Assembly (NCBI GenBank): GCA_963692865.2
Contig: OY843592.1
Coordinates: 2,080,001 to 2,144,000 of the forward strand
Reading direction: 5' to 3'
DNA: 64,000 bases
DNA from: a bacterium
GTDB lineage: Bacteria > UBA8248
Position numbers and translations under genes: made by a program. Numbering within the stretch: position 1 is the stretch's first letter; each line of letters begins with the position of its first letter. Of this stretch, positions 1 to 64,000 are shown piece after piece. Below the pieces are notes generated by a model that was given only the letters and a program-made list of their open reading frames with translations, was not told the origin of the DNA and searched no databases.

Positions 1-116
1 CCCCTACACTCAATTCCACCCGGTGAGGAAATGAATGGCTTTTTGTGCGGGTAGGGGCAAAGTTCTTCTCGAGATCGACCCAAGATTCGCGAACCTCCCC
101 TAGGGGTTCTGGAACC

Positions 117-839
117 TCAATCCCCGAACAGCGATCCTTGAAGCTGTGGCGGCTTCTCTTGTTCCACATGCCTTTCGAGGCACGCCGCGTCGTCGTTCCT
201 CGGGCTGTTGACCCGCTCGCTCACCGGATAATACGAAAAGGCCTCGGATGGATACGGCTTGAGCAGCGGCTGGAGGACCTTCGCTCTGTTCTCGCGCGGG
301 TTCAGCCAGTCCGCGTAGGACGCCTCGGGCAGGATGACGGGCATCCGGTGGTGCAGTTCGGCCAGTTTTTTGTTCGCTTCCGTCGTGAGGATCGTGCAGG
401 TTTCGAGAACGCTCCCCTCCGCCCCGGTCCAGCTCTCCCAGAGACCCGCAAACGCGAAGGGTTTTCCGTTTTCCAGATGAATGAACCAGGGCTGTTTTTT
501 TCTCCCGTTCCCCGACCACTCGTAGAAGCCGTCCGCGGGGATGAGGCATCGCCTGTAGCGGAAGGCGGCGCGGAAGGCGGGTTTCTCGGCGGCGGTCTCG
601 GAGCGCGCGTTGATTGTCCTGGCGCCGAAATCGGAGTCTTTCGCCCAGAAGGGCACCAGACCCCAGCGCGCCAGGGCGAGTTCGCGCGGCTTGTTCTCCC
701 GGGAGCGGACGATGGCGACGTCCGTACCCGGCGAAACGTTGTAGCGGGGCGGCACGCCGCCTACCTTTTCGGGATTTTCCAGGCCCAAAATCTCGGCGAG
801 CCAGGGGATGGGTTCTATGAGGGTGAAGCGTCCGCACAT
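117..839 (-). CDS. SOS response-associated peptidase (SRAP/YedK/HMCES family), abasic-site processing protein
   Basis: N-terminal MCGRF with catalytic Cys2; RYNVSP, WGLVPFW, INARSET, RRCLIPADGFYEW and HHRMPVIL motifs. Confidence 0.95.
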   Translation of the reverse strand: MCGRFTLIEPIPWLAEILGLENPEKVGGVPPRYNVSPGTDVAIVRSRENKPRELALARWGLVPFWAKDSDFGARTINARSETAAEKPAFRAAFRYRRCLIPADGFYEWSGNGRKKQPWFIHLENGKPFAFAGLWESWTGAEGSVLETCTILTTEANKKLAELHHRMPVILPEASYADWLNPRENRAKVLQPLLKPYPSEAFSYYPVSERVNSPRNDDAACLERHVEQEKPPQLQGSLFGD

Positions 840-842
840 CGC

Positions 843-1889
843 CTACAAACCCCGCCAGGCGACGCCGTTCGCCACGCCCTGGGGCGCTTCGCCGTTCAGC
901 GCGCGGTGGACGTTCGCGAAGTAAATCTCGATTTCCCGGATGATGTTTTCATCGTCCCCGCCCGCGCAGTGCGGCGTGGGGATGACGTTCGGCAGGCGCA
1001 GCAGGGGGTGTTCGGGCGGAAAGGGTTCGGGGTCGAAGACGTCCAGCCCCGCGCCGCCGATGTGGCCGTCTGAGAGCGCGCGGTACATGGCCTCCTGGTC
1101 GATCAGCGGCCCGCGCCCGATGTTCAGAAGGTACGCCCCTCTGGGCAGCGCGCGAATCTCCTTCTCGCCGATGATGCCGCGCGTCTGCTCGTTCAGGCCC
1201 ACGCCGACCAGAAGCGCCTCTGTGTTTTCAAACAACTCCTCCCGTCCCACGGGTCGCGCGCCCAGCGCCTCGTCCACGGATTCGGGCAGGGGCGTTCGGT
1301 TCCAATACAGAATTTCCATCCCGAACGCGCGGGCGCGCAGGGCCACGCCGCGTCCGATGTCGCCCATCCCCAGGACGCCCAGGCGCATCCCGCGCAGGGG
1401 GGAGATGCCCTGCGTCTGCGTCCAGTTGTACGCGCTGCCGTCTGGCCTTTGGGGGGATGGGGGATTGCCCGAACCCTCGCGGGAGGCGCGGGTCGTTTCC
1501 TCAAAATTTCTCACGAGCGCAAGCAGCATCATGATGACGTGGTCCGCCACCGAATCGGTGATCGGCATGGGGAAGGTCATCACGGGCACGCCCGCCCGCG
1601 TGGCGCGCTCGATCTGGAGTTTTTCGAAGAAATAGCCGCCCGCCTGGATGAGCTTGAGATTCTTGGCGCGCGCATAAAAATCATCGGGCAGCGGGTCGTT
1701 TTCGCAGAAGAAAAAATCCGCATCTTGCATCGCCGCCATCCGCTTATCGGCGTCCGGTTCGATGATGAGTTCGATTCTTTCCTCATCCAGCGCGCGGGTG
1801 AGGCGCTCTCCGATATCGGGAGAGAAGGGCCTGCCGCGCAGGGCGCGGATGCAGGGCAGCATGCGTGCGACGACGCGGACACGGCGCAT
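843..1889 (-). CDS. D-isomer-specific 2-hydroxyacid dehydrogenase
   Basis: GVLGMGDIG Rossmann motif, LNIGRG, GAGLDVFDPEP, TPHCAG. Confidence 0.9.
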   Translation of the reverse strand: MRRVRVVARMLPCIRALRGRPFSPDIGERLTRALDEERIELIIEPDADKRMAAMQDADFFFCENDPLPDDFYARAKNLKLIQAGGYFFEKLQIERATRAGVPVMTFPMPITDSVADHVIMMLLALVRNFEETTRASREGSGNPPSPQRPDGSAYNWTQTQGISPLRGMRLGVLGMGDIGRGVALRARAFGMEILYWNRTPLPESVDEALGARPVGREELFENTEALLVGVGLNEQTRGIIGEKEIRALPRGAYLLNIGRGPLIDQEAMYRALSDGHIGGAGLDVFDPEPFPPEHPLLRLPNVIPTPHCAGGDDENIIREIEIYFANVHRALNGEAPQGVANGVAWRGL

Positions 1890-1893
1890 GCGC

Positions 1894-3639
1894 TTACTCC
1901 GTCTTTCTCAGGAAGCCGAAGTCACAACCTTGGGGCGCCTGGAGCACGTTTTCGATGAACAGCCTGCCGTAGCCCCTGTCATAGTGAGGTGGCCTGGTTT
2001 CCAGAGCGGCGCGGCGGCGTTCGAGTTCTTCTTCTGGTACGTTCAGGTCGAGCCTCCGGTTCGGGACGTCCAGGGTGATCATGTCGCCGTCGCGAACCAG
2101 GGCGAGGGGGCCTCCCGCCGCCGCCTCGGGCGCAACGTGGAGCACGATGGTCCCCGACGCCGTGCCGCTCATGCGCGCGTCCGAAACGCGCACCACGTCG
2201 CGCACGCCCGCTTCGAGCAGCTTCTTCGGCAGTGGCAGAGAACCCGCCTCCGGGAAGCCGGGCGCGCCGATGGGGCCGGTGTTCTGGAGGACGAAGACGC
2301 TCTCCGCCGTGGCGGGGAGGTCGGGGTCGTCGATGCGCTCGATCATGTCCTGCTGGGATGTGAACACGACCGCAGACCCCGTGTGGGTCAGCAGATCGGA
2401 GCCTGCCGCCGACACCTTGATGACCGCCCCGTCGGGCGCGAGCGAGCCCTTGACGATCACGAGGCCGCCTTCTTTCGATATGGGCTTCTCCCGCGTGTAG
2501 ATGACGTCCTGCCAGGGCTGCGCCCTTTGGACTTTTGCGAGGTTTTCCGTCACGCTCTCTCCCGTCACGGTGAGGCAATCCCCGTGGAGGAGGGGTTCGA
2601 GTTCCTTCATCACCACGGGGATGCCGCCCGCCGCCGCGAGGTCTTCCATCAGGTATTTCTTCCCCGATGGGCGGATGTTGCCGATCATGGGCGTGGTGCG
2701 CGAGATTTCATCGAACAGCGAGAGCGGAAGGTCGATCCCCAGCCTTCCGGCGATGGCCGGCAGGTGGACGACGGCGTTCGTCGAGCCGCCCACGGCCATG
2801 AGCACGCGGATGGCGTTCTCGAACGCCTCGCGCGCGATGATCTTATCGGGCGTAACGTCTTTTTCGATCAGGTCGACGATGCGCCGCCCGCTCTGCTCCG
2901 CCAGACGCATGCGGTTCGAGTTCACCGCCGGGATCGCCGCGAGTCCGGGGAGCATCATGCCCATCGCCTCGGTGAGCGAGGCCATGGTGCTCGCCGTGCC
3001 CATCACCATGCAGGTTCCCGTGGAGGGGAACAGCGATCCCTGCACCTCTTCGAGCCTGTCGTCGTCGTAGTTGCCTGCCCGGTATTCGGCCCACGTTCCC
3101 CGGCAGTCCGAGCACGCGCCCAGCACCTTGTCCTCGAAGCGGCCGCCGATCATCGGCCCCGCCGTCACGCAGATGGCGGGAATGCCCGCGCTGGCCGCGC
3201 CCATGAGCTGCGCGGGCAGGGTCTTGTCACAGCCGCCGAGCAGCACCACGCCGTCCATGGGCTGGCCCTTGATCATCTCCTCGGTGTCCATCGAGAGGAG
3301 GTTTCTGAAGAACATGGCCGTGGGGTTCATGTACATCTCGCCCAGGGAGATGGTGGGAAATTCCAGCGGCAGTCCGCCTGATTGCCACACGCCGCGCTTC
3401 ACGGCCTCGGCGACCTCGCGCAGGTGGCGGTGGCAGGGATTGAGTTCGCTCCAGGTCTGCGCGATGCCGACGATGGGTTTTTCCAGGTCCTCTTTCGTAA
3501 GCCCGAACCCCCGCGCGTAGGCGCCTCTTGCGAAAACGCTGAAGCCCGGGTCGCCATAGTTCGTCAGTCCTCTCAGGTGTCCCCGCATCTTGGAAAGCAC
3601 TCCTTTGGGTGTAGGTTTTCGGGAATCCATCCGCATCAT
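1894..3639 (-). CDS. IlvD/Edd-family dehydratase (likely sugar-acid dehydratase type)
   Basis: ELNPCH, GCDKT, GTCMVMGTASTM, GGSTN and SDARMSGT motifs. Confidence 0.9.
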   Translation of the reverse strand: MMRMDSRKPTPKGVLSKMRGHLRGLTNYGDPGFSVFARGAYARGFGLTKEDLEKPIVGIAQTWSELNPCHRHLREVAEAVKRGVWQSGGLPLEFPTISLGEMYMNPTAMFFRNLLSMDTEEMIKGQPMDGVVLLGGCDKTLPAQLMGAASAGIPAICVTAGPMIGGRFEDKVLGACSDCRGTWAEYRAGNYDDDRLEEVQGSLFPSTGTCMVMGTASTMASLTEAMGMMLPGLAAIPAVNSNRMRLAEQSGRRIVDLIEKDVTPDKIIAREAFENAIRVLMAVGGSTNAVVHLPAIAGRLGIDLPLSLFDEISRTTPMIGNIRPSGKKYLMEDLAAAGGIPVVMKELEPLLHGDCLTVTGESVTENLAKVQRAQPWQDVIYTREKPISKEGGLVIVKGSLAPDGAVIKVSAAGSDLLTHTGSAVVFTSQQDMIERIDDPDLPATAESVFVLQNTGPIGAPGFPEAGSLPLPKKLLEAGVRDVVRVSDARMSGTASGTIVLHVAPEAAAGGPLALVRDGDMITLDVPNRRLDLNVPEEELERRRAALETRPPHYDRGYGRLFIENVLQAPQGCDFGFLRKTE

Positions 3640-3758
3640 TCCTCATGGGCGGGGAATGGGCAAGCGCATCCGGCGGTCGCCCCTTTCCGCGGCTTTTGCT
3701 CTCGCCCGAAACAGGTTACATTGAATGAAGTAAGGCTCAGGACTCGCGCGACAGGAGG

Positions 3759-4349
3759 ATGAGCATGCAACACAGGCTATCTGCTTCATTTTTGCCGCCG
3801 AAGCGCTCCATCCGTTCCATTTTCATATTGTTCACGCTTCTCACTCTGGCGGCGGGCGCGGGGTGCGCCCGTGGGAAAAAGTCCGCCGAAACCCCGCGCA
3901 GCGGCAAGGGCGAAATTATCGTGACGAGCAGGCCCGAGGGCGCCGTCATCATCTTCAACGGCAACCTGCGCGGGGAGGCTTATAAACTGAGGCCCGTCGA
4001 GATCAAGGGCGTCGACTACGGGCGTCATTCGGTTCGGGCGGAGTTTCCGGGCTACGTCGGCCGGGTCGTGGAATTCGACGTGCGCGCGAAGAAGACGCCC
4101 GTCGAGATACGGCTGACGAAAAACGGCGCCGGCCGCCTGGTCGTCCATTCGAATCCGCCGGGCGCGGAAGTCTTTATCAACAGCCGGTATTTCGGCAAGG
4201 CCGAACCGATGCTCAAGGTGCCGAGTCTCGCGCCGGGCGAGTATTCGATGTGGCTGCGTTTGCCGGGATACGGGATGGAGCGCCGCAAAGTCATCGTCGA
4301 GCGAAGGCGCGAGCGCCGCTACATGGTCGTCCTGGACAAAACGCCTTGA
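3759..4349 (+). CDS. PEGA-domain lipoprotein
   Basis: Signal peptide ending AGAGC; two repeats VTSRPEGAVI / VHSNPPGAEVFIN; GGAGG SD upstream. Confidence 0.8.
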   Translation: MSMQHRLSASFLPPKRSIRSIFILFTLLTLAAGAGCARGKKSAETPRSGKGEIIVTSRPEGAVIIFNGNLRGEAYKLRPVEIKGVDYGRHSVRAEFPGYVGRVVEFDVRAKKTPVEIRLTKNGAGRLVVHSNPPGAEVFINSRYFGKAEPMLKVPSLAPGEYSMWLRLPGYGMERRKVIVERRRERRYMVVLDKTP

Positions 4350-4425
4350 ATCTATCCAATCGCTGAGCGGCCGGCCTGACGAAAGCTGAACTGACAACCC
4401 GATTTGCGCCGGTTACCCGCGCTTC

Positions 4426-4852
4426 GGGGGTTGTTGGAAAAGCCACGCAGGAGAAAAGCAGAGGGGTTTGTAGGTCAGACATATATGTCTGACATATCAT
4501 GCGGCCCGTTCGCGGGAGGCATGAAAATCCGGGTCGCATGATATGCGACCCCTACACTTGCGTTGCAGATGGGGTCGCCTATGCACAATCGGGCGCCATA
4601 TCACCCTCACCCTGAGTAGCCGCCGAAGGCGGCGTATCGAAGGGCGAGGGGAGTCGAACGCCTCGCGCCGGGCGAGAAGGCATCCTTCGATACGCGGCTT
4701 CGCCGCTACTCAGGATGAGGCGGAGGGGGGTTTTGCACCAGTCCTGCACATGCGTCCCTTTGCTTTTGCCCGTCATTCCGGTTTTCGCCGGAATGGCGGG
4801 CAAGGCGAAAATCATTCCCTCTCTCGTTAATCGGGGCTTTTTCAACAGCTCC
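4426..4852. mobile_element. MITE-like composite with imperfect terminal inverted repeats, containing a GTAG-type REP doublet and a palindromic repeat
   Basis: Ends GGGGTTGTTGGAAAAGCC ... GGCTTTTTCAACAGCTCC flanked by a GCTTC(G) duplication. REP hairpins at 4470-4493 and 4531-4555. Palindrome CCTCACCCTGAGTAG...CTACTCAGGATGAGG at 4605-4720; 4684-4725 is nearly identical to 17661-17702. Confidence 0.65.
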
Positions 4853-4986
4853 GCTTCGGCGCCGATTTGCGGACTTGATCCGTGATGGCGATGCCTTTAT
4901 CTTGTTGAACTCGTTCCGGATGAAACTTTCGGGCTTCTTCGGATATGGGCGCTTCGCATTTGCAGGTAGCGTCAAGGAGACGAGAG

Positions 4987-6093
4987 ATGTCCACCGAATA
5001 CATATGGGCGCTTTGCTCCCACAGAGCGGGGGACGGGTCGCAGGTGAACCAGAAGACGCCCGAGCGCCCCGCCACCCTGGATTATTTGGCGGAAGTCACG
5101 GCGACGGCCGAGGAGGCGGGCTTCGCCAACATCCTCGTGCCGTGCGGCACGCACTGCATCGACGCCTGGACGACGGCGGGCGCGATTTCGAGCCGGACGA
5201 AGAAAATCAAGTTTCTCGTGGCTTTCAGACCCGGAATCACCGGTCCGGTCTATGCGGCGCAGCAGGCGAACAGCCTCGATTATCTCACGCGCGGGCGGTG
5301 CACCCTGAACGTGGTGACGGGCAGCACGCCCGTGGATCAGAAAAGATACGGGGATTTCATGCCGCACGACGATCGCTACGCGCGAACGGGCGAGTTCCTG
5401 GACGTGGTGCGCAAGCTCTGGAACGCGGAGGGCCCCCTGGACTACAAGGGGAAATTCTTTGAAATCGAAAACGCAAGCATCTTTCCCGAGCGGGTGACGA
5501 AGCCGAATCCCCCGATTTTCCTGGCGGGCAGCTCCGAGCCGGGCAAGCGCGTGGCGTGGGAGCACGGCGACGTGCACGTCATGTACGCGGCCGAGCCCGA
5601 GGTTGTCGGGAAGGACATCGAGGAGGGCAGGCGCGAGTCCCAGGCGTACGAGCGGGAGCGGCCGCTCAGCTACGGCATCCGCCATCTCGTCTGCGTGCGC
5701 GAGACGAGGGAAGAGGCTGTGCGCGCCGCCGAGGCGCTCATCGACAAGAGCGACATCTCGAACACGGGCACCTGGAGCGACATGAAGAACAACACCGAAT
5801 CCACCGGCCAGATGCGCATCAACGAGATGGGCTCGCGCGGGAGCCTCTGGCTCACCGACACGATCTGGATGGGCGTGAACCGGGTGCGCGGCGGCGCGGG
5901 GACGATGTTCGTCGGCACGCCGGACATGGTCGCCGACGTGATTCGCGAGTATTACGACGCGGGCGTGCGGCACTTCATCATGAACGGATGGCCCCACAAG
6001 GAAGAGGCGGAAATTTTCGGCAGGGAGGTTCTGCCGCTTCTCAAGGATACCGAACCCGTCGTACTGCCCGAGCCCGCCGGCGTCGCAGCGTAA
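4987..6093 (+). CDS. LLM-class flavin-dependent monooxygenase (SsuD-like)
   Basis: AEEAGFANILVP, FLVAFRPG, GRCTLNVVTG, PPIFLAGSS, FVGTPDMVAD motifs; adjacent FMN reductase. Confidence 0.9.
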   Translation: MSTEYIWALCSHRAGDGSQVNQKTPERPATLDYLAEVTATAEEAGFANILVPCGTHCIDAWTTAGAISSRTKKIKFLVAFRPGITGPVYAAQQANSLDYLTRGRCTLNVVTGSTPVDQKRYGDFMPHDDRYARTGEFLDVVRKLWNAEGPLDYKGKFFEIENASIFPERVTKPNPPIFLAGSSEPGKRVAWEHGDVHVMYAAEPEVVGKDIEEGRRESQAYERERPLSYGIRHLVCVRETREEAVRAAEALIDKSDISNTGTWSDMKNNTESTGQMRINEMGSRGSLWLTDTIWMGVNRVRGGAGTMFVGTPDMVADVIREYYDAGVRHFIMNGWPHKEEAEIFGREVLPLLKDTEPVVLPEPAGVAA

Positions 6094-6108
6094 ACGCAAA
6101 AACACGAA

Positions 6109-6642
6109 ATGACCCCCTACATTCTCGTCTTCGGCGGCAGCCGCAGGCCGCAAAACAACACCGACAAGGCCCTCGCATTAGCGCTCGATGAGTTGGGCGA
6201 GGGCGATTTCGAGATCAGGCGCGTTCATCTGGGCGAACTGGATCTCCCTCTGCCGGGTGAGCCGAGCGAGTCGAAAGACCCCGATAAGCTCAAGGAACTC
6301 GTGACGGGGGCGGCGGGCATCCTCATTGCGACGCCCGAGTATCACGGCAGCATCAGCAGCACGCTCAAGCTGGCGATTGACAACCTGGGCTATCCCTCCA
6401 CCTTCGAGGGCAAGACCATCGCCATCTTCGGCGTGGCGATGGGGCCGAGCGCGGACAACGCACTCGCGCACCTGAGACACATTCTCACCCACATCGGCGG
6501 AGAGGTTCTGCCCGGACAGGCTTCGGTCGGGAGCGTCCACAAGGTCTTCGGCGAGGATGGTCGCTGCGTGGATGAGGAGGCGGAGGCAGAGATTCGGGGC
6601 GTCGCCGCTCGTTTGATTGGTCATCTCAAGAATTCATCCTGA
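6109..6642 (+). CDS. NAD(P)H-dependent FMN reductase
   Basis: GGSRRPQNNT and ATPEYHGSISSTLKLAID motifs. Confidence 0.9.
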   Translation: MTPYILVFGGSRRPQNNTDKALALALDELGEGDFEIRRVHLGELDLPLPGEPSESKDPDKLKELVTGAAGILIATPEYHGSISSTLKLAIDNLGYPSTFEGKTIAIFGVAMGPSADNALAHLRHILTHIGGEVLPGQASVGSVHKVFGEDGRCVDEEAEAEIRGVAARLIGHLKNSS

Positions 6643-6650
6643 AACGAATA

Positions 6651-7430
6651 ATGACGGACTCCCCCACCAGTTTTCTGCACCGGCCGGGAAAATCTTCGCT
6701 CGCCTGGTTCCGGCTGGAGGGCGAATCGCCCGGCCTGATGTTCCTGGGCGGTTTCCGCTCGGACATGAGCGGGACGAAGGCGAGCGCGCTGGAAGCCCAT
6801 TGCCGAAAAGTCGGGCGCGCCTACGTCCGCTTCGATTACGGCGGACACGGGGAATCTTCCGGGAAATTCGAGGAGGGCACCATCGGCGAGTGGGCGGAGG
6901 ACGCTCTCGCGATACTGGACGGCGTCGCACAGGGTTCTCAGGTGCTCGTGGGATCCAGCATGGGCGCGTGGATGATGCTGCTCGCCGCCCTGGCCCGGCC
7001 CGAACGCGTGAAGGGTCTTGTGGGCGTGGCGTCGGGCCCCGACTTCACGGCGGGCTTCAAAAAACACAGGCTCACCGAAGAATTAAAGGGAGAACTCGAC
7101 GAGCGGGGATATATCATGCACCCGCCGAATATCTGGGAGGAGCCGTACCCCATCACCAAAAAGCTGCTCGATGAGGGGGACAACCATCTGCTCCTGCGCG
7201 GTGAAATCGATGTAACTTGTCCCGTGCGTCTCATCCACGGAATGTGCGATGAGACCATTTCCTGGGAGGTTTCCTTGAAACTGGCGAAGCTCCTGAAAGG
7301 CGACGATGTGCGACTCACGCTCGTCAAGGACGGCGGCCACCGGCTCTCGCGGGATGCGGACATCGAACTCATCATCCGGACGGCAGAGGAGTTGGCTGCG
7401 GGGCAGGGGGAGGCAACGGTCGATTTGTGA
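6651..7430 (+). CDS. Alpha/beta hydrolase (ABHD10-like)
   Basis: FLGGFRSDMSGTKA, FDYGGHGES, GSSMG nucleophile elbow, GGHRLS. Confidence 0.9.
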   Translation: MTDSPTSFLHRPGKSSLAWFRLEGESPGLMFLGGFRSDMSGTKASALEAHCRKVGRAYVRFDYGGHGESSGKFEEGTIGEWAEDALAILDGVAQGSQVLVGSSMGAWMMLLAALARPERVKGLVGVASGPDFTAGFKKHRLTEELKGELDERGYIMHPPNIWEEPYPITKKLLDEGDNHLLLRGEIDVTCPVRLIHGMCDETISWEVSLKLAKLLKGDDVRLTLVKDGGHRLSRDADIELIIRTAEELAAGQGEATVDL

Positions 7431-7463
7431 AGCACTTGATGGGATGGAAAGCGCATCGCCTTG

Positions 7464-7492
7464 TTGTAAACAAATATGAAATTTGTTATCAT
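7464..7492 (+). promoter_or_regulatory. Sigma70-like promoter with overlapping inverted repeat (possible TA operator)
   Basis: TTGTAA-17 bp-TATCAT; inverted repeat AACAAAT-N5-ATTTGTT at 7469-7487. Confidence 0.5.
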
Positions 7493-7530
7493 TTTGTAGT
7501 GTCTAGGTGTGGTGTCCATGAGGAGGTTGA

Positions 7531-8043
7531 ATGATCGGAGCCGATGCCTCCCCGTTAATCGTCTTTGCCAAGATTGGTCGCCTGAGGTTTTTGAAAGAAC
7601 TCTACGATGAGGTGTTGATAGGGCCTGTAGTGAAGGAGGAGACAATCGACGCCGGCAAGGTTGTTCGCGCCTTGGGCGTAGAGCAACTCGAATCCGCTAT
7701 GGAAGACGGCTGGCTGCAGGTGGTTCGCTTGACTGGTGAAGAACAAGACCTGATGCGACGACTCAGTGACCGCTCTCGGCTCGATAACGGGGAGTCCGAG
7801 TCTATCGCGCTTGCGAGTGCACGGGGCTTGCAACTGATCGTTGACGATAAAGAGGCCCGAAGCATGGCCGCCGCCGCGGGAATAGAACACATCGGCGCTG
7901 TCGGTGCATTGTTGGAAGCATACTTTCGAGGACATCTCGACTTGGAGGAACTGGAAGTCACGGTTCAGGACATTACCCGGATTCTGTGGCTTTCCCCATC
8001 CGTTGTGGCGGAAGTATTGCGAATCGCGCGGGAGGCGAAGTGA
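7531..8043 (+). CDS. PIN-domain/DUF3368-like toxin
   Basis: ADASPLI, V..E, LDNGESESIALA and IVDDKEAR acidic PIN motifs. Confidence 0.85.
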   Translation: MIGADASPLIVFAKIGRLRFLKELYDEVLIGPVVKEETIDAGKVVRALGVEQLESAMEDGWLQVVRLTGEEQDLMRRLSDRSRLDNGESESIALASARGLQLIVDDKEARSMAAAAGIEHIGAVGALLEAYFRGHLDLEELEVTVQDITRILWLSPSVVAEVLRIAREAK

Positions 8044-8360
8044 TGAAAAAAGAGCGTATGGTGGGCGCGAGGCTTCCCCTGGAACTGGTCCGCGAACTGG
8101 AACTCATCGAGAACGTGGAGCAGTCCGACCGTTCGACCACCCTGCGAAAGCTGCTGTCGAACGCCGTCCGGCAGTGGAAGCTGGAGCACTACGCCCGGCT
8201 GTACGGGGACGGGAAGGTGACCCTCGCGCGGGCGGCCCGCGATGCGGGAGTTTCCCTGTGGGAGATGATGGACTATGCGCGCATACGAAAAACGCCGGTC
8301 CAATACGACCTCGAAGATCTCGAGCGGGACCTGCAAACCATCCATCAAGGGGATGCGTAG
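8043..8360 (+). CDS. UPF0175-like antitoxin with RHH-like N-terminus
   Basis: VGARLPLEL...DRSTTLRKLL; LYGDGKVTLARAARDAGVSLWEM; ATG overlaps the toxin stop. Confidence 0.8.
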   Translation: MKKERMVGARLPLELVRELELIENVEQSDRSTTLRKLLSNAVRQWKLEHYARLYGDGKVTLARAARDAGVSLWEMMDYARIRKTPVQYDLEDLERDLQTIHQGDA

Positions 8361-8463
8361 CTCAAATTCGGTTTGAACAGGTGTTGCCCTCTCGACCCGC
8401 ATGAATGGGTTCCCCCCTGTCGATGTTCGCCCCGACGCGTCTGCGCGATTGATGATGCGCGGC

Positions 8464-8493
8464 TTGACACCAAGTCTTTGTTATCGTTAGTCT
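8464..8493 (+). promoter_or_regulatory. Sigma70-like promoter upstream of the eL13-like domain gene
   Basis: TTGACA-18 bp-TAGTCT. Confidence 0.45.
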
Positions 8494-8545
8494 TAACCCG
8501 TAAGTTTTCTTATTTCTCTTACCGCCCCCTTACAATCCTTTGAAG

Positions 8546-9322
8546 ATGGTTTTCTGCCGGGACGAATTATCGACCTCAAAGGGGGGCGCGAAAATCAAAA
8601 AGAAACTTTTCAACCGCATCGCGCGTCACAAGGGTTCCACACCTGCCGAACCGGATGAGGGGCATGAAATTCCGCCTCCCTCGGCCATCGAACCGGGAGT
8701 GCCGTATTCGGCTGAAGATCCGGAGGGCGAAAGCTATGGCTCTCATATGGAGTTGGAGCTGCTGGCTGCCGATGAGCCTTCGCGCACGGATTCGACGAAC
8801 GGTGTGGATGCCGAAGAAAGCGGCCGCCATGTCGCAGCAGAGGCATCGGCGGCCTTGGTCCCGGACGATTCACCGGATGATTCCGAACCGTCTCGTGAGG
8901 TCGAGGCGCACCGGGAGTATGGTCTTGAAATGGAAGTTTTGGCTTCGCCGGGAGTAGACGAGTCGCCTGCTGCGCCGGAGCCGTCTCAAGAAGATGATGA
9001 AACCGTCCCGGATGCAGCCGAAAGCGTCCCGGAGGTTCCTGCGTCCGAACCGGAGAGCCTCGATGCGAGTGGTGGGGAAACTGCGGACGACCCCGCGGAT
9101 GCTCCACCGGAAACGTCCGCAGCGGACAATGGACTCTCCGCCCTCGTCAGGGATGCGCGCGGCGACTGGCGGCCCGGAAAGGGCTTCAGCCGGAGCGAAT
9201 TGCGGGAAGCCGGCCTGAGCCTCGCCGAGGCCGCGCGTCTGCGTATCCGCGTCGACAAGCGCCGCCGCAATTCGCACCCGATGAACGTCGCGGCCCTTGA
9301 AAAAGCGAAAAATAAAGCCTGA
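8546..9322 (+). CDS. Acidic low-complexity protein with C-terminal ribosomal protein eL13 (L13e)-like domain
   Basis: C-terminus WRPGKGFSRSELREAGLSLAEAARLRIRVDKRRRNSHPMNVAALEK matches the eL13 pattern; start uncertain (ATG 8546 or ATC 8594). Confidence 0.75.
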   Translation: MVFCRDELSTSKGGAKIKKKLFNRIARHKGSTPAEPDEGHEIPPPSAIEPGVPYSAEDPEGESYGSHMELELLAADEPSRTDSTNGVDAEESGRHVAAEASAALVPDDSPDDSEPSREVEAHREYGLEMEVLASPGVDESPAAPEPSQEDDETVPDAAESVPEVPASEPESLDASGGETADDPADAPPETSAADNGLSALVRDARGDWRPGKGFSRSELREAGLSLAEAARLRIRVDKRRRNSHPMNVAALEKAKNKA

Positions 9323-9339
9323 GGCGAGGCGACGTGCCC

Positions 9340-9810
9340 CTATGCTATTTCTCTCAAATCAAGTTGGTTAATAACTTGGAGCCGATGATTGCCAGACACG
9401 TCCTCGTTTATTTTCCGCAGGACACTGAGTGATATTTGTCTCTGTCCGTTAGATTGTAATTTGCCTGTCTTCTGCCAAGGTTTCATGCCAGGACCGTTAT
9501 AGACAATTTCAAGTTCGTGTTCGGGAGTCAGTCTAAGCACAATGAGGTGCTCAGGTTCGCTCGACATTGCAACGCCTTTATTTCCTTGCGTGAATTTGAT
9601 CTGAACGAACGTCCCTTGTTTTGTCTTGGCACGTGCGTTTGGGTGGAATTCTCTAATAGCTTCAAATCAAATACGTATGCGGCGATGACTTCACCAATAC
9701 TGCCGACCAGATGACCATCCAACGTAAACTTACGGTTTGGAAATAAAGTTTCCAGTTCGGCAACCGTCTTATAAAGGTTTTTTAATAACCTGCCTAAATC
9801 ATTCCATTTC
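9340..9810 (-). pseudogene. Disrupted DUF6998-like (PD-(D/E)XK-like) protein
   Basis: ELETLFPNRKFTLDGHLVGSIGEVIAAY, then a 1-nt frameshift near 9632 restores HDAKT...VQIKFTQ...LIVLRL...YNGPG; in-frame TAG at the 5' end; low GC. Confidence 0.6.
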
Positions 9811-9882
9811 TATTCTTTTCTCACGCTAGAAAGCCTTGGTATGAGAAAGGACTGAGGGGCGGACGATGTATCGAGAAAACCT

Positions 9883-9957
9883 TGGCTCCGGCGGTAGGAT
9901 TCGAACCTACAACCCATCGGTTAACAGCCGATTGCTCTGCCGTTGAGCTACGCCGGA
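9883..9957 (-). tRNA. tRNA-Asn (GTT)
   Basis: TCCGGCGTAGCTCAACGGCAGAGCAATCGGCTGTTAACCGATGGGTTGTAGGTTCGAATCCTACCGCCGGAGCCA cloverleaf with encoded CCA. Confidence 0.97.
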
Positions 9958-10073
9958 GTGAGAGGCGTTGCGCTTGAGTCTGGATTCTACCGGATTCGGC
10001 GCCAACTCCCAAGCGTAAGGGGGTTATAGGGAAGCGGGCTTAAGGTTGTCAAGGCTACCGGGTGAGCCGAAAA

Positions 10074-11021
10074 TCATACCGGCGCGGATAGTCTCTGCTT
10101 CTCTCTGCGAACCAGCGAATCTTCTTCGGCCAGCGCTCGGCGGATCGCTTCGCTCAGGCCGCAGGGGCGGATATCGAACATCCCCATGCCGCTCGGGTCG
10201 CCGACGGTCGTCTCGTTGCGGAGACTCTCGACGAGTTTGCGCCCGACCCTGGCGTAGAGCGGCGTAACCAGCGCGAGCCACAGGCTGGAGAGGCGCGGAG
10301 TGAGTACGGGCACGGCGATCATCATTCGCCTAAGCCCCCGCTGGCGGGCGTATTCCGCCATGATGTCCCCGTAGGAGGCGCGGTCGGCGCCGCCGATTTC
10401 CAGGACGAGGCTGCGGCCTGTGGGAGCGTCGAGAGCGGCGACGAGGTATTCGATCACGTCTTCTATGGAGATCGGCTGAGCGAGCGTGCGCACCCAGCGG
10501 GGCGTTACCATGACGGGCAGCCTCTCCACCAGCGCCCGGATCATCTCGAACGAGAGGCTTCCCGAGCCGATGATGATTGAGGCTCTGAGCTCTATCGTCT
10601 GCGCGCCGGAGTCCCGGAGAATGCGGCCTACCTCCTGCCTGCTCGCGAGGTGGTCGGACAACCCATCCTCGCTTCCCAGTCCGCCCAGATAGACGATGCG
10701 CTTAACACCCGCCGCCCGGGCCGTGGATGCGAACCCTTTTGCGGCTTGGCGGTCTTCTCGGGCGAAGTCTCCGCCCGACGCCATCGAGTGGACGAGGTAA
10801 TAGGCCGTGGATATACCGCGCATGGCCGCGGGTAGCGTCTCGGGTTTAAGGAGGTCGCCATGCACTACCTCTGTACTGGGCGCGACCTGTGGTTCGAGGG
10901 CTTCGGGGCGGCGGGCCAGGCACCGAAGCGCGCGTGATTCGGCTTCGAGGCGGCGCCTGAGCCTGCCGCCGATGTATCCGGTCGCTCCGGTCAACAGGAT
11001 CTTTTTGCGGTTTTCGGCCAA
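10074..11021 (-). CDS. Atypical SDR / NAD(P)H-binding protein (YbjT-like)
   Basis: ILLTGATGYIGG, AYYLVHSM, HLASRQEVG, LRASIIIGSGSLSFE. Confidence 0.88.
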   Translation of the reverse strand: MAENRKKILLTGATGYIGGRLRRRLEAESRALRCLARRPEALEPQVAPSTEVVHGDLLKPETLPAAMRGISTAYYLVHSMASGGDFAREDRQAAKGFASTARAAGVKRIVYLGGLGSEDGLSDHLASRQEVGRILRDSGAQTIELRASIIIGSGSLSFEMIRALVERLPVMVTPRWVRTLAQPISIEDVIEYLVAALDAPTGRSLVLEIGGADRASYGDIMAEYARQRGLRRMMIAVPVLTPRLSSLWLALVTPLYARVGRKLVESLRNETTVGDPSGMGMFDIRPCGLSEAIRRALAEEDSLVRREKQRLSAPV

Positions 11022-11430
11022 TGTCGAACCCCCCGTCCCGTTGTTTCGATATGGCGGCAGGTCGTAGCGATATCCATCCGGGTTGGATGCGCCGCCGCGG
11101 GTTTTGAGAAGAAAAAATTTCGACAATCGGCGCCGGAGGGGAGATTTGACCGGAAGGCAGGGAGGCGCTGCGTTTGGTTATCGGGTTCGCTTGCCAGGTC
11201 ATTGAGCATGGGTAACTCTCCCCGGTCTTTCGCGGCGCGACTCCGAAATCCCCTGGGGACAGGGAGTCGGGAGCCAGTCTATACGAGTTGTCCGCCCAAG
11301 TGAAGAGAAATGAACCGTCGCGGAATTCGGGTTCCTGCGATAGCGGAACGATAAACGGCGCGTCGAGACGTCATGATCGTCAGGTTTGCGGGGTGTTCAG
11401 GGCGTATGGAGCAGGGGAAGCCGAACTGCG

Positions 11431-12795
11431 CTAGTCGAGCAGCACCCGCGGCAACCACATGGCGATTTCGGGGAAGACGATGACGAGCCCCAGTCCGATG
11501 AGCTGCAGCAACACGAAGGGGATGATCCCGCGGTAAATCTGCTGGAGGCGCACCTGGGGCGGGGCGACTCCCTTCATATAGAACAAGGCGAAGCCGAACG
11601 GCGGCGTGAGGAACGACGTCTGCAGATTGACCGCCATCAGAATCGAGAACCAGTAGATGACCTCGCTCTTGGGCAGGTGGTCGCCGAAATCCAGCTCGGC
11701 GAGGATCGGCGCGAACACCGGGAGCACGATGAGCGTGATCTCGATCCAGTCGAAGAAGAACCCGAGGAAGAACACCACCGCCATCAGGATCATGAGGATC
11801 CACCAGGGGTTGGTTCCCACCGAGTAGATCACGTCCTGAATGAAGTCGTCGCCGCCGAGCGAGCGGAAGACGTAGGAGAAGGCGGTCGCGCCGACGAAGA
11901 TGAAGAACAGCATCGCGTTGGTGAGCGAGGTGCGCTCGACCACGTCTTTCAGGACCGACCAGGTCAGCTGCCGGTTGACGATGGCGAGCAGGGTCGCTCC
12001 GGCCGCCCCGACCCCGGCCGCTTCGGTGGGCGTCGCCCAGCCAGCGACGATCGACCCCAGGACCAGTACGATCAGGAACACCGCCGGCACCAGGCCCTTG
12101 AGCAGCAGCAGGATCAGTTCGCCCGACGTCTGCGGACCCATCTCCTTGGGCAAACGCGGCGCCAGACTGGGCTTCAGCGCGCACCTCGTGAAAATGTAGG
12201 CGAAGTAAAGCCCCGACAGTATCAGGCCGGGGAAGATGGCCGCGACGAACAGGGTTCCCACCGAACGACCGAGAAGATCGGCCATGATGACCAGCATGAT
12301 GCTGGGCGGTATCAGGATCCCGAGCGTACCCGAGGCGGCGATGGTGCCGGTCGCGAGCTCCATGTTGTACTCGCGCTCGACCATGACCGGCAGCGCCATC
12401 AGGCTGATCATCACCACTGACGCGCCGATGATGCCGGTCGTCGCCGCGAGGATCGTGCCCATGACCGTGACGGCGAGCGCCAGCCCGCCCGGCGTGCGCC
12501 GCAGCACCACCTGGAGGCAGTACAGGAGATTGGCGGCGACGCCGGAGCGTTCCAGCATCGTCCCCATGAAGATGAACATCGGGATCGCCACCAGCACCAG
12601 GTTGTCGGCGAAACCCCAGATGCGGAGCACGAGGTTGAAGAACTCGACCTGGGAGAAGACCTCGAAATACATGCCGATGAAGCCGAAGGCGAGACCCACG
12701 CCCCCCAGTACGAATCCGACCGGGAAGCCCGAGAACAGGAGAACCGCCAGAGTGATAAACATGCAAGCCGGCAGGTAGTCCTCGATATAGAACAT
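11431..12795 (-). CDS. dctM: TRAP transporter large permease (DctM)
   Basis: Polytopic membrane protein; SGTLGILIPPS and QTSFLTPPFGFALFY. Confidence 0.95.
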   Translation of the reverse strand: MFYIEDYLPACMFITLAVLLFSGFPVGFVLGGVGLAFGFIGMYFEVFSQVEFFNLVLRIWGFADNLVLVAIPMFIFMGTMLERSGVAANLLYCLQVVLRRTPGGLALAVTVMGTILAATTGIIGASVVMISLMALPVMVEREYNMELATGTIAASGTLGILIPPSIMLVIMADLLGRSVGTLFVAAIFPGLILSGLYFAYIFTRCALKPSLAPRLPKEMGPQTSGELILLLLKGLVPAVFLIVLVLGSIVAGWATPTEAAGVGAAGATLLAIVNRQLTWSVLKDVVERTSLTNAMLFFIFVGATAFSYVFRSLGGDDFIQDVIYSVGTNPWWILMILMAVVFFLGFFFDWIEITLIVLPVFAPILAELDFGDHLPKSEVIYWFSILMAVNLQTSFLTPPFGFALFYMKGVAPPQVRLQQIYRGIIPFVLLQLIGLGLVIVFPEIAMWLPRVLLD

Positions 12796-12807
12796 GCGCA
12801 GGCGCCT

Positions 12808-13386
12808 CTAACTCTGCCCGAGCCGGTCGATCGGCTCGCTCGCGCGCTCTTCCTTCCGGGGGAGGAGTTCGCGGAGGTCCGCCGGGCCGAACAACTCGAT
12901 GATCTTGCGCAGTAGGATGGTGATACCCGACAGGAGCAGAACGAACAGACCGATCGGCAGGCACGCCTTGATCGCCCACCGATAGGGAAGGCCGGTCGCG
13001 GAGTCCGAGGCCTCGCCGACGGCCCACGATCTCGCGACGAAGTCTTCGGCGAAATAGGTGACGATGAGGCAGTAGGGGATCACGAACACGATGCAGCCAA
13101 TTAACTCGATCCAATCCTTGGCGCGCGTACTCAGCCGTTCACGGAGCAGGTCGATCCGCACGTGGGCGTCTTCGATATAGGTGAAGCCGATGCAGAGCAG
13201 GAACAGGACTGCGTGCAGGTGCCATTCGCCCTCCTGTAGCTTGGTGGATCCCAGCACCAGAAAGCGCCGGGTAACGACGTCGAATATGATGACGACCATC
13301 AGCGGAATCGAGAGCCAGGCGCTGAACTTTCCGACGCCGATCACGATCCGGGCGAGAAAATCCTGTATTCGAAACAGTTGCCGCAT
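12808..13386 (-). CDS. dctQ: TRAP transporter small permease (DctQ)
   Basis: Four TM segments; LQEGEWHL, DAHVRIDLL. Confidence 0.92.
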   Translation of the reverse strand: MRQLFRIQDFLARIVIGVGKFSAWLSIPLMVVIIFDVVTRRFLVLGSTKLQEGEWHLHAVLFLLCIGFTYIEDAHVRIDLLRERLSTRAKDWIELIGCIVFVIPYCLIVTYFAEDFVARSWAVGEASDSATGLPYRWAIKACLPIGLFVLLLSGITILLRKIIELFGPADLRELLPRKEERASEPIDRLGQS

Positions 13387-13414
13387 GAATAGGCTTCCCG
13401 GCGCAGCATACGCG

Positions 13415-13455
13415 AAAAAGGCGCCGGAACCGTGACCGTTACGGTTCCGGCGCCT
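13415..13455 (-). terminator. Intrinsic terminator/stabilising hairpin between dctP and dctQ
   Basis: AGGCGCCGGAACCGT-loop-ACGGTTCCGGCGCCT followed by TTTT on the minus strand. Confidence 0.75.
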
Positions 13456-13498
13456 GTGGGTTTTTCAAGCGAGACGGCTGAGCGCCGTCACATCGGTA

Positions 13499-14560
13499 TT
13501 ACCTGAGGTAGCCGAGATCCTTCCAGACAGCGTATTCCTTGCGGAAGGCGCTGTAGGATTCCCAGACCTTCTTGAAGTTCGCGTCGCGCGCGGCGTCCGC
13601 AGCGGCGACTTCGGCCCATTTCTTCTCGAGCGTGTCCAGGATCGACTGGGGCCAGCGATGAATCGTCACGCCCTTCTTCTTGAGTTCGATCAAAGCCTTG
13701 CCCTGAATGGCCTCGCCCTCGGCGAGCCCCTGGCGGAACGCGTCGCCGCACGACACCTCAATCTGCGCCCGCTGGGTATCGGTGAGCGCGTCCCACTTCT
13801 TTCTGTTCAACAACAGTTCGAATACCGTGGACTGCTGGTGCCAGCCGGGGAAGTAGTAGTGCTTCGCCACCTGGTAGAAGCCGAGGTTGAGGTCGATCGC
13901 CGGCATCGAGTATTCCGTCGCGTCGATGGAGCCGCGCTCGAGCGCCGGGAAGATGTCGCCGCCCGCGATGAGCTGGGTGGAAACGCCTATTTTTTCCATC
14001 ACCTTGGCGCCGAGACCGAAGAAACGCATCTTCAGGCCCTTCAAGTCGTCGATGCTCTTGATCTCCTTGCGGAACCAGCCCGACGCTTCGGGCGCGATGA
14101 CGCCGCAGGGCAGCGATTTCAGGCCATGCTTCTTGTAAATTTCGTCCCAGAGCTTGTAGCCGCCGCCGTAGAAAATCCAGCCCATATATTCGCCGGCCCT
14201 GGGGCCGAAGGGGACGGCGGCGAACATGGCGAGCGCCGGCTCCTTGCCGTACCAGTAGCCGGGCGTCGACCAGCACGCATCCACCGAGCCCTTCGCCACG
14301 GCGTCGAAGCACTCCTTGGCCGGAATCAGCGCGCCGGGCTCGAAGAACCTGATTTTGATGTTGCCGCCCGAAACCCTGTCCAGACGGTCGACCATGGCTT
14401 TGCCCATCGAGCCGAGCTGGGTCAATTTGCTCGGGAACCAACTCGCCATTTTCCAGCGTATGCGCTTCGCGGCGTCCGCTTCGCCGACGCCCGACGCCGC
14501 CAGCGCGACGCTCAGCGCACAGATCATGAATCCGATCGTCATAAGCTTCCTGGTCGCCAT
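13499..14560 (-). CDS. dctP: TRAP substrate-binding protein (DctP, TakP-like keto-acid subfamily)
   Basis: Signal peptide; WKMAS, GWFRKEI, LKMRFFGLG, YYFPGWHQ. Confidence 0.93.
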   Translation of the reverse strand: MATRKLMTIGFMICALSVALAASGVGEADAAKRIRWKMASWFPSKLTQLGSMGKAMVDRLDRVSGGNIKIRFFEPGALIPAKECFDAVAKGSVDACWSTPGYWYGKEPALAMFAAVPFGPRAGEYMGWIFYGGGYKLWDEIYKKHGLKSLPCGVIAPEASGWFRKEIKSIDDLKGLKMRFFGLGAKVMEKIGVSTQLIAGGDIFPALERGSIDATEYSMPAIDLNLGFYQVAKHYYFPGWHQQSTVFELLLNRKKWDALTDTQRAQIEVSCGDAFRQGLAEGEAIQGKALIELKKKGVTIHRWPQSILDTLEKKWAEVAAADAARDANFKKVWESYSAFRKEYAVWKDLGYLR

Positions 14561-14685
14561 TCGCAGTTCCCTCCTTTCGAGTTGGCGCGTATTTATGCAG
14601 AGACATTCATCTCAACCATTGAGACGACGCTCTGATTCCTGTTGCGCCAGATACCCACTATTGATGTGTTCGATGTGTCGAATAC

Positions 14686-14713
14686 ATTCTATTCATCGTT
14701 CGCCCGCTGTCAA
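14686..14713 (-). promoter_or_regulatory. Sigma70-like promoter for the TRAP operon
   Basis: Minus strand TTGACA-16 bp-TAGAAT. Confidence 0.55.
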
Positions 14714-14780
14714 GGGGGCCGAAATCGGGTGTCAGTGATTACCGGAGGCGCGGGCGGGCTTCTCGAGGTCCGCGTGCCCG

Positions 14781-15590
14781 TCAGAAGCCGTAATAACGCG
14801 GGTAGCCCTGCTTCTCCCAGAACCCGCCCATGTCCTCGTTCGTGAAGAAGACGTAGCGCAGGAATTTCGCGCTCTTCCAGCCCACGTTGGTCGGCGAGGC
14901 GAGGCGCAGCGGCGCGCCGTGCTGCAGGGGCAGCGTCTCGCCGTTGTATTCATAGGCGAGGACGTTTTGGGGGTGCATCGCCTGCTTGAGATCGAACGTC
15001 ACGCTGTAGCGCTCGTGCCCGTTCGCGGTGGCGAGCATGTCGTCGCACAGGAAGAACACGTAGCGGCTCTCGGGCCGGATGTCGTGCATTTCGATGAAGC
15101 GCGCCAGGTGCACCCCCCGCCAGTGGCAGATGGCGCTCCAGCCCTCCACGCAGATGTGCTCCACCGTCTGCTCCAGCACGGGCATCGCGCGAAGCTGCGC
15201 AAGCGTGTATTCCCGCACCCAGCGGCGCTTCATCATCCGGCCGTTCCTGAGATGGGCCTCCCCAACGACGAGCCGCCATTCCTCCGGCGGCGTCTCGATG
15301 AGCCGGGAGTTCGGCGTGACCACCGATCCATTGGGCCGCATCTGTTCGGGCTGGACGGCGCTTCTGGGATAGGTGCGCGCCAGGCGGTGGTTGCTGTCCG
15401 TCAAGAGGCCCACCTTGTGGTTCAATCTATCGAACCAGCTCAGCACGGCCTGCGCGCCGGGCGAATCGTCCAGGCGCGAGCATCCGGCCATGAAGGCGGA
15501 TGCGAGGCCAAGGAGCATCTTCATGAATCCGCGCCTGGACGACGCCGGTTTATCCTCGCTGGAGACGTTTCTTTCTTCGTCTCTATTCAT
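14781..15590 (-). CDS. Tat-exported molybdopterin oxidoreductase, sulfite oxidase/MsrP-like family
   Basis: SRRGFMK twin-arginine signal with MAGC lipobox-like motif; HICVEGWS Mo-ligating Cys; HPQNVLAY, HGAPLRL, GWKSAK, GGFWEKQGY. Confidence 0.88.
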   Translation of the reverse strand: MNRDEERNVSSEDKPASSRRGFMKMLLGLASAFMAGCSRLDDSPGAQAVLSWFDRLNHKVGLLTDSNHRLARTYPRSAVQPEQMRPNGSVVTPNSRLIETPPEEWRLVVGEAHLRNGRMMKRRWVREYTLAQLRAMPVLEQTVEHICVEGWSAICHWRGVHLARFIEMHDIRPESRYVFFLCDDMLATANGHERYSVTFDLKQAMHPQNVLAYEYNGETLPLQHGAPLRLASPTNVGWKSAKFLRYVFFTNEDMGGFWEKQGYPRYYGF

Positions 15591-15877
15591 GGCTTCTCTC
15601 CGGGAGACTCCGGCGGCGGCTTCAATACCTTGATGACGACGGGCGCGATGATGGGTACGGCCAGTACGAGAGAGGTCGGAAACAAGATGCAGGCCCAGGC
15701 CAGAAACCCGAACCCGAAGCGCGTGAGCCAGGCCATCGGCCCGCTCAGGAGATAAGCGGCGACCACGGCCAGAAGCGCGTTGATGCAGACGACGCTCAAC
15801 ACCAGCCTGCCCGCGAACAGCCTGCGCTTCGCCAGTCGTGTCGGCAGCACGAATTCCGTTTGATCTTCCGTGCCCAT
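15587..15877 (-). CDS. Small membrane protein
   Basis: Two hydrophobic segments; tightly packed in the operon. Confidence 0.6.
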   Translation of the reverse strand: MGTEDQTEFVLPTRLAKRRLFAGRLVLSVVCINALLAVVAAYLLSGPMAWLTRFGFGFLAWACILFPTSLVLAVPIIAPVVIKVLKPPPESPGEKP

Positions 15878-15880
15878 CTC

Positions 15881-16873
15881 TCAGCTTCCCGCTTTCGCCT
15901 TGCGCCACAGGTTCCCGACGCGACGTCCGCGCATGAGACCGAAGCGAAAAAGGAGATAGCCCGGCGCGCCGAACCAAAGTCCCTGGGCCTCGCCGCCCAA
16001 AGCCGCGTTCATCATATCCGCAACGAGGCTACCAAGCCAGAAGGAAACCACCAGGATCGCCGCCTCCTCGGCGGCGCGCCCGAGATTTCTGGCGAATTGC
16101 CTTTGTCTGGCCCGAAAGGCGTCGCGCTCCGCCTTGACGCCGACGATCATGGGCGCGAGTCCGCGCCGCCATCCGTGGGATATCACCATGAGGAAATGGC
16201 CGATCATGAAGACGACGAGGAACAGCATCACCAGAAAATGGAGGAACCTGCTCGACTGATAACCCCCGAAAAGCCATGTCAACCACCCGAACTGGACGGG
16301 TTTCAGGATGGCGAGGCCCGTCAGGACGGTGAGCACGCCCGCCAGTACGACGACGTTGTACGCAATTTTTTGAATCGGGTTGAACTTCCCCTCTCCGGGG
16401 GAACGGTGAAAGGTCTTGATCGGGTGAAGGAGCATCTCCTTCGCGCCGGCGAAATCCGCTTTCTTAATCCGGTAGTGCCTCCCTTCTTCCGTCAGGAGGA
16501 GCAGGAGCAGGAAGATCAATCCGTTGATGGTGTAGGGCCACATGAGGGCGAAGTGCCAGCGCAGCGCGCCCGCGAGCCACCTTCCGATGCCGAAGGTCTT
16601 CGTGAGGCCCTGGACGAACACCCTGTAATCGGCGCCCAGGTTGACGGCGCGCGGGTCGGCCTGGGTTTCCGTCCCCCGCAGCGCTTCGAAGATGGCCTCG
16701 GGGTTGGGCCTGTCCGGCCCGAACGCGGGGTAGGCCCACCATATCTGAAGCCCGCTCGCCATCATCAGGAGCAGGAGGGGGACGTTCAGCCAATGGGTGA
16801 TCCTTAAGAGCGATGAATAGGGATATGCGGGGGCGTCCGGGGTTTTCGGGGTCGTTTCTTCGGTTTCCATCAT
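15881..16873 (-). CDS. Di-haem cytochrome b (Ni-hydrogenase cytochrome b-like), partner of the molybdoenzyme
   Basis: LRITHWLN, MASGLQIW, LRWHFALMW, FNPIQKIAY, KPVQFGWL, RFLHF...GH. Confidence 0.88.
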   Translation of the reverse strand: MMETEETTPKTPDAPAYPYSSLLRITHWLNVPLLLLMMASGLQIWWAYPAFGPDRPNPEAIFEALRGTETQADPRAVNLGADYRVFVQGLTKTFGIGRWLAGALRWHFALMWPYTINGLIFLLLLLLTEEGRHYRIKKADFAGAKEMLLHPIKTFHRSPGEGKFNPIQKIAYNVVVLAGVLTVLTGLAILKPVQFGWLTWLFGGYQSSRFLHFLVMLFLVVFMIGHFLMVISHGWRRGLAPMIVGVKAERDAFRARQRQFARNLGRAAEEAAILVVSFWLGSLVADMMNAALGGEAQGLWFGAPGYLLFRFGLMRGRRVGNLWRKAKAGS

Positions 16874-17391
16874 TCGGCGAGCAGCTTCATGATCATCGCT
16901 TCGGTGCGCTCGTGATTGCCCTCGCCGATCGTCTTGAAGCGTACGACGCCCTTCTTGTCGATCAGGTATTTCGTGGGCCAGAAGCGGTTTTCATAGGCTT
17001 TCCAGTTGGTGAAGTCGTTGTCCATCACGACGCGGTATTTGATGCCGAGCTTGGCCATGGCGTCTGCGACGTTCTCTTTTTTCCTGTCGAAGTTGAACTC
17101 GGGCGCATGGTTCCCGATGACGACCAGCCCCTTCTCCTCATAGCGCTCGTGCCACGAACGCAGCGTGGGGATCTCCCGCACGCAATTGATTCAGGCGAAC
17201 GTCCACATGTCGAGGAGAACGACCTTGCCGCGCAGGTCGGCGAGTTTCACGGGTTCGCCGCCCAGCCAGGGACCGCCCTTGAACTCGGGCGCCTGCGCGC
17301 CGGGTCCGAGGCCCGATGCGCCCGCCTGGTAAAACGTCCAGAAAACGGCGAGAAGGGCGACGGCGATGATGCAGGTGAGGGTTCGCTTCAT
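16870..17391 (-). CDS. DipZ/TlpA-like thioredoxin, probable selenoprotein (UxxC), 173 aa
   Basis: Two track ORFs join in frame across TGA 17191-17193: LRGKVVLLDMWTFA-U-INCVREIP...GNHAPEF...NRFWPTKYLIDKKG; SECIS-like hairpin at 17163-17183. Confidence 0.88.
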
Positions 17392-17457
17392 CGTGATCTC
17401 CTGGGAACAAGACGGCCTGAGAACACTTTAGGAGAAGGTTTGAGCGGATGCAAATAC

Positions 17458-18182
17458 GGGGCTGTTGAAAAAGGCTTGGAGAGCGATTCTGGTTGTGTGC
17501 ACGCTTTTGAATTTCACTCCCCCCTTGAGGGGGCTGTTGAAAAACCCTCGTCTTCGATCCCCGCAACCCGCCGACGCCTCTTTCCTCATCCTGAGTAGGC
17601 GCGTAAGCTCCGTATCGAAGGATGGGGGAACGCATCTGACCAGCGGGACGCGAATTTCGCCCTTCGATACGCGGCTTCGCCGCTACTCAGGGTGAGGCGG
17701 AGCGGCGGGCTGCGCAGGGCGAGGAGGGGATGGCGCCGCATCGGACTTTTTCAACAACCCCTTGAGGGTCAGGCTTCCCGAGGGGAAAGCCCGACGAAGA
17801 GGCCGAGCCCTTGGGCGAAGGCCGATTCGGTGGGGGGTAAAACGCATTATGTCTCCATTCCGAATTCTACCCCCCACCAGTTCGCTTTCGGGCTTACGCC
17901 CTCAGCTCACTGTCGGTCTTCCCCGAGGGAGACCGACCCTCAAGGGGGGAGTGAATCTTGTATCCCCCGGTCGGCGACATGATGCTCCCGTAGGGACAGG
18001 CCTCAGTGCCTGTCCTGATTGCAATCATCCTGTAAAGGGACAACCACGGAGGGTTGTCCCTACACCGCGACTCCTCATTCATCGGACCTTTTCAACAACC
18101 CCCTCAAGGGGGGAGTGATTTTCTCTCTCGTCGGTCGAGTACATACGACAAGTCTGGAAACCAGGGGTTTTTCAACAGCCCC
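17458..18182. mobile_element. Nested MITE/REP composite
   Basis: Outer TIRs GGGGCTGTTGAAAAA...TTTTTCAACAGCCCC with ATAC duplication. Inner copy 17530-17761 with TTGA(G) duplication sits inside a TTCACTCCCCCCTTGAGGG...CCCTCAAGGGGGGAGTGAA palindrome. GTAG REP doublet at 17990-18063. Confidence 0.8.
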
Positions 18183-18253
18183 ATACTCCTATACGATGGG
18201 CGGAGAGATTCGCAGACCCCGAATTCATTTTTCGGTAAAGTTTCATCATCCGG

Positions 18254-18610
18254 ATGGAGAAGAGCGTGAAGCACTATCATTTCGAGGAGATGGAAGCGCA
18301 CGATACCGGCGAGCGGATTCAGCGGGTGGTGGCGGGCGAGAAGCTGACCGTGCTTCGCCAGACGATTCGCGCCGGCGTGGACATGTACAACCCCCATTCG
18401 CACCCGAACGAGCAGATGACGATCGTGCTGGAAGGCACGGCGAGGTTCGCTTGCGGGGGTAAAGAGGTGGTGCTCGGGCCGGGCGGCGTCGTGGTTTTTC
18501 CACCGAACCAGGAACACTCCACGCGCAACGCGGGCGATGGGCCGCTCGTTCTGGAGGAGATATTCACGCCGGGCGTCGAGAAGCTGAACGAACTCGCGCC
18601 CGAGGATTGA
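18254..18610 (+). CDS. Cupin-domain protein
   Basis: PHSHPNEQ and PPNQEH cupin motifs. Confidence 0.88.
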   Translation: MEKSVKHYHFEEMEAHDTGERIQRVVAGEKLTVLRQTIRAGVDMYNPHSHPNEQMTIVLEGTARFACGGKEVVLGPGGVVVFPPNQEHSTRNAGDGPLVLEEIFTPGVEKLNELAPED

Positions 18611-18628
18611 AGCGGGCCGGAGAGAGGC

Positions 18629-19435
18629 ATGAGCCGTCTGACGATTACGGGACTCAGGAAAAATTTCGACGACGTTTGCGCAATCGACAATCTCTCCTTG
18701 GCGCTGGAGGACCGGGAGTTCATGGTGCTCGTGGGGCCGACGGGCTGCGGGAAATCGACGCTCTTGCGCCTCATCGCCGGCGTGGAGGATGAAGACGGCG
18801 GCCACATCTACTTGGACGGGGTTCGTCTGAACGGCATCCCGCCCGGGCGGCGCGGGGTGCAGCTCGTTTTCCAGAGCTACGCCCTCTGGCCGCACATGCG
18901 GGTTTTCGACGAGAAGAAATACTCGAACCTGGGCTTCGCGCTCAAAATCAGGCGCTGGCTGCCGGGGGTGCTGAACGAGCGCGCCCAGGACGTAATGCGG
19001 CGTCTGGGGATCAGCAAAAAATGGTCCCGCCGCCGCCCGGACAGCCTGAGCGCGGGCCAGCAGCAAAAAGTCGCCATCGGCCGCGCCATCGCCATACCGC
19101 CGCAGGTCTTTCTCCTCGATGAACCCCTGGCGAACATCGATCCGGTGGCGAGGCTCGAGGTCCGAAAAGAACTGCGAAGAGTGCACGACGAGATCGGAGC
19201 GATCAGCCTGCTCGTCACGCATGATTTGACGGATGCCTTCCAGATTGCCGACAGGATCGCCGTGATGCGCGACGGCGCAATCGTTCAGGTCGATACGCCG
19301 GAGAACCTCATCAACCATCCGGTGGATTCGTTCGTCGAGAGTTTCTTCACGAGCGTGCGCCATGAAAGGCTGCTGCAGGAGTTTCGCGCGAGGCGAAGGG
19401 CCGGGAAGGCGGAGCCGACCCCCGATTCACCCTGA
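18629..19435 (+). CDS. ABC transporter ATP-binding protein (MalK-like, no C-terminal regulatory domain)
   Basis: GPTGCGKST, VFQSYALWPHM, LSAGQQQ, LLDEP, VTHD. Confidence 0.9.
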   Translation: MSRLTITGLRKNFDDVCAIDNLSLALEDREFMVLVGPTGCGKSTLLRLIAGVEDEDGGHIYLDGVRLNGIPPGRRGVQLVFQSYALWPHMRVFDEKKYSNLGFALKIRRWLPGVLNERAQDVMRRLGISKKWSRRRPDSLSAGQQQKVAIGRAIAIPPQVFLLDEPLANIDPVARLEVRKELRRVHDEIGAISLLVTHDLTDAFQIADRIAVMRDGAIVQVDTPENLINHPVDSFVESFFTSVRHERLLQEFRARRRAGKAEPTPDSP

Positions 19436-20260
19436 TTCGGGGTTTTCCAGAAAATCCCGCCATGCCGCCCAGTAGGCGGCGCCCCCCGTGTAATACGTGT
19501 CGTTGTGGCCCGCTCCCTGGATGGTGAAAAATCGCTTATGCCTTGATCCCGCCAATTCGAAGAGCCGCCGCCCTTGCGCGAAAGGCACGATGCCGTCCCT
19601 ATCCCCGTGCAGGATGAGGAGGGGCAATTTCACTTTCGGGAGCATGGCGGCGCTGTCGAATTTGGAGGAGATGATCCAGCTAACCGGCAGGAAGGGGAAC
19701 ATCTTCTTCCCCATGGCGAGGGTGCTCTCGAAGGGGCTTTCGAGAATCAGGCCGCGCGCTTTCTTTCCTTCCACGGCGAGTTTCGCCGCCACCGCCGCGC
19801 CGAGGGAGCGGCCGAAGAGAAAGATGCGCTCGGGCGGCACGCGCTCGACGAGCCAGGCGTAGGCGGCCCTGCCGTCGGCGTATAAGCCCTCCTCGCCCGG
19901 TCTGCCCTCGCTTTTCCCGTATCCCCTGTAGTCGAAGATGAAGACGCCCGCTCCCAGTTCTTTTTGAATGAGCGCGATGTTCTCCGCGCGGTGGGAGAGG
20001 TTGCCCGCGTTGCCGTGCGCCCACAGGAGCACCGGGCCGTCCGGGTCTTTGGGGGCGACGTGCCAGCCGTGCAGGCGCACGCCGTCGGCGGCGCTGAAGG
20101 AGACGTTTTCAAACATGACGCCGTAGTTTCTGGGCGTCACCTCGATTTCCCGGTAGGGATGATAGAGCAGGAAATTTTCTAATAGACCGAACATCCCCAT
20201 GACCATCAGCGCGCCTGCGCCGAGGAGCAGATAGCGGTGGAATTTTTGCGAGATTCGCAG
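19427..20260 (-). CDS. Alpha/beta hydrolase (ABHD13/BEM46-like)
   Basis: HGNAGN, FDYRGYGKSEG, GRSLG, HGDRD, GAGHND; start uncertain. Confidence 0.88.
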   Translation of the reverse strand: MRISQKFHRYLLLGAGALMVMGMFGLLENFLLYHPYREIEVTPRNYGVMFENVSFSAADGVRLHGWHVAPKDPDGPVLLWAHGNAGNLSHRAENIALIQKELGAGVFIFDYRGYGKSEGRPGEEGLYADGRAAYAWLVERVPPERIFLFGRSLGAAVAAKLAVEGKKARGLILESPFESTLAMGKKMFPFLPVSWIISSKFDSAAMLPKVKLPLLILHGDRDGIVPFAQGRRLFELAGSRHKRFFTIQGAGHNDTYYTGGAAYWAAWRDFLENPESG

Positions 20261-20270
20261 CGGCCCGGTC

Positions 20271-20687
20271 TCATCGAGGGGGTTGGGCGAGTTCCCGGTG
20301 CGCGGTCTTGATGCAGAGGTTCTGGATCGTCGTGACGCCCGCATCCTCCAGGCGTCGCGCGGAGGTGGGATGCGCGATGCCCTTTTGCATCCAGAAGGCG
20401 CGCGGGCGTTTTTCGATGGTTTCATCGACAAGAGCGGGTATCTCTTCAGAACGCCTGAAGACGTTCACGATGTCGACGCGCTCGCTCACCTCGCCCAGGC
20501 TCGGAAATGCCTTCTCTCCGAGGGCGGACTCGATTCCGGGGTTTATCGGAATGACGCGGTAGCCCGCCTCCTGCATATACGCGGCGATGCGGTGGCTCGT
20601 GCGCGCGGGATCGTCCGAAAGGCCGACAACGGCGATGGTTTCCGCCTCGGCGAGTATGGATGCGAGCTTCTCGTTATCGGGGTTCAT
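20271..20687 (-). CDS. CoA-binding protein (YccU-like)
   Basis: IAVVGLSDDPAR, VIPINP, VDIVNVFRRSE, WMQKGI. Confidence 0.9.
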   Translation of the reverse strand: MNPDNEKLASILAEAETIAVVGLSDDPARTSHRIAAYMQEAGYRVIPINPGIESALGEKAFPSLGEVSERVDIVNVFRRSEEIPALVDETIEKRPRAFWMQKGIAHPTSARRLEDAGVTTIQNLCIKTAHRELAQPPR

Positions 20688-20864
20688 TCGGGTAGTCTCC
20701 TCGGTTTTCGGCATGATACCACAGCTTTTTCGGGCGCATCAGGCGCTCGCGGGAACAGCGACTTGCCCTCGATGGAGCCTGCGTGTAAATCATCGGGGAG
20801 GGGAGAGGACGCGCCTCTCCCTGATTTCATCTTGAGATATTTCTCTTATCTGTGAGGACATGAG

Positions 20865-21548
20865 ATGTCGGATACGGCGATTGTCGAGATTTTCCACGAA
20901 TACCACTGACCCTGGGCGTACATGGCCGCGGCGCGGCTGGACAAAGTGATGCCCGAGTTCCGGGAAAAACTGCATCTCAAATGGCGCGCGTTTCCGCTGG
21001 AGGTCATCAACGACCGCCCGGCGCCGCGCCACATCGTGGACCAGGAATGGCCCCTGATAGCGGTGCAGGAGCCGCTCTCGCCGTGCAGGAGCTGGCCGCA
21101 CGAGGAATATCTGCGGACCACCATTCTGGCCTTTCAGGCCTACGCGAGCGCCTACGCGCAGGACCCCGAAAAGGCGCGCGTCTACGACCTCAGGATCAGG
21201 CGGGGTTTTTTCTACGAGGGAAGGCGCGTGGATGAGGACGCCGTGCTTTGCGAGATGGCCGATGAGGCGGGCCTCGACGCCTCCAGGGTGCGCGCGGATT
21301 TGGAATCAAGCGCATACGCGAAGGGCGTGATGGATGATTACAGAGAGGCCATGCGCTTAAGAGACGAAGAAGGAATGCCCATGACGAGCCCCACCCTCAT
21401 CTTTCCGAGCGGAGAAGCGGTCTTCAACCCGTATGCTTCGGATAAGACCATAGAAGGCGGTAAGCTCACCGAAGTGCACGCCCCGCCCGCCTACGGGGAG
21501 GCGGTGTACGCCGGCTACCGCGAGATTCTGGCCAGAGCGGCGAGGTGA
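20865..21548 (+). CDS. DsbA/FrnE-like thiol-disulfide oxidoreductase, probable selenoprotein (UPWA), 227 aa
   Basis: ATG 20865 after a GAGGA SD reads MSDTAIVEIFHEYH-U(20907-20909)-PWAYMAAARL in frame with track ORF 20922; WRAFPL and TSPTLIF motifs; hairpin at 20914-20954. Confidence 0.82.
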
Positions 21549-21755
21549 TGGGGGAGCACGCCTTGTATTCTCGACCCCGGTAATTTCTAGCACTATCCTG
21601 ACAGGTTTGCTTTTAATGGATGAACCTGAAGGATCGGCAATCCGGTCGGTTCTGGGCCGGAGGTCTTGTTGTTCGGTTTTGCAGGCTGGACGTATGGAAG
21701 CATGTGCGTGGCATTTTCAGGACGATGAGCTGTAATACCACTTTGCCCGAGTTTC

Positions 21756-21818
21756 TATTGACACTTTCACCATTTTTGTAATATAAAATTCACCAGAATT
21801 ATATTGACACTTTCACCA
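21756..21818 (+). repeat. Phased direct repeats overlapping the promoter of the AAA+/DUF4143 gene
   Basis: TATTGACACTTTCACCA at 21756 and 21802; core TTCACCA at 21766, 21789 and 21812 (23-bp period). Confidence 0.75.
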
Positions 21819-21851
21819 GGAACATGGGCGCATGAAAAGCATGAGGACGCA

Positions 21852-23123
21852 ATGATCCTGCCACGCCACCTGAGCGCCGAATTGCTGGACGCGCTGAGCT
21901 ATTCACGTGTGATCAACATCGTGGGGGCTCGTCAGGTGGGCAAGACGACGCTCGTTCGGGACATTCTCCAGCATGGAAGGTTCATTTCGCTCGACGATGA
22001 TGCGTTGTTGGAAGCAATCGAAGACGACCCATGGGGACAGTTGCAGCGGCTCGTCGGCGAACTGAAAGACGGGCCGCTGGTGATCGACGAGGCGCAACGC
22101 TCCGGGAAGCTGTCCCTGGCGATCAAGAGGATTGTCGATCTCGGGGATCAAATGGGGCAGTTTGTCCTCACGGGTTCCTCCAACATTTTCACGACGCTGC
22201 ACGTGGCCGATTCGCTTGCCGGCCGCATTTTGACGTTGAAGTTGTGGCCGATGACCGTGGCCGAAACGATGTCGCGCGGCCCGTCGAAGATACTGGATTG
22301 GGCGATCTCCAAATCGCCGGACTTGAACGATCTGCCGGCGCCGGAAACTGCGACGAGGGCGGATTATGTCGATCTCGTCCTGAGCGGTGGGTTTCCCGGA
22401 ATCCGGGACCTCGATAACAGGAGGCGGCAGAAGGTTTATTTCGATTACGTTGATACGGTGGTGGACCGCGATGTTTCCGACATCGTCCGCATCCGAAAAA
22501 GCGACGCCCTGCGGCGCTTACTTGACCAATTGGCAATTCGTACGGGTTCCGAGCTCAACATCTCGCTGCTTTGCAAACTTATCGGCGTGCAACGCAATAC
22601 CGTCGAACAGTACCTTGATGTGCTGATACGGCTTTCGCTGGTCGTCAAACTGGGCGCCTGGACATCCGGAGAAGCCCGCCGCGAGATCAAGAACGCAAAG
22701 TATCATTTCGCCGATACGGGGATAGCGGCGGCGCTTCGAAACTTGACGCCTCGGTCATTCGATCCCGATGCCGACCCCAAAGCGCTTGGCGGATTGCTCG
22801 AGAGCTTTGTTTTTTCCGAACTCTTGCGCTCCGCGCCGTATCAGGATAACGGTTTTCGTTTCTATCACTGGCGCGACCAACGGGGGCGGGAGGTCGATAT
22901 TCTTGCGGAGAGCGCAAACGACATGGCGGCCATCGAGGTAAAAGCGTCCTCCTCGGTGAGCCGTCAGGATTTCAGGCATTTGGAATGGTTTGCCGGCGAA
23001 GGTCCGGGGAAAACCCGGGAAGTGACCTCGATAGTTTTCTATTTCGGCGAAGAGAAGCTGGGTTTCGGCGAACGTCGATATGCCTTGCCGGTGAGTTGCT
23101 TGTGGGGGGCAACGCGGAAATGA
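21852..23123 (+). CDS. AAA+ ATPase (AAA_14) with DUF4143 domain
   Basis: GARQVGKTT, VIDEAQ, LTGSS, DSLAGR, GGFP, KYHFADTG, HWRDQRGREVD...IEVK. Confidence 0.92.
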   Translation: MILPRHLSAELLDALSYSRVINIVGARQVGKTTLVRDILQHGRFISLDDDALLEAIEDDPWGQLQRLVGELKDGPLVIDEAQRSGKLSLAIKRIVDLGDQMGQFVLTGSSNIFTTLHVADSLAGRILTLKLWPMTVAETMSRGPSKILDWAISKSPDLNDLPAPETATRADYVDLVLSGGFPGIRDLDNRRRQKVYFDYVDTVVDRDVSDIVRIRKSDALRRLLDQLAIRTGSELNISLLCKLIGVQRNTVEQYLDVLIRLSLVVKLGAWTSGEARREIKNAKYHFADTGIAAALRNLTPRSFDPDADPKALGGLLESFVFSELLRSAPYQDNGFRFYHWRDQRGREVDILAESANDMAAIEVKASSSVSRQDFRHLEWFAGEGPGKTREVTSIVFYFGEEKLGFGERRYALPVSCLWGATRK

Positions 23124-23187
23124 AACATTCGTTTCGGGAGATTCGGCGCATGCGCCGCCGCAGGTTGATGGCCGAAAACTTCCTTCG

Positions 23188-24012
23188 ATGAGGAGCGACA
23201 TGAACTACCGCCGTCTTGGCAGGACAGGGCTGGAAGTAAGCGAGATAGGCCTCGGCACTTCGCACAATTTCATGCACATGGCGAGCGGCGACCCCGCCCG
23301 GTGCGTCGAGATCGTCCGGGAATGCCTGGATTGCGGGATCAATTTCTTCGACACCGCGCCGATATACGGGGAATCCGAGCGGGTGCTGGGAGAGGCGCTG
23401 GCGGGCAGCCGCGAGAGAATCGTCCTCGCGACCAAGGTGTGGGAGTCGAGCGCCTCGGCGGCCCGCGCGAGCATCGAGCGATCCTTCCGCCACCTCCGCA
23501 CGGACGTGATAGACCTCTTGCAGATTCACAACATGGCGGGCTGGCGCGAGGTGACGCCCGCCATGCAGGCGTATCAAGAAGAGGGCAGAATCCGCCATCT
23601 GGGGATCACGGACAGAAGGCCGGAGAATTTCCCCGAACTCATCGAAGCCATGAAGACGGATGCGTACGACGCTATCCAGATTCCCTACTATCTGGGCGAG
23701 GTTGAGTGCCGCGAGGAGGTGCTGCCTATGGCGCGGGAGATGGACCTGGGCGTGATCGTCATGCGGCCTTTCAGCCATCTGAGAAGAGGCCTGCTCGACC
23801 CGAATGGCCCCGTCGCGCGCATGGAAGAGTTGAAAGCCTGCAGCGCCGCCACTCCCGGTCAGGCGCTTTTGAGGTATCTACTGGCGGACGAGCGCGTCTC
23901 CAGCGTCATCCCCGCCACGGGAAGGGCGGGCCGCATGAGCGAGAATGCGGCGGCCTCAGGCGGCGCGCTTCCCCCCGAAATCCGCGCGCGCCTGGAGGCG
24001 CTCGTGGGCTAG
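23188..24012 (+). CDS. Aldo/keto reductase
   Basis: YRRLGRTGLEVSEIGLG, FFDTAPIYG, LATKV, DLLQIH. Confidence 0.92.
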   Translation: MRSDMNYRRLGRTGLEVSEIGLGTSHNFMHMASGDPARCVEIVRECLDCGINFFDTAPIYGESERVLGEALAGSRERIVLATKVWESSASAARASIERSFRHLRTDVIDLLQIHNMAGWREVTPAMQAYQEEGRIRHLGITDRRPENFPELIEAMKTDAYDAIQIPYYLGEVECREEVLPMAREMDLGVIVMRPFSHLRRGLLDPNGPVARMEELKACSAATPGQALLRYLLADERVSSVIPATGRAGRMSENAAASGGALPPEIRARLEALVG

Positions 24013-24326
24013 GACGCCGTGGAAATGGCCCCTACCTCGTTGTCCACGATGACGGGCGAGGTGAAGTACTCGACCGTGGGATCGACGCCCAGACGCTCGC
24101 GCAGCCCGGCGCGCCAGGCGTCGTCGTAGAGCCGCTCGGCGTCTTCGCGCGATTCGAAAAGATACACCCCGCCGCCCGTGCGCACGTCGTCCGACACCAG
24201 ATAGTATTTGCGCACAAGACCGGGGACGTCGCGGTAGAGAGGGGCCGAGCGCTCGAAGGCCGCGGCCATCTCCTCGTGGGTTTTTCCCTCGGGAAGCGTG
24301 AAGCGAACGATTGCGGTGACTGCCAT
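24009..24326 (-). CDS. YdhR-like putative monooxygenase
   Basis: VPGLVRKYYL...GGGVYLFES. Confidence 0.8.
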   Translation of the reverse strand: MAVTAIVRFTLPEGKTHEEMAAAFERSAPLYRDVPGLVRKYYLVSDDVRTGGGVYLFESREDAERLYDDAWRAGLRERLGVDPTVEYFTSPVIVDNEVGAISTAS

Positions 24327-24337
24327 GAAGGTCCTCC

Positions 24338-24652
24338 CTATGCGGTGGAAGCGGCCCTGGCTTCGTTGTCGACGATGACGGGCGAGTCGAAGTACTGGAC
24401 GTCGGGCTCGACTCCCATGCGTTCGCGCAGCCTGGCGCGCCACACCTCGTCATGGACGCGTTCGGCGTCGGCGCGCGTCTCGAAGATGTAGACCCCGCCG
24501 CCTGACCTCCGGTCTTCGGACAGCAGATAGTATTTGCGCAAGAGGCCGGGCACGTCGCGGTAGAGAGAAGTCGAACTCTCGAAACCCGCAACCAGCTCCT
24601 CCTCGGTTTTTCCTTCGGGAAACGGGAAACGGACAACTGCGGTAACGGCCAT
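24338..24652 (-). CDS. YdhR-like putative monooxygenase (tandem paralogue)
   Basis: VPGLLRKYYL...GGGVYIFET; closely similar to its neighbour. Confidence 0.8.
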   Translation of the reverse strand: MAVTAVVRFPFPEGKTEEELVAGFESSTSLYRDVPGLLRKYYLLSEDRRSGGGVYIFETRADAERVHDEVWRARLRERMGVEPDVQYFDSPVIVDNEARAASTA

Positions 24653-24710
24653 GGGGGATACTCCCTGTGTGATGGGTTTGGGTCGGATTATAGCACGAAC
24701 AAGGTTGATC

Positions 24711-25774
24711 TCACCCAACCGGATACATGCGCGTGACGTTTAAATGCTATTACTGGCCTGTTAATTTGGCGCACCTATATCCTTCAGGAAATTACTGATG
24801 CGTGGACTCCATAGATACTGCCCTTCGCCTCTGTATAGTCTGTGTCCGTCATCGGCGTACATGAGCGGCCCGAACCAATGGAGGCGTACCGGCGCACCGC
24901 CCTTGGAATATGCGTCAAATGCATCCTTGACCAGGTCGGGCCAAAAGAAATGGTCGGCTGTAGAGTAGAGCCAAAGCGACGGAACACGCGCCGTCTTGCC
25001 GAACTCGGCAAAGGCGCTGACGAACCCAAATTCGCTGCAATTATGACGTTCATCATGCCTGTTCCCGCCACGTCCACCGGCGAAATTGACGACTCCGACG
25101 AGTCCGGCGGGTGGTTGTGATGCCAGCGCCAATACCGCGAATCCTCCACCTGACTGTCCGGCGGCGATTATGGTCGAACCATCGATATCCTGTTGATTTC
25201 TTAGTACCTTGATGACGGCGGCGTAGTCCTCCGCCGACGTTCTCCCGGCATCTAAATGCCGGCAGCCCCACATATTATCCACGTAGTCTCCCGTGGAGGA
25301 TGCGGCGCCCCTCCGTGCAAAGACGACCGCTTTATAGCCGCGCTCCGCGAAATCCTCCGCGATTCGCTGGTATCTGGCAAGTTGGACTCGTCTCTGGTTT
25401 CTCGAGTTCCCGTGTGAGATTACGGCGAGCGGGAACGGTCCGGGACCGGAAGGCGTAACAGTTAGCGCTTCGAGTTCGTGCTTCTCTCCATCGATAGAAA
25501 CAGCCAATGTGCCCGAGTTCACTTCGAGGTTCGAATATGGGATAGCAGGACTCGTCTTGCCAGGAGTTTTATTCAGCACGAGATTCCGTTCTTCGCGAAG
25601 CTTTGTCGGGGCTTCACGGACCTGACAGCCTGACAACACCAGCATGGAAAAAGCGACGACAAACATCGCAAAGAGCACTGAAAAACGTGATGGAGTCGTC
25701 GAACATAGACGCGAATGTCTCATTCTTCTCCCTCCCTTTCGCTCGTTCACCCAACCGGATACATGCGCTTGACG
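24711..25774. repeat. 28-bp direct repeat (24711-24738 and 25747-25774) flanking a single-gene cassette
   Basis: TCACCCAACCGGATACATGCGC(G/T)TGACG, 27/28 identical; the right copy is the 3' end of the PPOX gene. Confidence 0.85.
24761..25723 (-). CDS. Dienelactone-hydrolase-like alpha/beta hydrolase lipoprotein
   Basis: LSGC lipobox, GPFPLAVISHG, GQSGGG, NFAGGRG, DGH. Confidence 0.8.
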   Translation of the reverse strand: MRHSRLCSTTPSRFSVLFAMFVVAFSMLVLSGCQVREAPTKLREERNLVLNKTPGKTSPAIPYSNLEVNSGTLAVSIDGEKHELEALTVTPSGPGPFPLAVISHGNSRNQRRVQLARYQRIAEDFAERGYKAVVFARRGAASSTGDYVDNMWGCRHLDAGRTSAEDYAAVIKVLRNQQDIDGSTIIAAGQSGGGFAVLALASQPPAGLVGVVNFAGGRGGNRHDERHNCSEFGFVSAFAEFGKTARVPSLWLYSTADHFFWPDLVKDAFDAYSKGGAPVRLHWFGPLMYADDGHRLYRGEGQYLWSPRISNFLKDIGAPN

Positions 25775-26148
25775 CGCAGCCTCGCCACGAGGCGCTTCTC
25801 GTTTTTCATCGCTTGGAGGTATTCGTCGAGGTCGTCGGGGTCCTTTCCGGTGATGCGGCGGTAGAGATCGAGGTTCTTCGTGCCGTCGGGGTCTTCGACG
25901 AGTTCGGCTTCGCCCTCGGCGCAGAGGTAGGGATAGAAGCTCTCCTGCGGCATCACGCAGAGCGTTGCCCTGGAGTCGCGCCCAAGATTCCTGGCCTTCA
26001 CGCGGTCCCACGTCATGGAAATCTCCGCGACGCCGTCTTTGTAGTCGAAAACGATGGGCGTGGGGTGCGATCTGCCGTCTGAGAGCAGGGTGCTCAGGAC
26101 GCCGTAGTGCTGCTCGTTCAGGAAGGCCAGCGCCTCGTCGTGCGTCAT
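25747..26148 (-). CDS. PPOX-class (possibly F420-dependent) oxidoreductase
   Basis: GVLSTLLSDGRSHPTPI, RVKARNLGRDSRATLCV. Confidence 0.85.
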   Translation of the reverse strand: MTHDEALAFLNEQHYGVLSTLLSDGRSHPTPIVFDYKDGVAEISMTWDRVKARNLGRDSRATLCVMPQESFYPYLCAEGEAELVEDPDGTKNLDLYRRITGKDPDDLDEYLQAMKNEKRLVARLRVKRMYPVG

Positions 26149-26159
26149 GAAGGTTCTCC

Positions 26160-26960
26160 TTATGAGTCCGAATCAATCGCCGCCTCGACGAAGTCATCGA
26201 ACGCGGCGCAAAAAGCCTCGGGCGCATCCTGCATTGGATAATGCCCGCAGGCGGGAATGACCGTTCTCACGCAATCCGGAATTCGCTCCTCGAACATCTC
26301 CCCAAATGCCATCGCCCCGGCGTCTCCCTCGCCCACGCAGACCCAGGCGGGGACGTGGATTTCGCTTAGCCGCTCCCGCATATCCGGCGTGCCCAGTATG
26401 GCGTCCACCGCGGCGGCGTAATCCTCAGGGGTGTTCTTGAGAAAGCGCTTTCTGAATTCTTCCGCGCTCGCGCCGTCGATGTAGTCCCGGGGAAGCGTCG
26501 CCTGCATTCCCTCGCTATCGAGGGCCGCCTCGACTCCCTCATCGAGCGCCAGCTTTCGCAAGAATTCGAACCGCCGCCTCATTTCTCCTTCGGGCGCTGC
26601 GGCGGATGCGCCGACGAGCATCAGGCCCTCGACCCTCTCGGGGTGTTCGAGTGCGCACCACAGGGCCACCCGCCCGCCCATGCTGTGTCCCATGAGGTGG
26701 ACCCTGTCGAGCCCCCAGAAATTGAGAAGAGCGAGCAGATCCCCGGTGAGGGTCTCGATCTGATAAGGCCCTTGGCGCTTGCTCGACCCCCCGTGGCCTC
26801 GATGGTCGTATGCAAAGGCCTGAAAGCGCCCGGAGAGCGCATCCATCACCGGGTCCCAGGTGTATATGGAGTTGGCGAACCCGTGCATCGCGACCAGGGG
26901 GGCGCCGCTCCCTTTCACGATGTATGTGAGGTTCACGCCGTTCACCGTCGCCACCGGCAT
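26160..26960 (-). CDS. Alpha/beta hydrolase (enol-lactonase-like)
   Basis: [24 protein letters not shown]. Confidence 0.88.
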
Positions 26961-27079
26961 CGTCCGATCCTCCGGTCGAGAGAAATACGCCTTTCGCCTT
27001 TGCCGAGTTGCTAGAATACCCTATTATGGCTTTTTTCGCAGAACGGCTCATCCGCTCGGCCATGGACGGGAATTTGCGC

Positions 27080-27769
27080 ATGAACGGGAAAAGAGTGGCG
27101 GTCGTCCTCTTAAGCGGCGGCATGGATTCGGCCGTCGTTCTGGCCATCGCGAAGGGGGCGGGATTCGCCTGTGAGGCGCTCAGTTTCGACTATGGACAAA
27201 GGCACCGCTGTGAGCTGATAGCCGCAAAAAATGTGGCGAAGCAAATCGGCGCGTCCGGCCATACTGTATTGTCCATCGACATGCGCCCCATCGGCGGAAG
27301 CGCGCTCACCGACGACATCGAGGTGCCCAAGGAGCGCGACGACATCGGGGAGGGCATACCGGTAACGTATGTGCCCGCGCGGAACACGATTTTTCTGAGC
27401 TATGCGCTCGCCCTCGCCGAGGTGAAGGGGGCGAGCGACATCTTCATCGGGGTGAACGCGCTCGATTATTCGGGCTATCCCGACTGCCGCCCGGAATACA
27501 TAGACGCCTATGCGCAAATGGCGCGTCTGGCGACGAAATCGGGCGTGGGGGGCGCGCCGCTCGAAATCCATACGCCCTTGAGCGCGATGAGGAAGTCCGC
27601 CATTGCGCGCAAGGGCCTGGAACTGGGGGTGGATTTTTCTCTCACCCACACCTGCTACGATCCGCTGGATGAAAGGCGGCCCTGTGGTTCGTGCGACGCC
27701 TGTATCCTGAGGCGCAAGGGGTTCGAGGAGATCGGAGAGCGCGACCCGCTCCCTTATCCTGTTGCTTGA
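27080..27769 (+). CDS. queC: 7-cyano-7-deazaguanine synthase
   Basis: [32 protein letters not shown]...CGSCDAC. Confidence 0.96.
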
Positions 27770-27783
27770 TGTTCGGAGGAGCC

Positions 27784-29451
27784 GTGGAAGAAATACGCAC
27801 GGACGTATTGGTCGTAGGCGGAGGACTGGCCGGAACGCTGGCCGCTCTGGCCGCGCGCGAAGAGGGGGCGGACGTCTGCATCGCCATGAAGGGCGAGGCC
27901 GGCCTGACGGGTAATTCCGCGCGCGCGGGCGGCGTTTTCGCCACGATTCTGGATGGCTTCTCCCTGCCGGATGATTCCGTTGAAACCATGGTGGCGGATA
28001 ATTTCCGCAGCGGGTGGTTCATGTCCGACCCCGCGCTGGTGCGGACGGTCGCGGCCGAATCGGGCGCGGCCATAGAGCGCCTGCGTGCGCACGTGGTCCC
28101 TTTTCTCGAGAAGAACGGGCGGATGACGCCCACGAAACTCCCCGGGCATACTTATCCTAGGGGTGCGCGCGTACCGGGCGGCGGGCCCCGGATGATGCGG
28201 GTTCTGGGCGCGCGGCTCGCGCAGAGCGGAGCGCGCGTGCTGGAGGGTCTCTCCTTCATCGGTTTGCTGCGTGATGGCGGCGGAAGGGTCGTGGGAGCGG
28301 ATTTTCAAGTAGAGGGAGACTCAAGCCTGCTTCGGGCGCACGCGCGCGCTACGGTTCTCGCGATGGGCGGTTTGGGGGGGATGTACCCCATCACCACGAA
28401 TGCGCCGGGCGTGGCGGGCGTCGGCTACGGGGCGGCTCTGGACGCCGGAGCGCGGTTGCGGGACATGGAGTTCGTGCAATTCACGCCGACGGCGATGGCC
28501 CATCCGCCGCAACTCAGGGGCAGAAACTCAGGGGGCATGGCGCTGTCTTTTCCAGAAACGCGATTGAGAAACAGCCTGAACGAGCGCTTCATGGCCCGCT
28601 ATGCGCCCGATGACATGGAGCACGCCAAGCGCGACGTTCTCTCCCGCGCGATGCACCGCGAAATCGTCGAGGGACGCGGAACGGAAAACGGCGGCTTGTA
28701 TCTCGATTTGACGGCGGTGCCCTATGATGGACTGAGAGACGTGATGGGTGAGATCATCGACGATTTCGAGGCGGCGGGACTCGACGTGCGAAAAGAGCCG
28801 ATAGAAATCGCTCCCGCCGCGCACTCGTGCATGGGCGGCGTCGTCATCGACACCAACGGGCGAACGGACGTAGGCGGCCTCTTCGCCGCCGGTGAGAACG
28901 GAGGAGGTCTGCACGGCGCGAATCGCCTGGCGAGCGGGGGCCTCACCGTGTGCGCCGTCATGGGCGACCGGGCGGGCCGGGCCGCCGCTCATGTGGAAGG
29001 AGAAGGCGGGCCGCCCGAGAAGAAAGAGACGGGCGCGAATGGCACTGATGAGGCGGGTGATGCGCAACTCGATGAAATTGAAGAAAATATCTGCGACGTC
29101 ATGTTTTCCGCTGGAGGCATCGAGCGGACTTCGGGGGCGCTTCAGGGTGGGGTCGAGAGAATCGCCGCGCTGAAAGAGAGGTTGGCCGACGGCTCGACCC
29201 CCGCTTCGCTCGTCTCGCGCCATGCGCAGGCGAGGCTCATGTGCCTGACGGCCGAGGCGATGCTGGGCGCGATGCTCATGCGCGCGGAAAGCCGGGGAGC
29301 GCATGCGAGGTCGGATTATCCCGAACGAGACGATGAGAACTGGCTGGCCAACATTCACGTGTTGCTGGGGGCCGATGGAACGCCTGCGCACGAGAAAGTT
29401 CCCATACCCGATGAATTGCGTGAGGCTTCGTCGCGCCATATGAAGGCTTGA
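27784..29451 (+). CDS. FAD-dependent oxidoreductase, NadB/SdhA/FrdA flavoprotein family
   Basis: VVGGGLAG, DMEFVQFTPT, AHSCMGG, GLHGANRLAS, RAESRGAHARSDYP. Confidence 0.88.
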   Translation: MEEIRTDVLVVGGGLAGTLAALAAREEGADVCIAMKGEAGLTGNSARAGGVFATILDGFSLPDDSVETMVADNFRSGWFMSDPALVRTVAAESGAAIERLRAHVVPFLEKNGRMTPTKLPGHTYPRGARVPGGGPRMMRVLGARLAQSGARVLEGLSFIGLLRDGGGRVVGADFQVEGDSSLLRAHARATVLAMGGLGGMYPITTNAPGVAGVGYGAALDAGARLRDMEFVQFTPTAMAHPPQLRGRNSGGMALSFPETRLRNSLNERFMARYAPDDMEHAKRDVLSRAMHREIVEGRGTENGGLYLDLTAVPYDGLRDVMGEIIDDFEAAGLDVRKEPIEIAPAAHSCMGGVVIDTNGRTDVGGLFAAGENGGGLHGANRLASGGLTVCAVMGDRAGRAAAHVEGEGGPPEKKETGANGTDEAGDAQLDEIEENICDVMFSAGGIERTSGALQGGVERIAALKERLADGSTPASLVSRHAQARLMCLTAEAMLGAMLMRAESRGAHARSDYPERDDENWLANIHVLLGADGTPAHEKVPIPDELREASSRHMKA

Positions 29452-29564
29452 GAGATGTGAGAACTATTGCGGTTTGAAGTTGACACCATAATAGGCGCTA
29501 GAGGATAACCAAGGAATACACACTTATTTTCGAAGAGAATTCTTCTCAAGAATCTGGAGGAGTT

Positions 29565-30749
29565 ATGCAATATCCTTTTACCGAAGAACAATTGGCGCTC
29601 GCCGATCTGACCCGGGATTTCATGGAGCGCGAGGTCGCGCCCGTCGCCGCGGAAATGGACAGGCGGCCCGACCCCAAGGATTGCTATCCGGGCGAGCTTC
29701 TGAACAAAGCGTCGCATCTCGGCCTCCGCACCATGGCGGTCCCGGAGGAGCATGGCGGCATCGGGGCCGACACGACGACCAAGGCCCTTTGCCTCTGGAC
29801 GGGCGCGCAAATCGAGATCGGCGTCATCAAGTGCCTTAGCCAGTGCTGGAAAGTGTCGAACGCGATCTTCAAATGCGGTTCGGAAGCGGTACTCGAAAAG
29901 TGGGGCAAGATGTTCGTGGAAGACCACGATTGCGTGGGCTCGTTCGTGATAACCGAACCGGATTACGGCTCGGACAACATCTACCGGCAGAGCGACCCCG
30001 CGCTGGGCCTCAAAACCTCTGCGGTTCGGGACGGCGATTATTTCGTGCTCAACGGAGCGAAACGCTTCACGTCGCTCACGAGTTGGGCGAAGATTCTGCT
30101 GGTATTTGCGAGAACGGACCCCGATGTTCCGCTTCATCAGGGAACCACCTGCTTTCTCGTGCACGGGGACCAGGAGGGCGTCTCCTACGGCAACGTGCAC
30201 GATAAGCTCGGCTACAGGCTGTATCCCAACGCCGAGAGCTACTACGACAACGTGCGCGTCCACAAGGACGACATTCTGGGCGAGGTCGACAAAGGTTTTC
30301 AGACGTTCGCCACGGTATTCCGGGGCAGCGCGGAACTCCCGGCGTGTAATACGGGCATCGCGCGCGGCATCTACAACTTCTGCCTCCAGCACGCAAAAGA
30401 GCGCATCCAGGGCGGCAAGCCCATTATCGAGCACCAGACGATACAGCACATGCTCGCCGAGATGCTGATGAACATCGAGGTGGCCGAGCAGTTCATGTGG
30501 CGCATCTGCTGGGGCGTGGAGAACGACGAGAGCTACAACACGCGCTTCACGCGGTACGGAAAGGTGTTCAGCGATCAGGTGGCGCTCAAGACGATAGCCT
30601 TCGCCACGGACATTCTCGGCGGCATCGGCATCATGAAGGAGACGCCGACGGAGAAGATGATGCGAGATCTCCTCACCTTCCTGCACGGCGACGGCACGGA
30701 CTCGATGACTTTGCTGCGCGCCGCCCAGACGCTGGACGAGCCGACCTAA
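29565..30749 (+). CDS. Acyl-CoA dehydrogenase family protein
   Basis: VPEEHGGIG, ITEPDYGSD, LNGAKRF, DKLG, ERIQGGKPI, LGGIG. Confidence 0.9.
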   Translation: MQYPFTEEQLALADLTRDFMEREVAPVAAEMDRRPDPKDCYPGELLNKASHLGLRTMAVPEEHGGIGADTTTKALCLWTGAQIEIGVIKCLSQCWKVSNAIFKCGSEAVLEKWGKMFVEDHDCVGSFVITEPDYGSDNIYRQSDPALGLKTSAVRDGDYFVLNGAKRFTSLTSWAKILLVFARTDPDVPLHQGTTCFLVHGDQEGVSYGNVHDKLGYRLYPNAESYYDNVRVHKDDILGEVDKGFQTFATVFRGSAELPACNTGIARGIYNFCLQHAKERIQGGKPIIEHQTIQHMLAEMLMNIEVAEQFMWRICWGVENDESYNTRFTRYGKVFSDQVALKTIAFATDILGGIGIMKETPTEKMMRDLLTFLHGDGTDSMTLLRAAQTLDEPT

Positions 30750-30793
30750 GCGCGTCACAAAGCCGTCATTCCCCGATTTGGGAGAGGAATACG

Positions 30794-31567
30794 ATGGATT
30801 TGATGCTCACCGATAAAGTGGCGATGATCTCGGGCGGCAGCCGGGGTCTGGGCTTCCACATCGCGAAGGATCTGGTGGGCGAGGGCTGCCACGTGGCGAT
30901 CAGCGCGCGGGGCGAGGAGCGCCTGAACCAGGCCGTTGATGAGCTGAACGCGCTGGGCGGCGGGCGCGCTGCGGGTTTCGCGGGCGACGTGACTGAGAAG
31001 AGCGTACCCGGCGCTTTTTTACAGAATACGCTCGACGCGTTCGGCGGCGTCGACATTCTCGTGAACAACGTGGGCGGCAGCAATCCCAAGGCGTTTTTGG
31101 ACATCACGGACGAGGAATGGCGCGAGGGGTTCGATTTCAACCTCTATCACGCCGTGACGCTCTCGCGCCTCGTGATACCGGAGATGAAAAAAAGAGGCGG
31201 CGGCTCCATCCTGAACGTCGCCTCCATCTACGGGCGCGAATCGAAGGGCGCGATGACGTACAACGCTTCCAAAGCGGCGCTCATCAGTTTTTCCAAGGGG
31301 CTCGCCCAGCAGACGGCGCAGGACAACATTCGCGTGAACTCGATTGCGCCGGGCAGCATCATTTTCCCCGGCGGCGTCTGGGAGCGGCGGGTGAACGAGG
31401 CGCCCGACGGCCTCAAGGGCTTCATCGACGCGGAAATGCCCCTGGGCCGCTTCGGCCGACCCGAGGAACTCTCCGCCGTGGCCGTCTTCATGGTGAGCCC
31501 GAGAGCGAGCCTGGTGCACGGGGCCTGCTGGAACGTGGACGGCTCGCAGAGCCGTTCGAATATCTAA
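30794..31567 (+). CDS. Short-chain dehydrogenase/reductase
   Basis: SGGSRGLG, LVNNVG, YNASK, RVNSIAPG. Confidence 0.93.
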   Translation: MDLMLTDKVAMISGGSRGLGFHIAKDLVGEGCHVAISARGEERLNQAVDELNALGGGRAAGFAGDVTEKSVPGAFLQNTLDAFGGVDILVNNVGGSNPKAFLDITDEEWREGFDFNLYHAVTLSRLVIPEMKKRGGGSILNVASIYGRESKGAMTYNASKAALISFSKGLAQQTAQDNIRVNSIAPGSIIFPGGVWERRVNEAPDGLKGFIDAEMPLGRFGRPEELSAVAVFMVSPRASLVHGACWNVDGSQSRSNI

Positions 31568-31580
31568 TCCCTGCTGAGAT

Positions 31581-32549
31581 TCACGAAACTTTCTGGAGTG
31601 GTTCGCGCACGCGCGTGAGCCACTGTTGTTTCAGTGTGCTCTTGACGACGCGGGGAATGCTGAAGCCTATCGGTATCATCCTCGGCTCGACCAGGGGTGT
31701 GGACAATCTCGCCTCTTGAACAGATAGTCCCACCACGTCGATTTTGCCCAGGTCCGTTTCGCCGAAGCCCGTCACGCGGGCGGCTTCCAGGGTTCTCAGT
31801 TTCCCGGGCGAGAGTCCCGCGACCTCGCAGGCGACGCGGTCGAGCGCCACCGGGTCGGCGCTCGCGATGATGAGGCCGACCCGCCGGGGAGTTCCCTGTG
31901 CGGGCCCCTGGCCCTCCATCGCGTATACGGCGTCGAGGACGGAGAGCCTCGTCTTGAGCAGCCGCGCCGTTTCGACGAGCATGAGTGGGAAATAATTCTC
32001 GAAAGTTCCGGCCTTGAAATGCCACCAGGCCTTTCTTTTCCCCGCCACGCAGCCGAAGAGGTTCTTGACCGCGCCCGTCATGTAAAGCTGGCAATGCGTC
32101 TTGAGCTTCGGCAGGTTGACGATTCCGCCCGCATCCATGGCCTCTTTCGCCATGGTGAGGTGCGCGTAGACGACTCCCTCTGGGTTGGGAACCTTCACGC
32201 CTTTCCGGAAGGCAACGAGGGGAAGCCCGAGTTCCTCGCATATCCTCGCCAAACCGGCTTCTCTGGCGCATGAGGCGAGGCTTCCCCAGGCGGGGCTGTC
32301 GCCCATGGATATTTTCCGCGGCGGCGCCGATTTTTGGAAATGCTGCGCCACCGCCCGGAGTATTTCGGGGTGCGTCGTGAGCGCGCTCTCGGGCGACGCG
32401 CCTTTGAGGATGTTGGGTTTCAGCAGTATCTTTTCGGTTGCAGAGGCGAATTGTGACGCGCCGCCCAGCGCTTCCAGAGCCTCGGCGACGGCGTCGTTTA
32501 CGCGCGCTTTCTCATAGTCTTCGCAACGGACAATCGCTACGCGGCTCAT
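31581..32549 (-). CDS. DUF362-domain protein
   Basis: ILLKPNI, TTHP, NLPKLKTH, TGAVKNLFG, MEGQGP, DPVALD. Confidence 0.88.
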   Translation of the reverse strand: MSRVAIVRCEDYEKARVNDAVAEALEALGGASQFASATEKILLKPNILKGASPESALTTHPEILRAVAQHFQKSAPPRKISMGDSPAWGSLASCAREAGLARICEELGLPLVAFRKGVKVPNPEGVVYAHLTMAKEAMDAGGIVNLPKLKTHCQLYMTGAVKNLFGCVAGKRKAWWHFKAGTFENYFPLMLVETARLLKTRLSVLDAVYAMEGQGPAQGTPRRVGLIIASADPVALDRVACEVAGLSPGKLRTLEAARVTGFGETDLGKIDVVGLSVQEARLSTPLVEPRMIPIGFSIPRVVKSTLKQQWLTRVREPLQKVS

Positions 32550-32555
32550 GTGCGT

Positions 32556-32885
32556 TTAACTTTCCTTTTTTATGGCGTCTATCTTTTCGTCGCGCTCCGC
32601 CTCGAGCGCCTCGCGCTCGCTCCTGAATTTCTGGCGGAAGGCGTTCAGCGCGTCTCTGGCCTCGGGTTCGAGTTGCGCTTCGACGGCTTCGGGGGGAGCG
32701 CCTCCCGTCATTTTCATCAGTTCCTGCTGATGAAGGACGTCTTTTTCTGCGATTTTCCCCTCGTATACCTTTTTGATCTCCTCAATCTTGTCCCTTTGCT
32801 CAGGAGTGAGTTTTTCCAGCTCCTGGCGCGCTTGCTCGCCGATGGCGGAAGTTTTCTCCATCGCTATTTCCAGGGCGCTTTTCAT
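32556..32885 (-). CDS. Conserved helical hypothetical protein
   Basis: MKSALEIAMEK N-terminus; GGAGG SD; coiled-coil composition. Confidence 0.7.
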   Translation of the reverse strand: MKSALEIAMEKTSAIGEQARQELEKLTPEQRDKIEEIKKVYEGKIAEKDVLHQQELMKMTGGAPPEAVEAQLEPEARDALNAFRQKFRSEREALEAERDEKIDAIKKES

Positions 32886-33137
32886 AGTAAACCTCCACGG
32901 CAGTATGATGACTTGTGTGGGCAAGGGCATTCTAGGTTGCGCGATAAAGGGGGTCAACATCCGCGTCCTTGAACGAGATTCAGGCGGACACCGCATTCTT
33001 CCGCGTCGCGTAATGAGGGCCTAATGTACAGGTTTTCAGGCGGATAGCGCAGACACCCGTTTTCTCGCATTGCGAGCACTCTATGGGATATAAATTTTGA
33101 TATAAGAAGATGTGATACGCCCACCACTGGAGGAACC

Positions 33138-34106
33138 ATGCGCGAGCCTGTGTTTGATGATGTTCTGGAGGCGCGAAAACGCATCGCCGGCTACTTGCAG
33201 CCCACGCCCTTTCACGAAATTCCCGTGCTCTCAGAACGGCTCGGGTGCCGGTACTTCCTGAAATTCGAGTCCATGCAGCCCGTCGGCGCGTTCAAAGTGC
33301 GCGGCGGCGTGAACCTCGTCTCCAGGCTCGGGCCGGAGGAGAAGCAAGCGGGCCTTATCACGGCCTCGACCGGCAACCACGGTCAATCCATCGCCTATGC
33401 CGCGCGGATTTTCGGAGTCAGAGCGTTAATCGCGGCGCCGAATGGGGCGAATCCGGATAAAATCTCGGCCATCGAGAGGCTGGGGGCGGAAGTCGCGTTC
33501 GCGGGGGAGGATTTCGATGACGCCAGGGTGTGGTGCGAGGAGCAATGTGAAGCACGAGGGATGCGTTATGTTCACTCGGCCAACGAGCCGCACCTCATCG
33601 CGGGCGTAGCGACCCAGACGCTGGAGATCATGGAATCCGAGCCGGATATCGAAGTCGTCATCGTGCCCCTCGGCGGGGGAAGCGGGGTGTGCGGCGCGGG
33701 CCTCGTCGCCAAACACATCAACCCCAAGGTCCACGTGGTGGGGGTCCAGGCGGCAAACGCCCCTGCCTTCTACAAGAGTTTCTACGCGGGGGAATTGCAA
33801 CCCCAGCCTTCGGCGGGCACCTTTGCGGACGGACTCGCCACACGGGTGCCCTTTGAACTCACTTTCTCGATGATTCGTAGATACGTGGATGAAATCGTGA
33901 CGGTCAGCGAGGAGGAGATGTGCGACGCCATCCGGCTGCTCGCCTCTGACGTGCACGTTATCGCCGAGGGCGCGGGCGCCGCCCCGACGGCGGCCGCCAT
34001 GAAGATGGATTTGAAGGGAAAGCGTGTCGCCGGAATCCTGAGCGGTCGGAATCTCACAAGCGAGCATCTCAATATCATCCTCAGCGGCGGGACGCCTCGT
34101 CCGTGA
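33138..34106 (+). CDS. PLP-dependent threonine/serine dehydratase
   Basis: GAFKVRG, ASTGNHGQ, VPLGGGSG, ADGLA, EGAGAA. Confidence 0.92.
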   Translation: MREPVFDDVLEARKRIAGYLQPTPFHEIPVLSERLGCRYFLKFESMQPVGAFKVRGGVNLVSRLGPEEKQAGLITASTGNHGQSIAYAARIFGVRALIAAPNGANPDKISAIERLGAEVAFAGEDFDDARVWCEEQCEARGMRYVHSANEPHLIAGVATQTLEIMESEPDIEVVIVPLGGGSGVCGAGLVAKHINPKVHVVGVQAANAPAFYKSFYAGELQPQPSAGTFADGLATRVPFELTFSMIRRYVDEIVTVSEEEMCDAIRLLASDVHVIAEGAGAAPTAAAMKMDLKGKRVAGILSGRNLTSEHLNIILSGGTPRP

Positions 34107-36676
34107 AATACGTCATCAAAAAAGAGGCCCCGAAGGCGCATGAATCGGGCGGCATGTATGTCGAAGTCGCGCTCAGCGTCCCGCAACTGAGAACGTTGAC
34201 CTACCGGGTGGAACCTGAATTCGTGGGCCGACTTGCGCCCGGGCAGCGTGTGCTGGCGCCGCTGGGCAGGCGGAAGGTGACGGGATACGTCGTCCACCCG
34301 CCGGGAGAGAACCCGCCCCCCGATGTCGAGCCTGCGTCCATCAAACCCGTTCTCGAAATTCTGGACGATGAGCCGCTGCTCACGCCGGAGCTTTTGGAAC
34401 TCACCCGTTGGGTAGCGGAATATTATTGTTGCGGCTGGGGGGAGGCTCTCAAGTACGCGCTTCCGTCTCACAAGGAGAAAAAAACCATTGAGCGCTACCG
34501 CCTGACTGAATCAGGAAGGCGAGAAGCCGCGCTCGAAGAAGGCGGCCTCGGCCTGCCCGGTCTCGGAACCCCGCAGGGAGAAGGCAGTCACAAGACGCGC
34601 CTTCTGGTTGCGCTTCGCAAGGGTCCGAGAACCATCGGTTCGCTTGCGGCGGCGTTCGGGCGCGGGACGCGCCCGGAGCTCATTCGTCTCGTCGATGCGG
34701 GTTTCGTGGAGAAAATCGTTGATGCCGTGGGTGGCTCGAAGCCCCGCAAAGCCAAGTATGTGCGCCTATCCAAGAAACCCTCGGGGGATGACATCGAGTC
34801 CCTCGCGATCCGCGCGAAGTTGCAGGCGGAAATCCTGCGCCTCTTGGAGCAGACTGAAGATGGACGTTTGTGGCTGGCGGAGCTGGAAACCTTCTCGAAA
34901 AGCGCCCGCGCCGCCTGCGCGGCGCTGGAGAAAAAAGGATGGGTCGAAGTGGTGGAAGACATCCATCCTCATGAAGGGAATGTGAACGAATCGCATACAA
35001 AGCCCGGCGCGCCCTCGAAGGCCCTGACGGATGAGCAGAGAGAATCGTTCGAGCTGGTGAAGGCGGATATCGAGGAAAAGAATTTTTCGGTCACGCTTCT
35101 TCACGGCGTTACCGGAAGCGGGAAGACGGAAGTCTACATCCGGCTTGCGCAAACAGCCTTGGAAAACGGACTGGGCGCGCTGATTCTGGTGCCGGAAATC
35201 GGCCTGACCCCCCAGCTCTTGGGACGTTTTCAGGAGCGTTTCGGTCATCGGGTGGCCTGTCTGCACAGCGCGTATTCGGACAAAAAACGCATCTCGGAAT
35301 GGCGGCGGATCAAGAACGGGGATGCGCCCATCGTCGTGGGCACGAGGTCCGCCGTCTTTGCCCCGATTCCGAACCTGGGGATGATTGGAGTGGACGAGGA
35401 GCACGACGCCTCCTACAAACAGGAGGAATCCCCCCGCTACCACGCGCGGGACACGGGCATCGTGCGCGCCAGGAATCTGGAGATTCCGGTCGTGCTGGGT
35501 TCGGCGACGCCGTCGATTGAAAGCTATACGAACGCCAGGAGCGGCCGCTACCGCCTGCGTTCGTTGTCGCATCGCCCCACGGGGGGAGCCTTGCCACAGG
35601 TGCGCCTGATGGATTTGAGAAAAGAGATCGGCTCCGACCCCAAGACGCCGGAGCTTCTCACGAGCGAATTGGCGGCGGCCATCGGCGATCGTTTGGAGCG
35701 AGGCGAGCAGACGCTGTTGTTCCTGAACCGGCGCGGATTTTCCTCGGTCATCTTGTGCCATGATTGCGGCGAGGCGCTCCAGTGCCCTCACTGCTCCGTC
35801 CCGCTCACGTTTCACCGAGAAGGCGGGGGCAGGGCGCAATGCCACTGGTGCGATTACAGCGCCGATCCGCCGAGCAAATGCCCCTCCTGTCACAGTGTGC
35901 GCGTGGGAAATTTTGGCGTGGGGACGGAGCGCGTAGAGCAGGCGGTGAGGGCGCGATTTTCCGGCGCGCGCGTCCAACGCCTGGATCGCGACGCGGTGCG
36001 CCGCTCGGGCGCGTACGAGAGCATATTCGGGGCCATGCGCAGTGGGGAGATCGATATCCTCATCGGGACGCAGATGGTGGCGAAAGGCCATGATTTTCCG
36101 AAACTCACTCTTGTGGGCGTCGTGGTGGCCGACGTCGGGCTTCATCTGCCCGATTTCCGGGCGAGCGAGCGTACTTTCCAGCTATTGACGCAGGTAGCTG
36201 GCCGGGCGGGCCGCGCCGATTTGCCCGGAGAGGTCATCATTCAGACGTTCAGGCCGGATCATTTCGCGGTTCAGTGCGCGCGGACGCATGATTACGCCGG
36301 GTTTTACAAGAGAGAAGCCCTGGCGAGGGAGCGGATGGGCTACCCCCCATATCGGCGGCTGGCCAGGCTCCGTTTCGAGTCCAAGGACAAGCACCTCGCC
36401 GCGAAAGCCGGTGAATGGACGGCGTCTTACTTGCGCAGGCATGGCGCCCCGGCGGCCGGACGCGCCGCCGATGGGAGCGGGGTCGAATATCTGGGTCCTG
36501 CGCCTGCGCCTCTCGTGAGAATTCGGGGGGTATGGCGATATCACATGATCTTGAAGGCCAAAGGGTCGAAGCGCCTGGGTGAAGCGGTCAATTCGCTGAC
36601 AGCGGAATTTGACGGGCAAGCGGCTTTTTCTTCCGTTCGTCTGGCGGTGGACGTGGACCCGTTGAGTCTGATGTAA
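34103..36676 (+). CDS. priA: Primosomal protein N'
   Basis: GVTGSGKTEVY, VDEEH, GSATPS, LNRRG, CxxC zinc motifs, GTQMVAKGHDF, QVAGRAGR. Confidence 0.97.
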   Translation: MKYVIKKEAPKAHESGGMYVEVALSVPQLRTLTYRVEPEFVGRLAPGQRVLAPLGRRKVTGYVVHPPGENPPPDVEPASIKPVLEILDDEPLLTPELLELTRWVAEYYCCGWGEALKYALPSHKEKKTIERYRLTESGRREAALEEGGLGLPGLGTPQGEGSHKTRLLVALRKGPRTIGSLAAAFGRGTRPELIRLVDAGFVEKIVDAVGGSKPRKAKYVRLSKKPSGDDIESLAIRAKLQAEILRLLEQTEDGRLWLAELETFSKSARAACAALEKKGWVEVVEDIHPHEGNVNESHTKPGAPSKALTDEQRESFELVKADIEEKNFSVTLLHGVTGSGKTEVYIRLAQTALENGLGALILVPEIGLTPQLLGRFQERFGHRVACLHSAYSDKKRISEWRRIKNGDAPIVVGTRSAVFAPIPNLGMIGVDEEHDASYKQEESPRYHARDTGIVRARNLEIPVVLGSATPSIESYTNARSGRYRLRSLSHRPTGGALPQVRLMDLRKEIGSDPKTPELLTSELAAAIGDRLERGEQTLLFLNRRGFSSVILCHDCGEALQCPHCSVPLTFHREGGGRAQCHWCDYSADPPSKCPSCHSVRVGNFGVGTERVEQAVRARFSGARVQRLDRDAVRRSGAYESIFGAMRSGEIDILIGTQMVAKGHDFPKLTLVGVVVADVGLHLPDFRASERTFQLLTQVAGRAGRADLPGEVIIQTFRPDHFAVQCARTHDYAGFYKREALARERMGYPPYRRLARLRFESKDKHLAAKAGEWTASYLRRHGAPAAGRAADGSGVEYLGPAPAPLVRIRGVWRYHMILKAKGSKRLGEAVNSLTAEFDGQAAFSSVRLAVDVDPLSLM

Positions 36677-36734
36677 GGGGATTATCCTCAAAGGAGTTTT
36701 TCTCAAGAATCAGGTTTTTGATCGAGGAGGTTGT

Positions 36735-37787
36735 ATGTCTCAGGAAAATTTCAGAACGGCCCTCGTAGGACTCGGGTGGTGGGCGACGCCGATAGGCGAC
36801 GCACTTCGCAGAAGTAAGAAGATAGACCTGGTCGCCTGCTACACGCGCAACGAGGAAAAGCGATCATCCTTCGCGGAGGAGCATGGGTGCGAAGCGGCGT
36901 CCGGCTATGAGGCGATACTGGAGAATCCCGATGTGGAGGGGGTCCTGCTCACCACGCCGAACAAGGTGCATGCCGCCCAAATCATCGCCGCGCTCGAGGC
37001 GGGCAAGCACGTCTGGGTGGAAAAACCGATAACGAACGTATTGGCCGAAGCGCCCGAGGTGCTGAAAGCCTGGCGAGCGTCCGGCAAGACCCTGGCGGTG
37101 GGGCACTGCTACCGGCGCGCGGCGGGACACCGGAAAATCCGTGAATTGATAGAAGACGGCGCCATCGGCCAGCCGCTTTGGGCGGAGGCCGTGTTTTCAA
37201 ACCACATGGGTCAGTTTTTCACACCCGACAGGTGGCGATATTTCAGGGACGAGTGCCCGGGCGGCCCCCTCATGCAGATGGGGATCCACCACTGCGATAC
37301 GCTGAACTACCTGCTGGGCGACCCCGTGAGCGTTACGGGAGTTCACAAAAAGCTGGCCACGCCTGCAGAAATCGACGACGTGACGATGACGATCACCGAG
37401 CACGCGGGCGGCCCCGTCTCGACCCTGATGACGAGTTTCGTGACGCCGGGCGTGTTCACGCTCAAGCTGCACGGCACCCAGGCGGTCGTTTCTCTCGAAA
37501 TGATCAGGGAAAATATCACTCTGGCGCACCGAACGAATGATGAGACCACGCTGGCGATTCAAAAGGCGGGCGAAGCCGGCTGGACGGACGTGCCCGTGCC
37601 CGAAATGGCGGACATGATAATCGATGAGGTGGAGGAATTCGCCGATTGCGCGCGAACAGGCGCAACGCCTGAAACCGGCCCACGAGAGGCCGTCCATGCC
37701 TTGGCGCAGGTGGAGGGTTCGTGCCGCTCGGCGGAAGCGGGAAGAAAGATACAGATGACAGAACTTCTGGAAGGAATCGATGTCTAG
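36735..37787 (+). CDS. Gfo/Idh/MocA oxidoreductase
   Basis: VGLGWW, GKHVWVEKP, MGIH. Confidence 0.9.
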   Translation: MSQENFRTALVGLGWWATPIGDALRRSKKIDLVACYTRNEEKRSSFAEEHGCEAASGYEAILENPDVEGVLLTTPNKVHAAQIIAALEAGKHVWVEKPITNVLAEAPEVLKAWRASGKTLAVGHCYRRAAGHRKIRELIEDGAIGQPLWAEAVFSNHMGQFFTPDRWRYFRDECPGGPLMQMGIHHCDTLNYLLGDPVSVTGVHKKLATPAEIDDVTMTITEHAGGPVSTLMTSFVTPGVFTLKLHGTQAVVSLEMIRENITLAHRTNDETTLAIQKAGEAGWTDVPVPEMADMIIDEVEEFADCARTGATPETGPREAVHALAQVEGSCRSAEAGRKIQMTELLEGIDV

Positions 37788-37826
37788 GAGCCCGTGTTAT
37801 CTGTTGAGCTCCGAGCGAAATTATAA

Positions 37827-37901
37827 TGGTGGGCCGTACTGGATTTGAACCAGTGACTTCTGCCGTGTGAAGGCAGCGCTCTGCCACTGAGCTAACGGCC
37901 C
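37827..37901 (-). tRNA. tRNA-Val (CAC)
   Basis: GGGCCGTTAGCTCAGTGGCAGAGCGCTGCCTTCACACGGCAGAAGTCACTGGTTCAAATCCAGTACGGCCCACCA. Confidence 0.96.
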
Positions 37902-38060
37902 AGAATTTTGCGTTTATCATAGGCCCCATACGGGGTCAAGAACGGATGCGTTCGATGCCGCCTCCAAACTTTACGCGGGTTCAAGCCATCGGCTATGATA
38001 GCGGGAGTTGAAACCTTCATCGTCCAATATTCGCCAGTGAGCTTGAAAGGATAATCTTAG

Positions 38061-38285
38061 ATGAATCAACTGACGAACAATGGGGTGACATACAACCTCG
38101 AGACCCGCGAACATGACCTGTACGGGTTCGGCGTCGACGTCTATATGCTCGATCAGGAGGGCGCCCAGCCCAGGGAGCCCATCGCGTTCATTCCCGGAAA
38201 AGATGAGAACGCCGCGACCATTCTGACGCAGCAATGGCTCAAAATCGCTTTTCCGGCCGAATTACCCAAAGGCAAGAAAAAATAG
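38061..38285 (+). CDS. Small hypothetical protein
   Basis: AAGGA SD; globular-looking 74-aa sequence filling the gap between genes. Confidence 0.6.
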   Translation: MNQLTNNGVTYNLETREHDLYGFGVDVYMLDQEGAQPREPIAFIPGKDENAATILTQQWLKIAFPAELPKGKKK

Positions 38286-38350
38286 CGCCGCCACACGGCG
38301 AAAAAGCCGAGCCGACGGCCTTTTCCCTGTTTTCCAACCGGGGGGACGCC

Positions 38351-38752
38351 TTGGAGTCGCCTCAAACCATTCAGACAGACCAGGCACCATCGCCCACCGG
38401 GACCTTCGTCCAGGCGCGCCGCGTGGGGAACCTCTTGTTCATTGCCGGCCAGCGCGGCATCGACCCCGACTCGGGGGAACTCGTCGAGAGATCCATAGAG
38501 GCGCGCGCCAGAAGGACTTTCGAGAACCTGAAAGCCATTGCGGAGGCGGCAGGCGGGTCGCTCGCCACGTTCGTTTCCACCGTCGTCTACGTGAGGGATA
38601 TGGATACCCACCGCCCGGCCATCAACCGGCTTTTTGAGGAATACTTCGGGCCGAACCTGCCCACGCGCACCATCGTGGAGGTAAGCCGGTTGAATCAGGA
38701 CGACATCGTGGAAATCGAGGCGGTGGTGATGATCCCCGGCGCGGAGGCTTAG
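38351..38752 (+). CDS. RidA/YjgF family protein
   Basis: APSPTGTFVQA, FIAGQ, PTRTIV, VEIEA. Confidence 0.9.
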   Translation: MESPQTIQTDQAPSPTGTFVQARRVGNLLFIAGQRGIDPDSGELVERSIEARARRTFENLKAIAEAAGGSLATFVSTVVYVRDMDTHRPAINRLFEEYFGPNLPTRTIVEVSRLNQDDIVEIEAVVMIPGAEA

Positions 38753-40341
38753 CCTGCGGACGCCGCGGGCGCTGGAAGCGGCTCCCACCATTTTTCGACG
38801 CCCAAATCATCCGCGATCACGCCGGCGGCGTTGTAGCCGGGCGCTCCGTTCAAACCGCCCCCCTGGCAACTCGAACTGCACAGATAGAAGCCCTCCAGAG
38901 GCGTCCGCATCCCGGAGAGCAGGGGATGGGGCCTGTTGATGCCCAACTGTTCGGGAATATACGCCCCCATGCGCACGCCGCCGCGGATCATGTTCTTGTT
39001 CCCGCGTTCCACGTCGAGCGGTGTGTAGAGCTTCGCCGCGCGGACGTTGTCCGGCGTGAGGTTCGGAGCGTAGCCCCGCCAAACGTCGACCAGGCGTTCG
39101 GTGTACGCCTCTTTTACTTCATCCCACTTCCGGGGGCCGCCGTCTTTGAGTTCATAGGGCGCGCCGGGCCACCAGAAGGCGACGTGGCCGCCTTGTGGCG
39201 CATAGGAGGGGTCGTGCTGGCTGTTGCATGAGCCGTTGCCCATCGGGCGAGACGGGATGAGGCCGTTTCTGCGCTCTTCGGTGTTTTCGGCCATCTCCTC
39301 GCCGGAATCCGCGCCGAATATGATGTTGTACGCCCTGCTTACGTCCGGGTCGAAATCCGCTGCGCTATACCGAGGGGGTTCGGCCAGGGCGAGATGCAGC
39401 GTACTAAGCGAATGGAAGCCCCAGTCCCAGTTTCGCACCTTTTCGTTCACCTCATCGGGAAACGCGTCTTCTCCCGCCATTTTAATGGATGCCGGCGCAT
39501 TGAGGCTCGAAGCGACGAATTGCGCCGCCATCATCTTCTCTCCGCCTTCGAGCATGACGCCCGTCGCGCGCCCGTTATCCCGTATCACTTCGCGCACGTG
39601 GCTGTTTCTCAGGACGACGCCTCCGTTCTGGATGACGATTCGCTCCAGCGCCAGAGGCAGTTGGATCGCTCCTCCCACCGGAAGACCGAGCGTCGTGTGG
39701 GTGGAAAACAGGCTCGGCAGGAAAATACCCGTACCCGGCGCGTTCTCCACCGTGATGGCGTGAGAGAACAAGAAAAACAAGGCCCGCATTTTGGGATGCT
39801 CGAAATGCGATTCGATGGCCTCGAAAATCGACATTTTCGCAAAGCTCAGGATCTCCCGTCCCGCATCGCTGTCCATCCTGGAGACGATTTCCTCAGGAGG
39901 CAGGGGCGGATGAAACAGGAAACTGCGCAGGAGCGGGGCGTGTTCCACGGCGAATCGTCGGTGAAGGTAAACGTATGATTCGGCGTCTTTTTGCGAAAAT
40001 TTCGAAATCGACGCCGCGCTTTTCTCAGCGTCGCGGTGAAGCAGAATGGCCGTGCCGTCCCGATAGAGCGTGGCGTGCTGCACGTCCGGCGTAAGCCACT
40101 TGAATCCGTATTTGTTCAGTTCCAGGTCCTTGACGATTGGAAAATCATCGAGGCCGATGAAGAAATTCGCGTGCATGTTCGATTGGTAGCCGGGCAGCAG
40201 GAATTCTTTGGTGCTCGATCCGCCTCCGATTTCAGGTTCACAGTCTAAAACGGCGATTTTCAGTCCAGCACGAGCGAGATACGCCGCGCATACCAAGCCG
40301 TTATGCCCCGCACCGATCACAACCCCGTCGAATTGCGCCAT
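38749..40341 (-). CDS. Phytoene-dehydrogenase-like NAD(P)/FAD oxidoreductase
   Basis: VIGAGHNGLVCAAYLA, YTPLD, RTPLEGFYLC, GAPGYNAA. Confidence 0.88.
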   Translation of the reverse strand: MAQFDGVVIGAGHNGLVCAAYLARAGLKIAVLDCEPEIGGGSSTKEFLLPGYQSNMHANFFIGLDDFPIVKDLELNKYGFKWLTPDVQHATLYRDGTAILLHRDAEKSAASISKFSQKDAESYVYLHRRFAVEHAPLLRSFLFHPPLPPEEIVSRMDSDAGREILSFAKMSIFEAIESHFEHPKMRALFFLFSHAITVENAPGTGIFLPSLFSTHTTLGLPVGGAIQLPLALERIVIQNGGVVLRNSHVREVIRDNGRATGVMLEGGEKMMAAQFVASSLNAPASIKMAGEDAFPDEVNEKVRNWDWGFHSLSTLHLALAEPPRYSAADFDPDVSRAYNIIFGADSGEEMAENTEERRNGLIPSRPMGNGSCNSQHDPSYAPQGGHVAFWWPGAPYELKDGGPRKWDEVKEAYTERLVDVWRGYAPNLTPDNVRAAKLYTPLDVERGNKNMIRGGVRMGAYIPEQLGINRPHPLLSGMRTPLEGFYLCSSSCQGGGLNGAPGYNAAGVIADDLGVEKWWEPLPAPAASAG

Positions 40342-40417
40342 CGGATTCTCTCCTCAATATGTTGGAAGCAGAATACCCAGCTTAGCGAATCCGGGATGAA
40401 AGGGCAAAAAGGCGCAC

Positions 40418-40451
40418 AAAAAAACACCCTGCCCAAAGAGCAGGGTGTTTC
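40418..40451 (-). terminator. Intrinsic terminator downstream of the DsbA-like selenoprotein gene
   Basis: AAACACCCTGC-loop-GCAGGGTGTTT followed by a T run on the minus strand. Confidence 0.75.
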
Positions 40452-40490
40452 ATTTTTCCTGGTGAGTGAAAGAGCCACCTGATATTCGGC

Positions 40491-41123
40491 TTAACTCTCT
40501 TCTTTTTCCTTCTCGATGCGTTGTCGCTTCACGCGCGCAACCTCGTTCTTCACGTCGTCGATGACGTCTTTGCCCCAAAAGAGCTTTCCCTCCACCACGA
40601 ACGTGGGGATTCCGTAAATTCCCAACCCTTTTCCCTGGGCGCGCTGGCTGTGGAGTGCGCCGATGTAGCGTCCCTCGGCGATGACGGCCTTGATTTCCTC
40701 TCCGTCGAGTCCTACATCCTCACCGAGCCCGGCGATGACGTCCAAATCCTCGAGATTCAGGTCGTCCTCCCAGCGCGCCTTGTAGCAGCGATTCCGGAAT
40801 TCCTTGAACTTCCCCTTGTCCCGAGCGTAATAGGTGGCCATGTGGAGGTTGGTGGTGCGGTAATCGCCTCCCGCCACCCGGATGGGCACGTTGTATTTCT
40901 CGGCGAGAGGTTTATGGTTCGTTTCGTAACTTTCCTGTTTCTGCTCCGGCGAGTAGCCGGCGAACTCCTGGCCGGGGGGTCTCCCTTCCCAACTGACCCA
41001 CTCGACGACGACGTCGGGGTCTTCTTCTATTACGGGCGTGCCACCCACGGTGGCGACATAGCAAAATGGTCATGTGTAATCCGAGTATTTCACCACAACG
41101 ATTGGTTCTTTCAACTCACTCAT
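40491..41123 (-). CDS. DsbA/FrnE/HCCA-isomerase-like protein, probable selenoprotein (UPFC), 210 aa
   Basis: ATG 41123 after GGAGG reads MSELKEPIVVVKYSDYT-U(41070-41072)-PFCYVATVGG in frame with track ORF 40491..41048; GIYGIPTFVV...FWGKD; hairpin at 41038-41057. Confidence 0.9.
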
Positions 41124-41200
41124 GGCGTTGCCTCCGTCAGGTTTGCAATGAATCTCTTGAGAATACCGTTGAATATGTATCCAGGCAGCAACTTTTTGGT

Positions 41201-42637
41201 TTATACCACTTCGGCGCGGTCGTGGTCGATGGCGTCATGCCCCCCGGGGTCGATCCACACCCCCATATTGCGCAGTTCCGTGACCGCTTGCGCGATTTCC
41301 TCCTCGTCGCCGTCGAATTCGCATACCTGCCAGCCCGATTGGGCATCCAGCTCACTCCTCATGATGCTGATGGAAAACGAGTATTTTCTTCCTAATTCCC
41401 ACAAAATGGGTTTCTGAACGAGATGACCCGGCACGGAGAGGACCAGCCGCTTGCAGCCTTGGGGTATGGGAGCGGCATTTATGCCGATCGGGCCGCCGTT
41501 TTCGAGTCTTTTGAGAAAGCCGCCGACAATTTCGGTGAGCTTGTCGTATTGCACCAGAAAGGCATCGTGCCCGTAGGTGGACTCCACAGTGTGCAACTCC
41601 AGTTCACGGCCCAGTTTTTGGAGAACTTGGGCGATCTCCATGCTTCTCTCCGGCGGGAAGAGCCAATCGGATATGAAGCATACGAGCAGGCATTTGGTTT
41701 TCAGCCGGGACAACGACGCCTCGAGGCTCTCGAAACCCAGGGAGGCGTCATAGAGGTCCATCATGCGGGAGATATACAGATACGAATTGGCGTCGAAGCG
41801 ATCGACGAATTTATCCCCTTGATGATCGAGATAGCTCTCCACCTCGAACCGCGAGGCGATGTCATTGAGCATCTTGTTCTTGTCTCTGATCTCGCGGCCG
41901 AATTTCTCCCACATGATTCCTTTGCTCAGATAGGTGATGTGGGCCAGCATGCGCGCCGCGCTCAGGCCCTTGCGCGGCCCTTCTCCGGCGGCGTAGTCGC
42001 CGTCGTTCCAATCGCCGTCCGCCGTGATGGCCCTGCGGGCGATTTTGTCCCATGCAATTCCCATCGGGTCCAGGCGCGCGGCTCCCGCGACCGGGATGAC
42101 GGAGTCGCAAAAATCGCTGTAGCGCAGGCCCCATTCCAGGGTTTGCATCCCGGCGAGCGAGCCGCCGATGACCGTTTTGAGGCGTTTTACGCCCAGATGA
42201 TCGAGAAGCAGTTTTTGGACGCGAACTGTGTCCTCCACCGTGGTGACGGGAAAATTGGTGTTGTAGGCTCTGCCCGTAGCGGGATTGATCGAAGTGGGCC
42301 CCGTGGTGCCTGAGCATCCCCCCAAGTTATTCGAGGAGACGACGAAATATTTTCGGGTATCGATGGCCTTGCCGGGGCCGATCATCGGGTCCCACCAGCC
42401 CGGGCGCGGGTCGTCCGGGTTGTGGAAGCCGGCTGCGTGCGCGTCGCCTGTGAGCGCGTGGATGACCAAAACGGCGTTGTCGGCACTTGGAGAGAGGTCG
42501 CCGTACGTCTCATATGCCACCTGGACTTCGGGCAATATGTCGCCCGAATCGGTCTTAAACGGTTCGGGAAGGGTGATGGTCCGTGTTTCCGTAAGGCCGA
42601 CCGAACCGGGGTCTTGCGGAGAATTTTCTTGACTCAT
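41201..42637 (-). CDS. metX: Homoserine O-acyltransferase with C-terminal NIL-like domain
   Basis: HALTGDAH, GWWDPMIGPGK, GGCSGTTGP, GGSLAG, RFDANSY, YGHDAFL, plus about 85 extra C-terminal residues resembling NIL. Confidence 0.92.
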   Translation of the reverse strand: MSQENSPQDPGSVGLTETRTITLPEPFKTDSGDILPEVQVAYETYGDLSPSADNAVLVIHALTGDAHAAGFHNPDDPRPGWWDPMIGPGKAIDTRKYFVVSSNNLGGCSGTTGPTSINPATGRAYNTNFPVTTVEDTVRVQKLLLDHLGVKRLKTVIGGSLAGMQTLEWGLRYSDFCDSVIPVAGAARLDPMGIAWDKIARRAITADGDWNDGDYAAGEGPRKGLSAARMLAHITYLSKGIMWEKFGREIRDKNKMLNDIASRFEVESYLDHQGDKFVDRFDANSYLYISRMMDLYDASLGFESLEASLSRLKTKCLLVCFISDWLFPPERSMEIAQVLQKLGRELELHTVESTYGHDAFLVQYDKLTEIVGGFLKRLENGGPIGINAAPIPQGCKRLVLSVPGHLVQKPILWELGRKYSFSISIMRSELDAQSGWQVCEFDGDEEEIAQAVTELRNMGVWIDPGGHDAIDHDRAEVV

Positions 42638-42868
42638 GATTTGGCGCGATTTCCTTATCTCCAGAACAAGAATATATACTGGTTTGTAGCAAAATTATGT
42701 GTTTTGCACACGCTTGTTCAAGTGGATGTCGCGTTTGCTCGTTTTTTCTTGTTTGCCGCCATGGTGGTTGTTACATTTTTCATGAGCGAAATAGAATCCT
42801 TTTGGGGTCATGGAATCAGAAAGTCGCCGGATTGAGCATTTATTTTCCGCCGTTTTTTGGTGTCTCAA

Positions 42869-43666
42869 ATGATAGTTTGTCCGCGGGATAAACATGTTCG
42901 TCTCATCTGTCAGCATGACCATGCCCGGGCCGCCGGTACGATTGCGCGAAATTGGACGGGTATCGAATCGCTTCCCTCTCCGCCGAATGAACTCAGAGAG
43001 AAAGTTTTGTTCGCCATCGACAACCACGACGTTGGATGGTGCCGCCCGGATGCTACCCCGAGATGGGATGAAATGACGAAACTGCCTTATAGTTTTTTCG
43101 GCATAACGGCGGACAAGGCGGTTGAAATATGGTCGGAAGGCATTGATTCCTGCGCGTCTTTTCATCCGTTTTCGGGTTGTCTTGTCAGCCTTCACTTCTC
43201 TTCGCTCGCCGCAGGAGGAAGGAGGGGCGCGCCATTTGAGGTGTCCAAGGTACTTAACGGGTTCATTCACGCTGAATCAAAAAGGCAGGAAAAGTTGGAC
43301 GCCCTCATCGAGCCGCGACACAAAGACGCGATTGAAAACTCCGTGTCTTTGCTCAGGGTTTGCGATACGTTGTCCCTGTTGGCATGTCGGGCGCCGGAAA
43401 TCACCCCGCCCGATGACGCCATCCATCCTTTGACGCAGAGTGGGTTGAACGTGAAAACCGCAAACACCGATGATCTGGAGATATCTCCATGGCCGTTCTC
43501 GGAGGATTCGATCGAGTTGCGGATGCCGGGGTTGGTCCTGCCGGGTGAGTATTTTGCGGATGAAAAAGAACTGGCTGAAGCGGTTCCTATGGCGGAACCC
43601 ATTGTATTTTCAAGCGTTCTTAGGCCGATTATCGGAGAGGCGGAAAACGAAGATGCGCGGAATTGA
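42869..43666 (+). CDS. DUF3891-like protein
   Basis: MIV...QHDHA, AIDNHDVGW, LVSLHF, CDTLSL, ISPWPF. Confidence 0.75.
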   Translation: MIVCPRDKHVRLICQHDHARAAGTIARNWTGIESLPSPPNELREKVLFAIDNHDVGWCRPDATPRWDEMTKLPYSFFGITADKAVEIWSEGIDSCASFHPFSGCLVSLHFSSLAAGGRRGAPFEVSKVLNGFIHAESKRQEKLDALIEPRHKDAIENSVSLLRVCDTLSLLACRAPEITPPDDAIHPLTQSGLNVKTANTDDLEISPWPFSEDSIELRMPGLVLPGEYFADEKELAEAVPMAEPIVFSSVLRPIIGEAENEDARN

Positions 43667-43681
43667 AATCTTGGAGACGGA

Positions 43682-45841
43682 ATGAAGAGCGAAGTCGCCG
43701 CTTTGGAGTTGAACGTCGCTGCGGGGATTGTCCGGCATGAGGGCCGCATTCTCATTTGTCAGCGCCCTGCGGGCGGTCACATGGCAGGTTTCTGGGAGTT
43801 TCCCGGTGGTAAAATAGAGGATGGGGAGACACCCCAGGAAGCCCTGCGCAGGGAAATTTACGAGGAGCTCGGGGTCGAAGTACGCGTGGGTCGTCTTCAT
43901 TGGGAGACCCGGCATCGGTATCCCGATAGAGACGTTCACCTGCGCTTTTATGATTGTGAATGGGAGAGCGGAGTGGCGAAGAATGAAGAGGTGGCCAAGC
44001 ACGAATGGGTTCATCCTTCCTCATTGGGAGATTTTGATTTCCTGCCTGCGGATGCGCGGTTGGTAGAATCTCTCATGAATGGCGAGGAAATACGGGATTC
44101 GGGTGAAGAGGCGAAATCCGTCTCGGAGGCTGATGTAAGCGCCGCTTACGATACCTGCATGAAAATCGTAGTTGGCCACTACGAAAATTTTCCCGTTGCT
44201 TCGAAGTTGTTGTCGGCGAAGATAAGGCCGCACGTCACTGCGGTATACGCTTTCGCCAGAGGCGCCGATGATATCGCGGATACGGCCGGGCCCGTCGATG
44301 AGCGCCTCGCACGTCTTGATGAATGGGAAGAAAAGCTCATTTTGGCCCACAAGGGAGTTGCGGAAACGGACGTTTTCATTGCGCTGTCCGACACGATTCA
44401 AAAATTCGATTTGCCTTTGCAGCCTTTTCGGAATCTGCTCTCGGCGTTCAAACAAGACGTCACGATTCTCCGGTATCCGAACTATGAAGCCTTGCTTGAT
44501 TACTGCCGCCGATCGGCGGATCCCGTCGGGCGAATCGTTCTCATGCTGCATGGGGTACGCGATGAAGAGGCCCTTCGCGCCTCGGACGCCATTTGCACGG
44601 CCTTGCAGATTGCGAATCACTTACAAGACGTGAAAGAAGACGCCGAGCGGGGCATCGTCTACATGCCGCAGGATGAGATGAAACGATTCGCCGTTTCCGA
44701 GGATGATTTGCTTGCAGATGTGGCGACGCCTCAATTGCGCGCGTTCCTGGTCTTTCAGATAAAGAGGACAAAGCATCTCTTCAGGCAGGGCCTGCCTCTT
44801 TTGTACCGCACCCGTGGCGCATTGGGACGTGAACTTCGTGCGATTTGGCGCGGAGGCGTCGCGGCGCTTGACGCAATTTCCCGTGCGGAATGGAACGTCT
44901 GCGCGGGTTCGCCGCTTTTGAATGGTTGGGATAAAGCCAGGTCGTTGTTCGCGGCGTTTCGCCCGGTCTATCGGCTCGAATCCAACGTGGACCTACATGC
45001 GGAGGAGGAGTTGGAGCGCGCCTATTGTCGCTGGTTCATTCGCGCGAGCCGGTCGAATTTTTATCTCTCTTTTTTCAGTCTGCCTGCGGAGAAAAGGCGC
45101 GCCATCATGGCGGTTTACGCGTATTGCCGCATGGCCGACGACATCGCCGATGAGCCGGGCGAGATATCCGGCAAAAAAACTTCGTTGCGCGAATGGAAAG
45201 AGGCGTTAAATCAATTGAGCGATGAGGGCCCACCTCACCCGATAATTGGAGAGCTTGCGCGGGCGGCGCGAAAATACGACTTGCCGCAGGAGTATTTCCG
45301 GGCGATTTGCGACGGCGTGGCGATGGATTTGGAAGAGAGGCGATTTGAAGATTTTGCCGAACTGGAAAATTACTGTGACAAAGTGGCTTCAGCGGTGGGG
45401 TTGGCGTGCCTTGGCATCTTTGAGGCGAAATCCGAATTTGCGAAAGACTACGCCGTTTGTTTGGGAAGAGCACTTCAGATGACGAACATTTTGAGAGACG
45501 TTTGGGAGGATGCTGAACAAGGGCGTATTTATATTCCGCGAAGTGAAATGGAGAAATATGGCGTAACGGCCTCCGATTTAAGAGACAAAAAAGATACTTC
45601 CCAAGTCTTGAGTCTTCTTGGGTTTGTGGCGCATCGCGCACGAGGATATTACGAGGGAGCGAATGAAGCCTTGCGCCATGAGGCAAAAGAGAACCTTCTT
45701 CCGGCGAGAATTATGGGCCGAATCTACAAAAGGCTTCTAAGTGAAATGGATGGGAATCAATTTCGACACATGGATTATCGCCCCTCTTTGAAGTCCAAGG
45801 ATAAACTGCAAGAAGCGCTTCGCTGTTTTCTGGAATCATAA
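43682..45841 (+). CDS. hpnCD: Fusion of MutT-like Nudix hydrolase, HpnC (hydroxysqualene synthase) and HpnD (presqualene diphosphate synthase)
   Basis: Nudix box WEFPGGKIEDGETPQEALRREIYEELG; HpnC HYENFPVAS/ADDIAD/YCRRSADPVGR/LQDVKED; HpnD SNFY/ADDIAD/LQMTNILRDV. Confidence 0.88.
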   Translation: MKSEVAALELNVAAGIVRHEGRILICQRPAGGHMAGFWEFPGGKIEDGETPQEALRREIYEELGVEVRVGRLHWETRHRYPDRDVHLRFYDCEWESGVAKNEEVAKHEWVHPSSLGDFDFLPADARLVESLMNGEEIRDSGEEAKSVSEADVSAAYDTCMKIVVGHYENFPVASKLLSAKIRPHVTAVYAFARGADDIADTAGPVDERLARLDEWEEKLILAHKGVAETDVFIALSDTIQKFDLPLQPFRNLLSAFKQDVTILRYPNYEALLDYCRRSADPVGRIVLMLHGVRDEEALRASDAICTALQIANHLQDVKEDAERGIVYMPQDEMKRFAVSEDDLLADVATPQLRAFLVFQIKRTKHLFRQGLPLLYRTRGALGRELRAIWRGGVAALDAISRAEWNVCAGSPLLNGWDKARSLFAAFRPVYRLESNVDLHAEEELERAYCRWFIRASRSNFYLSFFSLPAEKRRAIMAVYAYCRMADDIADEPGEISGKKTSLREWKEALNQLSDEGPPHPIIGELARAARKYDLPQEYFRAICDGVAMDLEERRFEDFAELENYCDKVASAVGLACLGIFEAKSEFAKDYAVCLGRALQMTNILRDVWEDAEQGRIYIPRSEMEKYGVTASDLRDKKDTSQVLSLLGFVAHRARGYYEGANEALRHEAKENLLPARIMGRIYKRLLSEMDGNQFRHMDYRPSLKSKDKLQEALRCFLES

Positions 45842-47197
45842 ATGTCTGAGCCTGGCGGATCCGAACGGCCGGTCATCATTATCGGAGCTGGCGCAGCGGG
45901 CCTGTCTGCTGCCTTACGCCTTGCCGAGTCGGGTATCAAGGTTGTGGTTCTCGAAGCGGGGAAGTTGCTCGGAGGCCGGGCTCGTAGTTTCATGCACCCT
46001 TCAACGGGTTTGGAGTTGGACTGGGGCCCACATTTGTTTATGGCGGCCAACCCGGCATTGCGTTCATTGTTGGAAAGGGTGGACGCCGCCGATGATGTTT
46101 TTTTCTCTCCTTCTCTGGAGGTCAGTTACCGTATTCGGAAAGCGGGGTCGGCCAGACAGACGCAATTGTCGTTTCCAGAGACCGGAGGGGTTTTTGCGCA
46201 ACTCCGGGGTTTGCTCAAATGGCAAGGTCCCCGCCTTTGGGAGAAAGTAAATCTTCTGAAAGGTCTTTCTGGGATTATTTCGAAATCGAGTGATGGGAAT
46301 CCGAATGAATCTATGGATGAAATGCTCAAGCGTCTTGGCCAGAGAGGTGAGGCGGTGCGCTGGTTTTGGGAGCCGTTTGCGCGCGCGGTGTTGAACTTGC
46401 CCCTGGAGCAGGGAAGTGCGGAACTGTTCAAGGCGGTGATTCGGGAAGCCTTTGCCCATGGGCCGAAAGGGGCCGCCTTGGGGGTGCCGATGAAGGCTTT
46501 GGGTGCATTATGGGCGAACCGGGCGGCTCAACGCATCCGGCACCTTGGCGGAGAGGTGAGACTTCAACAGCCTGCACTTGGTTTTGATGTCAAAAATTCA
46601 AAAATAAGCGGCGTGATGCTGAAAGAACGCGAGACCTTGTATGCTGCCGCAGTCATTTCCGCTGTGCCGCCCGACGCACTTGGCAGACTGCTGGGTGGAG
46701 AACTCGGTGAAGAGGCGCCTTTTTCGAGTCTGGGAAAATTGCGCCCTGGGCCTATCGCCAGCGCGTATTGCTGGCTTGAGGAACCGGATGAGGGACCTCC
46801 TTTCGAAGCGATTGTAAACGAGGAATGGGATTGGCTGTTTCGCCCGGAAGTCGGTAGAAAAGGCGTGAGAAACCTGGTGTGTCTGTTGGCCGGGGCGGAG
46901 GATTCCATCGCATCCGCGAAGAGGGCGACCATCGAGTCGTCTGCCGGAGATTGCCTGAAACGCATGATTCCCCTTAACCGTATTCGGGATATATTGGTAG
47001 TGCGGGAGCGCGCCGCGACCTGGGCGAACGGAGTGGCGGAGCAAAATTACCGGATAGATACGAAAACTCCGATAGAGGGCTTTTTTCTGGCAGGAGACTG
47101 GACTCGCACGGGTTTGCCGGCCACTGTAGAGGGTGCGGTGAGAAGCGGGGAAAATGCTGCACAGGCGGTTTTAGAGTATACCGAGGCCAGCTTGTAG
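45842..47197 (+). CDS. hpnE: Hydroxysqualene dehydroxylase
   Basis: IIGAGAAGL, GGRARSF, LAGDWTRTGLPATVEGAVRSG; directly follows hpnCD. Confidence 0.85.
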   Translation: MSEPGGSERPVIIIGAGAAGLSAALRLAESGIKVVVLEAGKLLGGRARSFMHPSTGLELDWGPHLFMAANPALRSLLERVDAADDVFFSPSLEVSYRIRKAGSARQTQLSFPETGGVFAQLRGLLKWQGPRLWEKVNLLKGLSGIISKSSDGNPNESMDEMLKRLGQRGEAVRWFWEPFARAVLNLPLEQGSAELFKAVIREAFAHGPKGAALGVPMKALGALWANRAAQRIRHLGGEVRLQQPALGFDVKNSKISGVMLKERETLYAAAVISAVPPDALGRLLGGELGEEAPFSSLGKLRPGPIASAYCWLEEPDEGPPFEAIVNEEWDWLFRPEVGRKGVRNLVCLLAGAEDSIASAKRATIESSAGDCLKRMIPLNRIRDILVVRERAATWANGVAEQNYRIDTKTPIEGFFLAGDWTRTGLPATVEGAVRSGENAAQAVLEYTEASL

Positions 47198-47235
47198 CTT
47201 TTACCCGATGAGATGTACGGTGATAGGGAGGAAAG

Positions 47236-47442
47236 TTATTCTTCTTGTTTGGTTACATTCGCCGCCTGAAGTCCTTTGGGACCTTGGGTGATCTCGAATG
47301 TGACCTTTTCACCTTCTTTCAGTGATTTGAATCCATCCGCAACGATGGCTGAGAAGTGAACGAAGATGTCGTCGCCATCTTCCCGTGAAATGAAGCCATA
47401 CCCCTTTTTGTCGCTAAACCACTTTACTGTTCCTTCTGGCAC
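47236..47442 (-). CDS. cspA: Cold-shock protein
   Basis: [31 protein letters not shown]. Confidence 0.95.
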
Positions 47443-47604
47443 CTACAATCCTCCCGCGCGAGACCCTGAATAAGGTTGAGGGCGAAGCCTCAACCCGCCT
47501 GGACACCTTGATTCACGGGGAAATGCCTACTCTCCTAAGTTAAACAAAAGAGATATTAGATAAGATGCGTTGTTGAGAGGTTTGTGTCAAGAAAAAAATT
47601 TTCA

Positions 47605-49230
47605 TTATTCCGCGCGAACGTCTTTTGAAGCCACATAGCCGTCAGGATTGATGACGGCGTCGATGACCCAGGGTTTGTCGGATGCAAATGCGTGTCCCAG
47701 CGACTTTCTCAATTCCTCTTCGGAAGTAACCCTTTCTCCCTCGCAACCCAAGCCTTTCGCTACGGATGCGTAATCGGAATCGCGAAATTCAGTGCCTAGG
47801 CGCGGGAAAGAGCGGTTGTCTTGTTTGATTTTGATCAGATTCAGATAGCGATCGTTGAATACAACGGTGACGAACGGGATATCTTCTCGAACGGCGACTT
47901 CCATGTCGCCGATTCGCATGAGAAAACCACCATCCCCGGTAAGGCAAACAACGGGCGTATCCGGTTCGGTTAATTTGGCAGCCATGGCGGCTGGGGTGGC
48001 GACGGCCATCGAACCCAGCCCGCTGGAGGTCAAGTAACCAAGAGGACGTCTCGTCTCCCAGATGTCGTTGGCCAGGACTTTGTGGCTTCCCGCGTCCGCG
48101 GTCATGATGCCGTTATCGGGGAGGCATTCCCGTGCAATCCGAATCACGGCGCCGGGCATCAGGCCCTCTCCGGTAGGGAACAATGCGGATTGCCTCATTT
48201 TCTTATAGGAATCCATCTCCTCGGTGTTCCAGGCATGGTTGGCTGAGACGGAGGCGCTCAATTCCCTGAGGATGTCTGCGAGATTGGAGACGACTTCGAC
48301 TTCCGGTCGAATCAAGTCATCAAGGTGCGGCACTTCGTCCAGGTTGATTACCCGTTGGGGGTAGTCCCAATGTCCGGGAGCGAATACTTCTACCGTATCA
48401 AAGCCCACCAGAATGAAAAGGTCCGATTTGTCTATCAACTCCCGTTCTGATGGGGCGCCTCGGAAGGTGCCCATGGCGAGGGGATGTTGTTCCGGCAGCA
48501 CACCCTTCGCCGAGGGTGCGGCGAGAACGGGCGCCCCGAGTTTCTCCGCAAAAGAGACGAATTCTCTTTCCGCCTCTCGTCCCGAACGGTTCACCTGAAG
48601 ACCTGCTATCACTACCGGGTTGTTCGACTCCGAGATAGCGTCGAGTGCCGCGCGAATGCCCGGATGGGCTGACCCGATGCGTCCGATGAATTTTTGGAGT
48701 TTCTCGCCGGGCGGAAAATCGTCTTCTCCGGCGCTCGCCAGCATGACGTCGTAGGGGAGGTCCACGTGTACGGGCCCCGGTCTTCCTTCCATTGCCAGAG
48801 CCAGCGCCCGCCGGATGGCGACCGCCGCGTTATCCTTCGCGAGCTTGAAGGTGCCTTTGGTGATGGGGCGAAACAACCGGTTCTGGTCGAGTCTTTGCCT
48901 GCCCTGGCGGCGAAATTGCTCGTCGGAGAAGCGGTCGGTCAATATGAGGCATGGGGCGCGTTCGAGGAAATTGTTCGCCACACCGTGGAGGACGGCGGCC
49001 GCCCCGGGGCCGACCCCCGTACTCACGACTCCCGGCCGCCCCGTCATGATGCCGTACGTTCCCGCCTTCACGGCCGCGCTGCTCTCGTTGCTGCAGAGGA
49101 TGTAGCGTACGCCGCGCTTTCTCGCGGCTTCGATGAGCTCGACGGAACTCAAGCTTCCGGGCACTCCAAAGATGAATTCGATGCCCGCGTCTTGAAGAAC
49201 GTCCGCCACCACATCGGCATACGTCGACAT
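47605..49230 (-). CDS. Thiamine-diphosphate-dependent enzyme (acetolactate synthase-like)
   Basis: FGVPG, NESSA, GVGPG, GRPGPVHVDLP, GDGG...ND. Confidence 0.9.
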   Translation of the reverse strand: MSTYADVVADVLQDAGIEFIFGVPGSLSSVELIEAARKRGVRYILCSNESSAAVKAGTYGIMTGRPGVVSTGVGPGAAAVLHGVANNFLERAPCLILTDRFSDEQFRRQGRQRLDQNRLFRPITKGTFKLAKDNAAVAIRRALALAMEGRPGPVHVDLPYDVMLASAGEDDFPPGEKLQKFIGRIGSAHPGIRAALDAISESNNPVVIAGLQVNRSGREAEREFVSFAEKLGAPVLAAPSAKGVLPEQHPLAMGTFRGAPSERELIDKSDLFILVGFDTVEVFAPGHWDYPQRVINLDEVPHLDDLIRPEVEVVSNLADILRELSASVSANHAWNTEEMDSYKKMRQSALFPTGEGLMPGAVIRIARECLPDNGIMTADAGSHKVLANDIWETRRPLGYLTSSGLGSMAVATPAAMAAKLTEPDTPVVCLTGDGGFLMRIGDMEVAVREDIPFVTVVFNDRYLNLIKIKQDNRSFPRLGTEFRDSDYASVAKGLGCEGERVTSEEELRKSLGHAFASDKPWVIDAVINPDGYVASKDVRAE

Positions 49231-49335
49231 TCGATCCCTCCCGGCATGCGCGAATTGTGGATAAGTCCGAATGATAATACCATAATTCAGTGGCGGTACC
49301 AGGAGACGGGCGACTATGAATGAAGGAGCGCCATT

Positions 49336-50181
49336 TTGTCGTTGAGTGACTCGCAATTAGAGGCCGTCTGTCATTTGTTGAGTGATGGTTCACCGGGTGT
49401 GACGACGGCATTGGACCGCCAGGTTTCCGGATTCTCGACCGACGAGCAGCTAAGACTTCTGGACATGATGAAGAAACGTGTGGCGAATAATGAGGTGGTA
49501 TTGCCGTCATCGCTGCTGGAATTCCATTACAATCAAATCGAAATCGCTTTTTCGGACTGGTCTCTTTCCCCGGTAGAAGATGCGGACCTGGAAGATGCGT
49601 GTTTCTTGTTGGCGTCCTTCGGCCATCCGCTCGAAGACATGGAGATGAAAAAAAACGAACTGCTGGGCATGGAAAATGATTTGCGTGACCGTTTGGAGGG
49701 CTTGAGCCAGGCTGATGCCATGGTCGATGAAGTCGTGGAATACCTGCACGGAGAGCTTCGCTTCGATGGCGCTCGCAATAATTACTATGATGCGCAGAAC
49801 AGCTTTATGAATCGTGTGCTGGAACGCAGGCGGGGCATTCCCATATCGCTTTCCGCTTTGTATTTGATTCTTGGCGAACGACTGGACCTTCCCTTTCACG
49901 GAGTCGGGATGCCGGGCCACTTTATCGTCAAATACCAGGGTGATGAGAAACCCATTTTTTTGGACCCTTTCGAGAGGGGAAAACGCCTGAGCGTGGGGGA
50001 TTGTGCGGCGATTGTGCGTGGGCTCGGGTATCATTTCGACATGCGGTTTTTACAGGAAACCCCTCCTCGCCGCATCGTGGAGAGAATGATCAATAATCTG
50101 CTTGGGATTTATAAGCGTGATGGGGAAGATGAAAAGGTAACCTGCCTGCTTCGGTGTCGGGAACTGGCGCAGCGGGTGTAA
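49336..50181 (+). CDS. SirB1/transglutaminase-like (Transglut_core2) protein
   Basis: NYYDAQNS, RRGIPISLS, GVGMPGHF, LDPF, RMINNL. Confidence 0.88.
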   Translation: MSLSDSQLEAVCHLLSDGSPGVTTALDRQVSGFSTDEQLRLLDMMKKRVANNEVVLPSSLLEFHYNQIEIAFSDWSLSPVEDADLEDACFLLASFGHPLEDMEMKKNELLGMENDLRDRLEGLSQADAMVDEVVEYLHGELRFDGARNNYYDAQNSFMNRVLERRRGIPISLSALYLILGERLDLPFHGVGMPGHFIVKYQGDEKPIFLDPFERGKRLSVGDCAAIVRGLGYHFDMRFLQETPPRRIVERMINNLLGIYKRDGEDEKVTCLLRCRELAQRV

Positions 50182-50205
50182 AGACTACCAAAGAGGAAAA
50201 AGCGC

Positions 50206-50670
50206 ATGGAATACTTCGAACTGGCCGAAAATCTCGTGTTCGGCAGACAACCGGGCCGCAAGGATATGGAGGCTTTGGCGGACAAGGGGATAAGAACCCT
50301 GGTGAATGTTCGTATGGCTGATGAAGAAGAGCCGGAATTGCCGCCCGATGCAGAGAGAGAAGCGGCGTATGAGTTGGGTATGAACTTCGTGCATATTCCC
50401 GTGAACGCTGCCTCTATGAACGATGCATTGTCGCGAGAAATTCATGAAGCGCTACGTGAGGCCAGGAAAGACGGCCCGGTGTACGTTCACTGAAAAGGCT
50501 TGGGGCGAGCCGGGATTTGCTCGCTGATTCATCTGGCCGAAGAAGAAGACCTGAACGGAGACGAAGTGCTGCAAAAAGCGCGCGACGTCGATTTCGATTG
50601 GGAGACTTCCTCTATTGCGGGGTATTTCGAAGATTTCGCGAACAACAGAAAGAAAACCGGCGCATCATAG
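50206..50670 (+). CDS. DUF442/phosphatase-fold sulfurtransferase-like protein, probable selenoprotein (H-U-x4-R), 154 aa
   Basis: GRQP, GIRTLVNVR, LGMNFVHIPV, GPVYVH-U(50491-50493)-KGLGRAG; frame stays open to TAG 50670; hairpin at 50504-50525. Confidence 0.82.
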
Positions 50671-50686
50671 ACGGGCGCCGCAGCCA

Positions 50687-50727
50687 CAAAAAAAAAGAGG
50701 GGAGTCGTTCGCTCCCCTCTTTTTTTG
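50687..50727. terminator. Bidirectional intrinsic terminator
   Basis: A-tract-GAGGGGAG-loop-CTCCCCTC-T-tract between convergent genes. Confidence 0.85.
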
Positions 50728-50737
50728 TGGCCAACCT

Positions 50738-52429
50738 CTATTCGTCCGTCACGCATCCCTCAGAAGCCGAAGATACGCATTTGGCGTATTTATAGAGCGT
50801 GCCTTTCGTAAATTTCAGCGGGGGCGCGCTCCAGTTCAAACGCCGCCGCTCAATCTCCTCTTCTGGCACCTTGAGTTCCATGACGCGTTGTTGGGCGTCG
50901 ATCAGAACGGAGTCGCCGTCCTCGACGAGCGCGAGGAGCCCGCCGCTTTGGGCTTCGGGCGTGACGTGCCCGACGACGAAACCGTGCGTGCCGCCCGAGA
51001 ACCTCCCGTCCGTGATGAGGGCGAGGTCGTCCCCGAGGCCGGCCCCCATGATGGCGGACGTGACCGTGAGCATTTCCCGCATGCCCGGGCCGCCCCTGGG
51101 GCCTTCAAACCGGATGATGACGACGTCTCCCTTTTGAACCCTGTTTTCCTCCAACCCTTTGAGGGCGTCTTCCTCGGAATCGAAACAGCGCGCAGGACCC
51201 TCGAAACGCTCCCCTTCTTTTCCCGTGATCTTGGCGACAGCGCCCTCGCTCGCAAGGTTCCCGTAGAGAATCTGGAGGTGTCCCGTCTTCTTGATGGGAG
51301 AGGAAAGCGGCACGATGACTTTCTGGCCGGCGTGAAGGTCTGGCAAGGCCTCGATGTTCTCGCCGAGCGTCTTGCCCGTGACGGTAAGACAATCGCCATG
51401 GAGCAGGCCTTCTTTTAAGAGAAGTTTCTGAACGGCTGGAACGCCGCCCACGTCGTGTAAGTCTTCCATGACGAATTTCCCGCTGGGCTTCAAATCCGCA
51501 ACGTAGGGCGTTCTATCGCTGATTTCCTGAAAGTCGCCAATCGTGAGCTCCACCCCGACCGCCTTGGCGATGGCGATGTAGTGCAGAACAGCGTTCGTCG
51601 AGCCGCCGAGCGCCATGATGATCGTAATGGCGTTCTCAAACGCTTCTCTCGTCATGATGTCGCTGGGCTTGATGTCGTTTTCGAGCAGGTGATAAACGGC
51701 TTTCCCCACGTCGAGACACTCGTTTTTCTTGTCCTCGCTCATAGCGGGATTCGATGAACTGTATGGCAGGCTCATGCCCAGCGTCTCGATGGATGAGGAC
51801 ATCGTGTTCGCCGTATACATGCCCCCGCAAGCGCCGCCGCTCGGGCAGGCGTGCCGGATGACCGACTGAAAGCGTTCCTCGTCGATTTTTTCGGAAAAAT
51901 ACTCTCCATAGGCCTGGAAGGCGGAAACCACGTCCAGCTTCTCTCCATTGAGAAACCCCGGGCTGATGGTGCCGCCATAGACCATGAGGCTGGGCCGGTT
52001 GAGCCGCGCCATGGCGATGATGGATCCGGGCATGTTCTTGTCGCATCCGGGGAGTGTGACCAGGGCGTCATACCACTGCGCGCCGACGACGGTCTCGATT
52101 GAATCGGCGATGAGGTCTCGAGATTGCAAAGAGTATTTCATGCCCTCCGTGCCCATGGAGATGCCGTCACTCACGCCGATGGTGTTGAAAATGAGGCCGA
52201 CCATTTTCTTTTCGGCGTTCACGCTTTGCTTGATGTATTCGGCGAGCCGGTTGAGGTGGAAATTGCAGGAATTCCCCTCCCACCACATGCTGGCAATGCC
52301 GACCTGGGGGTTTTTCATATCGATTTCATCCAGACCCGCGCCGTAGAGCATGGCCTGTGAGGCGGCCTGTGAGGGCGGCTGGGTGATGCGCCGGCTGAAT
52401 CGGTTGAGTGCCGTTTTCTGCTCCGTCAT
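50738..52429 (-). CDS. ilvD: Dihydroxy-acid dehydratase
   Basis: [51 protein letters not shown]. Confidence 0.96.
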
Positions 52430-52585
52430 GTTCTTTTCTCCTGTCCTCTCCTTGTCCTACGCATCAAAACGATGCGAATCGAGGTGCGGTGGTTGTCGGT
52501 TAGCGAGCCGATGGCATCCATAATGAATGGCCGAACTGTTTCCGGCATGTCTACCGAATATCAACTAGGAACGTCATGAATGACT

Positions 52586-53875
52586 CTACCACAACCTCAG
52601 GAAAATCGAGGAGGGGAATTCCTCATTCGCAGGAGGAAAACTCTTTTTCTTCGCAGGCTCCGGTGATTGGAGAATCGATGGAGCCTCGACGGGTTTTTCC
52701 GGTTTTTCGGGGTTTTGCGCGAGAGAAACTCCAAGAGGAGCGTGAATCTGTAGTTCTTCGCGGTTCGCCTTGGCTGGGTTTTCCTGAAAATTCGCTTTCA
52801 CCGTTTCGTGTCGCTCCGCTTGCGGCGGTTCCTTGACGGGCGTTTCGGTGTGATTCGCGTTGGCTTGATGGAGGGCGGAACCGTCATTCGCCGCATTGTC
52901 CGAAGAAATCTCCGAATGATCCTTGCGGGTTCGGGTCGCCTTAATTTTTCGTTCAGGATGATCGCCGTTGCGGGTGAGCGACGGTTTCGGCTTTTCTGGC
53001 TCGAACTTCGCTTTTTCGATCTTTCGGGACCGATTTCGGGGCGCCGGGGAAGTGGGTTTCGTTTTCGATTTAGGGGCCTTGGTTATTCTTTTTTGGTCCG
53101 GGATTTGTTTCGTCTTGGGCGCAGGCGCCGGAGTTCGTTCTTCCGGTGTATGAACTTGGGCCGGTTTGGCGTGAGTTCGTTTCGGTCCGCATTCGCGCAG
53201 GCGGTCGATATATTGCGCGTTCAGTGGCTGCGAACACGCATCGCGCGCGTTCGAGCGGTGAGCGATTTCGATGCCGTCGATGAATCCGTCTCCGTCGCTA
53301 TCGGTGAGCAGCGGATTCAAGCCGCGCGCTATTTCGTCTCCATCGTCAAGCAGGTCGCCATCCGTATCCGCCTTGAGCGGGTCGGTTCGGTATCGGCGGA
53401 TTTCCAGTGCGTCGGAAACCTTATCCCCATCGGTGTCGGCGTTGTCGGGCTTGGTTTTGTATTTGCGGTATTCCGCAAGGTCGGTGAGTCCATCCCCGTC
53501 CTGATCGACGCACTGTTTTTTCTCCATCTTTTCTTCCGCACGATTGATTGCCGTGCGCGCCCTCATGATGAACCGGGTCAGTTGCGCCATGGTGGCGGTT
53601 CTTTTCTCCTCCACCGCCTGGTAGACGGCGAAGCGCGCTACGCCGAAGCGCAGGGGAGCGCAAAGCTCCAGGTCGCCCGTTTGGTCGAGCTTGTCGAATT
53701 CACGGGTCAATTCGTTGAATTCCACATCAATGGCGTTTTTCAGGATTTTGACGGAGCTTTCTTTCACTTTGGGGTGAAGGGAATCGGCGCAACCAGACAG
53801 GCTTGCCCCGAAAACAAGCAGAGCCAAGAGCGTTGCAAATCTGAAAAAGTGTTTTTTCGCTTCAGACAATTTCAT
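52586..53875 (-). CDS. Lipoprotein with bacterial TSP3-like Ca-binding repeats and a low-complexity Pro/Lys tail
   Basis: LSGC lipobox; repeats DQDGDGLTD, DTDGDKVSD, DTDGDLLDD, DSDGDGFID. Confidence 0.78.
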   Translation of the reverse strand: MKLSEAKKHFFRFATLLALLVFGASLSGCADSLHPKVKESSVKILKNAIDVEFNELTREFDKLDQTGDLELCAPLRFGVARFAVYQAVEEKRTATMAQLTRFIMRARTAINRAEEKMEKKQCVDQDGDGLTDLAEYRKYKTKPDNADTDGDKVSDALEIRRYRTDPLKADTDGDLLDDGDEIARGLNPLLTDSDGDGFIDGIEIAHRSNARDACSQPLNAQYIDRLRECGPKRTHAKPAQVHTPEERTPAPAPKTKQIPDQKRITKAPKSKTKPTSPAPRNRSRKIEKAKFEPEKPKPSLTRNGDHPERKIKATRTRKDHSEISSDNAANDGSALHQANANHTETPVKEPPQAERHETVKANFQENPAKANREELQIHAPLGVSLAQNPEKPEKPVEAPSILQSPEPAKKKSFPPANEEFPSSIFLRLW

Positions 53876-54002
53876 ATCCCCACGAGTCGTCACTTCTTGT
53901 TTGCACATGCTCTATTCTTGCGTACCATACATCAATTAGCGGCTGAATTTCACATCTTCTTGTTGTCATTGCCATGATTTGCGTTTGTCCCGGGGAACAA
54001 GA

Positions 54003-54776
54003 TTGAGCGATTCCCAGCAAAAACTCATCGAGAAAGCGGCGGCATGGCTTATGAAATCCCGCTCCACGGTGTGCCTTACGGGCGCAGGCATAAGCACTGA
54101 AAGCGGCATTCCCGATTTCAGGTCCAAAGGCGGAATCTGGGATCGATTCGATCCGAAAGATTTCGAAATTCGTCGCTGGCTCGCTTCTGAGGATATACAA
54201 AGGCGCTATTGGGAAGTGGCGCAGGAGGGATACAACCTGGTTCGAAACGCCTCTCCTTCCAGTGGGCATTTCTCCTTGGCGAGGTTGTCTCGACACGGTC
54301 GACTGAAATTGCTTGTCACGCAGAATACGGACGGTCTTCACCAGAAGGCGGGTCATGATCCAGGCAAGATGGTAGAAATACACGGAACGAGTCATTCGTG
54401 TGTTTGTGTGGGGTGCGGCTCCAAATCGCCTCGCCCTGAAATACATGCCCGGGTTCAGGGAGGCGAAGCGGTGCCGAGATGCAAGGACTGCGGGAGCCTT
54501 CTGAAGCCGAATGCCGTTTTTTTCGGAGAGGGATTGCACCCTGAAAAATTGTCCCGCGCCGTTGAGGCGTCCCAAGAAGCCGAGGTTTTCCTGGTCGCCG
54601 GTTCCTCTTTGTCGGTAAGGCCGGCGGGCGGCTTGCCTGAGCGGGCAAGAAGGGCAGGAGCGCGCCTCATCATCATAAACGAGGGACCCACGCGTTTCGA
54701 CGCCAAAGCAGACATACGGATTGAAGGGAAAACCGGCGACGTGTTGCCGGCGCTCGTGAAGGTGGTTCTCGAGTGA
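54003..54776 (+). CDS. cobB: Sir2-family NAD-dependent protein deacylase
   Basis: TGAGISTESGIPDFR, TQNTDGLH, EIHG, two CxxC, KPNAVFFGE, GSSL. Confidence 0.93.
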   Translation: MSDSQQKLIEKAAAWLMKSRSTVCLTGAGISTESGIPDFRSKGGIWDRFDPKDFEIRRWLASEDIQRRYWEVAQEGYNLVRNASPSSGHFSLARLSRHGRLKLLVTQNTDGLHQKAGHDPGKMVEIHGTSHSCVCVGCGSKSPRPEIHARVQGGEAVPRCKDCGSLLKPNAVFFGEGLHPEKLSRAVEASQEAEVFLVAGSSLSVRPAGGLPERARRAGARLIIINEGPTRFDAKADIRIEGKTGDVLPALVKVVLE

Positions 54777-54938
54777 GCTTGGTTTGGATTTTTGATCTTC
54801 AAGGTCCTGGATGATAGAGTCCACGGCGAATCCTGAAAATATCAACGGATGCTCATCGACCGGGGATTCAACTGACGCCTGACGATATCCTTCCAGGATA
54901 TTATTTGCGCCTTGGTTATGAAAAATGGAGGAGTTCTT

Positions 54939-55874
54939 GTGGCCACGCATGAACTGGATACCACCGTCGATACCTGCCATTGGGGCTATTATGACTCTGA
55001 TCTCACTCCCGTCATGACGATTGCTTCCGGCGATACGCTCGTCGTGAAGACCGAATCCGGACGCAAGGATTTTCTGAAAATACATCCCGAAAGAATCTCG
55101 GATAATCTAAGGCGAATCCTGGAGACGATGGAGCAGGGTCCCGGGGCGCACATCATGACGGGTCCGGTGGCAATCGAAGGCGCCGAACCCGGCGATGTGC
55201 TGGAGATCAAGATTCGGGAAATCAGGCCCCGCTATGACTGGGGCTACAACGGCTTCAGACCCTTGGTGGGCGGCCTGCCGGAGGATTTCCCTTATATGAG
55301 AGTGGTGATTGTCGAGGTGGACGAGGAGAGCGGAACCGGGGACTGGGGCGCAGGAGTCAAGGTGCCGCTCGGGCCATTTTTCGGAAACTTCGGGGTAGCG
55401 CCCGCTCCGGCGCTCGGGCGCGTCGCGTCGTCTCCTCCGGGAGAGTGGGGAGGAAACACGGATTGCAAGGAATTCACGGCCGGCGCGACCATCTACCTGC
55501 CGGTTTTCAACGAGGGCGCCTTGTTCTCCGTCGGCGACGGGCATGGTTGCCAGGGAGATGGGGAGGCGAACATCAACGGAATCGAGATGGGCCTCATCGG
55601 CGCTTTCGAGATGAACGTCCGCAAGGACATGAGCATCAAGACCCCGCGCGCGGAAACGGAATCCCACTACATTTTGATGGGTTTTGATCCGATTCTCGAC
55701 AACGCGGCCAAAATGGCGCTGCGCGAGACGATACAGTTTTTGGGTGAACTTCGGGGCATGAGCCCGGATGATGCGTACAGGTTGTGCAGCCTGGCGGTCG
55801 ATTTGCGCGTCACCCAAATCGTGAACGGCACCAAGGGCGTGCACGCCATGGTGCCCAAATCTTTGTTCGAATGA
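54939..55874 (+). CDS. Acetamidase/formamidase family protein (copy 1)
   Basis: HWGYYD, HIMTGPV, GGNTD, GDGHGCQGDGE, CSLAVD. Confidence 0.9.
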   Translation: MATHELDTTVDTCHWGYYDSDLTPVMTIASGDTLVVKTESGRKDFLKIHPERISDNLRRILETMEQGPGAHIMTGPVAIEGAEPGDVLEIKIREIRPRYDWGYNGFRPLVGGLPEDFPYMRVVIVEVDEESGTGDWGAGVKVPLGPFFGNFGVAPAPALGRVASSPPGEWGGNTDCKEFTAGATIYLPVFNEGALFSVGDGHGCQGDGEANINGIEMGLIGAFEMNVRKDMSIKTPRAETESHYILMGFDPILDNAAKMALRETIQFLGELRGMSPDDAYRLCSLAVDLRVTQIVNGTKGVHAMVPKSLFE

Positions 55875-55899
55875 ATTTCATTTTTCGAAAGGGCCGACG

Positions 55900-56847
55900 T
55901 TGGCCGAACATGTGATCGCGCAAAACCCCGACAACATCCAGTGGGGTTATTATGACGCCGGGCTTTCTCCGGTTCTCACCGTGGCTTCGGGGGATGTGCT
56001 CGAAATTCACACCGAACCGGGGATACGGACCCTCGAATCTCCGATTCGGGAAAGAGCATCTGAAAGCCTGCGGGACATCGCCGAGCGTGGAAAGAGAGAC
56101 CTGGGAGGCCATATCCTCACGGGCCCCATCGCGGTGGAAGGGGCCGTCGGAGGAGACGGCCTGGAGGTGCGGTTTCTGGATGTCTGGCCGCGCTATGACT
56201 GGGGTTTTAACGTCATCCGCCCCTTGGCGGGTGGCTTGCCCGAGGATTTTCCGTATTCGAGAACGGTAATCGTGGAGATCGACAAGGAGGCGAATACCGG
56301 GGATTGGGGCGCTGGCGTGAAGGTGCCCTTGAGGCCGTATTTCGGTAATTTTGGCGTGGCTCCACCCAGTGATTTCGGCCGTGTTCCATCCACTCCGCCG
56401 GGAATCTGGGGCGGAAACATGGACAACAAGGAACTCATCGCGGGCTCTCGCGCCTATCTTCCCGTATTCCAGGATGGCGCTTTGTTCGCGATTGGGGACG
56501 GGCACGGTTGCCAGGGAGACGGGGAGAGTTGCCTCTCGGCACTGGAGTGCGGCATGTCCGCAAGGGTCGAACTCATCGTCCGCAAGGATTGGAGCTTGAA
56601 GATGCCCCGGGCAGAGACGCCCACGCACTATATCCTCATGGGCTTCGACCCGATTCTCGATAACGCGGCCAAGATGGCGCTCAGGGAAACGATAAATTTT
56701 CTCGGCGAGTTGCGAGGCATGAGCAGAGATGACGCATATACGCTGTGCAGCCTGGCGGTGGATTTGCGCATCACGCAGATTGTAAACGGAGTCAAAGGCG
56801 TTCACGCGATGCTGCCGAAGAGTATTTTTGATGAAGGAGTGTGTTGA
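55900..56847 (+). CDS. Acetamidase/formamidase family protein (copy 2)
   Basis: HILTGPI, GGNMDNKEL, GDGHGCQGDGE. Confidence 0.9.
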   Translation: MAEHVIAQNPDNIQWGYYDAGLSPVLTVASGDVLEIHTEPGIRTLESPIRERASESLRDIAERGKRDLGGHILTGPIAVEGAVGGDGLEVRFLDVWPRYDWGFNVIRPLAGGLPEDFPYSRTVIVEIDKEANTGDWGAGVKVPLRPYFGNFGVAPPSDFGRVPSTPPGIWGGNMDNKELIAGSRAYLPVFQDGALFAIGDGHGCQGDGESCLSALECGMSARVELIVRKDWSLKMPRAETPTHYILMGFDPILDNAAKMALRETINFLGELRGMSRDDAYTLCSLAVDLRITQIVNGVKGVHAMLPKSIFDEGVC

Positions 56848-57782
56848 TGGCGACTCATGAATTGATTGCGAAACCGGATACCGTTCATTGGGGTTTTTAC
56901 GACGCCTCTCTGGAGCCGGTGATGCGCATTCGCTCCGGCGATACGCTGGAGGTTCATACCGAATCGGGCCGGGATGAATATCTGGCGGAACTCGGTGGCC
57001 GGGCATCCCAGAATTTGAGAGACATCATCGCGCAGGTTCCCCAGGAACTTGGCCCCCATATCATGACGGGTCCTGTCGCCGTAGAGGACGCGCGACCCGG
57101 AGACGTGCTCGAAGTCCGCATTCATGAAGTCAAGACGCGCTATGACTGGGGCTACAACGCCATCCGGCCGATGATGGGCGGATTGCCCGAGGATTTCCCG
57201 TATACGCGCGCCGTCATCGTGGACCTCGATCTGGAAGCGCAGACGGGGGACTGGGGCGCGGGCGTCAAGGTGCCCCTCAGGCCTTATTTCGGGAATTTCG
57301 GGGTGGCGCCCCCGCCTTCCGTGGGCCGTGTGGGGAGTTATCCCCCAAGCGCTTGGGGCGGGAATCTGGACAACAAGGAACTCATATCTGGCTCCATCGC
57401 CTATTTCCCGATTTTCAACGATGGCGCGTTGTTCTCCGTAGGCGATGGACACGGTTGCCAGGGAGACGGGGAGGCCTGCTTGACGGCCATCGAGACGGGT
57501 CTCTCGGGGACGATGGAAATTATTCTCAGAAAAGACTTGCACCTCGAAAATCCCCGCGCGGAAACCGACACGCATCATATCCTGATGGGGTTTGACCCCA
57601 TCCTTGATAACGCGGCCAAAATGGCGCTGCGCGAGACGATACGTTTTCTGGGCGAGTTGCGAGGCATGAGCCGGGATGACGCCTATACGCTTTGCAGTCT
57701 TGCCGTGGATTTACGAGTGACTCAAATCGTAAATGGGGTAAAAGGAGTTCACGCCATGTTGCCGAAATCATTATTTACGTGA
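56847..57782 (+). CDS. Acetamidase/formamidase family protein (copy 3)
   Basis: HIMTGPV, GGNLDNKEL, GDGHGCQGDGE. Confidence 0.9.
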   Translation: MATHELIAKPDTVHWGFYDASLEPVMRIRSGDTLEVHTESGRDEYLAELGGRASQNLRDIIAQVPQELGPHIMTGPVAVEDARPGDVLEVRIHEVKTRYDWGYNAIRPMMGGLPEDFPYTRAVIVDLDLEAQTGDWGAGVKVPLRPYFGNFGVAPPPSVGRVGSYPPSAWGGNLDNKELISGSIAYFPIFNDGALFSVGDGHGCQGDGEACLTAIETGLSGTMEIILRKDLHLENPRAETDTHHILMGFDPILDNAAKMALRETIRFLGELRGMSRDDAYTLCSLAVDLRVTQIVNGVKGVHAMLPKSLFT

Positions 57783-57817
57783 TTTACGTGTTTGTTATCT
57801 CATAGGAGGGTCGGAAA

Positions 57818-58180
57818 ATGAGCGAAAATGCTACAGGAAGCAGGCCTCCATATATTCCGGGAACCCCCGAGGAACTGGACGCCGTAATCGCGGCTCCCGA
57901 CAATCACGAAATTGTTTTTGAAAACGAGCGGGTTCGCGTTTTGCGCGTGACGATTCAGCCGGGCGAACTGGAAAAAGAACACACGCACAAATGGGAGAGC
58001 GTGTTCACCATTATGAGTTTTCCGAAACTCACCTATTACAACGAGAAGGGCGAGGCCTGCGCCATCAGCGAAGATCGCAAAGAAGGTGTTCCTTTCTGGT
58101 TGGGAAGAGAGGGTCTGCATGCCGTCGAGAATCACGGGGACAAACCCCTCGAAGCAATTCGCGTCGAAATCAAAGACTAG
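57818..58180 (+). CDS. Cupin-fold protein
   Basis: FENERVRVL, HTHKW, LHAVEN, IRVEIK. Confidence 0.8.
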   Translation: MSENATGSRPPYIPGTPEELDAVIAAPDNHEIVFENERVRVLRVTIQPGELEKEHTHKWESVFTIMSFPKLTYYNEKGEACAISEDRKEGVPFWLGREGLHAVENHGDKPLEAIRVEIKD

Positions 58181-58291
58181 TTTTGGGCATTTTAGCGATT
58201 TTATGCACTTGGTTTGATTACCCGCTGAGAAGGGAAATCAGTCCGGTTCAAGACTCAAAATAATTCCATCGTACATATCAGGGAGTAATGA

Positions 58292-59413
58292 ATGAACACG
58301 GAAAATGGAAAAAGAGCGCCCATCGGATTGGCTATTGTAGGTTGTGGGACGATTGGTAAAATCCGCGCTGAATTTGCCCGTGATTATCCGGGCGTCGAGT
58401 GGCTGGGTCTTTGCGACATCAATCAGCAAGTGGGCAGAAAACTCGCCGATGAAACAAAAGCCGATTTTTTCACCACGGACTTCAAGGAACTCCTGGCTCG
58501 TCCCGAGGTGACGGCATCCATCATCGCCACCGAGGAGAACGAGCACGTAGGCCCCATATTGGCTTCTGTCGAACACGGCCACGCCCTGTTCATCGAAAAG
58601 CCGCTGGCTACGAATGCGGCCGATTCGGCCCGGGTTCTCAAAGCCATCGAAGACGCCGGACTCGATGCGGTCGTCGGCTATACGCAGCGTTTCAGAAGGC
58701 GGTTTCTGGTCGCGAAAGAAAAGATTCGCACCGGCCAGCTTGGCGATGTCACCACGGTCGTCACGAGAGCTTTCATGAACCGTCTGGTACCCATCGCCAC
58801 GGTGGAGAAAACGGAATACCGCGGCATACTCACGCCGATGGTCGTCTCGGGGACGCACAGCCTCGATATCTGCATGTGGTTGATGGAAGGGAAAACGCCC
58901 GTCGAAATATACGCGCGCTCCATGGACAAGGCGCTCGGCGCATCCTATGGCACCAAGGACGCGACTTTAGGCATCTTCACCTTTGATGACGGCACGATAT
59001 GGAGCATGAACATCTCATGGGCGCTGCCGACGGTTTGGCCCGGTTCCGTCTATAGCCTGGAAATCGGCATCGTGGGCACGGAGGGCGTTCTCACCATCGA
59101 CGACACGCATCGGGATCTCGTTCTCGCCAGTGAGAACGCGCAACCCGCAGGCTACACGCCCGATGTGAAGCGAAACGTGGATTTTCTCACGAGTTATCCG
59201 CCTGGAGACGTTGTTTTCGAACAACTTTGGGGTCCGATGCGGGAAGAGACCAACGCCTGGTTCGGGCGCGTGTACACTGGGCTGGACACGCCGCACGCCA
59301 CCGTGCAGGACGGACACCGGAATCTGCTGCTCACCATGGCGATGGACGTTTCCGCGAAACGAAAAGAGCCGGTTCCGTTGCCCATGCCTATCAGTGAGTA
59401 CGAGGAATCATAG
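58292..59413 (+). CDS. Gfo/Idh/MocA oxidoreductase
   Basis: VGCGTIG, FIEKP, VGYTQRF, GTH. Confidence 0.9.
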   Translation: MNTENGKRAPIGLAIVGCGTIGKIRAEFARDYPGVEWLGLCDINQQVGRKLADETKADFFTTDFKELLARPEVTASIIATEENEHVGPILASVEHGHALFIEKPLATNAADSARVLKAIEDAGLDAVVGYTQRFRRRFLVAKEKIRTGQLGDVTTVVTRAFMNRLVPIATVEKTEYRGILTPMVVSGTHSLDICMWLMEGKTPVEIYARSMDKALGASYGTKDATLGIFTFDDGTIWSMNISWALPTVWPGSVYSLEIGIVGTEGVLTIDDTHRDLVLASENAQPAGYTPDVKRNVDFLTSYPPGDVVFEQLWGPMREETNAWFGRVYTGLDTPHATVQDGHRNLLLTMAMDVSAKRKEPVPLPMPISEYEES

Positions 59414-59441
59414 GTCTTCCAACGAACGGAGAGGAATACGC

Positions 59442-59822
59442 ATGCCTTTTTATGAAATTGAAGGGATGAAGGAGAGCAACAGCAAGACGAATCCCAAATT
59501 CAGGGCGAAAAGCGTTGAGGGCGAATTCATGAAGGTCGGTATAGTCACTAAGCCGGAAGGAGAGGATCCTCCGCTTCATATGCACCCGGACGAAGAGCAG
59601 TTTACGCTGATTCTGGATGGCAAGCTGCACTATATACTTGGTGAAGAAGATAAGATTGTTGAGCGTGGCGATTTGATTCACATTCCCAGGTATACGAACC
59701 ACAGCAGCCGAGCCGTTGATGGGGAAGCCACTTACTACACCGTGAAGTTTCAGGCTGGAACGGGAGACCTGGATGAGGATTACAACAAGGCAAAAGGGGC
59801 CGAGGAAGCAGAGAAGAAATAA
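59442..59822 (+). CDS. Cupin-domain protein
   Basis: LHMHPDEEQ, GDLIHIPRYTNH. Confidence 0.85.
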   Translation: MPFYEIEGMKESNSKTNPKFRAKSVEGEFMKVGIVTKPEGEDPPLHMHPDEEQFTLILDGKLHYILGEEDKIVERGDLIHIPRYTNHSSRAVDGEATYYTVKFQAGTGDLDEDYNKAKGAEEAEKK

Positions 59823-59863
59823 CCAGGAACCTCGGTTTCACATGGGATTGGATAATCGTGTCT

Positions 59864-60322
59864 ATGGAAGAAAAATACTTTGAGGATTTCAGGGTTGGGG
59901 AGAAGTTTCATACAAAAGAGAAAACGCTCTCGACCGAAGAAATCATAGAATTCGCCGAGTTGTACGACCCGCAGCCGTTCCATGTTGACGAGAAAGCGGC
60001 GGCCGAGTCTGCATACGGCGGCATCATCGCCAGCGGGTTCCATACGATCGGGACTTCGTTTCGTCTGTTTATCGATACGGGCGTTATCGGGACCACGGGC
60101 ATGGGCTCTCCCGGCATGGATTCCATCCGCTGGCTGAAGCCTGTTCGCCCCGGAGACACCTTGCGGGTCGAAGCGGAGGTCATGGAGACAAGAGCCTCCC
60201 GCTCGGAACCCGGGCGCGGGATTGTCCTCATGGAATTCAGGACATTCAACCAGGAAAACGAACTGGTGCTTTCGATGCGGTCCGTGAATTTGGTGCGCAG
60301 ACGAGACAGCGGAAATATATAG
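59864..60322 (+). CDS. MaoC-family dehydratase
   Basis: YFEDF, YDPQPFHVD, IASGFHT, WLKPVRPGD. Confidence 0.92.
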   Translation: MEEKYFEDFRVGEKFHTKEKTLSTEEIIEFAELYDPQPFHVDEKAAAESAYGGIIASGFHTIGTSFRLFIDTGVIGTTGMGSPGMDSIRWLKPVRPGDTLRVEAEVMETRASRSEPGRGIVLMEFRTFNQENELVLSMRSVNLVRRRDSGNI

Positions 60323-60455
60323 GCAAAAGTCATGTGGTACGTTCACACAGGACGCTTGCAATTAAGGCAAAGAGGAGAGCCTTTTCCTCATCGACCGTCT
60401 ATGAATGGAAACTGCTGATGCTCTTCACCTCCAGGGTGTTCAAAATCCCTGATTC

Positions 60456-61109
60456 TTAGTGGTGGGCATGCGTCATCGCCGCCATGATTGCCTGCTCGAT
60501 TTCCTGGATCGCCCCACTGACTTCACGTCCGATGAGGTCCAGCTTGCGTATCTGATCGATACGGGGACGGATCCGATTGATCTCCTTGCCGGAAAACACA
60601 TCACGCAGAATGTTGCATGCGTCGGCAAGGCAGATAATCGCAACATCTTTGGGATCCGGCGTTTCATCCGATAGCAACACGCCGGTGATGCGCAGCTTCA
60701 CTTCGCGCTCGGCGCGGCCATCGATCGTCGGATATCTCCGCGCCCGGAAGACCCACAGGAACTTTTCCTCCTGGGATTCCAGAATGCCGGTATCGACCAA
60801 ACTGGCAAGGGACTGCTCGCGGATTTCACTGGCCTCCCGTGAAATAGTTTCAATCCAGGCTTTTGTATCCTTGGTTTCTGCGGAAGCCGCTATATTTTCG
60901 AGAATCCGATCATGCGCCGGGTGGCCAAGCGGGGTATTGTCCAGAACCATCAACTGTCCGGGGTCGGTATCGATGCGGTTTGCAAACGCCAGATCCATCA
61001 AGACAGCGCCTGCAAGCACATACCCCATCGTACTTTCGCGAATGGGCAGGAACGAACCTTTCTCGTCATCCAGCATCAGCAACAAGATTTCATCGACGAA
61101 TGTCAGCAT
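60456..61109 (-). CDS. GOLPH3/VPS74 (GPP34) family protein
   Basis: DEILLLMLDDEKG, LAGAVLMDLA, LVDTGIL...KFLWVF..RYP. Confidence 0.85.
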   Translation of the reverse strand: MLTFVDEILLLMLDDEKGSFLPIRESTMGYVLAGAVLMDLAFANRIDTDPGQLMVLDNTPLGHPAHDRILENIAASAETKDTKAWIETISREASEIREQSLASLVDTGILESQEEKFLWVFRARRYPTIDGRAEREVKLRITGVLLSDETPDPKDVAIICLADACNILRDVFSGKEINRIRPRIDQIRKLDLIGREVSGAIQEIEQAIMAAMTHAHH

Positions 61110-61120
61110 GGAGCGCTCCT

Positions 61121-61459
61121 TTATGAAATCGCCGCGAGGGCTGCTTCACGGGTGTCGTGGCAATCGATTACGGTATGGAAACCGCTGGTTTCTATCACCG
61201 CCTTGCAGTCGGGTTGTAGCGCGCAGATCATCAATTTGCCGCCGCTTTGCTGGCACGCTCTGGCGCCTGTGAGAAATATGCGCAGGCCGGCGCTGCTGAC
61301 GTATGACATTGCTGCGCAATCAAGCAGAACATGCGCATCACCACGGTCGACGATTTCTGAAATCCGGTTTTCCAGTTCCGGCGCGGTGGTGCCGTCGACA
61401 CGCCCTTCAATGGTAATGACGACTGCGGAATCCGCTTTTTCTTCCCTGATGTTCATCAT
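61121..61459 (-). CDS. STAS-domain anti-sigma-factor antagonist
   Basis: GRVDGTTA; YVSSAGLR phosphorylation motif. Confidence 0.9.
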   Translation of the reverse strand: MMNIREEKADSAVVITIEGRVDGTTAPELENRISEIVDRGDAHVLLDCAAMSYVSSAGLRIFLTGARACQQSGGKLMICALQPDCKAVIETSGFHTVIDCHDTREAALAAIS

Positions 61460-61584
61460 GGCGTGATGTTCTCCTGAATGGCTAATGCAATTTAGGGTTC
61501 ATTCCAAATGTAGTCCAACGTCTGATTGCTTGCAACTTATTTTTCCCCTCTGGAACATTGAGCAATCATTGATGTCGAAATGTC

Positions 61585-62481
61585 TTACTCGTTGAGAATC
61601 AGAATAACCGTTCCGAGGAAAATGGTGCCTGCACCCGCCATGACGCGCCAGTTCATTCTCTCTTCCGATTGAAGAAAAGCCCATGATATCGCTATGGCGA
61701 ACAAAGGCCTTGATTGCGAGATGGGAAAAGCGTAGACGACGGGCGCATTCGCCAGCGCGAGATATAAGAAGGTGACGCCGAGGCTGGCTGAAAGCCCAGC
61801 CAGAACGAGAAACCCCCAGTTGCCGGGAGTCCAGTTCTTGATTTCACCGATTTTCCCTCTGCGAAAGAGAAAGGGCATAAAGGCCCCTACCGCGAAGATA
61901 TTGGAATAGAAGTTCGCCTCGTTCGGGGAGGTGAAAAACCCCACCGCCGGTCGCACAAGCACTGCGGCCGCTCCGAAAGCCAGCGCGCATCCGAGAGCCA
62001 ATCCCATTCCGACGTACGGATTTTTGCGGGATTCTCCCTTCTTCTGATTGGTGTGACTCCTGGCGATGAAGATATATCCGGCAAAAACCAGGAGGGCGCC
62101 GGTCCCGATATTGAACGTGAGCGCCTCTCCCAGAAAAGCGATGCCGAAGAATACGGCGAATATCAGATTCGTGGCGACAATGGTGCTCGTGCGCGCGGAG
62201 CCGATGTGTTGGGTGGCGGCAAAGAGCATGGTGCGGGCGAAGCAGACCCTGAAAATCCCCGCGATGGCGATGAAAGTAAGAGGCCAGCCGAAGCCCGGCC
62301 AGGGGTCTGAATAATCTCCTCTCAAAACAGAGACAATCCAGAGAACGGGCAGGCCGATGATGGCCGTGAACGCCGTGCCGGTGATGGGGTCTATGTCACG
62401 AACCGCGAAGCGACCGAAGATATCCCTTAGCGCAAGCAAAATTGCTGATATGAGCGCGTATACGGCGGCTGTCTCAAACAC
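61585..62481 (-). CDS. EamA/DMT family transporter
   Basis: About 10 TM segments in two repeats; FLGE; start uncertain. Confidence 0.85.
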   Translation of the reverse strand: MFETAAVYALISAILLALRDIFGRFAVRDIDPITGTAFTAIIGLPVLWIVSVLRGDYSDPWPGFGWPLTFIAIAGIFRVCFARTMLFAATQHIGSARTSTIVATNLIFAVFFGIAFLGEALTFNIGTGALLVFAGYIFIARSHTNQKKGESRKNPYVGMGLALGCALAFGAAAVLVRPAVGFFTSPNEANFYSNIFAVGAFMPFLFRRGKIGEIKNWTPGNWGFLVLAGLSASLGVTFLYLALANAPVVYAFPISQSRPLFAIAISWAFLQSEERMNWRVMAGAGTIFLGTVILILNE

Positions 62482-62537
62482 CCCCGCATTATAAGAAAAG
62501 TAAGTAGGCGCATCAAAGCGTTTTTGTGGCTTGAACG

Positions 62538-63512
62538 TTAAATACTTACCGCAGGGACAGGGTGCTGTGCGCGCTCGAGAATGAAATCGGCCATCAACGG
62601 CCAAGGGTCGAATCCGATCACATTCTGCGCATCGTCCACGAAATTGGAGAGCGCATTGATGTCGTAATAATATATTTCTCCATCCTTATCGCTGACCAGA
62701 TATTCGACGCCGCCGACTTCTATCCCGGCTGTTTGCATGATCTTCTCAACCGTCTCTATCACCTCTTGCGGGGGTGTGACCTTCTCAATCAATGCGTTCC
62801 TGCCGTTTACCCCGCATGCGACCTCTTCGTTGCGGCGGCAATAACTGCCAGGACAGAGATTGAAGGAATTCGGATCCACCAAAGCCAATTGAATCGCGTA
62901 AAGAAACTCACCGTTCAAAACTTCGACTCGGACAATTTGCTCTCCGCGCGGCGGGATGTATTCCTGAACGAGCGCCACACTGTCGATGCCGAAATCAATA
63001 CTCGCTGCATTCGCTGCTCGCTGGAGTTCTTCGGGCGTATCGTATTTTTGTATGCCAGCTCCACTCCCGCCGATGTTCGCCTTGGTGATGACGGGAAAGC
63101 TGAATCCCTCGGCTGCAGCCGGAGCCTGGGAGGGATGGTTTATCACCCGCGATTTCGGATGGTTGGCGCCCAAGTTCTTGAGCAGACGGGTTTGGCGTAC
63201 TTTTGAGAATTCATGAAGATAGGCTTCGTAGCCGTTGATAACGTTGGCGCCGATCGCCTTGAGATGCGCGCAATACTCGAGCGTGTAGGGAATCGCGTGG
63301 GTATGCCCACGCGCCCAGGCAGATGGACTCATGCGGTTTACAATCACAGAATAAGGCGATTGTGTTTCCGCGGGGTCGAAGCGGTGGTTGTGGGCTTCTA
63401 TTTTTTGATATGCGATATCCCGCCGGTCGAGTTCATCGAAAAGTTTTTTGAACCACTCGGGGTGTTCATAATAAATGGCGATCGGGCGGGCGGATCCGTT
63501 TTGGTCACTCAT
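62538..63512 (-). CDS. RimK-like ATP-grasp protein
   Basis: VNRMSPS, PVITKANIGGSGAGI, VQEYIP, FNLCP, YDINALSNF. Confidence 0.85.
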   Translation of the reverse strand: MSDQNGSARPIAIYYEHPEWFKKLFDELDRRDIAYQKIEAHNHRFDPAETQSPYSVIVNRMSPSAWARGHTHAIPYTLEYCAHLKAIGANVINGYEAYLHEFSKVRQTRLLKNLGANHPKSRVINHPSQAPAAAEGFSFPVITKANIGGSGAGIQKYDTPEELQRAANAASIDFGIDSVALVQEYIPPRGEQIVRVEVLNGEFLYAIQLALVDPNSFNLCPGSYCRRNEEVACGVNGRNALIEKVTPPQEVIETVEKIMQTAGIEVGGVEYLVSDKDGEIYYYDINALSNFVDDAQNVIGFDPWPLMADFILERAQHPVPAVSI

Positions 63513-63961
63513 GGGAGCGCATTCTCCTCGAATTTTAGGGTATCGAGCACTTGCTGGATTCGTTCGTCGACAATCTCGATCATCTTGGGATGAAAGCCGA
63601 GGTGCGGACCCAAAATGATGTCGATAGCCGGATATTTCCTCCTGCCTTCTTTAATGAAGACGGGCAAGTCTACGGCCACGTGGTTGCCCCTGAAGAGGAA
63701 ATAGGGAATGACGATGATTCTTTCGGTCCCTTCATCTACGCACGAATCGATTCCCTCGGGTATGGAGGGATGGCTGATCTCCAGAAACGCGGCCTTCAAA
63801 ATGCGATGCGGCCAAGCCTTTTGAAAATGCTCTACGACGCGGAAAAGCGCATCGTTGGCGTTTCGGGCGCGGCTGCCGTGCCCGACGAGCAAGACCGCCG
63901 TTTTTACCTGATCCCTGAGAGTCTCCTCCAGAAATTCCAATTGTTTTTCTAGGCCAGGCAT
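63509..63961 (-). CDS. Sirohydrochlorin chelatase (short CbiX/SirB type)
   Basis: VGHGSR, AFLE, PYFLFRGNH...DLP, HLG. Confidence 0.9.
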   Translation of the reverse strand: MPGLEKQLEFLEETLRDQVKTAVLLVGHGSRARNANDALFRVVEHFQKAWPHRILKAAFLEISHPSIPEGIDSCVDEGTERIIVIPYFLFRGNHVAVDLPVFIKEGRRKYPAIDIILGPHLGFHPKMIEIVDERIQQVLDTLKFEENALP

Positions 63962-64000
63962 TCGCCTTCTCCTCTCTCCAGCACGTATTGCCTGTTCTGA

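What the first reader, a model, noticed from the sequence alone, without database searches (positions are those of the whole stretch)
8546..9322. Bacterial protein ending in an archaeal/eukaryotic ribosomal eL13-like domain
Seen: about 190 residues of acidic, Pro/Glu/Ala-rich sequence with a twice-repeated YGx(x)ME(x)E(L/V)LA motif. These are followed by a basic ~60-aa domain (about 9134-9322): WRPGKGFSRSELREAGLSLAEAARLRIRVDKRRRNSHPMNVAAL. Established from memory: eL13 has R-x-G-R/K-G-F-S-x-x-E-L-x-x-A-G...G-I-x-V-D-x-R-R-x...N-V and is not part of the bacterial ribosome. The flanking genes are clearly bacterial. Inference: a horizontally acquired RNA-binding domain repurposed as a ribosome accessory or hibernation factor, with the acidic tail as an autoinhibitory RNA mimic. 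The best SD-like run precedes an in-frame ATC (8594), hinting at a non-AUG start.
Basis: partly seen in the sequence, partly recalled or inferred. Interest (0 to 1): 0.78.

Follow-up and report, generated by a model that had tools for sequence, protein, structure and literature searches.

The report
Disordered bacterial protein with eL13-like end
A marine bacterium encodes a mostly unfolded, very acidic protein whose small folded tail truly resembles the core of the archaeal and eukaryotic ribosomal protein eL13, but its nearest relatives are the tails of bacterial phage-defence partner proteins, so it is probably a nucleic-acid binder and not a ribosome part.

Summary
Window 8546-9322 (+) is an intact 258-codon ORF: a basic N-terminal stretch, about 160 disordered acidic residues with two copies of a conserved YG-L-x-L-E-L-L motif, and a basic 60-residue C-terminal domain. 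That domain matches Pfam Ribosomal_L13e above its cut-off and superposes on eL13 chains (TM 0.65-0.81). Contigs of three runs reproduce the stretch with no differences.

The ribosome-factor reading is not supported. The gene occurs in 17 of 22 other genomes of its genus and in 0 of 28 elsewhere in the phylum. It has one to three copies per genome, sits at a conserved site, and diverges far faster than its neighbours except in the C-terminal domain (dN/dS 0.11-0.28).

A profile search found the same domain at the very end of many 600-1000-residue bacterial proteins. In 13 of 13 informative loci these lie directly upstream of a compact DruE-type defence helicase. Two trees place the window's family among them, weakly.

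Best reading: a lineage-specific cytoplasmic nucleic-acid-binding protein. A conserved 5' leader that pairs with the ribosome-binding site probably regulates it. Its function has not been tested. The ancestral ATG is lost; the start is either ATG 8546 or ATC 8594.

The parts
8464..8493 (+). Conserved promoter-like element: TTGACA (8464-8469), 18-nt spacer, TAGTCT (8488-8493)
   Evidence: Kept almost unchanged in 14 of 15 aligned upstream regions, both orthologs and paralogs at other genomic sites. The consensus scan did not list it because the second hexamer matches only 3 of 6 positions. Promoter function is inferred.
8520..8529 (+). Anti-SD element (C-rich, TACCGCCCCC) in the 5' leader
   Evidence: Conserved in all 19 aligned leaders. 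Predicted duplex with the SD region is -18.8 kcal/mol in the window and -16.6 on average, against -11.6 for shuffled anti-SD. The SD G-run is paired with P>=0.96 in 19 of 19 leaders. Covariation is weak: 1 of 4 consensus pairs changes on both sides. The window's own fold has z -1.09.
8546..8548 (+). ATG, first canonical in-frame start. It is new in this lineage.
   Evidence: Present in the window and L002. L012, the closest leader that keeps the ancestral start, has ACG here. No SD lies before it.
8578..8596 (+). SD-like run (G-run 8581-8586), lost ancestral start (GCG 8588-8590) and in-frame ATC 8594-8596
   Evidence: 10 of 19 homologous loci have ATG only at the GCG position. 7 have ATG only at the ATC position. 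1 (L009) has both. 1 (L002) has neither, like the window.
8588..8650 (+). Conserved basic N-terminal segment (residues 15-35 of the 258-aa reading)
   Evidence: Aligned in most of the 23 rows of A1 and found by tblastn in 19 loci. Net charge about +6. No hydrophobic signal-peptide-like stretch can be seen in the translation.
8651..9139 (+). Disordered acidic, Pro/Glu/Ala/Ser-rich region
   Evidence: AlphaFold2 block-mean pLDDT 40-57 for residues 1-200, with no secondary structure. Net charge about -42. Length is highly variable among relatives (146-541 aa proteins). Only 45-60% identical between orthologs whose neighbours are 78-99% identical.
8735..8767 (+). Motif copy 1 (YG-x2-M-E-L-E-L-L-A)
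8918..8944 (+). Motif copy 2 (YG-L-E-M-E-V-L-A); Y, G, E and L are invariant in alignment A1
9128..9319 (+). eL13-like C-terminal domain (beta-hairpin, two short helices, extended D-K-R-R-R segment, long helix)
   Evidence: Pfam and NCBIfam matches. Domain-only AlphaFold2 model pLDDT 88.8, pTM 0.71. Foldseek against PDB: 41 matches at E<=0.001; the top 50 are all ribosome or pre-ribosome entries; TM 0.65-0.81, rmsd 2.2-3.2 A over 61-70 columns. dN/dS 0.11-0.28 against 12 loci.
9320..9322 (+). Stop codon TGA

Best explanation
The gene encodes a cytoplasmic, lineage-specific protein built from three blocks: a short basic N-terminus, a long disordered acidic region, and one small folded domain of the eL13 type. 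The acidic region carries a conserved repeated short motif (YG-L-x-L-E-[LV]-L followed by acidic and Ser residues). In bacteria the eL13-type module is used mainly as the extreme C-terminal domain of large proteins encoded directly upstream of compact DruE (YprA-family) defence helicases. By similarity, the window's family is an offshoot of that bacterial lineage and not a ribosomal protein. Inferred mechanism: the basic C-terminal domain binds nucleic acid (RNA or single-stranded DNA) through the retained eL13 signature residues (W-R-x-G-K-G-F-S and D-K-R-R-R-x-x-H). The acidic region competes with or tunes that binding, and its repeated motifs offer several docking sites for a partner. Translation is held in check by a conserved 5' leader whose C-rich element pairs with the ribosome-binding site. 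Shown: the domain homology and fold, the disorder, the motif, purifying selection on the domain, the distribution, and the helicase link of the related family. Inferred: nucleic-acid binding, the role of the acidic region, and the regulation.
For: Domain homology and fold. Signature residues are invariant in 23 aligned family members and in 18 domain sequences that include 4 helicase-partner proteins. Purifying selection on the domain: dN/dS 0.11-0.28 in 12 of 12 comparisons. A profile search of 1.84 billion representatives gave 1188 hits at E<=0.001. Of the 258 proteins held then, 249 had a match of 40 or more columns: 113 of the window's family, 78 of 450 aa or more with the domain at the very C-terminus, 31 short basic stand-alone proteins, and 27 others, mostly fragments. 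The long proteins are followed by a DruE homolog on the same strand in 13 of 16 loci. The other 3 loci end at a contig end inside the gene. The L021 helicase matches PADLOC DruE1 at E 6.5e-160 and Pfam DEAD + Helicase_C + MZB. Both trees built place the window's family (one clade, SH-aLRT 99; UFboot 96) next to the long proteins P0125 and P0160. BLASTP of P0001 against P0125 gives E 5e-22, with 37 identities in the last 66 columns, counted by eye. Disorder. Motif: 165 copies in 113 proteins against 0.05 expected. Leader pairing. No TssC, VirB4 or FHIPEP homolog was found in the own genome, which is 97.4% complete. This fits a cytoplasmic role.
Against: No binding or expression data exist. The placement inside the long-protein group is weakly supported (UFboot 41-43, SH-aLRT 51-83). 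An AU test does not reject a tree that joins the window's family with the short stand-alone L13e-like proteins (p 0.687), so a direct archaeal origin is not excluded. The own genome has no DruE homolog. None of the PF01294 hits in the genus lies in an open frame longer than 550 aa, so no present functional link to a helicase can be claimed. N-terminal similarity to the long proteins was not detected above decoys. The leader helix is mostly invariant, so covariation support is thin, and the window's own fold is not exceptional (z -1.09). The window copy lacks both ancestral ATG positions, so it may be translated weakly.
Confidence: 0.5

Rival explanations
1. One reading: a domain taken from an archaeal or eukaryotic ribosome now works as a bacterial ribosome accessory or hibernation factor, with the acidic region as an autoinhibitory RNA mimic.
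For: True eL13 homology. The NF008914 score of the domain (56-60 bits) lies within the range of 10 short stand-alone L13e-like proteins (56-82 bits). The AU test does not reject grouping with those short proteins. The charge layout is compatible with autoinhibition.
Against: Restricted to one genus: 17 of 22 other genomes there, 0 of 28 elsewhere in the phylum. It has 1-3 copies per genome, some split into two ORFs. Paralogs lie next to transposase-, integrase- and lipoprotein-like ORFs, judged by eye from their N-termini. It diverges much faster than its neighbours. Only 36-45 of 180 Pfam positions are present. The most similar domains belong to helicase-partner proteins. From established knowledge, bacterial ribosomes have no eL13 and lack its full binding environment.
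Confidence: 0.07
2. Host-directed 'eukaryotic-like' protein of an animal-associated symbiont. The repeated hydrophobic-x-hydrophobic-hydrophobic cores followed by acidic and Ser residues would act as eukaryotic short linear motifs; they resemble SUMO-interaction motifs (recalled, not tested). The basic eL13-like end would target the nucleus, the nucleolus or pre-ribosomes.
For: The family shows fast evolution, repeat-number variation (0-4 motifs) and paralog turnover, as effector families often do.
Against: No signal peptide-like segment. No TssC, VirB4 or FHIPEP homolog in the 97.4% complete own genome. The domain is of the prokaryotic type: eukaryotic eL13 aligns with about 3 extra residues (query 5-57 against chain 61-116/117). 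The motif assignment rests on recall only.
Confidence: 0.1
3. A defence-related stand-alone sensor or decoy. Having lost (or never had) the folded core and the helicase partner, the protein uses the partner-type C-terminal domain to bind invader nucleic acid, or to compete with such partners carried by mobile elements.
For: Similarity of the domain to helicase-partner C-termini. The gene sits in a small variable spot between a UPF0175 antitoxin-like gene and a DUF6998 fragment beside tRNA-Asn. In E. coli DruH, a different family, the C-terminal domain helps to bind ssDNA (10.64898/2026.05.12.722862, section 9 read).
Against: No DruE in the own genome. No PADLOC match. No match on 72,556 plasmid or 50,697 phage records, and none in viral contigs with the one pattern used. 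The orthologous position is stable across at least 14 loci.
Confidence: 0.12
4. A decaying remnant without function in this genome, because both ancestral start codons are gone.
For: GCG stands at the ancestral ATG and ATC at the alternative ATG position. Some paralogs elsewhere are split.
Against: The 258-codon frame is intact. Domain dN/dS is 0.11-0.28 in comparisons that include this lineage. The same start arrangement is shared with L002, whose protein differs by 40-50% yet is intact. The promoter-like and leader elements are conserved.
Confidence: 0.06

Closest known systems
eL13 (Ribosomal_L13e, PF01294; archaeal L13e NF008914)
   Same: The C-terminal 60 residues share sequence signatures and fold with the conserved core of eL13: profile matches above the Pfam cut-off, and TM 0.65-0.81 to eL13 chains in ribosome structures.
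   Different: Only about a quarter of the Pfam model is present. The protein is fused to about 200 disordered acidic residues. It is bacterial, confined to one genus, multi-copy and fast-evolving. It falls below the NCBIfam equivalog cut-off. No ribosomal role has been shown.
C-terminal domain of the 600-1000-aa proteins encoded upstream of compact DruE/YprA-type helicases (Druantia type III-like two-gene modules)
   Same: Same domain at the same place, the extreme C-terminus. It is the most similar group by profile score and pairwise identity, and the window's family branches among these proteins in both trees.
   Different: The window's protein lacks the conserved core of about 450 aa and has no helicase neighbour. 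It has the YG-L-x-L-E-L-L repeats instead. Whether those long proteins are true DruH homologs was not established: no PADLOC hit in 2 of 2 and only PF01294 in Pfam in 8 of 8.
E. coli DruH (YjiT family) of Druantia III-A
   Same: It works alike only at the level of layout: a helicase partner whose C-terminal domain contributes basic residues to ssDNA binding (10.64898/2026.05.12.722862, section 9 read).
   Different: No sequence relation was tested or seen. The PDB copy gave no DruH chain with the domain profile. The main texts of the four Druantia/YprA papers searched do not hold 'eL13', 'L13e' or 'ribosomal protein' (the first for 'L13e' only); the one 'L13' word-start hit is part of a mutation name. 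Their supplements could not be read.
Nucleic-acid-binding proteins with autoinhibitory acidic disordered regions (for example the HMGB1 acidic tail; recalled, not from a call)
   Same: A basic folded binding module joined to a long acidic disordered stretch in one chain.
   Different: No experimental evidence here. The acidic region carries a conserved hydrophobic motif, which suggests partner binding and not mere charge mimicry.
IcmE/DotG decapeptide repeats (PF25296)
   Same: The local pattern G-F-S-x-x-E-L-x-x-A-G recurs in those repeats and gives profile hits.
   Different: Only 14-19 columns match per repeat. There is no match to the rest of the domain. Rejected as a relative.

Membership tests
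eL13 ribosomal protein (PF01294 / NF008914) | Significant match to the family profile | tested here: met
   PF01294 32.6 and 36.3 bits against cut-off 24.9. NF008914 E 1e-16 to 2e-15.
eL13 ribosomal protein (PF01294 / NF008914) | Fold of the conserved core | tested here: met
   Model pLDDT 88.8. Foldseek: 41 hits at E<=0.001; the top 50 are all ribosome or pre-ribosome entries; TM 0.65-0.81.
eL13 ribosomal protein (PF01294 / NF008914) | Full-length family architecture and equivalog-level score | tested here: not met
   Covers Pfam positions 62/63-98/106 of 180. NF008914 56-60 bits against cut-off 96. Note that 10 of 10 short stand-alone L13e-like proteins also stay below 96, at 56-82 bits.
eL13 ribosomal protein (PF01294 / NF008914) | Conserved presence in the lineage, as expected of a ribosome constituent | tested here: not met
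   17 of 22 other genomes of the genus, 0 of 28 outside it, 1-3 matches per genome.
eL13 ribosomal protein (PF01294 / NF008914) | Physical part of the large ribosomal subunit | not testable with these tools
   Needs ribosome purification and co-sedimentation.
DruE-partner proteins with eL13-like C-terminus (Druantia III-like modules) | eL13-like domain at the extreme C-terminus | tested here: met
DruE-partner proteins with eL13-like C-terminus (Druantia III-like modules) | Conserved folded core of about 450 aa | tested here: not met
   Residues 1-200 have block-mean pLDDT 40-57. BLASTP against P0125 finds nothing significant outside the C-terminal part. The core is defined by alignment A3.
DruE-partner proteins with eL13-like C-terminus (Druantia III-like modules) | DruE/YprA-type helicase gene directly downstream | tested here: not met
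   The downstream neighbours are a DUF6998 fragment, tRNA-Asn and an NmrA-like gene. No DruE match in the own genome.
Canonical DruH (YjiT family) | YjiT-type domains or PADLOC DruH profile | tested here: not met
   Pfam gives only PF01294. PADLOC gives 0 families.
SD-sequestering 5' leader (translational riboregulator type) | SD paired with an upstream complementary element in all homologs | tested here: met
   P(paired)>=0.96 in 19 of 19. Mean duplex -16.6 against -11.6 kcal/mol in shuffles.
SD-sequestering 5' leader (translational riboregulator type) | Covariation that supports the helix | tested here: inconclusive
   4 consensus pairs, of which 1 has changes on both sides in 3 sequences. 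Window fold z -1.09.

The most novel reading that the evidence does not exclude
The eL13 core fold is a mobile nucleic-acid-recognition module of bacterial immunity. It forms the C-terminal sensor tip of the partner proteins of compact DruE helicases. In this genus it has been freed from the helicase system and joined to a multivalent acidic scaffold. That scaffold acts on its own as an invader-nucleic-acid sensor or sequestering (condensate-forming) protein under riboregulated translation. It would also mean that a ribosomal protein of archaea and eukaryotes and a bacterial defence module share a common origin.
Probability: 0.15. Interest if true: 0.75.

Novelty: new variant of a known kind. 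Interest (0 to 1): 0.55.

Why it matters
Automatic annotation already names these proteins 'ribosomal protein L13e'. That name is misleading for a bacterium, and this analysis gives a better-founded description. More broadly, the work shows that the eL13 core domain is not confined to archaeal and eukaryotic ribosomes. It is common at the C-terminus of a large uncharacterised family of partners of DruE-type defence helicases (13 of 13 informative loci). No paper found by four full-text searches mentions this, nor do the main texts of the four Druantia/YprA papers searched; their supplements were not readable. If the domain binds nucleic acid there, it offers a handle on how those compact Druantia-like systems sense infection. 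It is also an example of a ribosomal-protein fold shared with immunity. The window's own family is a clean natural test case: one small folded domain, a disordered acidic region with a sharply conserved short motif, and a conserved leader that masks the ribosome-binding site.

Tried and rejected
- N-terminal homology between the window's family and the long helicase partners. An HMM of 49 long-protein N-termini scored real family members no better than reversed or shuffled decoys (31 real against 29 decoys among the top 60). Rejected as unsupported.

- Binding of the motif region (residues 108-150) to the C-terminal domain (196-258). Complex prediction gave no answer (score 0.00, mark 0.32). 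This is evidence neither way.

- ESM Atlas: no usable hit.

- Expression: no RNA holder listed among 23 runs.

- Mobile-element carriage. There was no tblastn match of the 64-aa domain on plasmids or phages. In viral contigs none of the 22 pattern matches was confirmed. That scan used a single peptide pattern, so absence is weak.

- Empty-site test in the five genomes of the genus without the gene. Their best matches to the NmrA-like neighbour are only 25-28% identical, so the locus is not comparable. Abandoned.

- Sigma-70 consensus scan: 0 sites. Three terminator-like hairpins against 1.6 expected. Uninformative. The conserved TTGACA element was found by alignment instead.

- Tandem-repeat finder: only a 12-nt, 1.9-copy array at 8861-8883. 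The protein repeats are too diverged at DNA level.

- IcmE/DotG resemblance: local to G-F-S-x-x-E-L-x-x-A-G. Rejected.

- SUMO-interaction-motif and other eukaryotic motif readings of the repeat come from recall only and were not tested.

- Tree resolution: 62 columns. The AU test of the window's family plus the short proteins held together gave p 0.687. The second AU test (family plus long proteins) did not finish in time.

The short group is called L13e-like from Pfam and NCBIfam scores and from one named member, a Thermofilum protein (P0104).

- The 170-aa ORF at 7531-8043 has no Pfam hit. Calling it a PIN-like toxin partner of the UPF0175 gene would rest on recall only.
Full report
**What is there.** Window 8546-9322 (+) is an intact ORF of 258 codons; an in-frame TTG lies at 8540.
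- Residues 15-35 form a basic head with net charge about +6.
- Residues 36-198 are strongly acidic: 46 D+E against 4 K+R, 22 Pro, net charge about -42.
- Residues 199-258 are basic, with pI 11.6 and about +9.
- The repeated motif lies at 8735-8767 and 8918-8944.

AlphaFold2 with a 23-row alignment finds no structure in residues 1-200 (block-mean pLDDT 40-57). It finds a confident small domain at the end. Folded alone with an 18-row alignment, that domain reaches pLDDT 88.8 and pTM 0.71. It consists of a beta-hairpin, two short helices, an extended basic segment and a long helix.

**The eL13 resemblance is real.**
- Pfam Ribosomal_L13e scores 32.6 bits for the whole protein and 36.3 for the domain, against a cut-off of 24.9. 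Only model positions 62/63-98/106 of 180 are covered.
- The archaeal NCBIfam model NF008914 gives 56-60 bits (E 1e-16 to 2e-15) over positions 24-76 of 83. That is below its equivalog cut-off of 96. Ten short basic stand-alone L13e-like proteins score 56-82 on the same model, so none of them reaches the cut-off either.
- Against PDB sequences the best true hit is eL13 of the Pyrobaculum calidifontis 50S subunit, at E 7.7e-7 and 1.4e-13 with a domain profile. Dozens of eukaryotic eL13 chains follow.
- Foldseek with the domain model returns 41 matches at E<=0.001. The top 50 are all ribosome or pre-ribosome entries, and many of the same chains are named eL13. TM is 0.65-0.81 and rmsd 2.2-3.2 A.
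- Eukaryotic chains align with about three extra residues after the R-R-R segment. The domain is therefore of the prokaryotic type.
- Hits to IcmE/DotG come only from the local G-F-S-x-x-E-L-x-x-A-G pattern and are not homology of the domain.

**The assembly is sound.** Contigs of runs X1 and X2 cover 8300-9500 with no differences, and X4 tiles it with none. No joints or indels were seen. These runs may be the assembly's own source, so this shows consistency and not independence. GC content of the gene (0.60-0.65) matches its neighbours.

**A family, not a one-off.**
- A word-indexed search found 104 proteins of 141-452 aa; 97 have PF01294 precomputed. A few are named 'ribosomal protein L13e' by NCBI in Nitrospinota/Nitrospinae and Rhodospirillaceae MAGs. 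Seventeen longer ones came from a second search.
- In species-representative genomes, 20 loci of this type lie in Nitrospinota or unnamed MAGs, with up to three per genome.
- A whole-genome scan of the phylum found the domain in 17 of 22 other genomes of the window's genus and in 0 of 28 outside it.
- The window's gene sits at an orthologous site. The neighbours on both sides are 78-99% identical in 14-15 loci, while this protein is only 45-60% identical and varies in length.
- Extra copies lie in other contexts, near transposase-, integrase- and lipoprotein-like ORFs. That judgement is by eye from their N-termini. Two copies are split into two ORFs.
- The C-terminal domain is under purifying selection, with dN/dS 0.11-0.28 in 12 of 12 comparisons with the window.
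- The motif YG-L-x-L-E-[LV]-L occurs 0-4 times per protein: 165 copies in 113 proteins against 0.05 in shuffles.

**Where the domain comes from.** A profile of 18 domain sequences was searched against 1.84 billion representatives. It found 1188 proteins at E<=0.001 and 295 at E<=1e-10. Of the 258 proteins held at that point, 249 had a match of at least 40 columns. They sort as follows:
- 113 of the window's family;
- 78 proteins of 450 aa or more with the domain at the very C-terminus;
- 31 short basic proteins (55-160 aa) with the domain near the N-terminus;
- 27 others, mostly fragments.

The long proteins form a well-conserved family, shown by alignment A3 (40 rows, many invariant columns). 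Pfam recognises only PF01294 in them (8 of 8 scanned, 5 above the cut-off). PADLOC recognises nothing (2 of 2). In 13 of 16 loci (4 genomic, 12 metagenomic) a helicase of about 1400 aa follows on the same strand, overlapping or close. The remaining 3 loci end at a contig end inside the gene. That helicase matches PADLOC DruE1 at E 6.5e-160. It has DEAD, Helicase_C and MZB domains and no nuclease domain. This fits published descriptions of a compact, nuclease-less DruE with a single partner (type III-B or III-like). I read passages of 10.64898/2026.05.13.724758 and 10.1101/2025.09.15.676423. I did not test membership of that branch. The main texts of the four Druantia/YprA papers searched do not hold 'eL13', 'L13e' or 'ribosomal protein' (10.64898/2026.05.12.722862 was searched for 'L13e' only); the one word-start hit for 'L13' is part of a mutation name.

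**Phylogeny.** Two trees of the 62-column domain were built: 134 rows with a quick search, and 69 rows with a careful search.
- Both make the window's family one clade (SH-aLRT 99; UFboot 96). Both place it among long proteins, next to P0125 and P0160.
- Support for that placement is weak: SH-aLRT 80-85 in the first tree, and UFboot 41-43 with SH-aLRT 51-83 in the second.
- An AU test does not reject joining the family with the short proteins (p 0.687).
- Pairwise, the window's protein matches P0125 at E 5e-22, with 37 identities in the last 66 columns. This is more than with any archaeal chain seen.

I therefore favour descent from the bacterial helicase-partner lineage, but a direct archaeal origin is not excluded. 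No similarity beyond the domain was found. The own genome has no DruE homolog.

**Start codon and regulation.** Aligning 19 homologous loci gives the following counts.
- The ancestral start ATG (M-[NK]-I-K-K) corresponds to GCG 8588-8590 in the window. Ten loci have ATG only there.
- Seven loci have ATG only at the codon aligned with ATC 8594.
- One locus (L009) has ATG at both positions.
- L002 has neither, like the window.

The window and L002 share a new in-frame ATG at 8546, which is ACG in L012 and has no SD before it. The SD (G-run 8581-8586) is conserved. Only initiation mapping can decide between them.

Upstream, a TTGACA box (8464-8469) with TAGTCT 18 nt later is kept in 14 of 15 aligned regions, including paralogs elsewhere in the genome. 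A C-rich element (8520-8529) is complementary to the SD. The predicted duplex is -18.8 kcal/mol in the window and -16.6 on average, against -11.6 for shuffled controls. The SD is paired with P>=0.96 in 19 of 19 leaders. Covariation is thin, and the window's own fold is unexceptional (z -1.09). Masking of the ribosome-binding site is therefore a reasonable inference and not a demonstration.

**What it most likely does.**
- Shown: a disordered acidic protein with one conserved eL13-type domain, conserved short motifs, purifying selection on the domain, and restriction to one genus.
- Inferred: the domain binds nucleic acid through the retained eL13 signature residues, which are invariant. The acidic region modulates that binding and offers multivalent docking through its motifs. 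The protein stays in the cytoplasm. The last point rests on the absence of a signal-like segment and of TssC, VirB4 and FHIPEP homologs in a 97.4% complete genome.
- The ribosome-factor idea has no support beyond the homology itself.
- A host-directed role is conceivable, because relatives occur in runs labelled sponge metagenome. It lacks any secretion evidence.

**Limits.** There are no expression data. The domain alignment is short.

Noticed in passing
L021:3391-10390, L022:3484-10390, L023:3841-10368, L024:3904-10432; also L026-L032, L036, L037: A two-gene module. A 600-1000-aa protein has an N-terminal amphipathic helix, a disordered Ser/Thr/acidic stretch, a conserved core and an eL13-like C-terminal domain. 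It is directly followed by a compact DruE/YprA-type helicase of about 1400 aa without a nuclease domain. The pairing was seen in 13 of 13 informative loci. The partner has no PADLOC or Pfam assignment other than PF01294. In L023 the helicase frame is split in two.
   Followed up: partly
window 8464-8529: A conserved TTGACA / TAGTCT promoter-like pair and a C-rich anti-SD element travel with the gene, also in paralogs at other genomic sites. The duplicated unit therefore includes its own control region.
   Followed up: partly
window 9340-9567 (-) and 9200-9999: A 74-aa ORF matches only the C-terminal part of DUF6998 (model 74-135 of 136), so it is a gene fragment. It lies in a low-GC stretch (0.44-0.51) next to tRNA-Asn (9883-9957, -). 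This looks like the scar of an old insertion at the tRNA.
   Followed up: no
window 7531-8360: An overlapping gene pair. A 170-aa ORF without a Pfam hit is followed by a UPF0175 (antitoxin-like) gene at 7986-8360. The first ORF is present in only some orthologous loci (full length in L005, L007 and L009; remnants in L002-L004 and L006), while the UPF0175 gene is kept in most.
   Followed up: no
L010:4289-5385 and L020:5737-7010: Two paralogous copies of the family are split into two ORFs each. This is either a frameshift or a sequencing error.
   Followed up: no
window 9167-9309 (runs X1, X4): Besides the main contigs, low-depth contigs (depth 6-7) match only the C-terminal domain with 10-12 differences and then diverge after 9309. 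A second copy or strain with a different 3' flank is present in the same samples.
   Followed up: no
P0234, P0238, P0243 (short L13e-like proteins): Some short stand-alone L13e-like proteins carry an extra C-terminal segment. In P0234 Pfam calls it a helix-hairpin-helix domain (HHH_5). For P0238 and P0243 this is a reading by eye from their C-terminal sequences. It would be another nucleic-acid-binding combination of this module.
   Followed up: no

Follow-up and report, generated by a model that had tools for sequence, protein, structure and literature searches.

Conserved in-frame TGA codons as probable selenocysteine codons in four genes of a UBA8248 bacterium

The recoding of UGA as selenocysteine (Sec), directed by a SECIS hairpin, is textbook biology. 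A large selenoproteome is also already published for the lineage studied here: Table 2 of the BSepDB paper (2026; PMC13326102) lists UBA8248 MAGs with 54, 50 and 48 selenoprotein genes, a count based on 111 known families. The finding described below therefore mainly bears out established biology and an annotation problem already recognized. Among the described families, UxxC redoxin or thiol-disulfide isomerase-like selenoproteins (PF08534, cd02966), DsbA-like selenoprotein form 1 (PF01323, UxxC), several forms of rhodanese-like selenoproteins (PF00581) and arsenate reductases are catalogued in Table 1 of PMC13188914, and the GOS study (PMC2398784) lists DsbA 2 and DsbA 3 selenoproteins.

The window analyzed is one whole stretch of 64,000 nucleotides (64 kb) from a UBA8248 genome. 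Four of its genes, A to D, were defined as ORFs in which reading through an in-frame TGA links a start codon to a stop further on. The first-pass annotation had placed these TGAs in frames open on both sides, and their coordinates, strands and reading frames were all confirmed. The features are as follows.

16870..17391 including stop (ORF 16873-17391), minus strand: gene A, 173 aa, predicted redoxin selenoprotein, motif F-A-U-I-N-C
17191..17193, minus strand: putative Sec codon of A (U67), in the column of the first CxxC Cys of DipZ
17163..17183, minus strand: hairpin 1 of A, loop AGAU, 16 nt past the UGA, from folding
17144..17160, minus strand: hairpin 2 of A, loop GGC, 37 nt past the UGA, 7 pairs
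20865..21548 including stop (ORF 20865-21545), plus strand: gene B, 227 aa, predicted DsbA/FrnE-like selenoprotein, motif H-U-P-W-A
20907..20909, plus strand: putative Sec codon of B (U15), aligned to 'CPWC' of FrnE 5cnw
20923..20938, plus strand: SECIS-like hairpin of B, loop GGC, 20 nt past the UGA, 5 pairs
40491..41123 including stop (ORF 40494-41123), minus strand: gene C, 210 aa, predicted DsbA/FrnE-like selenoprotein, motif T-U-P-F-C
41070..41072, minus strand: putative Sec codon of C (U18), aligned to 'CPWC' of FrnE 5cnw
41040..41054, minus strand: SECIS-like hairpin of C, GCCACC-GUG-GGUGGC, loop 21 nt past the UGA, from folding and conservation
50206..50670 including stop (ORF 50206-50667), plus strand: gene D, 154 aa, predicted PTP-fold DUF442/TIGR01244-like selenoprotein, P-loop H-U-K-G-L-G-R-A-G-I-C
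50491..50493, plus strand: putative Sec codon of D (U96), aligned to the Cys of DUF442 2f46
50504..50525, plus strand: SECIS-like hairpin of D, 7 pairs, loop CGGGAUUU, 17 nt past the UGA, from folding and conservation

The codon-usage log-likelihood is positive on either side of the TGA in all four genes. Each TGA falls at a catalytic Cys, as had been proposed, aligning with that of 2hyx (A), 5cnw (B and C) or 2f46 (D), and the more distant homologues of A to D have Cys in this column. The TGA column was verified in 95 loci and in 75 more; one extra locus is a paralogue of B. The best explanation overall, given a probability of about 0.93, is that the four TGAs are Sec codons, with the mechanism, gene roles and genome count proposed below.

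TGA conservation in genes A, B and C

Gene A encodes a DipZ-C/ResA-like redoxin, secreted or anchored in the membrane, whose N-terminus resembles a signal peptide. Pfam gave AhpC-TSA at 59 bits and Redoxin at 49.7 bits (cut-off 26.6), each above its own threshold, and the alignment with M. tuberculosis DipZ 2hyx ('SCINC') had an E value of 5e-41; every NCBIfam match was far under its cut-off. A single TGA was found in 40/40 six-frame matches at ≥52% identity and in none of the four homologues from other phyla. In the column check, the codon was TGA in 40/40 same-class loci and TGC in the four loci of other phyla. U67 is present in 40/40 sequences and the Cys at +3, C70, in 39/40. Gene A belongs to the catalogued redoxin Sec family (PF08534, UxxC) and resembles the TlpA-ResA-DipZ C-terminal-domain selenoproteins in its AhpC-TSA/Redoxin domains and its UxxC. 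It stands alone at 173 aa, whereas some Cys homologues of other phyla lie in open frames of 545 to 571 aa. The terminal stop of A, itself a TGA (16870-16872), shares letters with the ATG of the following cytochrome b561 gene, to which A is translationally coupled by this ATGA overlap. Gene A is predicted to encode a signal-peptide-bearing UxxC thiol-disulfide reductase and is the first gene of an operon with cytochrome b561 and a molybdopterin oxidoreductase.

Gene B matched the Pfam DSBA model at 51.8 bits (cut-off 25.6) and no NCBIfam model. One TGA was present in all 41 full-length six-frame matches at ≥46% identity, and TGA occupied the Sec column in 41/41 orthologue loci. The residue at +3 was Ala (U-P-W-A) rather than the Cys of UxxC in the same 41 loci, indicating that B is a variant outside DsbA-like form 1, with which it shares the DSBA domain and the position of Sec. 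Its closest counterpart in print is 'DsbA 3, UxxV', a class of the GOS study (PMC2398784), and B adds a UxxA variant of the DsbA fold. It is predicted to be a single-Sec protein of this fold, probably acting by forming a mixed selenenylsulfide, either with a partner or with a small thiol.

Gene C belongs to a catalogued Sec family, DsbA-like form 1 (UxxC), having a DSBA domain (94.2 bits, cut-off 25.6) and U-P-F-C at the position of the FrnE CPWC. One TGA was found in 41 six-frame matches at ≥61% identity and in 9 at 36 to 41%, and was absent from 5 matches at 25 to 29%. The column check gave TGA in 45/45 orthologue loci, and both Sec and the Cys at +3 of the UPFC motif are invariant in 45/45 sequences. 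The predicted function is that of a FrnE-like UxxC oxidoreductase.

Gene D: conservation, fold and possible function

TGA was present in 57 of the 59 six-frame matches listed for gene D and in 40/40 loci in the column check. The Sec form of D occurs in 34/41 genomes of one family in the lineage, in 0/9 other genomes of the class and in 0/30 genomes from other phyla, one weak stop-free match being set aside. D has a paralogue in the same genome. Cys occupies the Sec column in 22/24 database homologues, and the Cys homologues form a large family of about 150 aa with the motif H-C-x-x-G-x-R-A-G (6963 proteins, E ≤1e-3).

In public protein databases, D is found only as fragments of 84 to 95 residues that end at or before the TGA (25/25 matches). 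Such products would fit TGAs that arose by nonsense mutation or assembly error, in pseudogenes or in genes for truncated proteins. This explanation is given next to no weight: the same codon occupies the same column in 40 to 45 loci per gene, in different genomes and at identities down to 36 to 52%, with conserved flanks, and the domain models extend across the TGA. A TGA in the same column of so many genomes cannot result from repeated error or decay, and its conservation over many independent assemblies excludes a read error; the orthologue loci are same-class kin and not independent samples. The fragmentation by gene callers suspected in the first-pass annotation is thus seen directly for D in the databases, and was reproduced for all four genes with a simple ORF caller. 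The window is a worked case in which ordinary gene calling loses all four active sites.

Gene D matched Pfam BLH_phosphatase (PF04273) at 35.5 bits (cut-off 26.1) and NCBIfam TIGR01244 at 47.6 bits, under the curated cut-off of 85.85. A structure search with its AF2 model (pLDDT 92.7) gave 3gxh and 2f46 as the top fold matches. D shares the fold (TM 0.73) of the DUF442/TIGR01244 proteins, comprising 2f46, 3gxh and the Blh N-terminal domain (NF040641), and its P-loop reads U-x4-R with Ala after the Arg (U-K-G-L-G-R-A), placing the nucleophile in the C-x4-R position as in 2f46. It differs from them in carrying Sec for Cys and an invariant Cys at +9, and in its low TIGR01244 score. D would be a sulfur transferase-like protein of 150 aa, of the DUF442/TIGR01244 type and with the PTP fold, whose P-loop nucleophile is Sec; because the TIGR01244 score is under the cut-off, sulfur transfer is assigned by analogy. 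D probably carries a selenopersulfide (Se-S) or related chalcogen intermediate, and the invariant Cys nine residues past Sec may be its resolving partner. The rhodanese-like selenoproteins (PF00581), of which this genome has two genes (L230 and L232), are functional analogues in which the loop Cys of a small sulfur-transfer domain is likewise replaced by Sec, although the rhodanese fold is unrelated to the PTP fold of D.

Alternatively, D may be a Sec-dependent phosphatase or an arsenate-type reductase of the PTP superfamily and no carrier of sulfur or selenium. True PTPs and dual-specificity phosphatases are among its fold matches at TM 0.7 to 0.78 (Tk-PTP 5z5b, VHR and TpbA), and the scores of Pfam DSP-PTPase families on D nearly equal that of BLH_phosphatase. 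Arsenate reductases are known selenoproteins, of a fold other than that of D. The P-loop of classical PTPs and dual-specificity phosphatases is C-x5-R(S/T), whereas D has four residues between U and R, followed by Ala, as in 2f46. Since the top matches of D in both sequence and fold are also 2f46, 3gxh and the Blh sulfur-transferase domain, a phosphatase or reductase role is considered less likely, and the sulfur-transferase type is preferred.

Hairpins downstream of the UGA

A hairpin starts 10 to 18 nt past the UGA in each gene, with its loop at 16 (A), 20 (B), 21 (C) or 17 nt (D), in agreement with the approximately 16 to 21 nt first noted. The bSECISearch criterion is reportedly an apical loop 16 to 37 nt past the UGA with a G early in the loop, and all four genes have this geometry. 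A scan of the 64-kb window with Rfam at the gathering score returned two tRNAs, with no SECIS family and no match to the four hairpins.

The z-scores of the 60-nt folds were -2.3 (A), -0.5 (B), +0.2 (C) and -0.6 (D). Among 2341 out-of-frame intragenic TGAs, 16% folded at least as well as A, 5% as B, 38% as C and 17% as D. Fold energy by itself was dropped as evidence, the z-scores for B, C and D not being significant. Taken together, 45 Sec sites fold better than these 2341 TGAs (p 4e-4), and also better than 1115 genuine TGA stops (p 2e-10). Random TGAs in this genome of 61% G+C span the energies of the single hairpins; it is conservation that exceeds chance.

Synonymous variation is reduced in the hairpins of B, C and D. 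In B, the 5 pairs are retained in 39/39 sequences, with a compensatory change from G-C to U-A in 5, and the codon entropy is 0.38 within the hairpin versus 1.22 in the remaining gene (p 0.0004). In C, wobble positions are fixed in the stem and free in the loop (codon entropy 0.81 versus 1.21 elsewhere, p 0.036). The distant paralogues of C (36 to 41% identity) have different hairpins at the equivalent place; they were assessed by single folds only, because MAFFT alignment with the C hairpins inserted gaps and the consensus hairpin was lost. The hairpin of D is near-invariant across 36 to 100% protein identity (codon entropy 0.35 versus 1.27 elsewhere, p 0.00025), with one pair alternating between A-U and G-U, 20 to 18. 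Its arms code for the unchanging residues GRAG and CSL, and the aligned orthologues have no double compensatory change, so that the nucleotide conservation in D is partly protein-driven. In A, two candidate hairpins compete as the SECIS: clades differ in the stem sequence of hairpin 1, and hairpin 2 has good family-level conservation with one compensatory pair. The synonymous-site test for A gave p 0.12 on 2 usable columns.

Sec machinery, UGA decoding and the genome-wide selenoproteome

The components of the Sec machinery named in the first-pass annotation are all encoded in the genome: tRNA-Sec (anticodon UCA), selA, selB adjoining selA, and a selD that itself contains an in-frame TGA. In the proposed mechanism, the hairpin past the UGA would bind SelB carrying Sec-tRNA(Sec), and the ribosome would then insert Sec rather than terminate. 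The terminal stop of both A and B is an ordinary TGA, indicating that UGA decoding is context-dependent.

The UGAs might instead be read by a near-cognate or suppressor tRNA (Cys or Trp), or through a general reassignment of TGA, without a Sec system. The residue at the UGAs, Sec or another, is deduced at the sequence level, and in L035, an orthologue of D, the codon of the invariant Trp132 is a second in-frame TGA. General reassignment was rejected because TGA ends 1115 pseudo-annotated C1 ORFs of >600 nt in addition to A and B. Decoding by another tRNA is likewise very improbable: homologues hold Cys rather than Trp or Gly at the TGA column, the Sec machinery is complete, and the hairpins lie at SECIS distance under RNA-level constraint. 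Decoding as Sec is therefore retained.

The genome-wide scan yielded at least 46 candidate Sec genes. This is a lower bound, since the initial filters missed SelD, whose Sec is close to the start, and the paralogue of D, which overlaps an antisense ORF. Among the 46, TGA conservation in relatives was checked for A to D, the paralogue of D and a CoA-transferase gene elsewhere in the genome that has the same Sec signature. Of 60 Pfam-screened read-through candidates, 19 were discarded as adjacent same-frame genes (among them HigB/HigA, NuoL/NuoM, LivG/LivF, TctA/TctC and DnaX/YbaB). A Sec-type formate dehydrogenase was not found in the genome, the matches being without the stop codon. The large selenoproteome that had been deduced from the density of the window is borne out by this count; the density itself is not representative, the window being the densest spot, with 4 per 64 kb or about five times the genome mean of 0.75 per 64 kb. 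Local clustering is not above chance, as random placement of 46 genes gave a cluster of ≥5 in 19% of trials.

The count of at least 46 agrees with the 48 to 54 in the BSepDB MAGs, which appear to be of the same lineage. The restriction of that count to 111 known families would leave D and the CoA-transferase outside it, unless they are filed under another name. D is not in the 119-family selenoprotein catalogue (PMC13188914). Literature searches found nothing joining selenocysteine to DUF442 or selenoprotein to TIGR01244 and nothing on a bacterial in-frame-UGA selenocysteine tyrosine phosphatase, and none of the titles listed concerned a Sec CoA-transferase. Two candidate families not found in the current catalogue, PTP-fold sulfur-transferase-like and CoA-transferase, are added. 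The balance tips slightly towards D and its paralogue being a natural PTP-fold family with Sec in the P-loop, confined to one UBA8248 family, present in databases as fragments and uncatalogued, and towards the counts of 48 to 54 being, with the CoA-transferase, too low. If so, the PTP superfamily gains a natural selenium-using member. Sec occurring naturally in a P-loop of PTP type would offer a native comparison of Cys and Sec as nucleophiles in that fold, and would mean that selenoproteome counts driven by catalogues give lower bounds.

Some minor observations were also made. Contigs of four public runs span the C and D sites, two of the four being identical to the window and possibly its origin. 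L252 (DUF2442) is a further read-through candidate. The relatives are labelled Nitrospinota or Nitrospinaceae, the genome sample containing one class of this phylum, and the host bacteria are probably sponge-associated.

Read-through frames of the four genes

Four genes of the window (A to D) carry an in-frame TGA that the first-pass annotation had assigned to selenocysteine (Sec). In the motifs below, U is the Sec residue; UxxC and UxxA denote Sec with Cys or Ala at +3.

A, 16873-17391 (-): DipZ/ResA-like redoxin, 173 aa, TGA at codon 67 (17191-17193), motif F-A-U-I-N-C
B, 20865-21545 (+): DsbA/FrnE-like, 227 aa, TGA at codon 15 (20907-20909), motif H-U-P-W-A
C, 40494-41123 (-): DsbA/FrnE-like, 210 aa, TGA at codon 18 (41070-41072), motif T-U-P-F-C
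D, 50206-50667 (+): PTP-fold DUF442/TIGR01244-like, 154 aa, TGA at codon 96 (50491-50493), motif H-U-K-G-L-G-R-A-G-I-C

The TGAs were found where they had been reported, and all four frames were complete once the TGA was read through. Both A and B terminate at an ordinary TGA (16870-16872 and 21546-21548, respectively), so one codon has two readings within a single gene. The Pfam families matched were AhpC-TSA and Redoxin for A, DSBA for B and C, and BLH_phosphatase (DUF442) for D, with several DSP-PTPase families close behind. Alignments to solved structures placed each TGA at the nucleophilic Cys, as had been proposed: the first Cys of 'SCINC' in M. tuberculosis DipZ for A (E 5e-41), the first Cys of 'CPWC' in FrnE for B and C, and the P-loop Cys of the DUF442 protein 2f46 for D. 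No Sec-specific NCBIfam model matched A, B, C or D.

The predicted fragmentation by gene callers was reproduced with a plain ORF caller, which cut all four genes. A was returned as two pieces of 66 and 103 aa, B and C lost their N-termini with the active site, and D ended at 95 aa. Among close relatives of D in a collection of 5.8 billion proteins, 25 of 25 matches were 84-95 aa long and ended at or before the TGA; the sole name given by a source, on one of these fragments, was 'sulfur transferase domain-containing protein'.

Conservation of the TGA codons and the hairpins

For each protein, 61-81 related genomes were searched in six frames and stop codons were counted. D was matched in 36 of 81 genomes, including 22/22 of the genus and 34/41 of the family, and an in-frame TGA was present in 57 of 59 among the matches listed, at protein identities as low as 36%. 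The two exceptions among them were a partial match with TAA and a weak, stop-free match from another phylum. A paralogue of D in the window's own genome (contig C1, 268585-269028, 39% identity) also has the TGA. For A, one TGA was found in all 40 matches of at least 52% identity (genus, family and class), and the next four matches, from other phyla at 41-52% identity, were without it. All 41 full-length matches of B at 46% identity or more had one TGA. For C, one TGA was found in 41 matches at 61% identity or more and in 9 at 36-41%, but in none of 5 at 25-29%.

When fetched loci were aligned, the Sec column held TGA in every locus of a first set (20/20 for D, 25/25 each for A, B and C) and of a more distant second set (20/20 for D, 15/15 for A, 17/17 for B, one of them a paralogue, and 20/20 for C). 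In all four homologues of A from other phyla the codon was TGC. When 1.84 billion representatives were searched with a profile, 6963 relatives of D were recovered; of 24 full-length ones that were aligned, 22 had Cys at its Sec column, in line with the annotated catalytic Cys. One of these 22 is a 162-aa protein with 44% identity to D. Judged from these alignments, the pattern of TGA conservation is the classical Cys/Sec signature. The presence of TGA in orthologues together with Cys in distant homologues excludes sequencing error and pseudogenes. In one D orthologue (G010:C5:285631-286089), the codon for Trp132, a residue that is otherwise invariant, is a second in-frame TGA, which may reflect an error, a truncated allele or read-through.

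A G+C-rich hairpin does follow each UGA, with the apical loop starting 16 (A), 20 (B), 21 (C) and 17 (D) nt downstream. The 60-nt folds had z-scores of -2.3, -0.5, +0.2 and -0.6 for A, B, C and D, respectively, and, depending on the gene, 5% to 38% of a control set of 2341 TGAs lying out of frame within genes folded as well; at 61% G+C, fold energy alone is weak evidence. Taken as a set, the 45 Sec sites of the genome folded better than either control, the out-of-frame TGAs (p 4e-4) or a group of 1115 true TGA stops (p 2e-10).

The evolutionary test was stronger. Codon entropy at conserved columns of degenerate amino acids was compared between the hairpin and the remainder of the same gene in the same sequences, and was lower in the hairpin for B (0.38 versus 1.22, p 0.0004), D (0.35 versus 1.27, p 0.00025) and C (0.81 versus 1.21, p 0.036); A had two usable columns only (p 0.12). 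In B, five consensus pairs were present in 39/39 sequences, and one pair changed from G-C to U-A in five class-level sequences through an Ala-to-Ser change and a synonymous Arg change. In C, the wobble bases of the stem were fixed and those of the loop included all four bases; its distant paralogues have different hairpins in the same place. The D hairpin has seven near-invariant pairs, one of them A-U or G-U at 20 to 18. Its arms encode invariant residues and the family alignment contained no double (compensatory) change, so the protein accounts for part of the conservation. A has two hairpins, both candidates for the SECIS. The first differs among clades; the second, whose loop lies 37 nt downstream of the UGA, shows one compensatory pair and good conservation across the family. 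None of the hairpins matched an Rfam family. SelB with Sec-tRNA would bind each hairpin, leading to Sec insertion at the UGA.

Sec machinery and genome-wide selenoproteome

The genome (G000; 4.15 Mb, 8 contigs, 97% completeness, 6.7% contamination) contains the Sec machinery on which the annotation depended, namely tRNA-Sec (anticodon UCA), selA, selB about 2.7 kb from selA, and selD, which has an in-frame TGA of its own. An identical second copy of tRNA-Sec lies on the small contig C4, which looks like an assembly duplicate. The small contigs C2-C8 are near-exact repeats of C1 stretches, several scan hits included, and are probably assembly redundancy, consistent with the 6.7% contamination.

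The genome was scanned for TGAs flanked by coding signal both upstream and downstream, and paralogue alignments were used to find TGAs aligned with other TGAs or with Cys. Sixty read-through candidates were submitted to Pfam. A domain spanned the TGA in 34, and six further candidates were backed by paralogues or by a GRDB model ending at Sec. Nineteen were rejected as two adjacent genes in one frame. One of the 60, an 85-aa DUF2442 ORF (G000:C1:1471679-1471933) with a TGA at codon 32 within the Pfam match, could represent either a Sec gene or a broken one.

Accepted Sec genes in the genome scan, by family
CMD/AhpD-like: 11
UGSC: 6
GrdB: 1
GrdB-like: 3
GrdA: 1
Deiodinase-like: 3
Further DsbA-like (beyond B and C): 3
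AhpC/TSA: 2
Thioredoxin: 1
Glutaredoxin: 2
ArsC: 1
Rhodanese: 2
Rdx/SelW-like: 1
DUF3179: 1
OsmC: 1
CoA-transferase: 1

With A to D, the D paralogue and SelD added to these 40, the genome has at least 46 candidate Sec genes, a lower bound because the filter misses Sec near gene starts and genes of weak coding signal. Among the 46, the TGA was checked in relatives for A to D, the D paralogue and the CoA-transferase. The large selenoproteome proposed from the window is thereby borne out. Sec genes average 0.75 per 64 kb over the genome, and the densest stretch is the window plus one further DsbA-like gene 3.5 kb beyond its end; random placement of 46 genes gave a cluster of at least five in 19% of trials, so the clustering needs no explanation. 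The gene beyond the window (G000:C1:2147472-2148173) has the motif V-U-P-Y-A, like B, and brings the total to five Sec genes in about 50 kb. The remaining two DsbA-like Sec genes of the scan are located at C1:2434892-2435521 and C1:2638204-2638926.

In the CoA-transferase gene (PF01144; G000:C1:3199283-3200029), codon 76 is a TGA that lies within the domain. Among the matches listed, it was present in all 26 with at least 64% identity, one of which is the copy in this genome, and homologues at 55% or less were stop-free. Elsewhere on C1, a full-length GrdB (3117963-3119276) has Sec at codon 350 and a GrdA about 3 kb away (3122474-3122929) has Sec at codon 44; together with three shorter Sec genes resembling the GrdB C-terminus, they would form a glycine/betaine-reductase-type system in a genome with Nitrospinota-labelled relatives. 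In a 250-aa frame (G000:C1:3621842-3622591), Sec at codon 12 lies in a glutaredoxin domain that is fused to a DinB_2 domain.

Putative functions and relation to catalogued families

The N-terminus of A is signal-like, and its TGA stop overlaps (ATGA) the start of the next gene in the series at 14784-17391 (-).

15884-16873 (-): cytochrome b561
following b561 (-): 96-aa ORF without family
14784-15524 (-): molybdopterin oxidoreductase domain gene

This gene order is possibly an envelope redox operon headed by a selenoprotein, and the signal-like N-terminus with the b561 and molybdopterin neighbours suggests that A takes part in an envelope redox relay. C would be a FrnE-type UxxC oxidoreductase. 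B is without Cys at +3, and its other Cys residues are partly conserved (37/42 and 30/42); it probably works via a mixed selenenylsulfide.

In NCBIfam, D and its paralogue resembled TIGR01244 sulfur transferases and the Blh sulfur-transferase domain, with scores below the curated cut-offs. The AlphaFold model of D, with 26 family members as input, was confident (pLDDT 92.7), and its best structural matches were two DUF442 proteins, 3gxh and 2f46; small PTPs and dual-specificity phosphatases came next. The invariant residues are U96, R101, A102, G103, C105, S106 and L107. We give roughly even odds (about 0.5) to D being a sulfur (or selenium) transferase that carries a selenopersulfide, in which C105 might be the resolving residue; a phosphatase or a reductase is a distinctly less probable assignment. 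A transglutaminase-like gene lies directly upstream of D in 20/20 genus-level loci, which at this divergence is weak evidence. Other genes of the window include three of the acetamidase/formamidase family in tandem, at 54939-57779 (+), and a pair of dihydroxy-acid dehydratase paralogues, at 1897-3600 and 50741-52429 (-).

The observation of the first-pass annotation is thus confirmed and its interpretation supported, and part of it was already known. Among named relatives, the nearest are MAGs with Nitrospinota or Nitrospinaceae labels. These labels, together with the single class that represented the phylum in the genomes searched, indicate that the genome probably belongs to UBA8248. The BSepDB paper counts 54, 50 and 48 selenoprotein genes in three 'Nitrospinota' MAGs of UBA8248, which places them within the ten richest bacteria (PMC13326102); the large selenoproteome is therefore known at the lineage level. 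A 2026 review tabulates 119 Sec families, among them Redoxin, DsbA-like (UxxC), thiol-disulfide isomerase-like and several rhodanese forms; the table has no PF04273, TIGR01244, DUF442, phosphatase-fold or CoA-transferase entry (PMC13188914). In this lineage, whose Sec richness was already on record, A and C are unremarkable representatives of catalogued Sec families, and B is a motif variant (UxxA), whose nearest printed relative is the GOS class 'DsbA 3, UxxV' (PMC2398784). D and, outside the window, the CoA-transferase look like uncatalogued Sec families; our literature search found no link of Sec to DUF442, TIGR01244 or tyrosine phosphatase, and D could be filed in BSepDB under another name.

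Parts of the window were also contained in 'sponge metagenome' runs. One run contained 27% of the sampled words, and its contigs cover both the C and D sites with an identity of roughly 95%; the shares in the other sponge-labelled runs were small. These matches hint at a sponge habitat.
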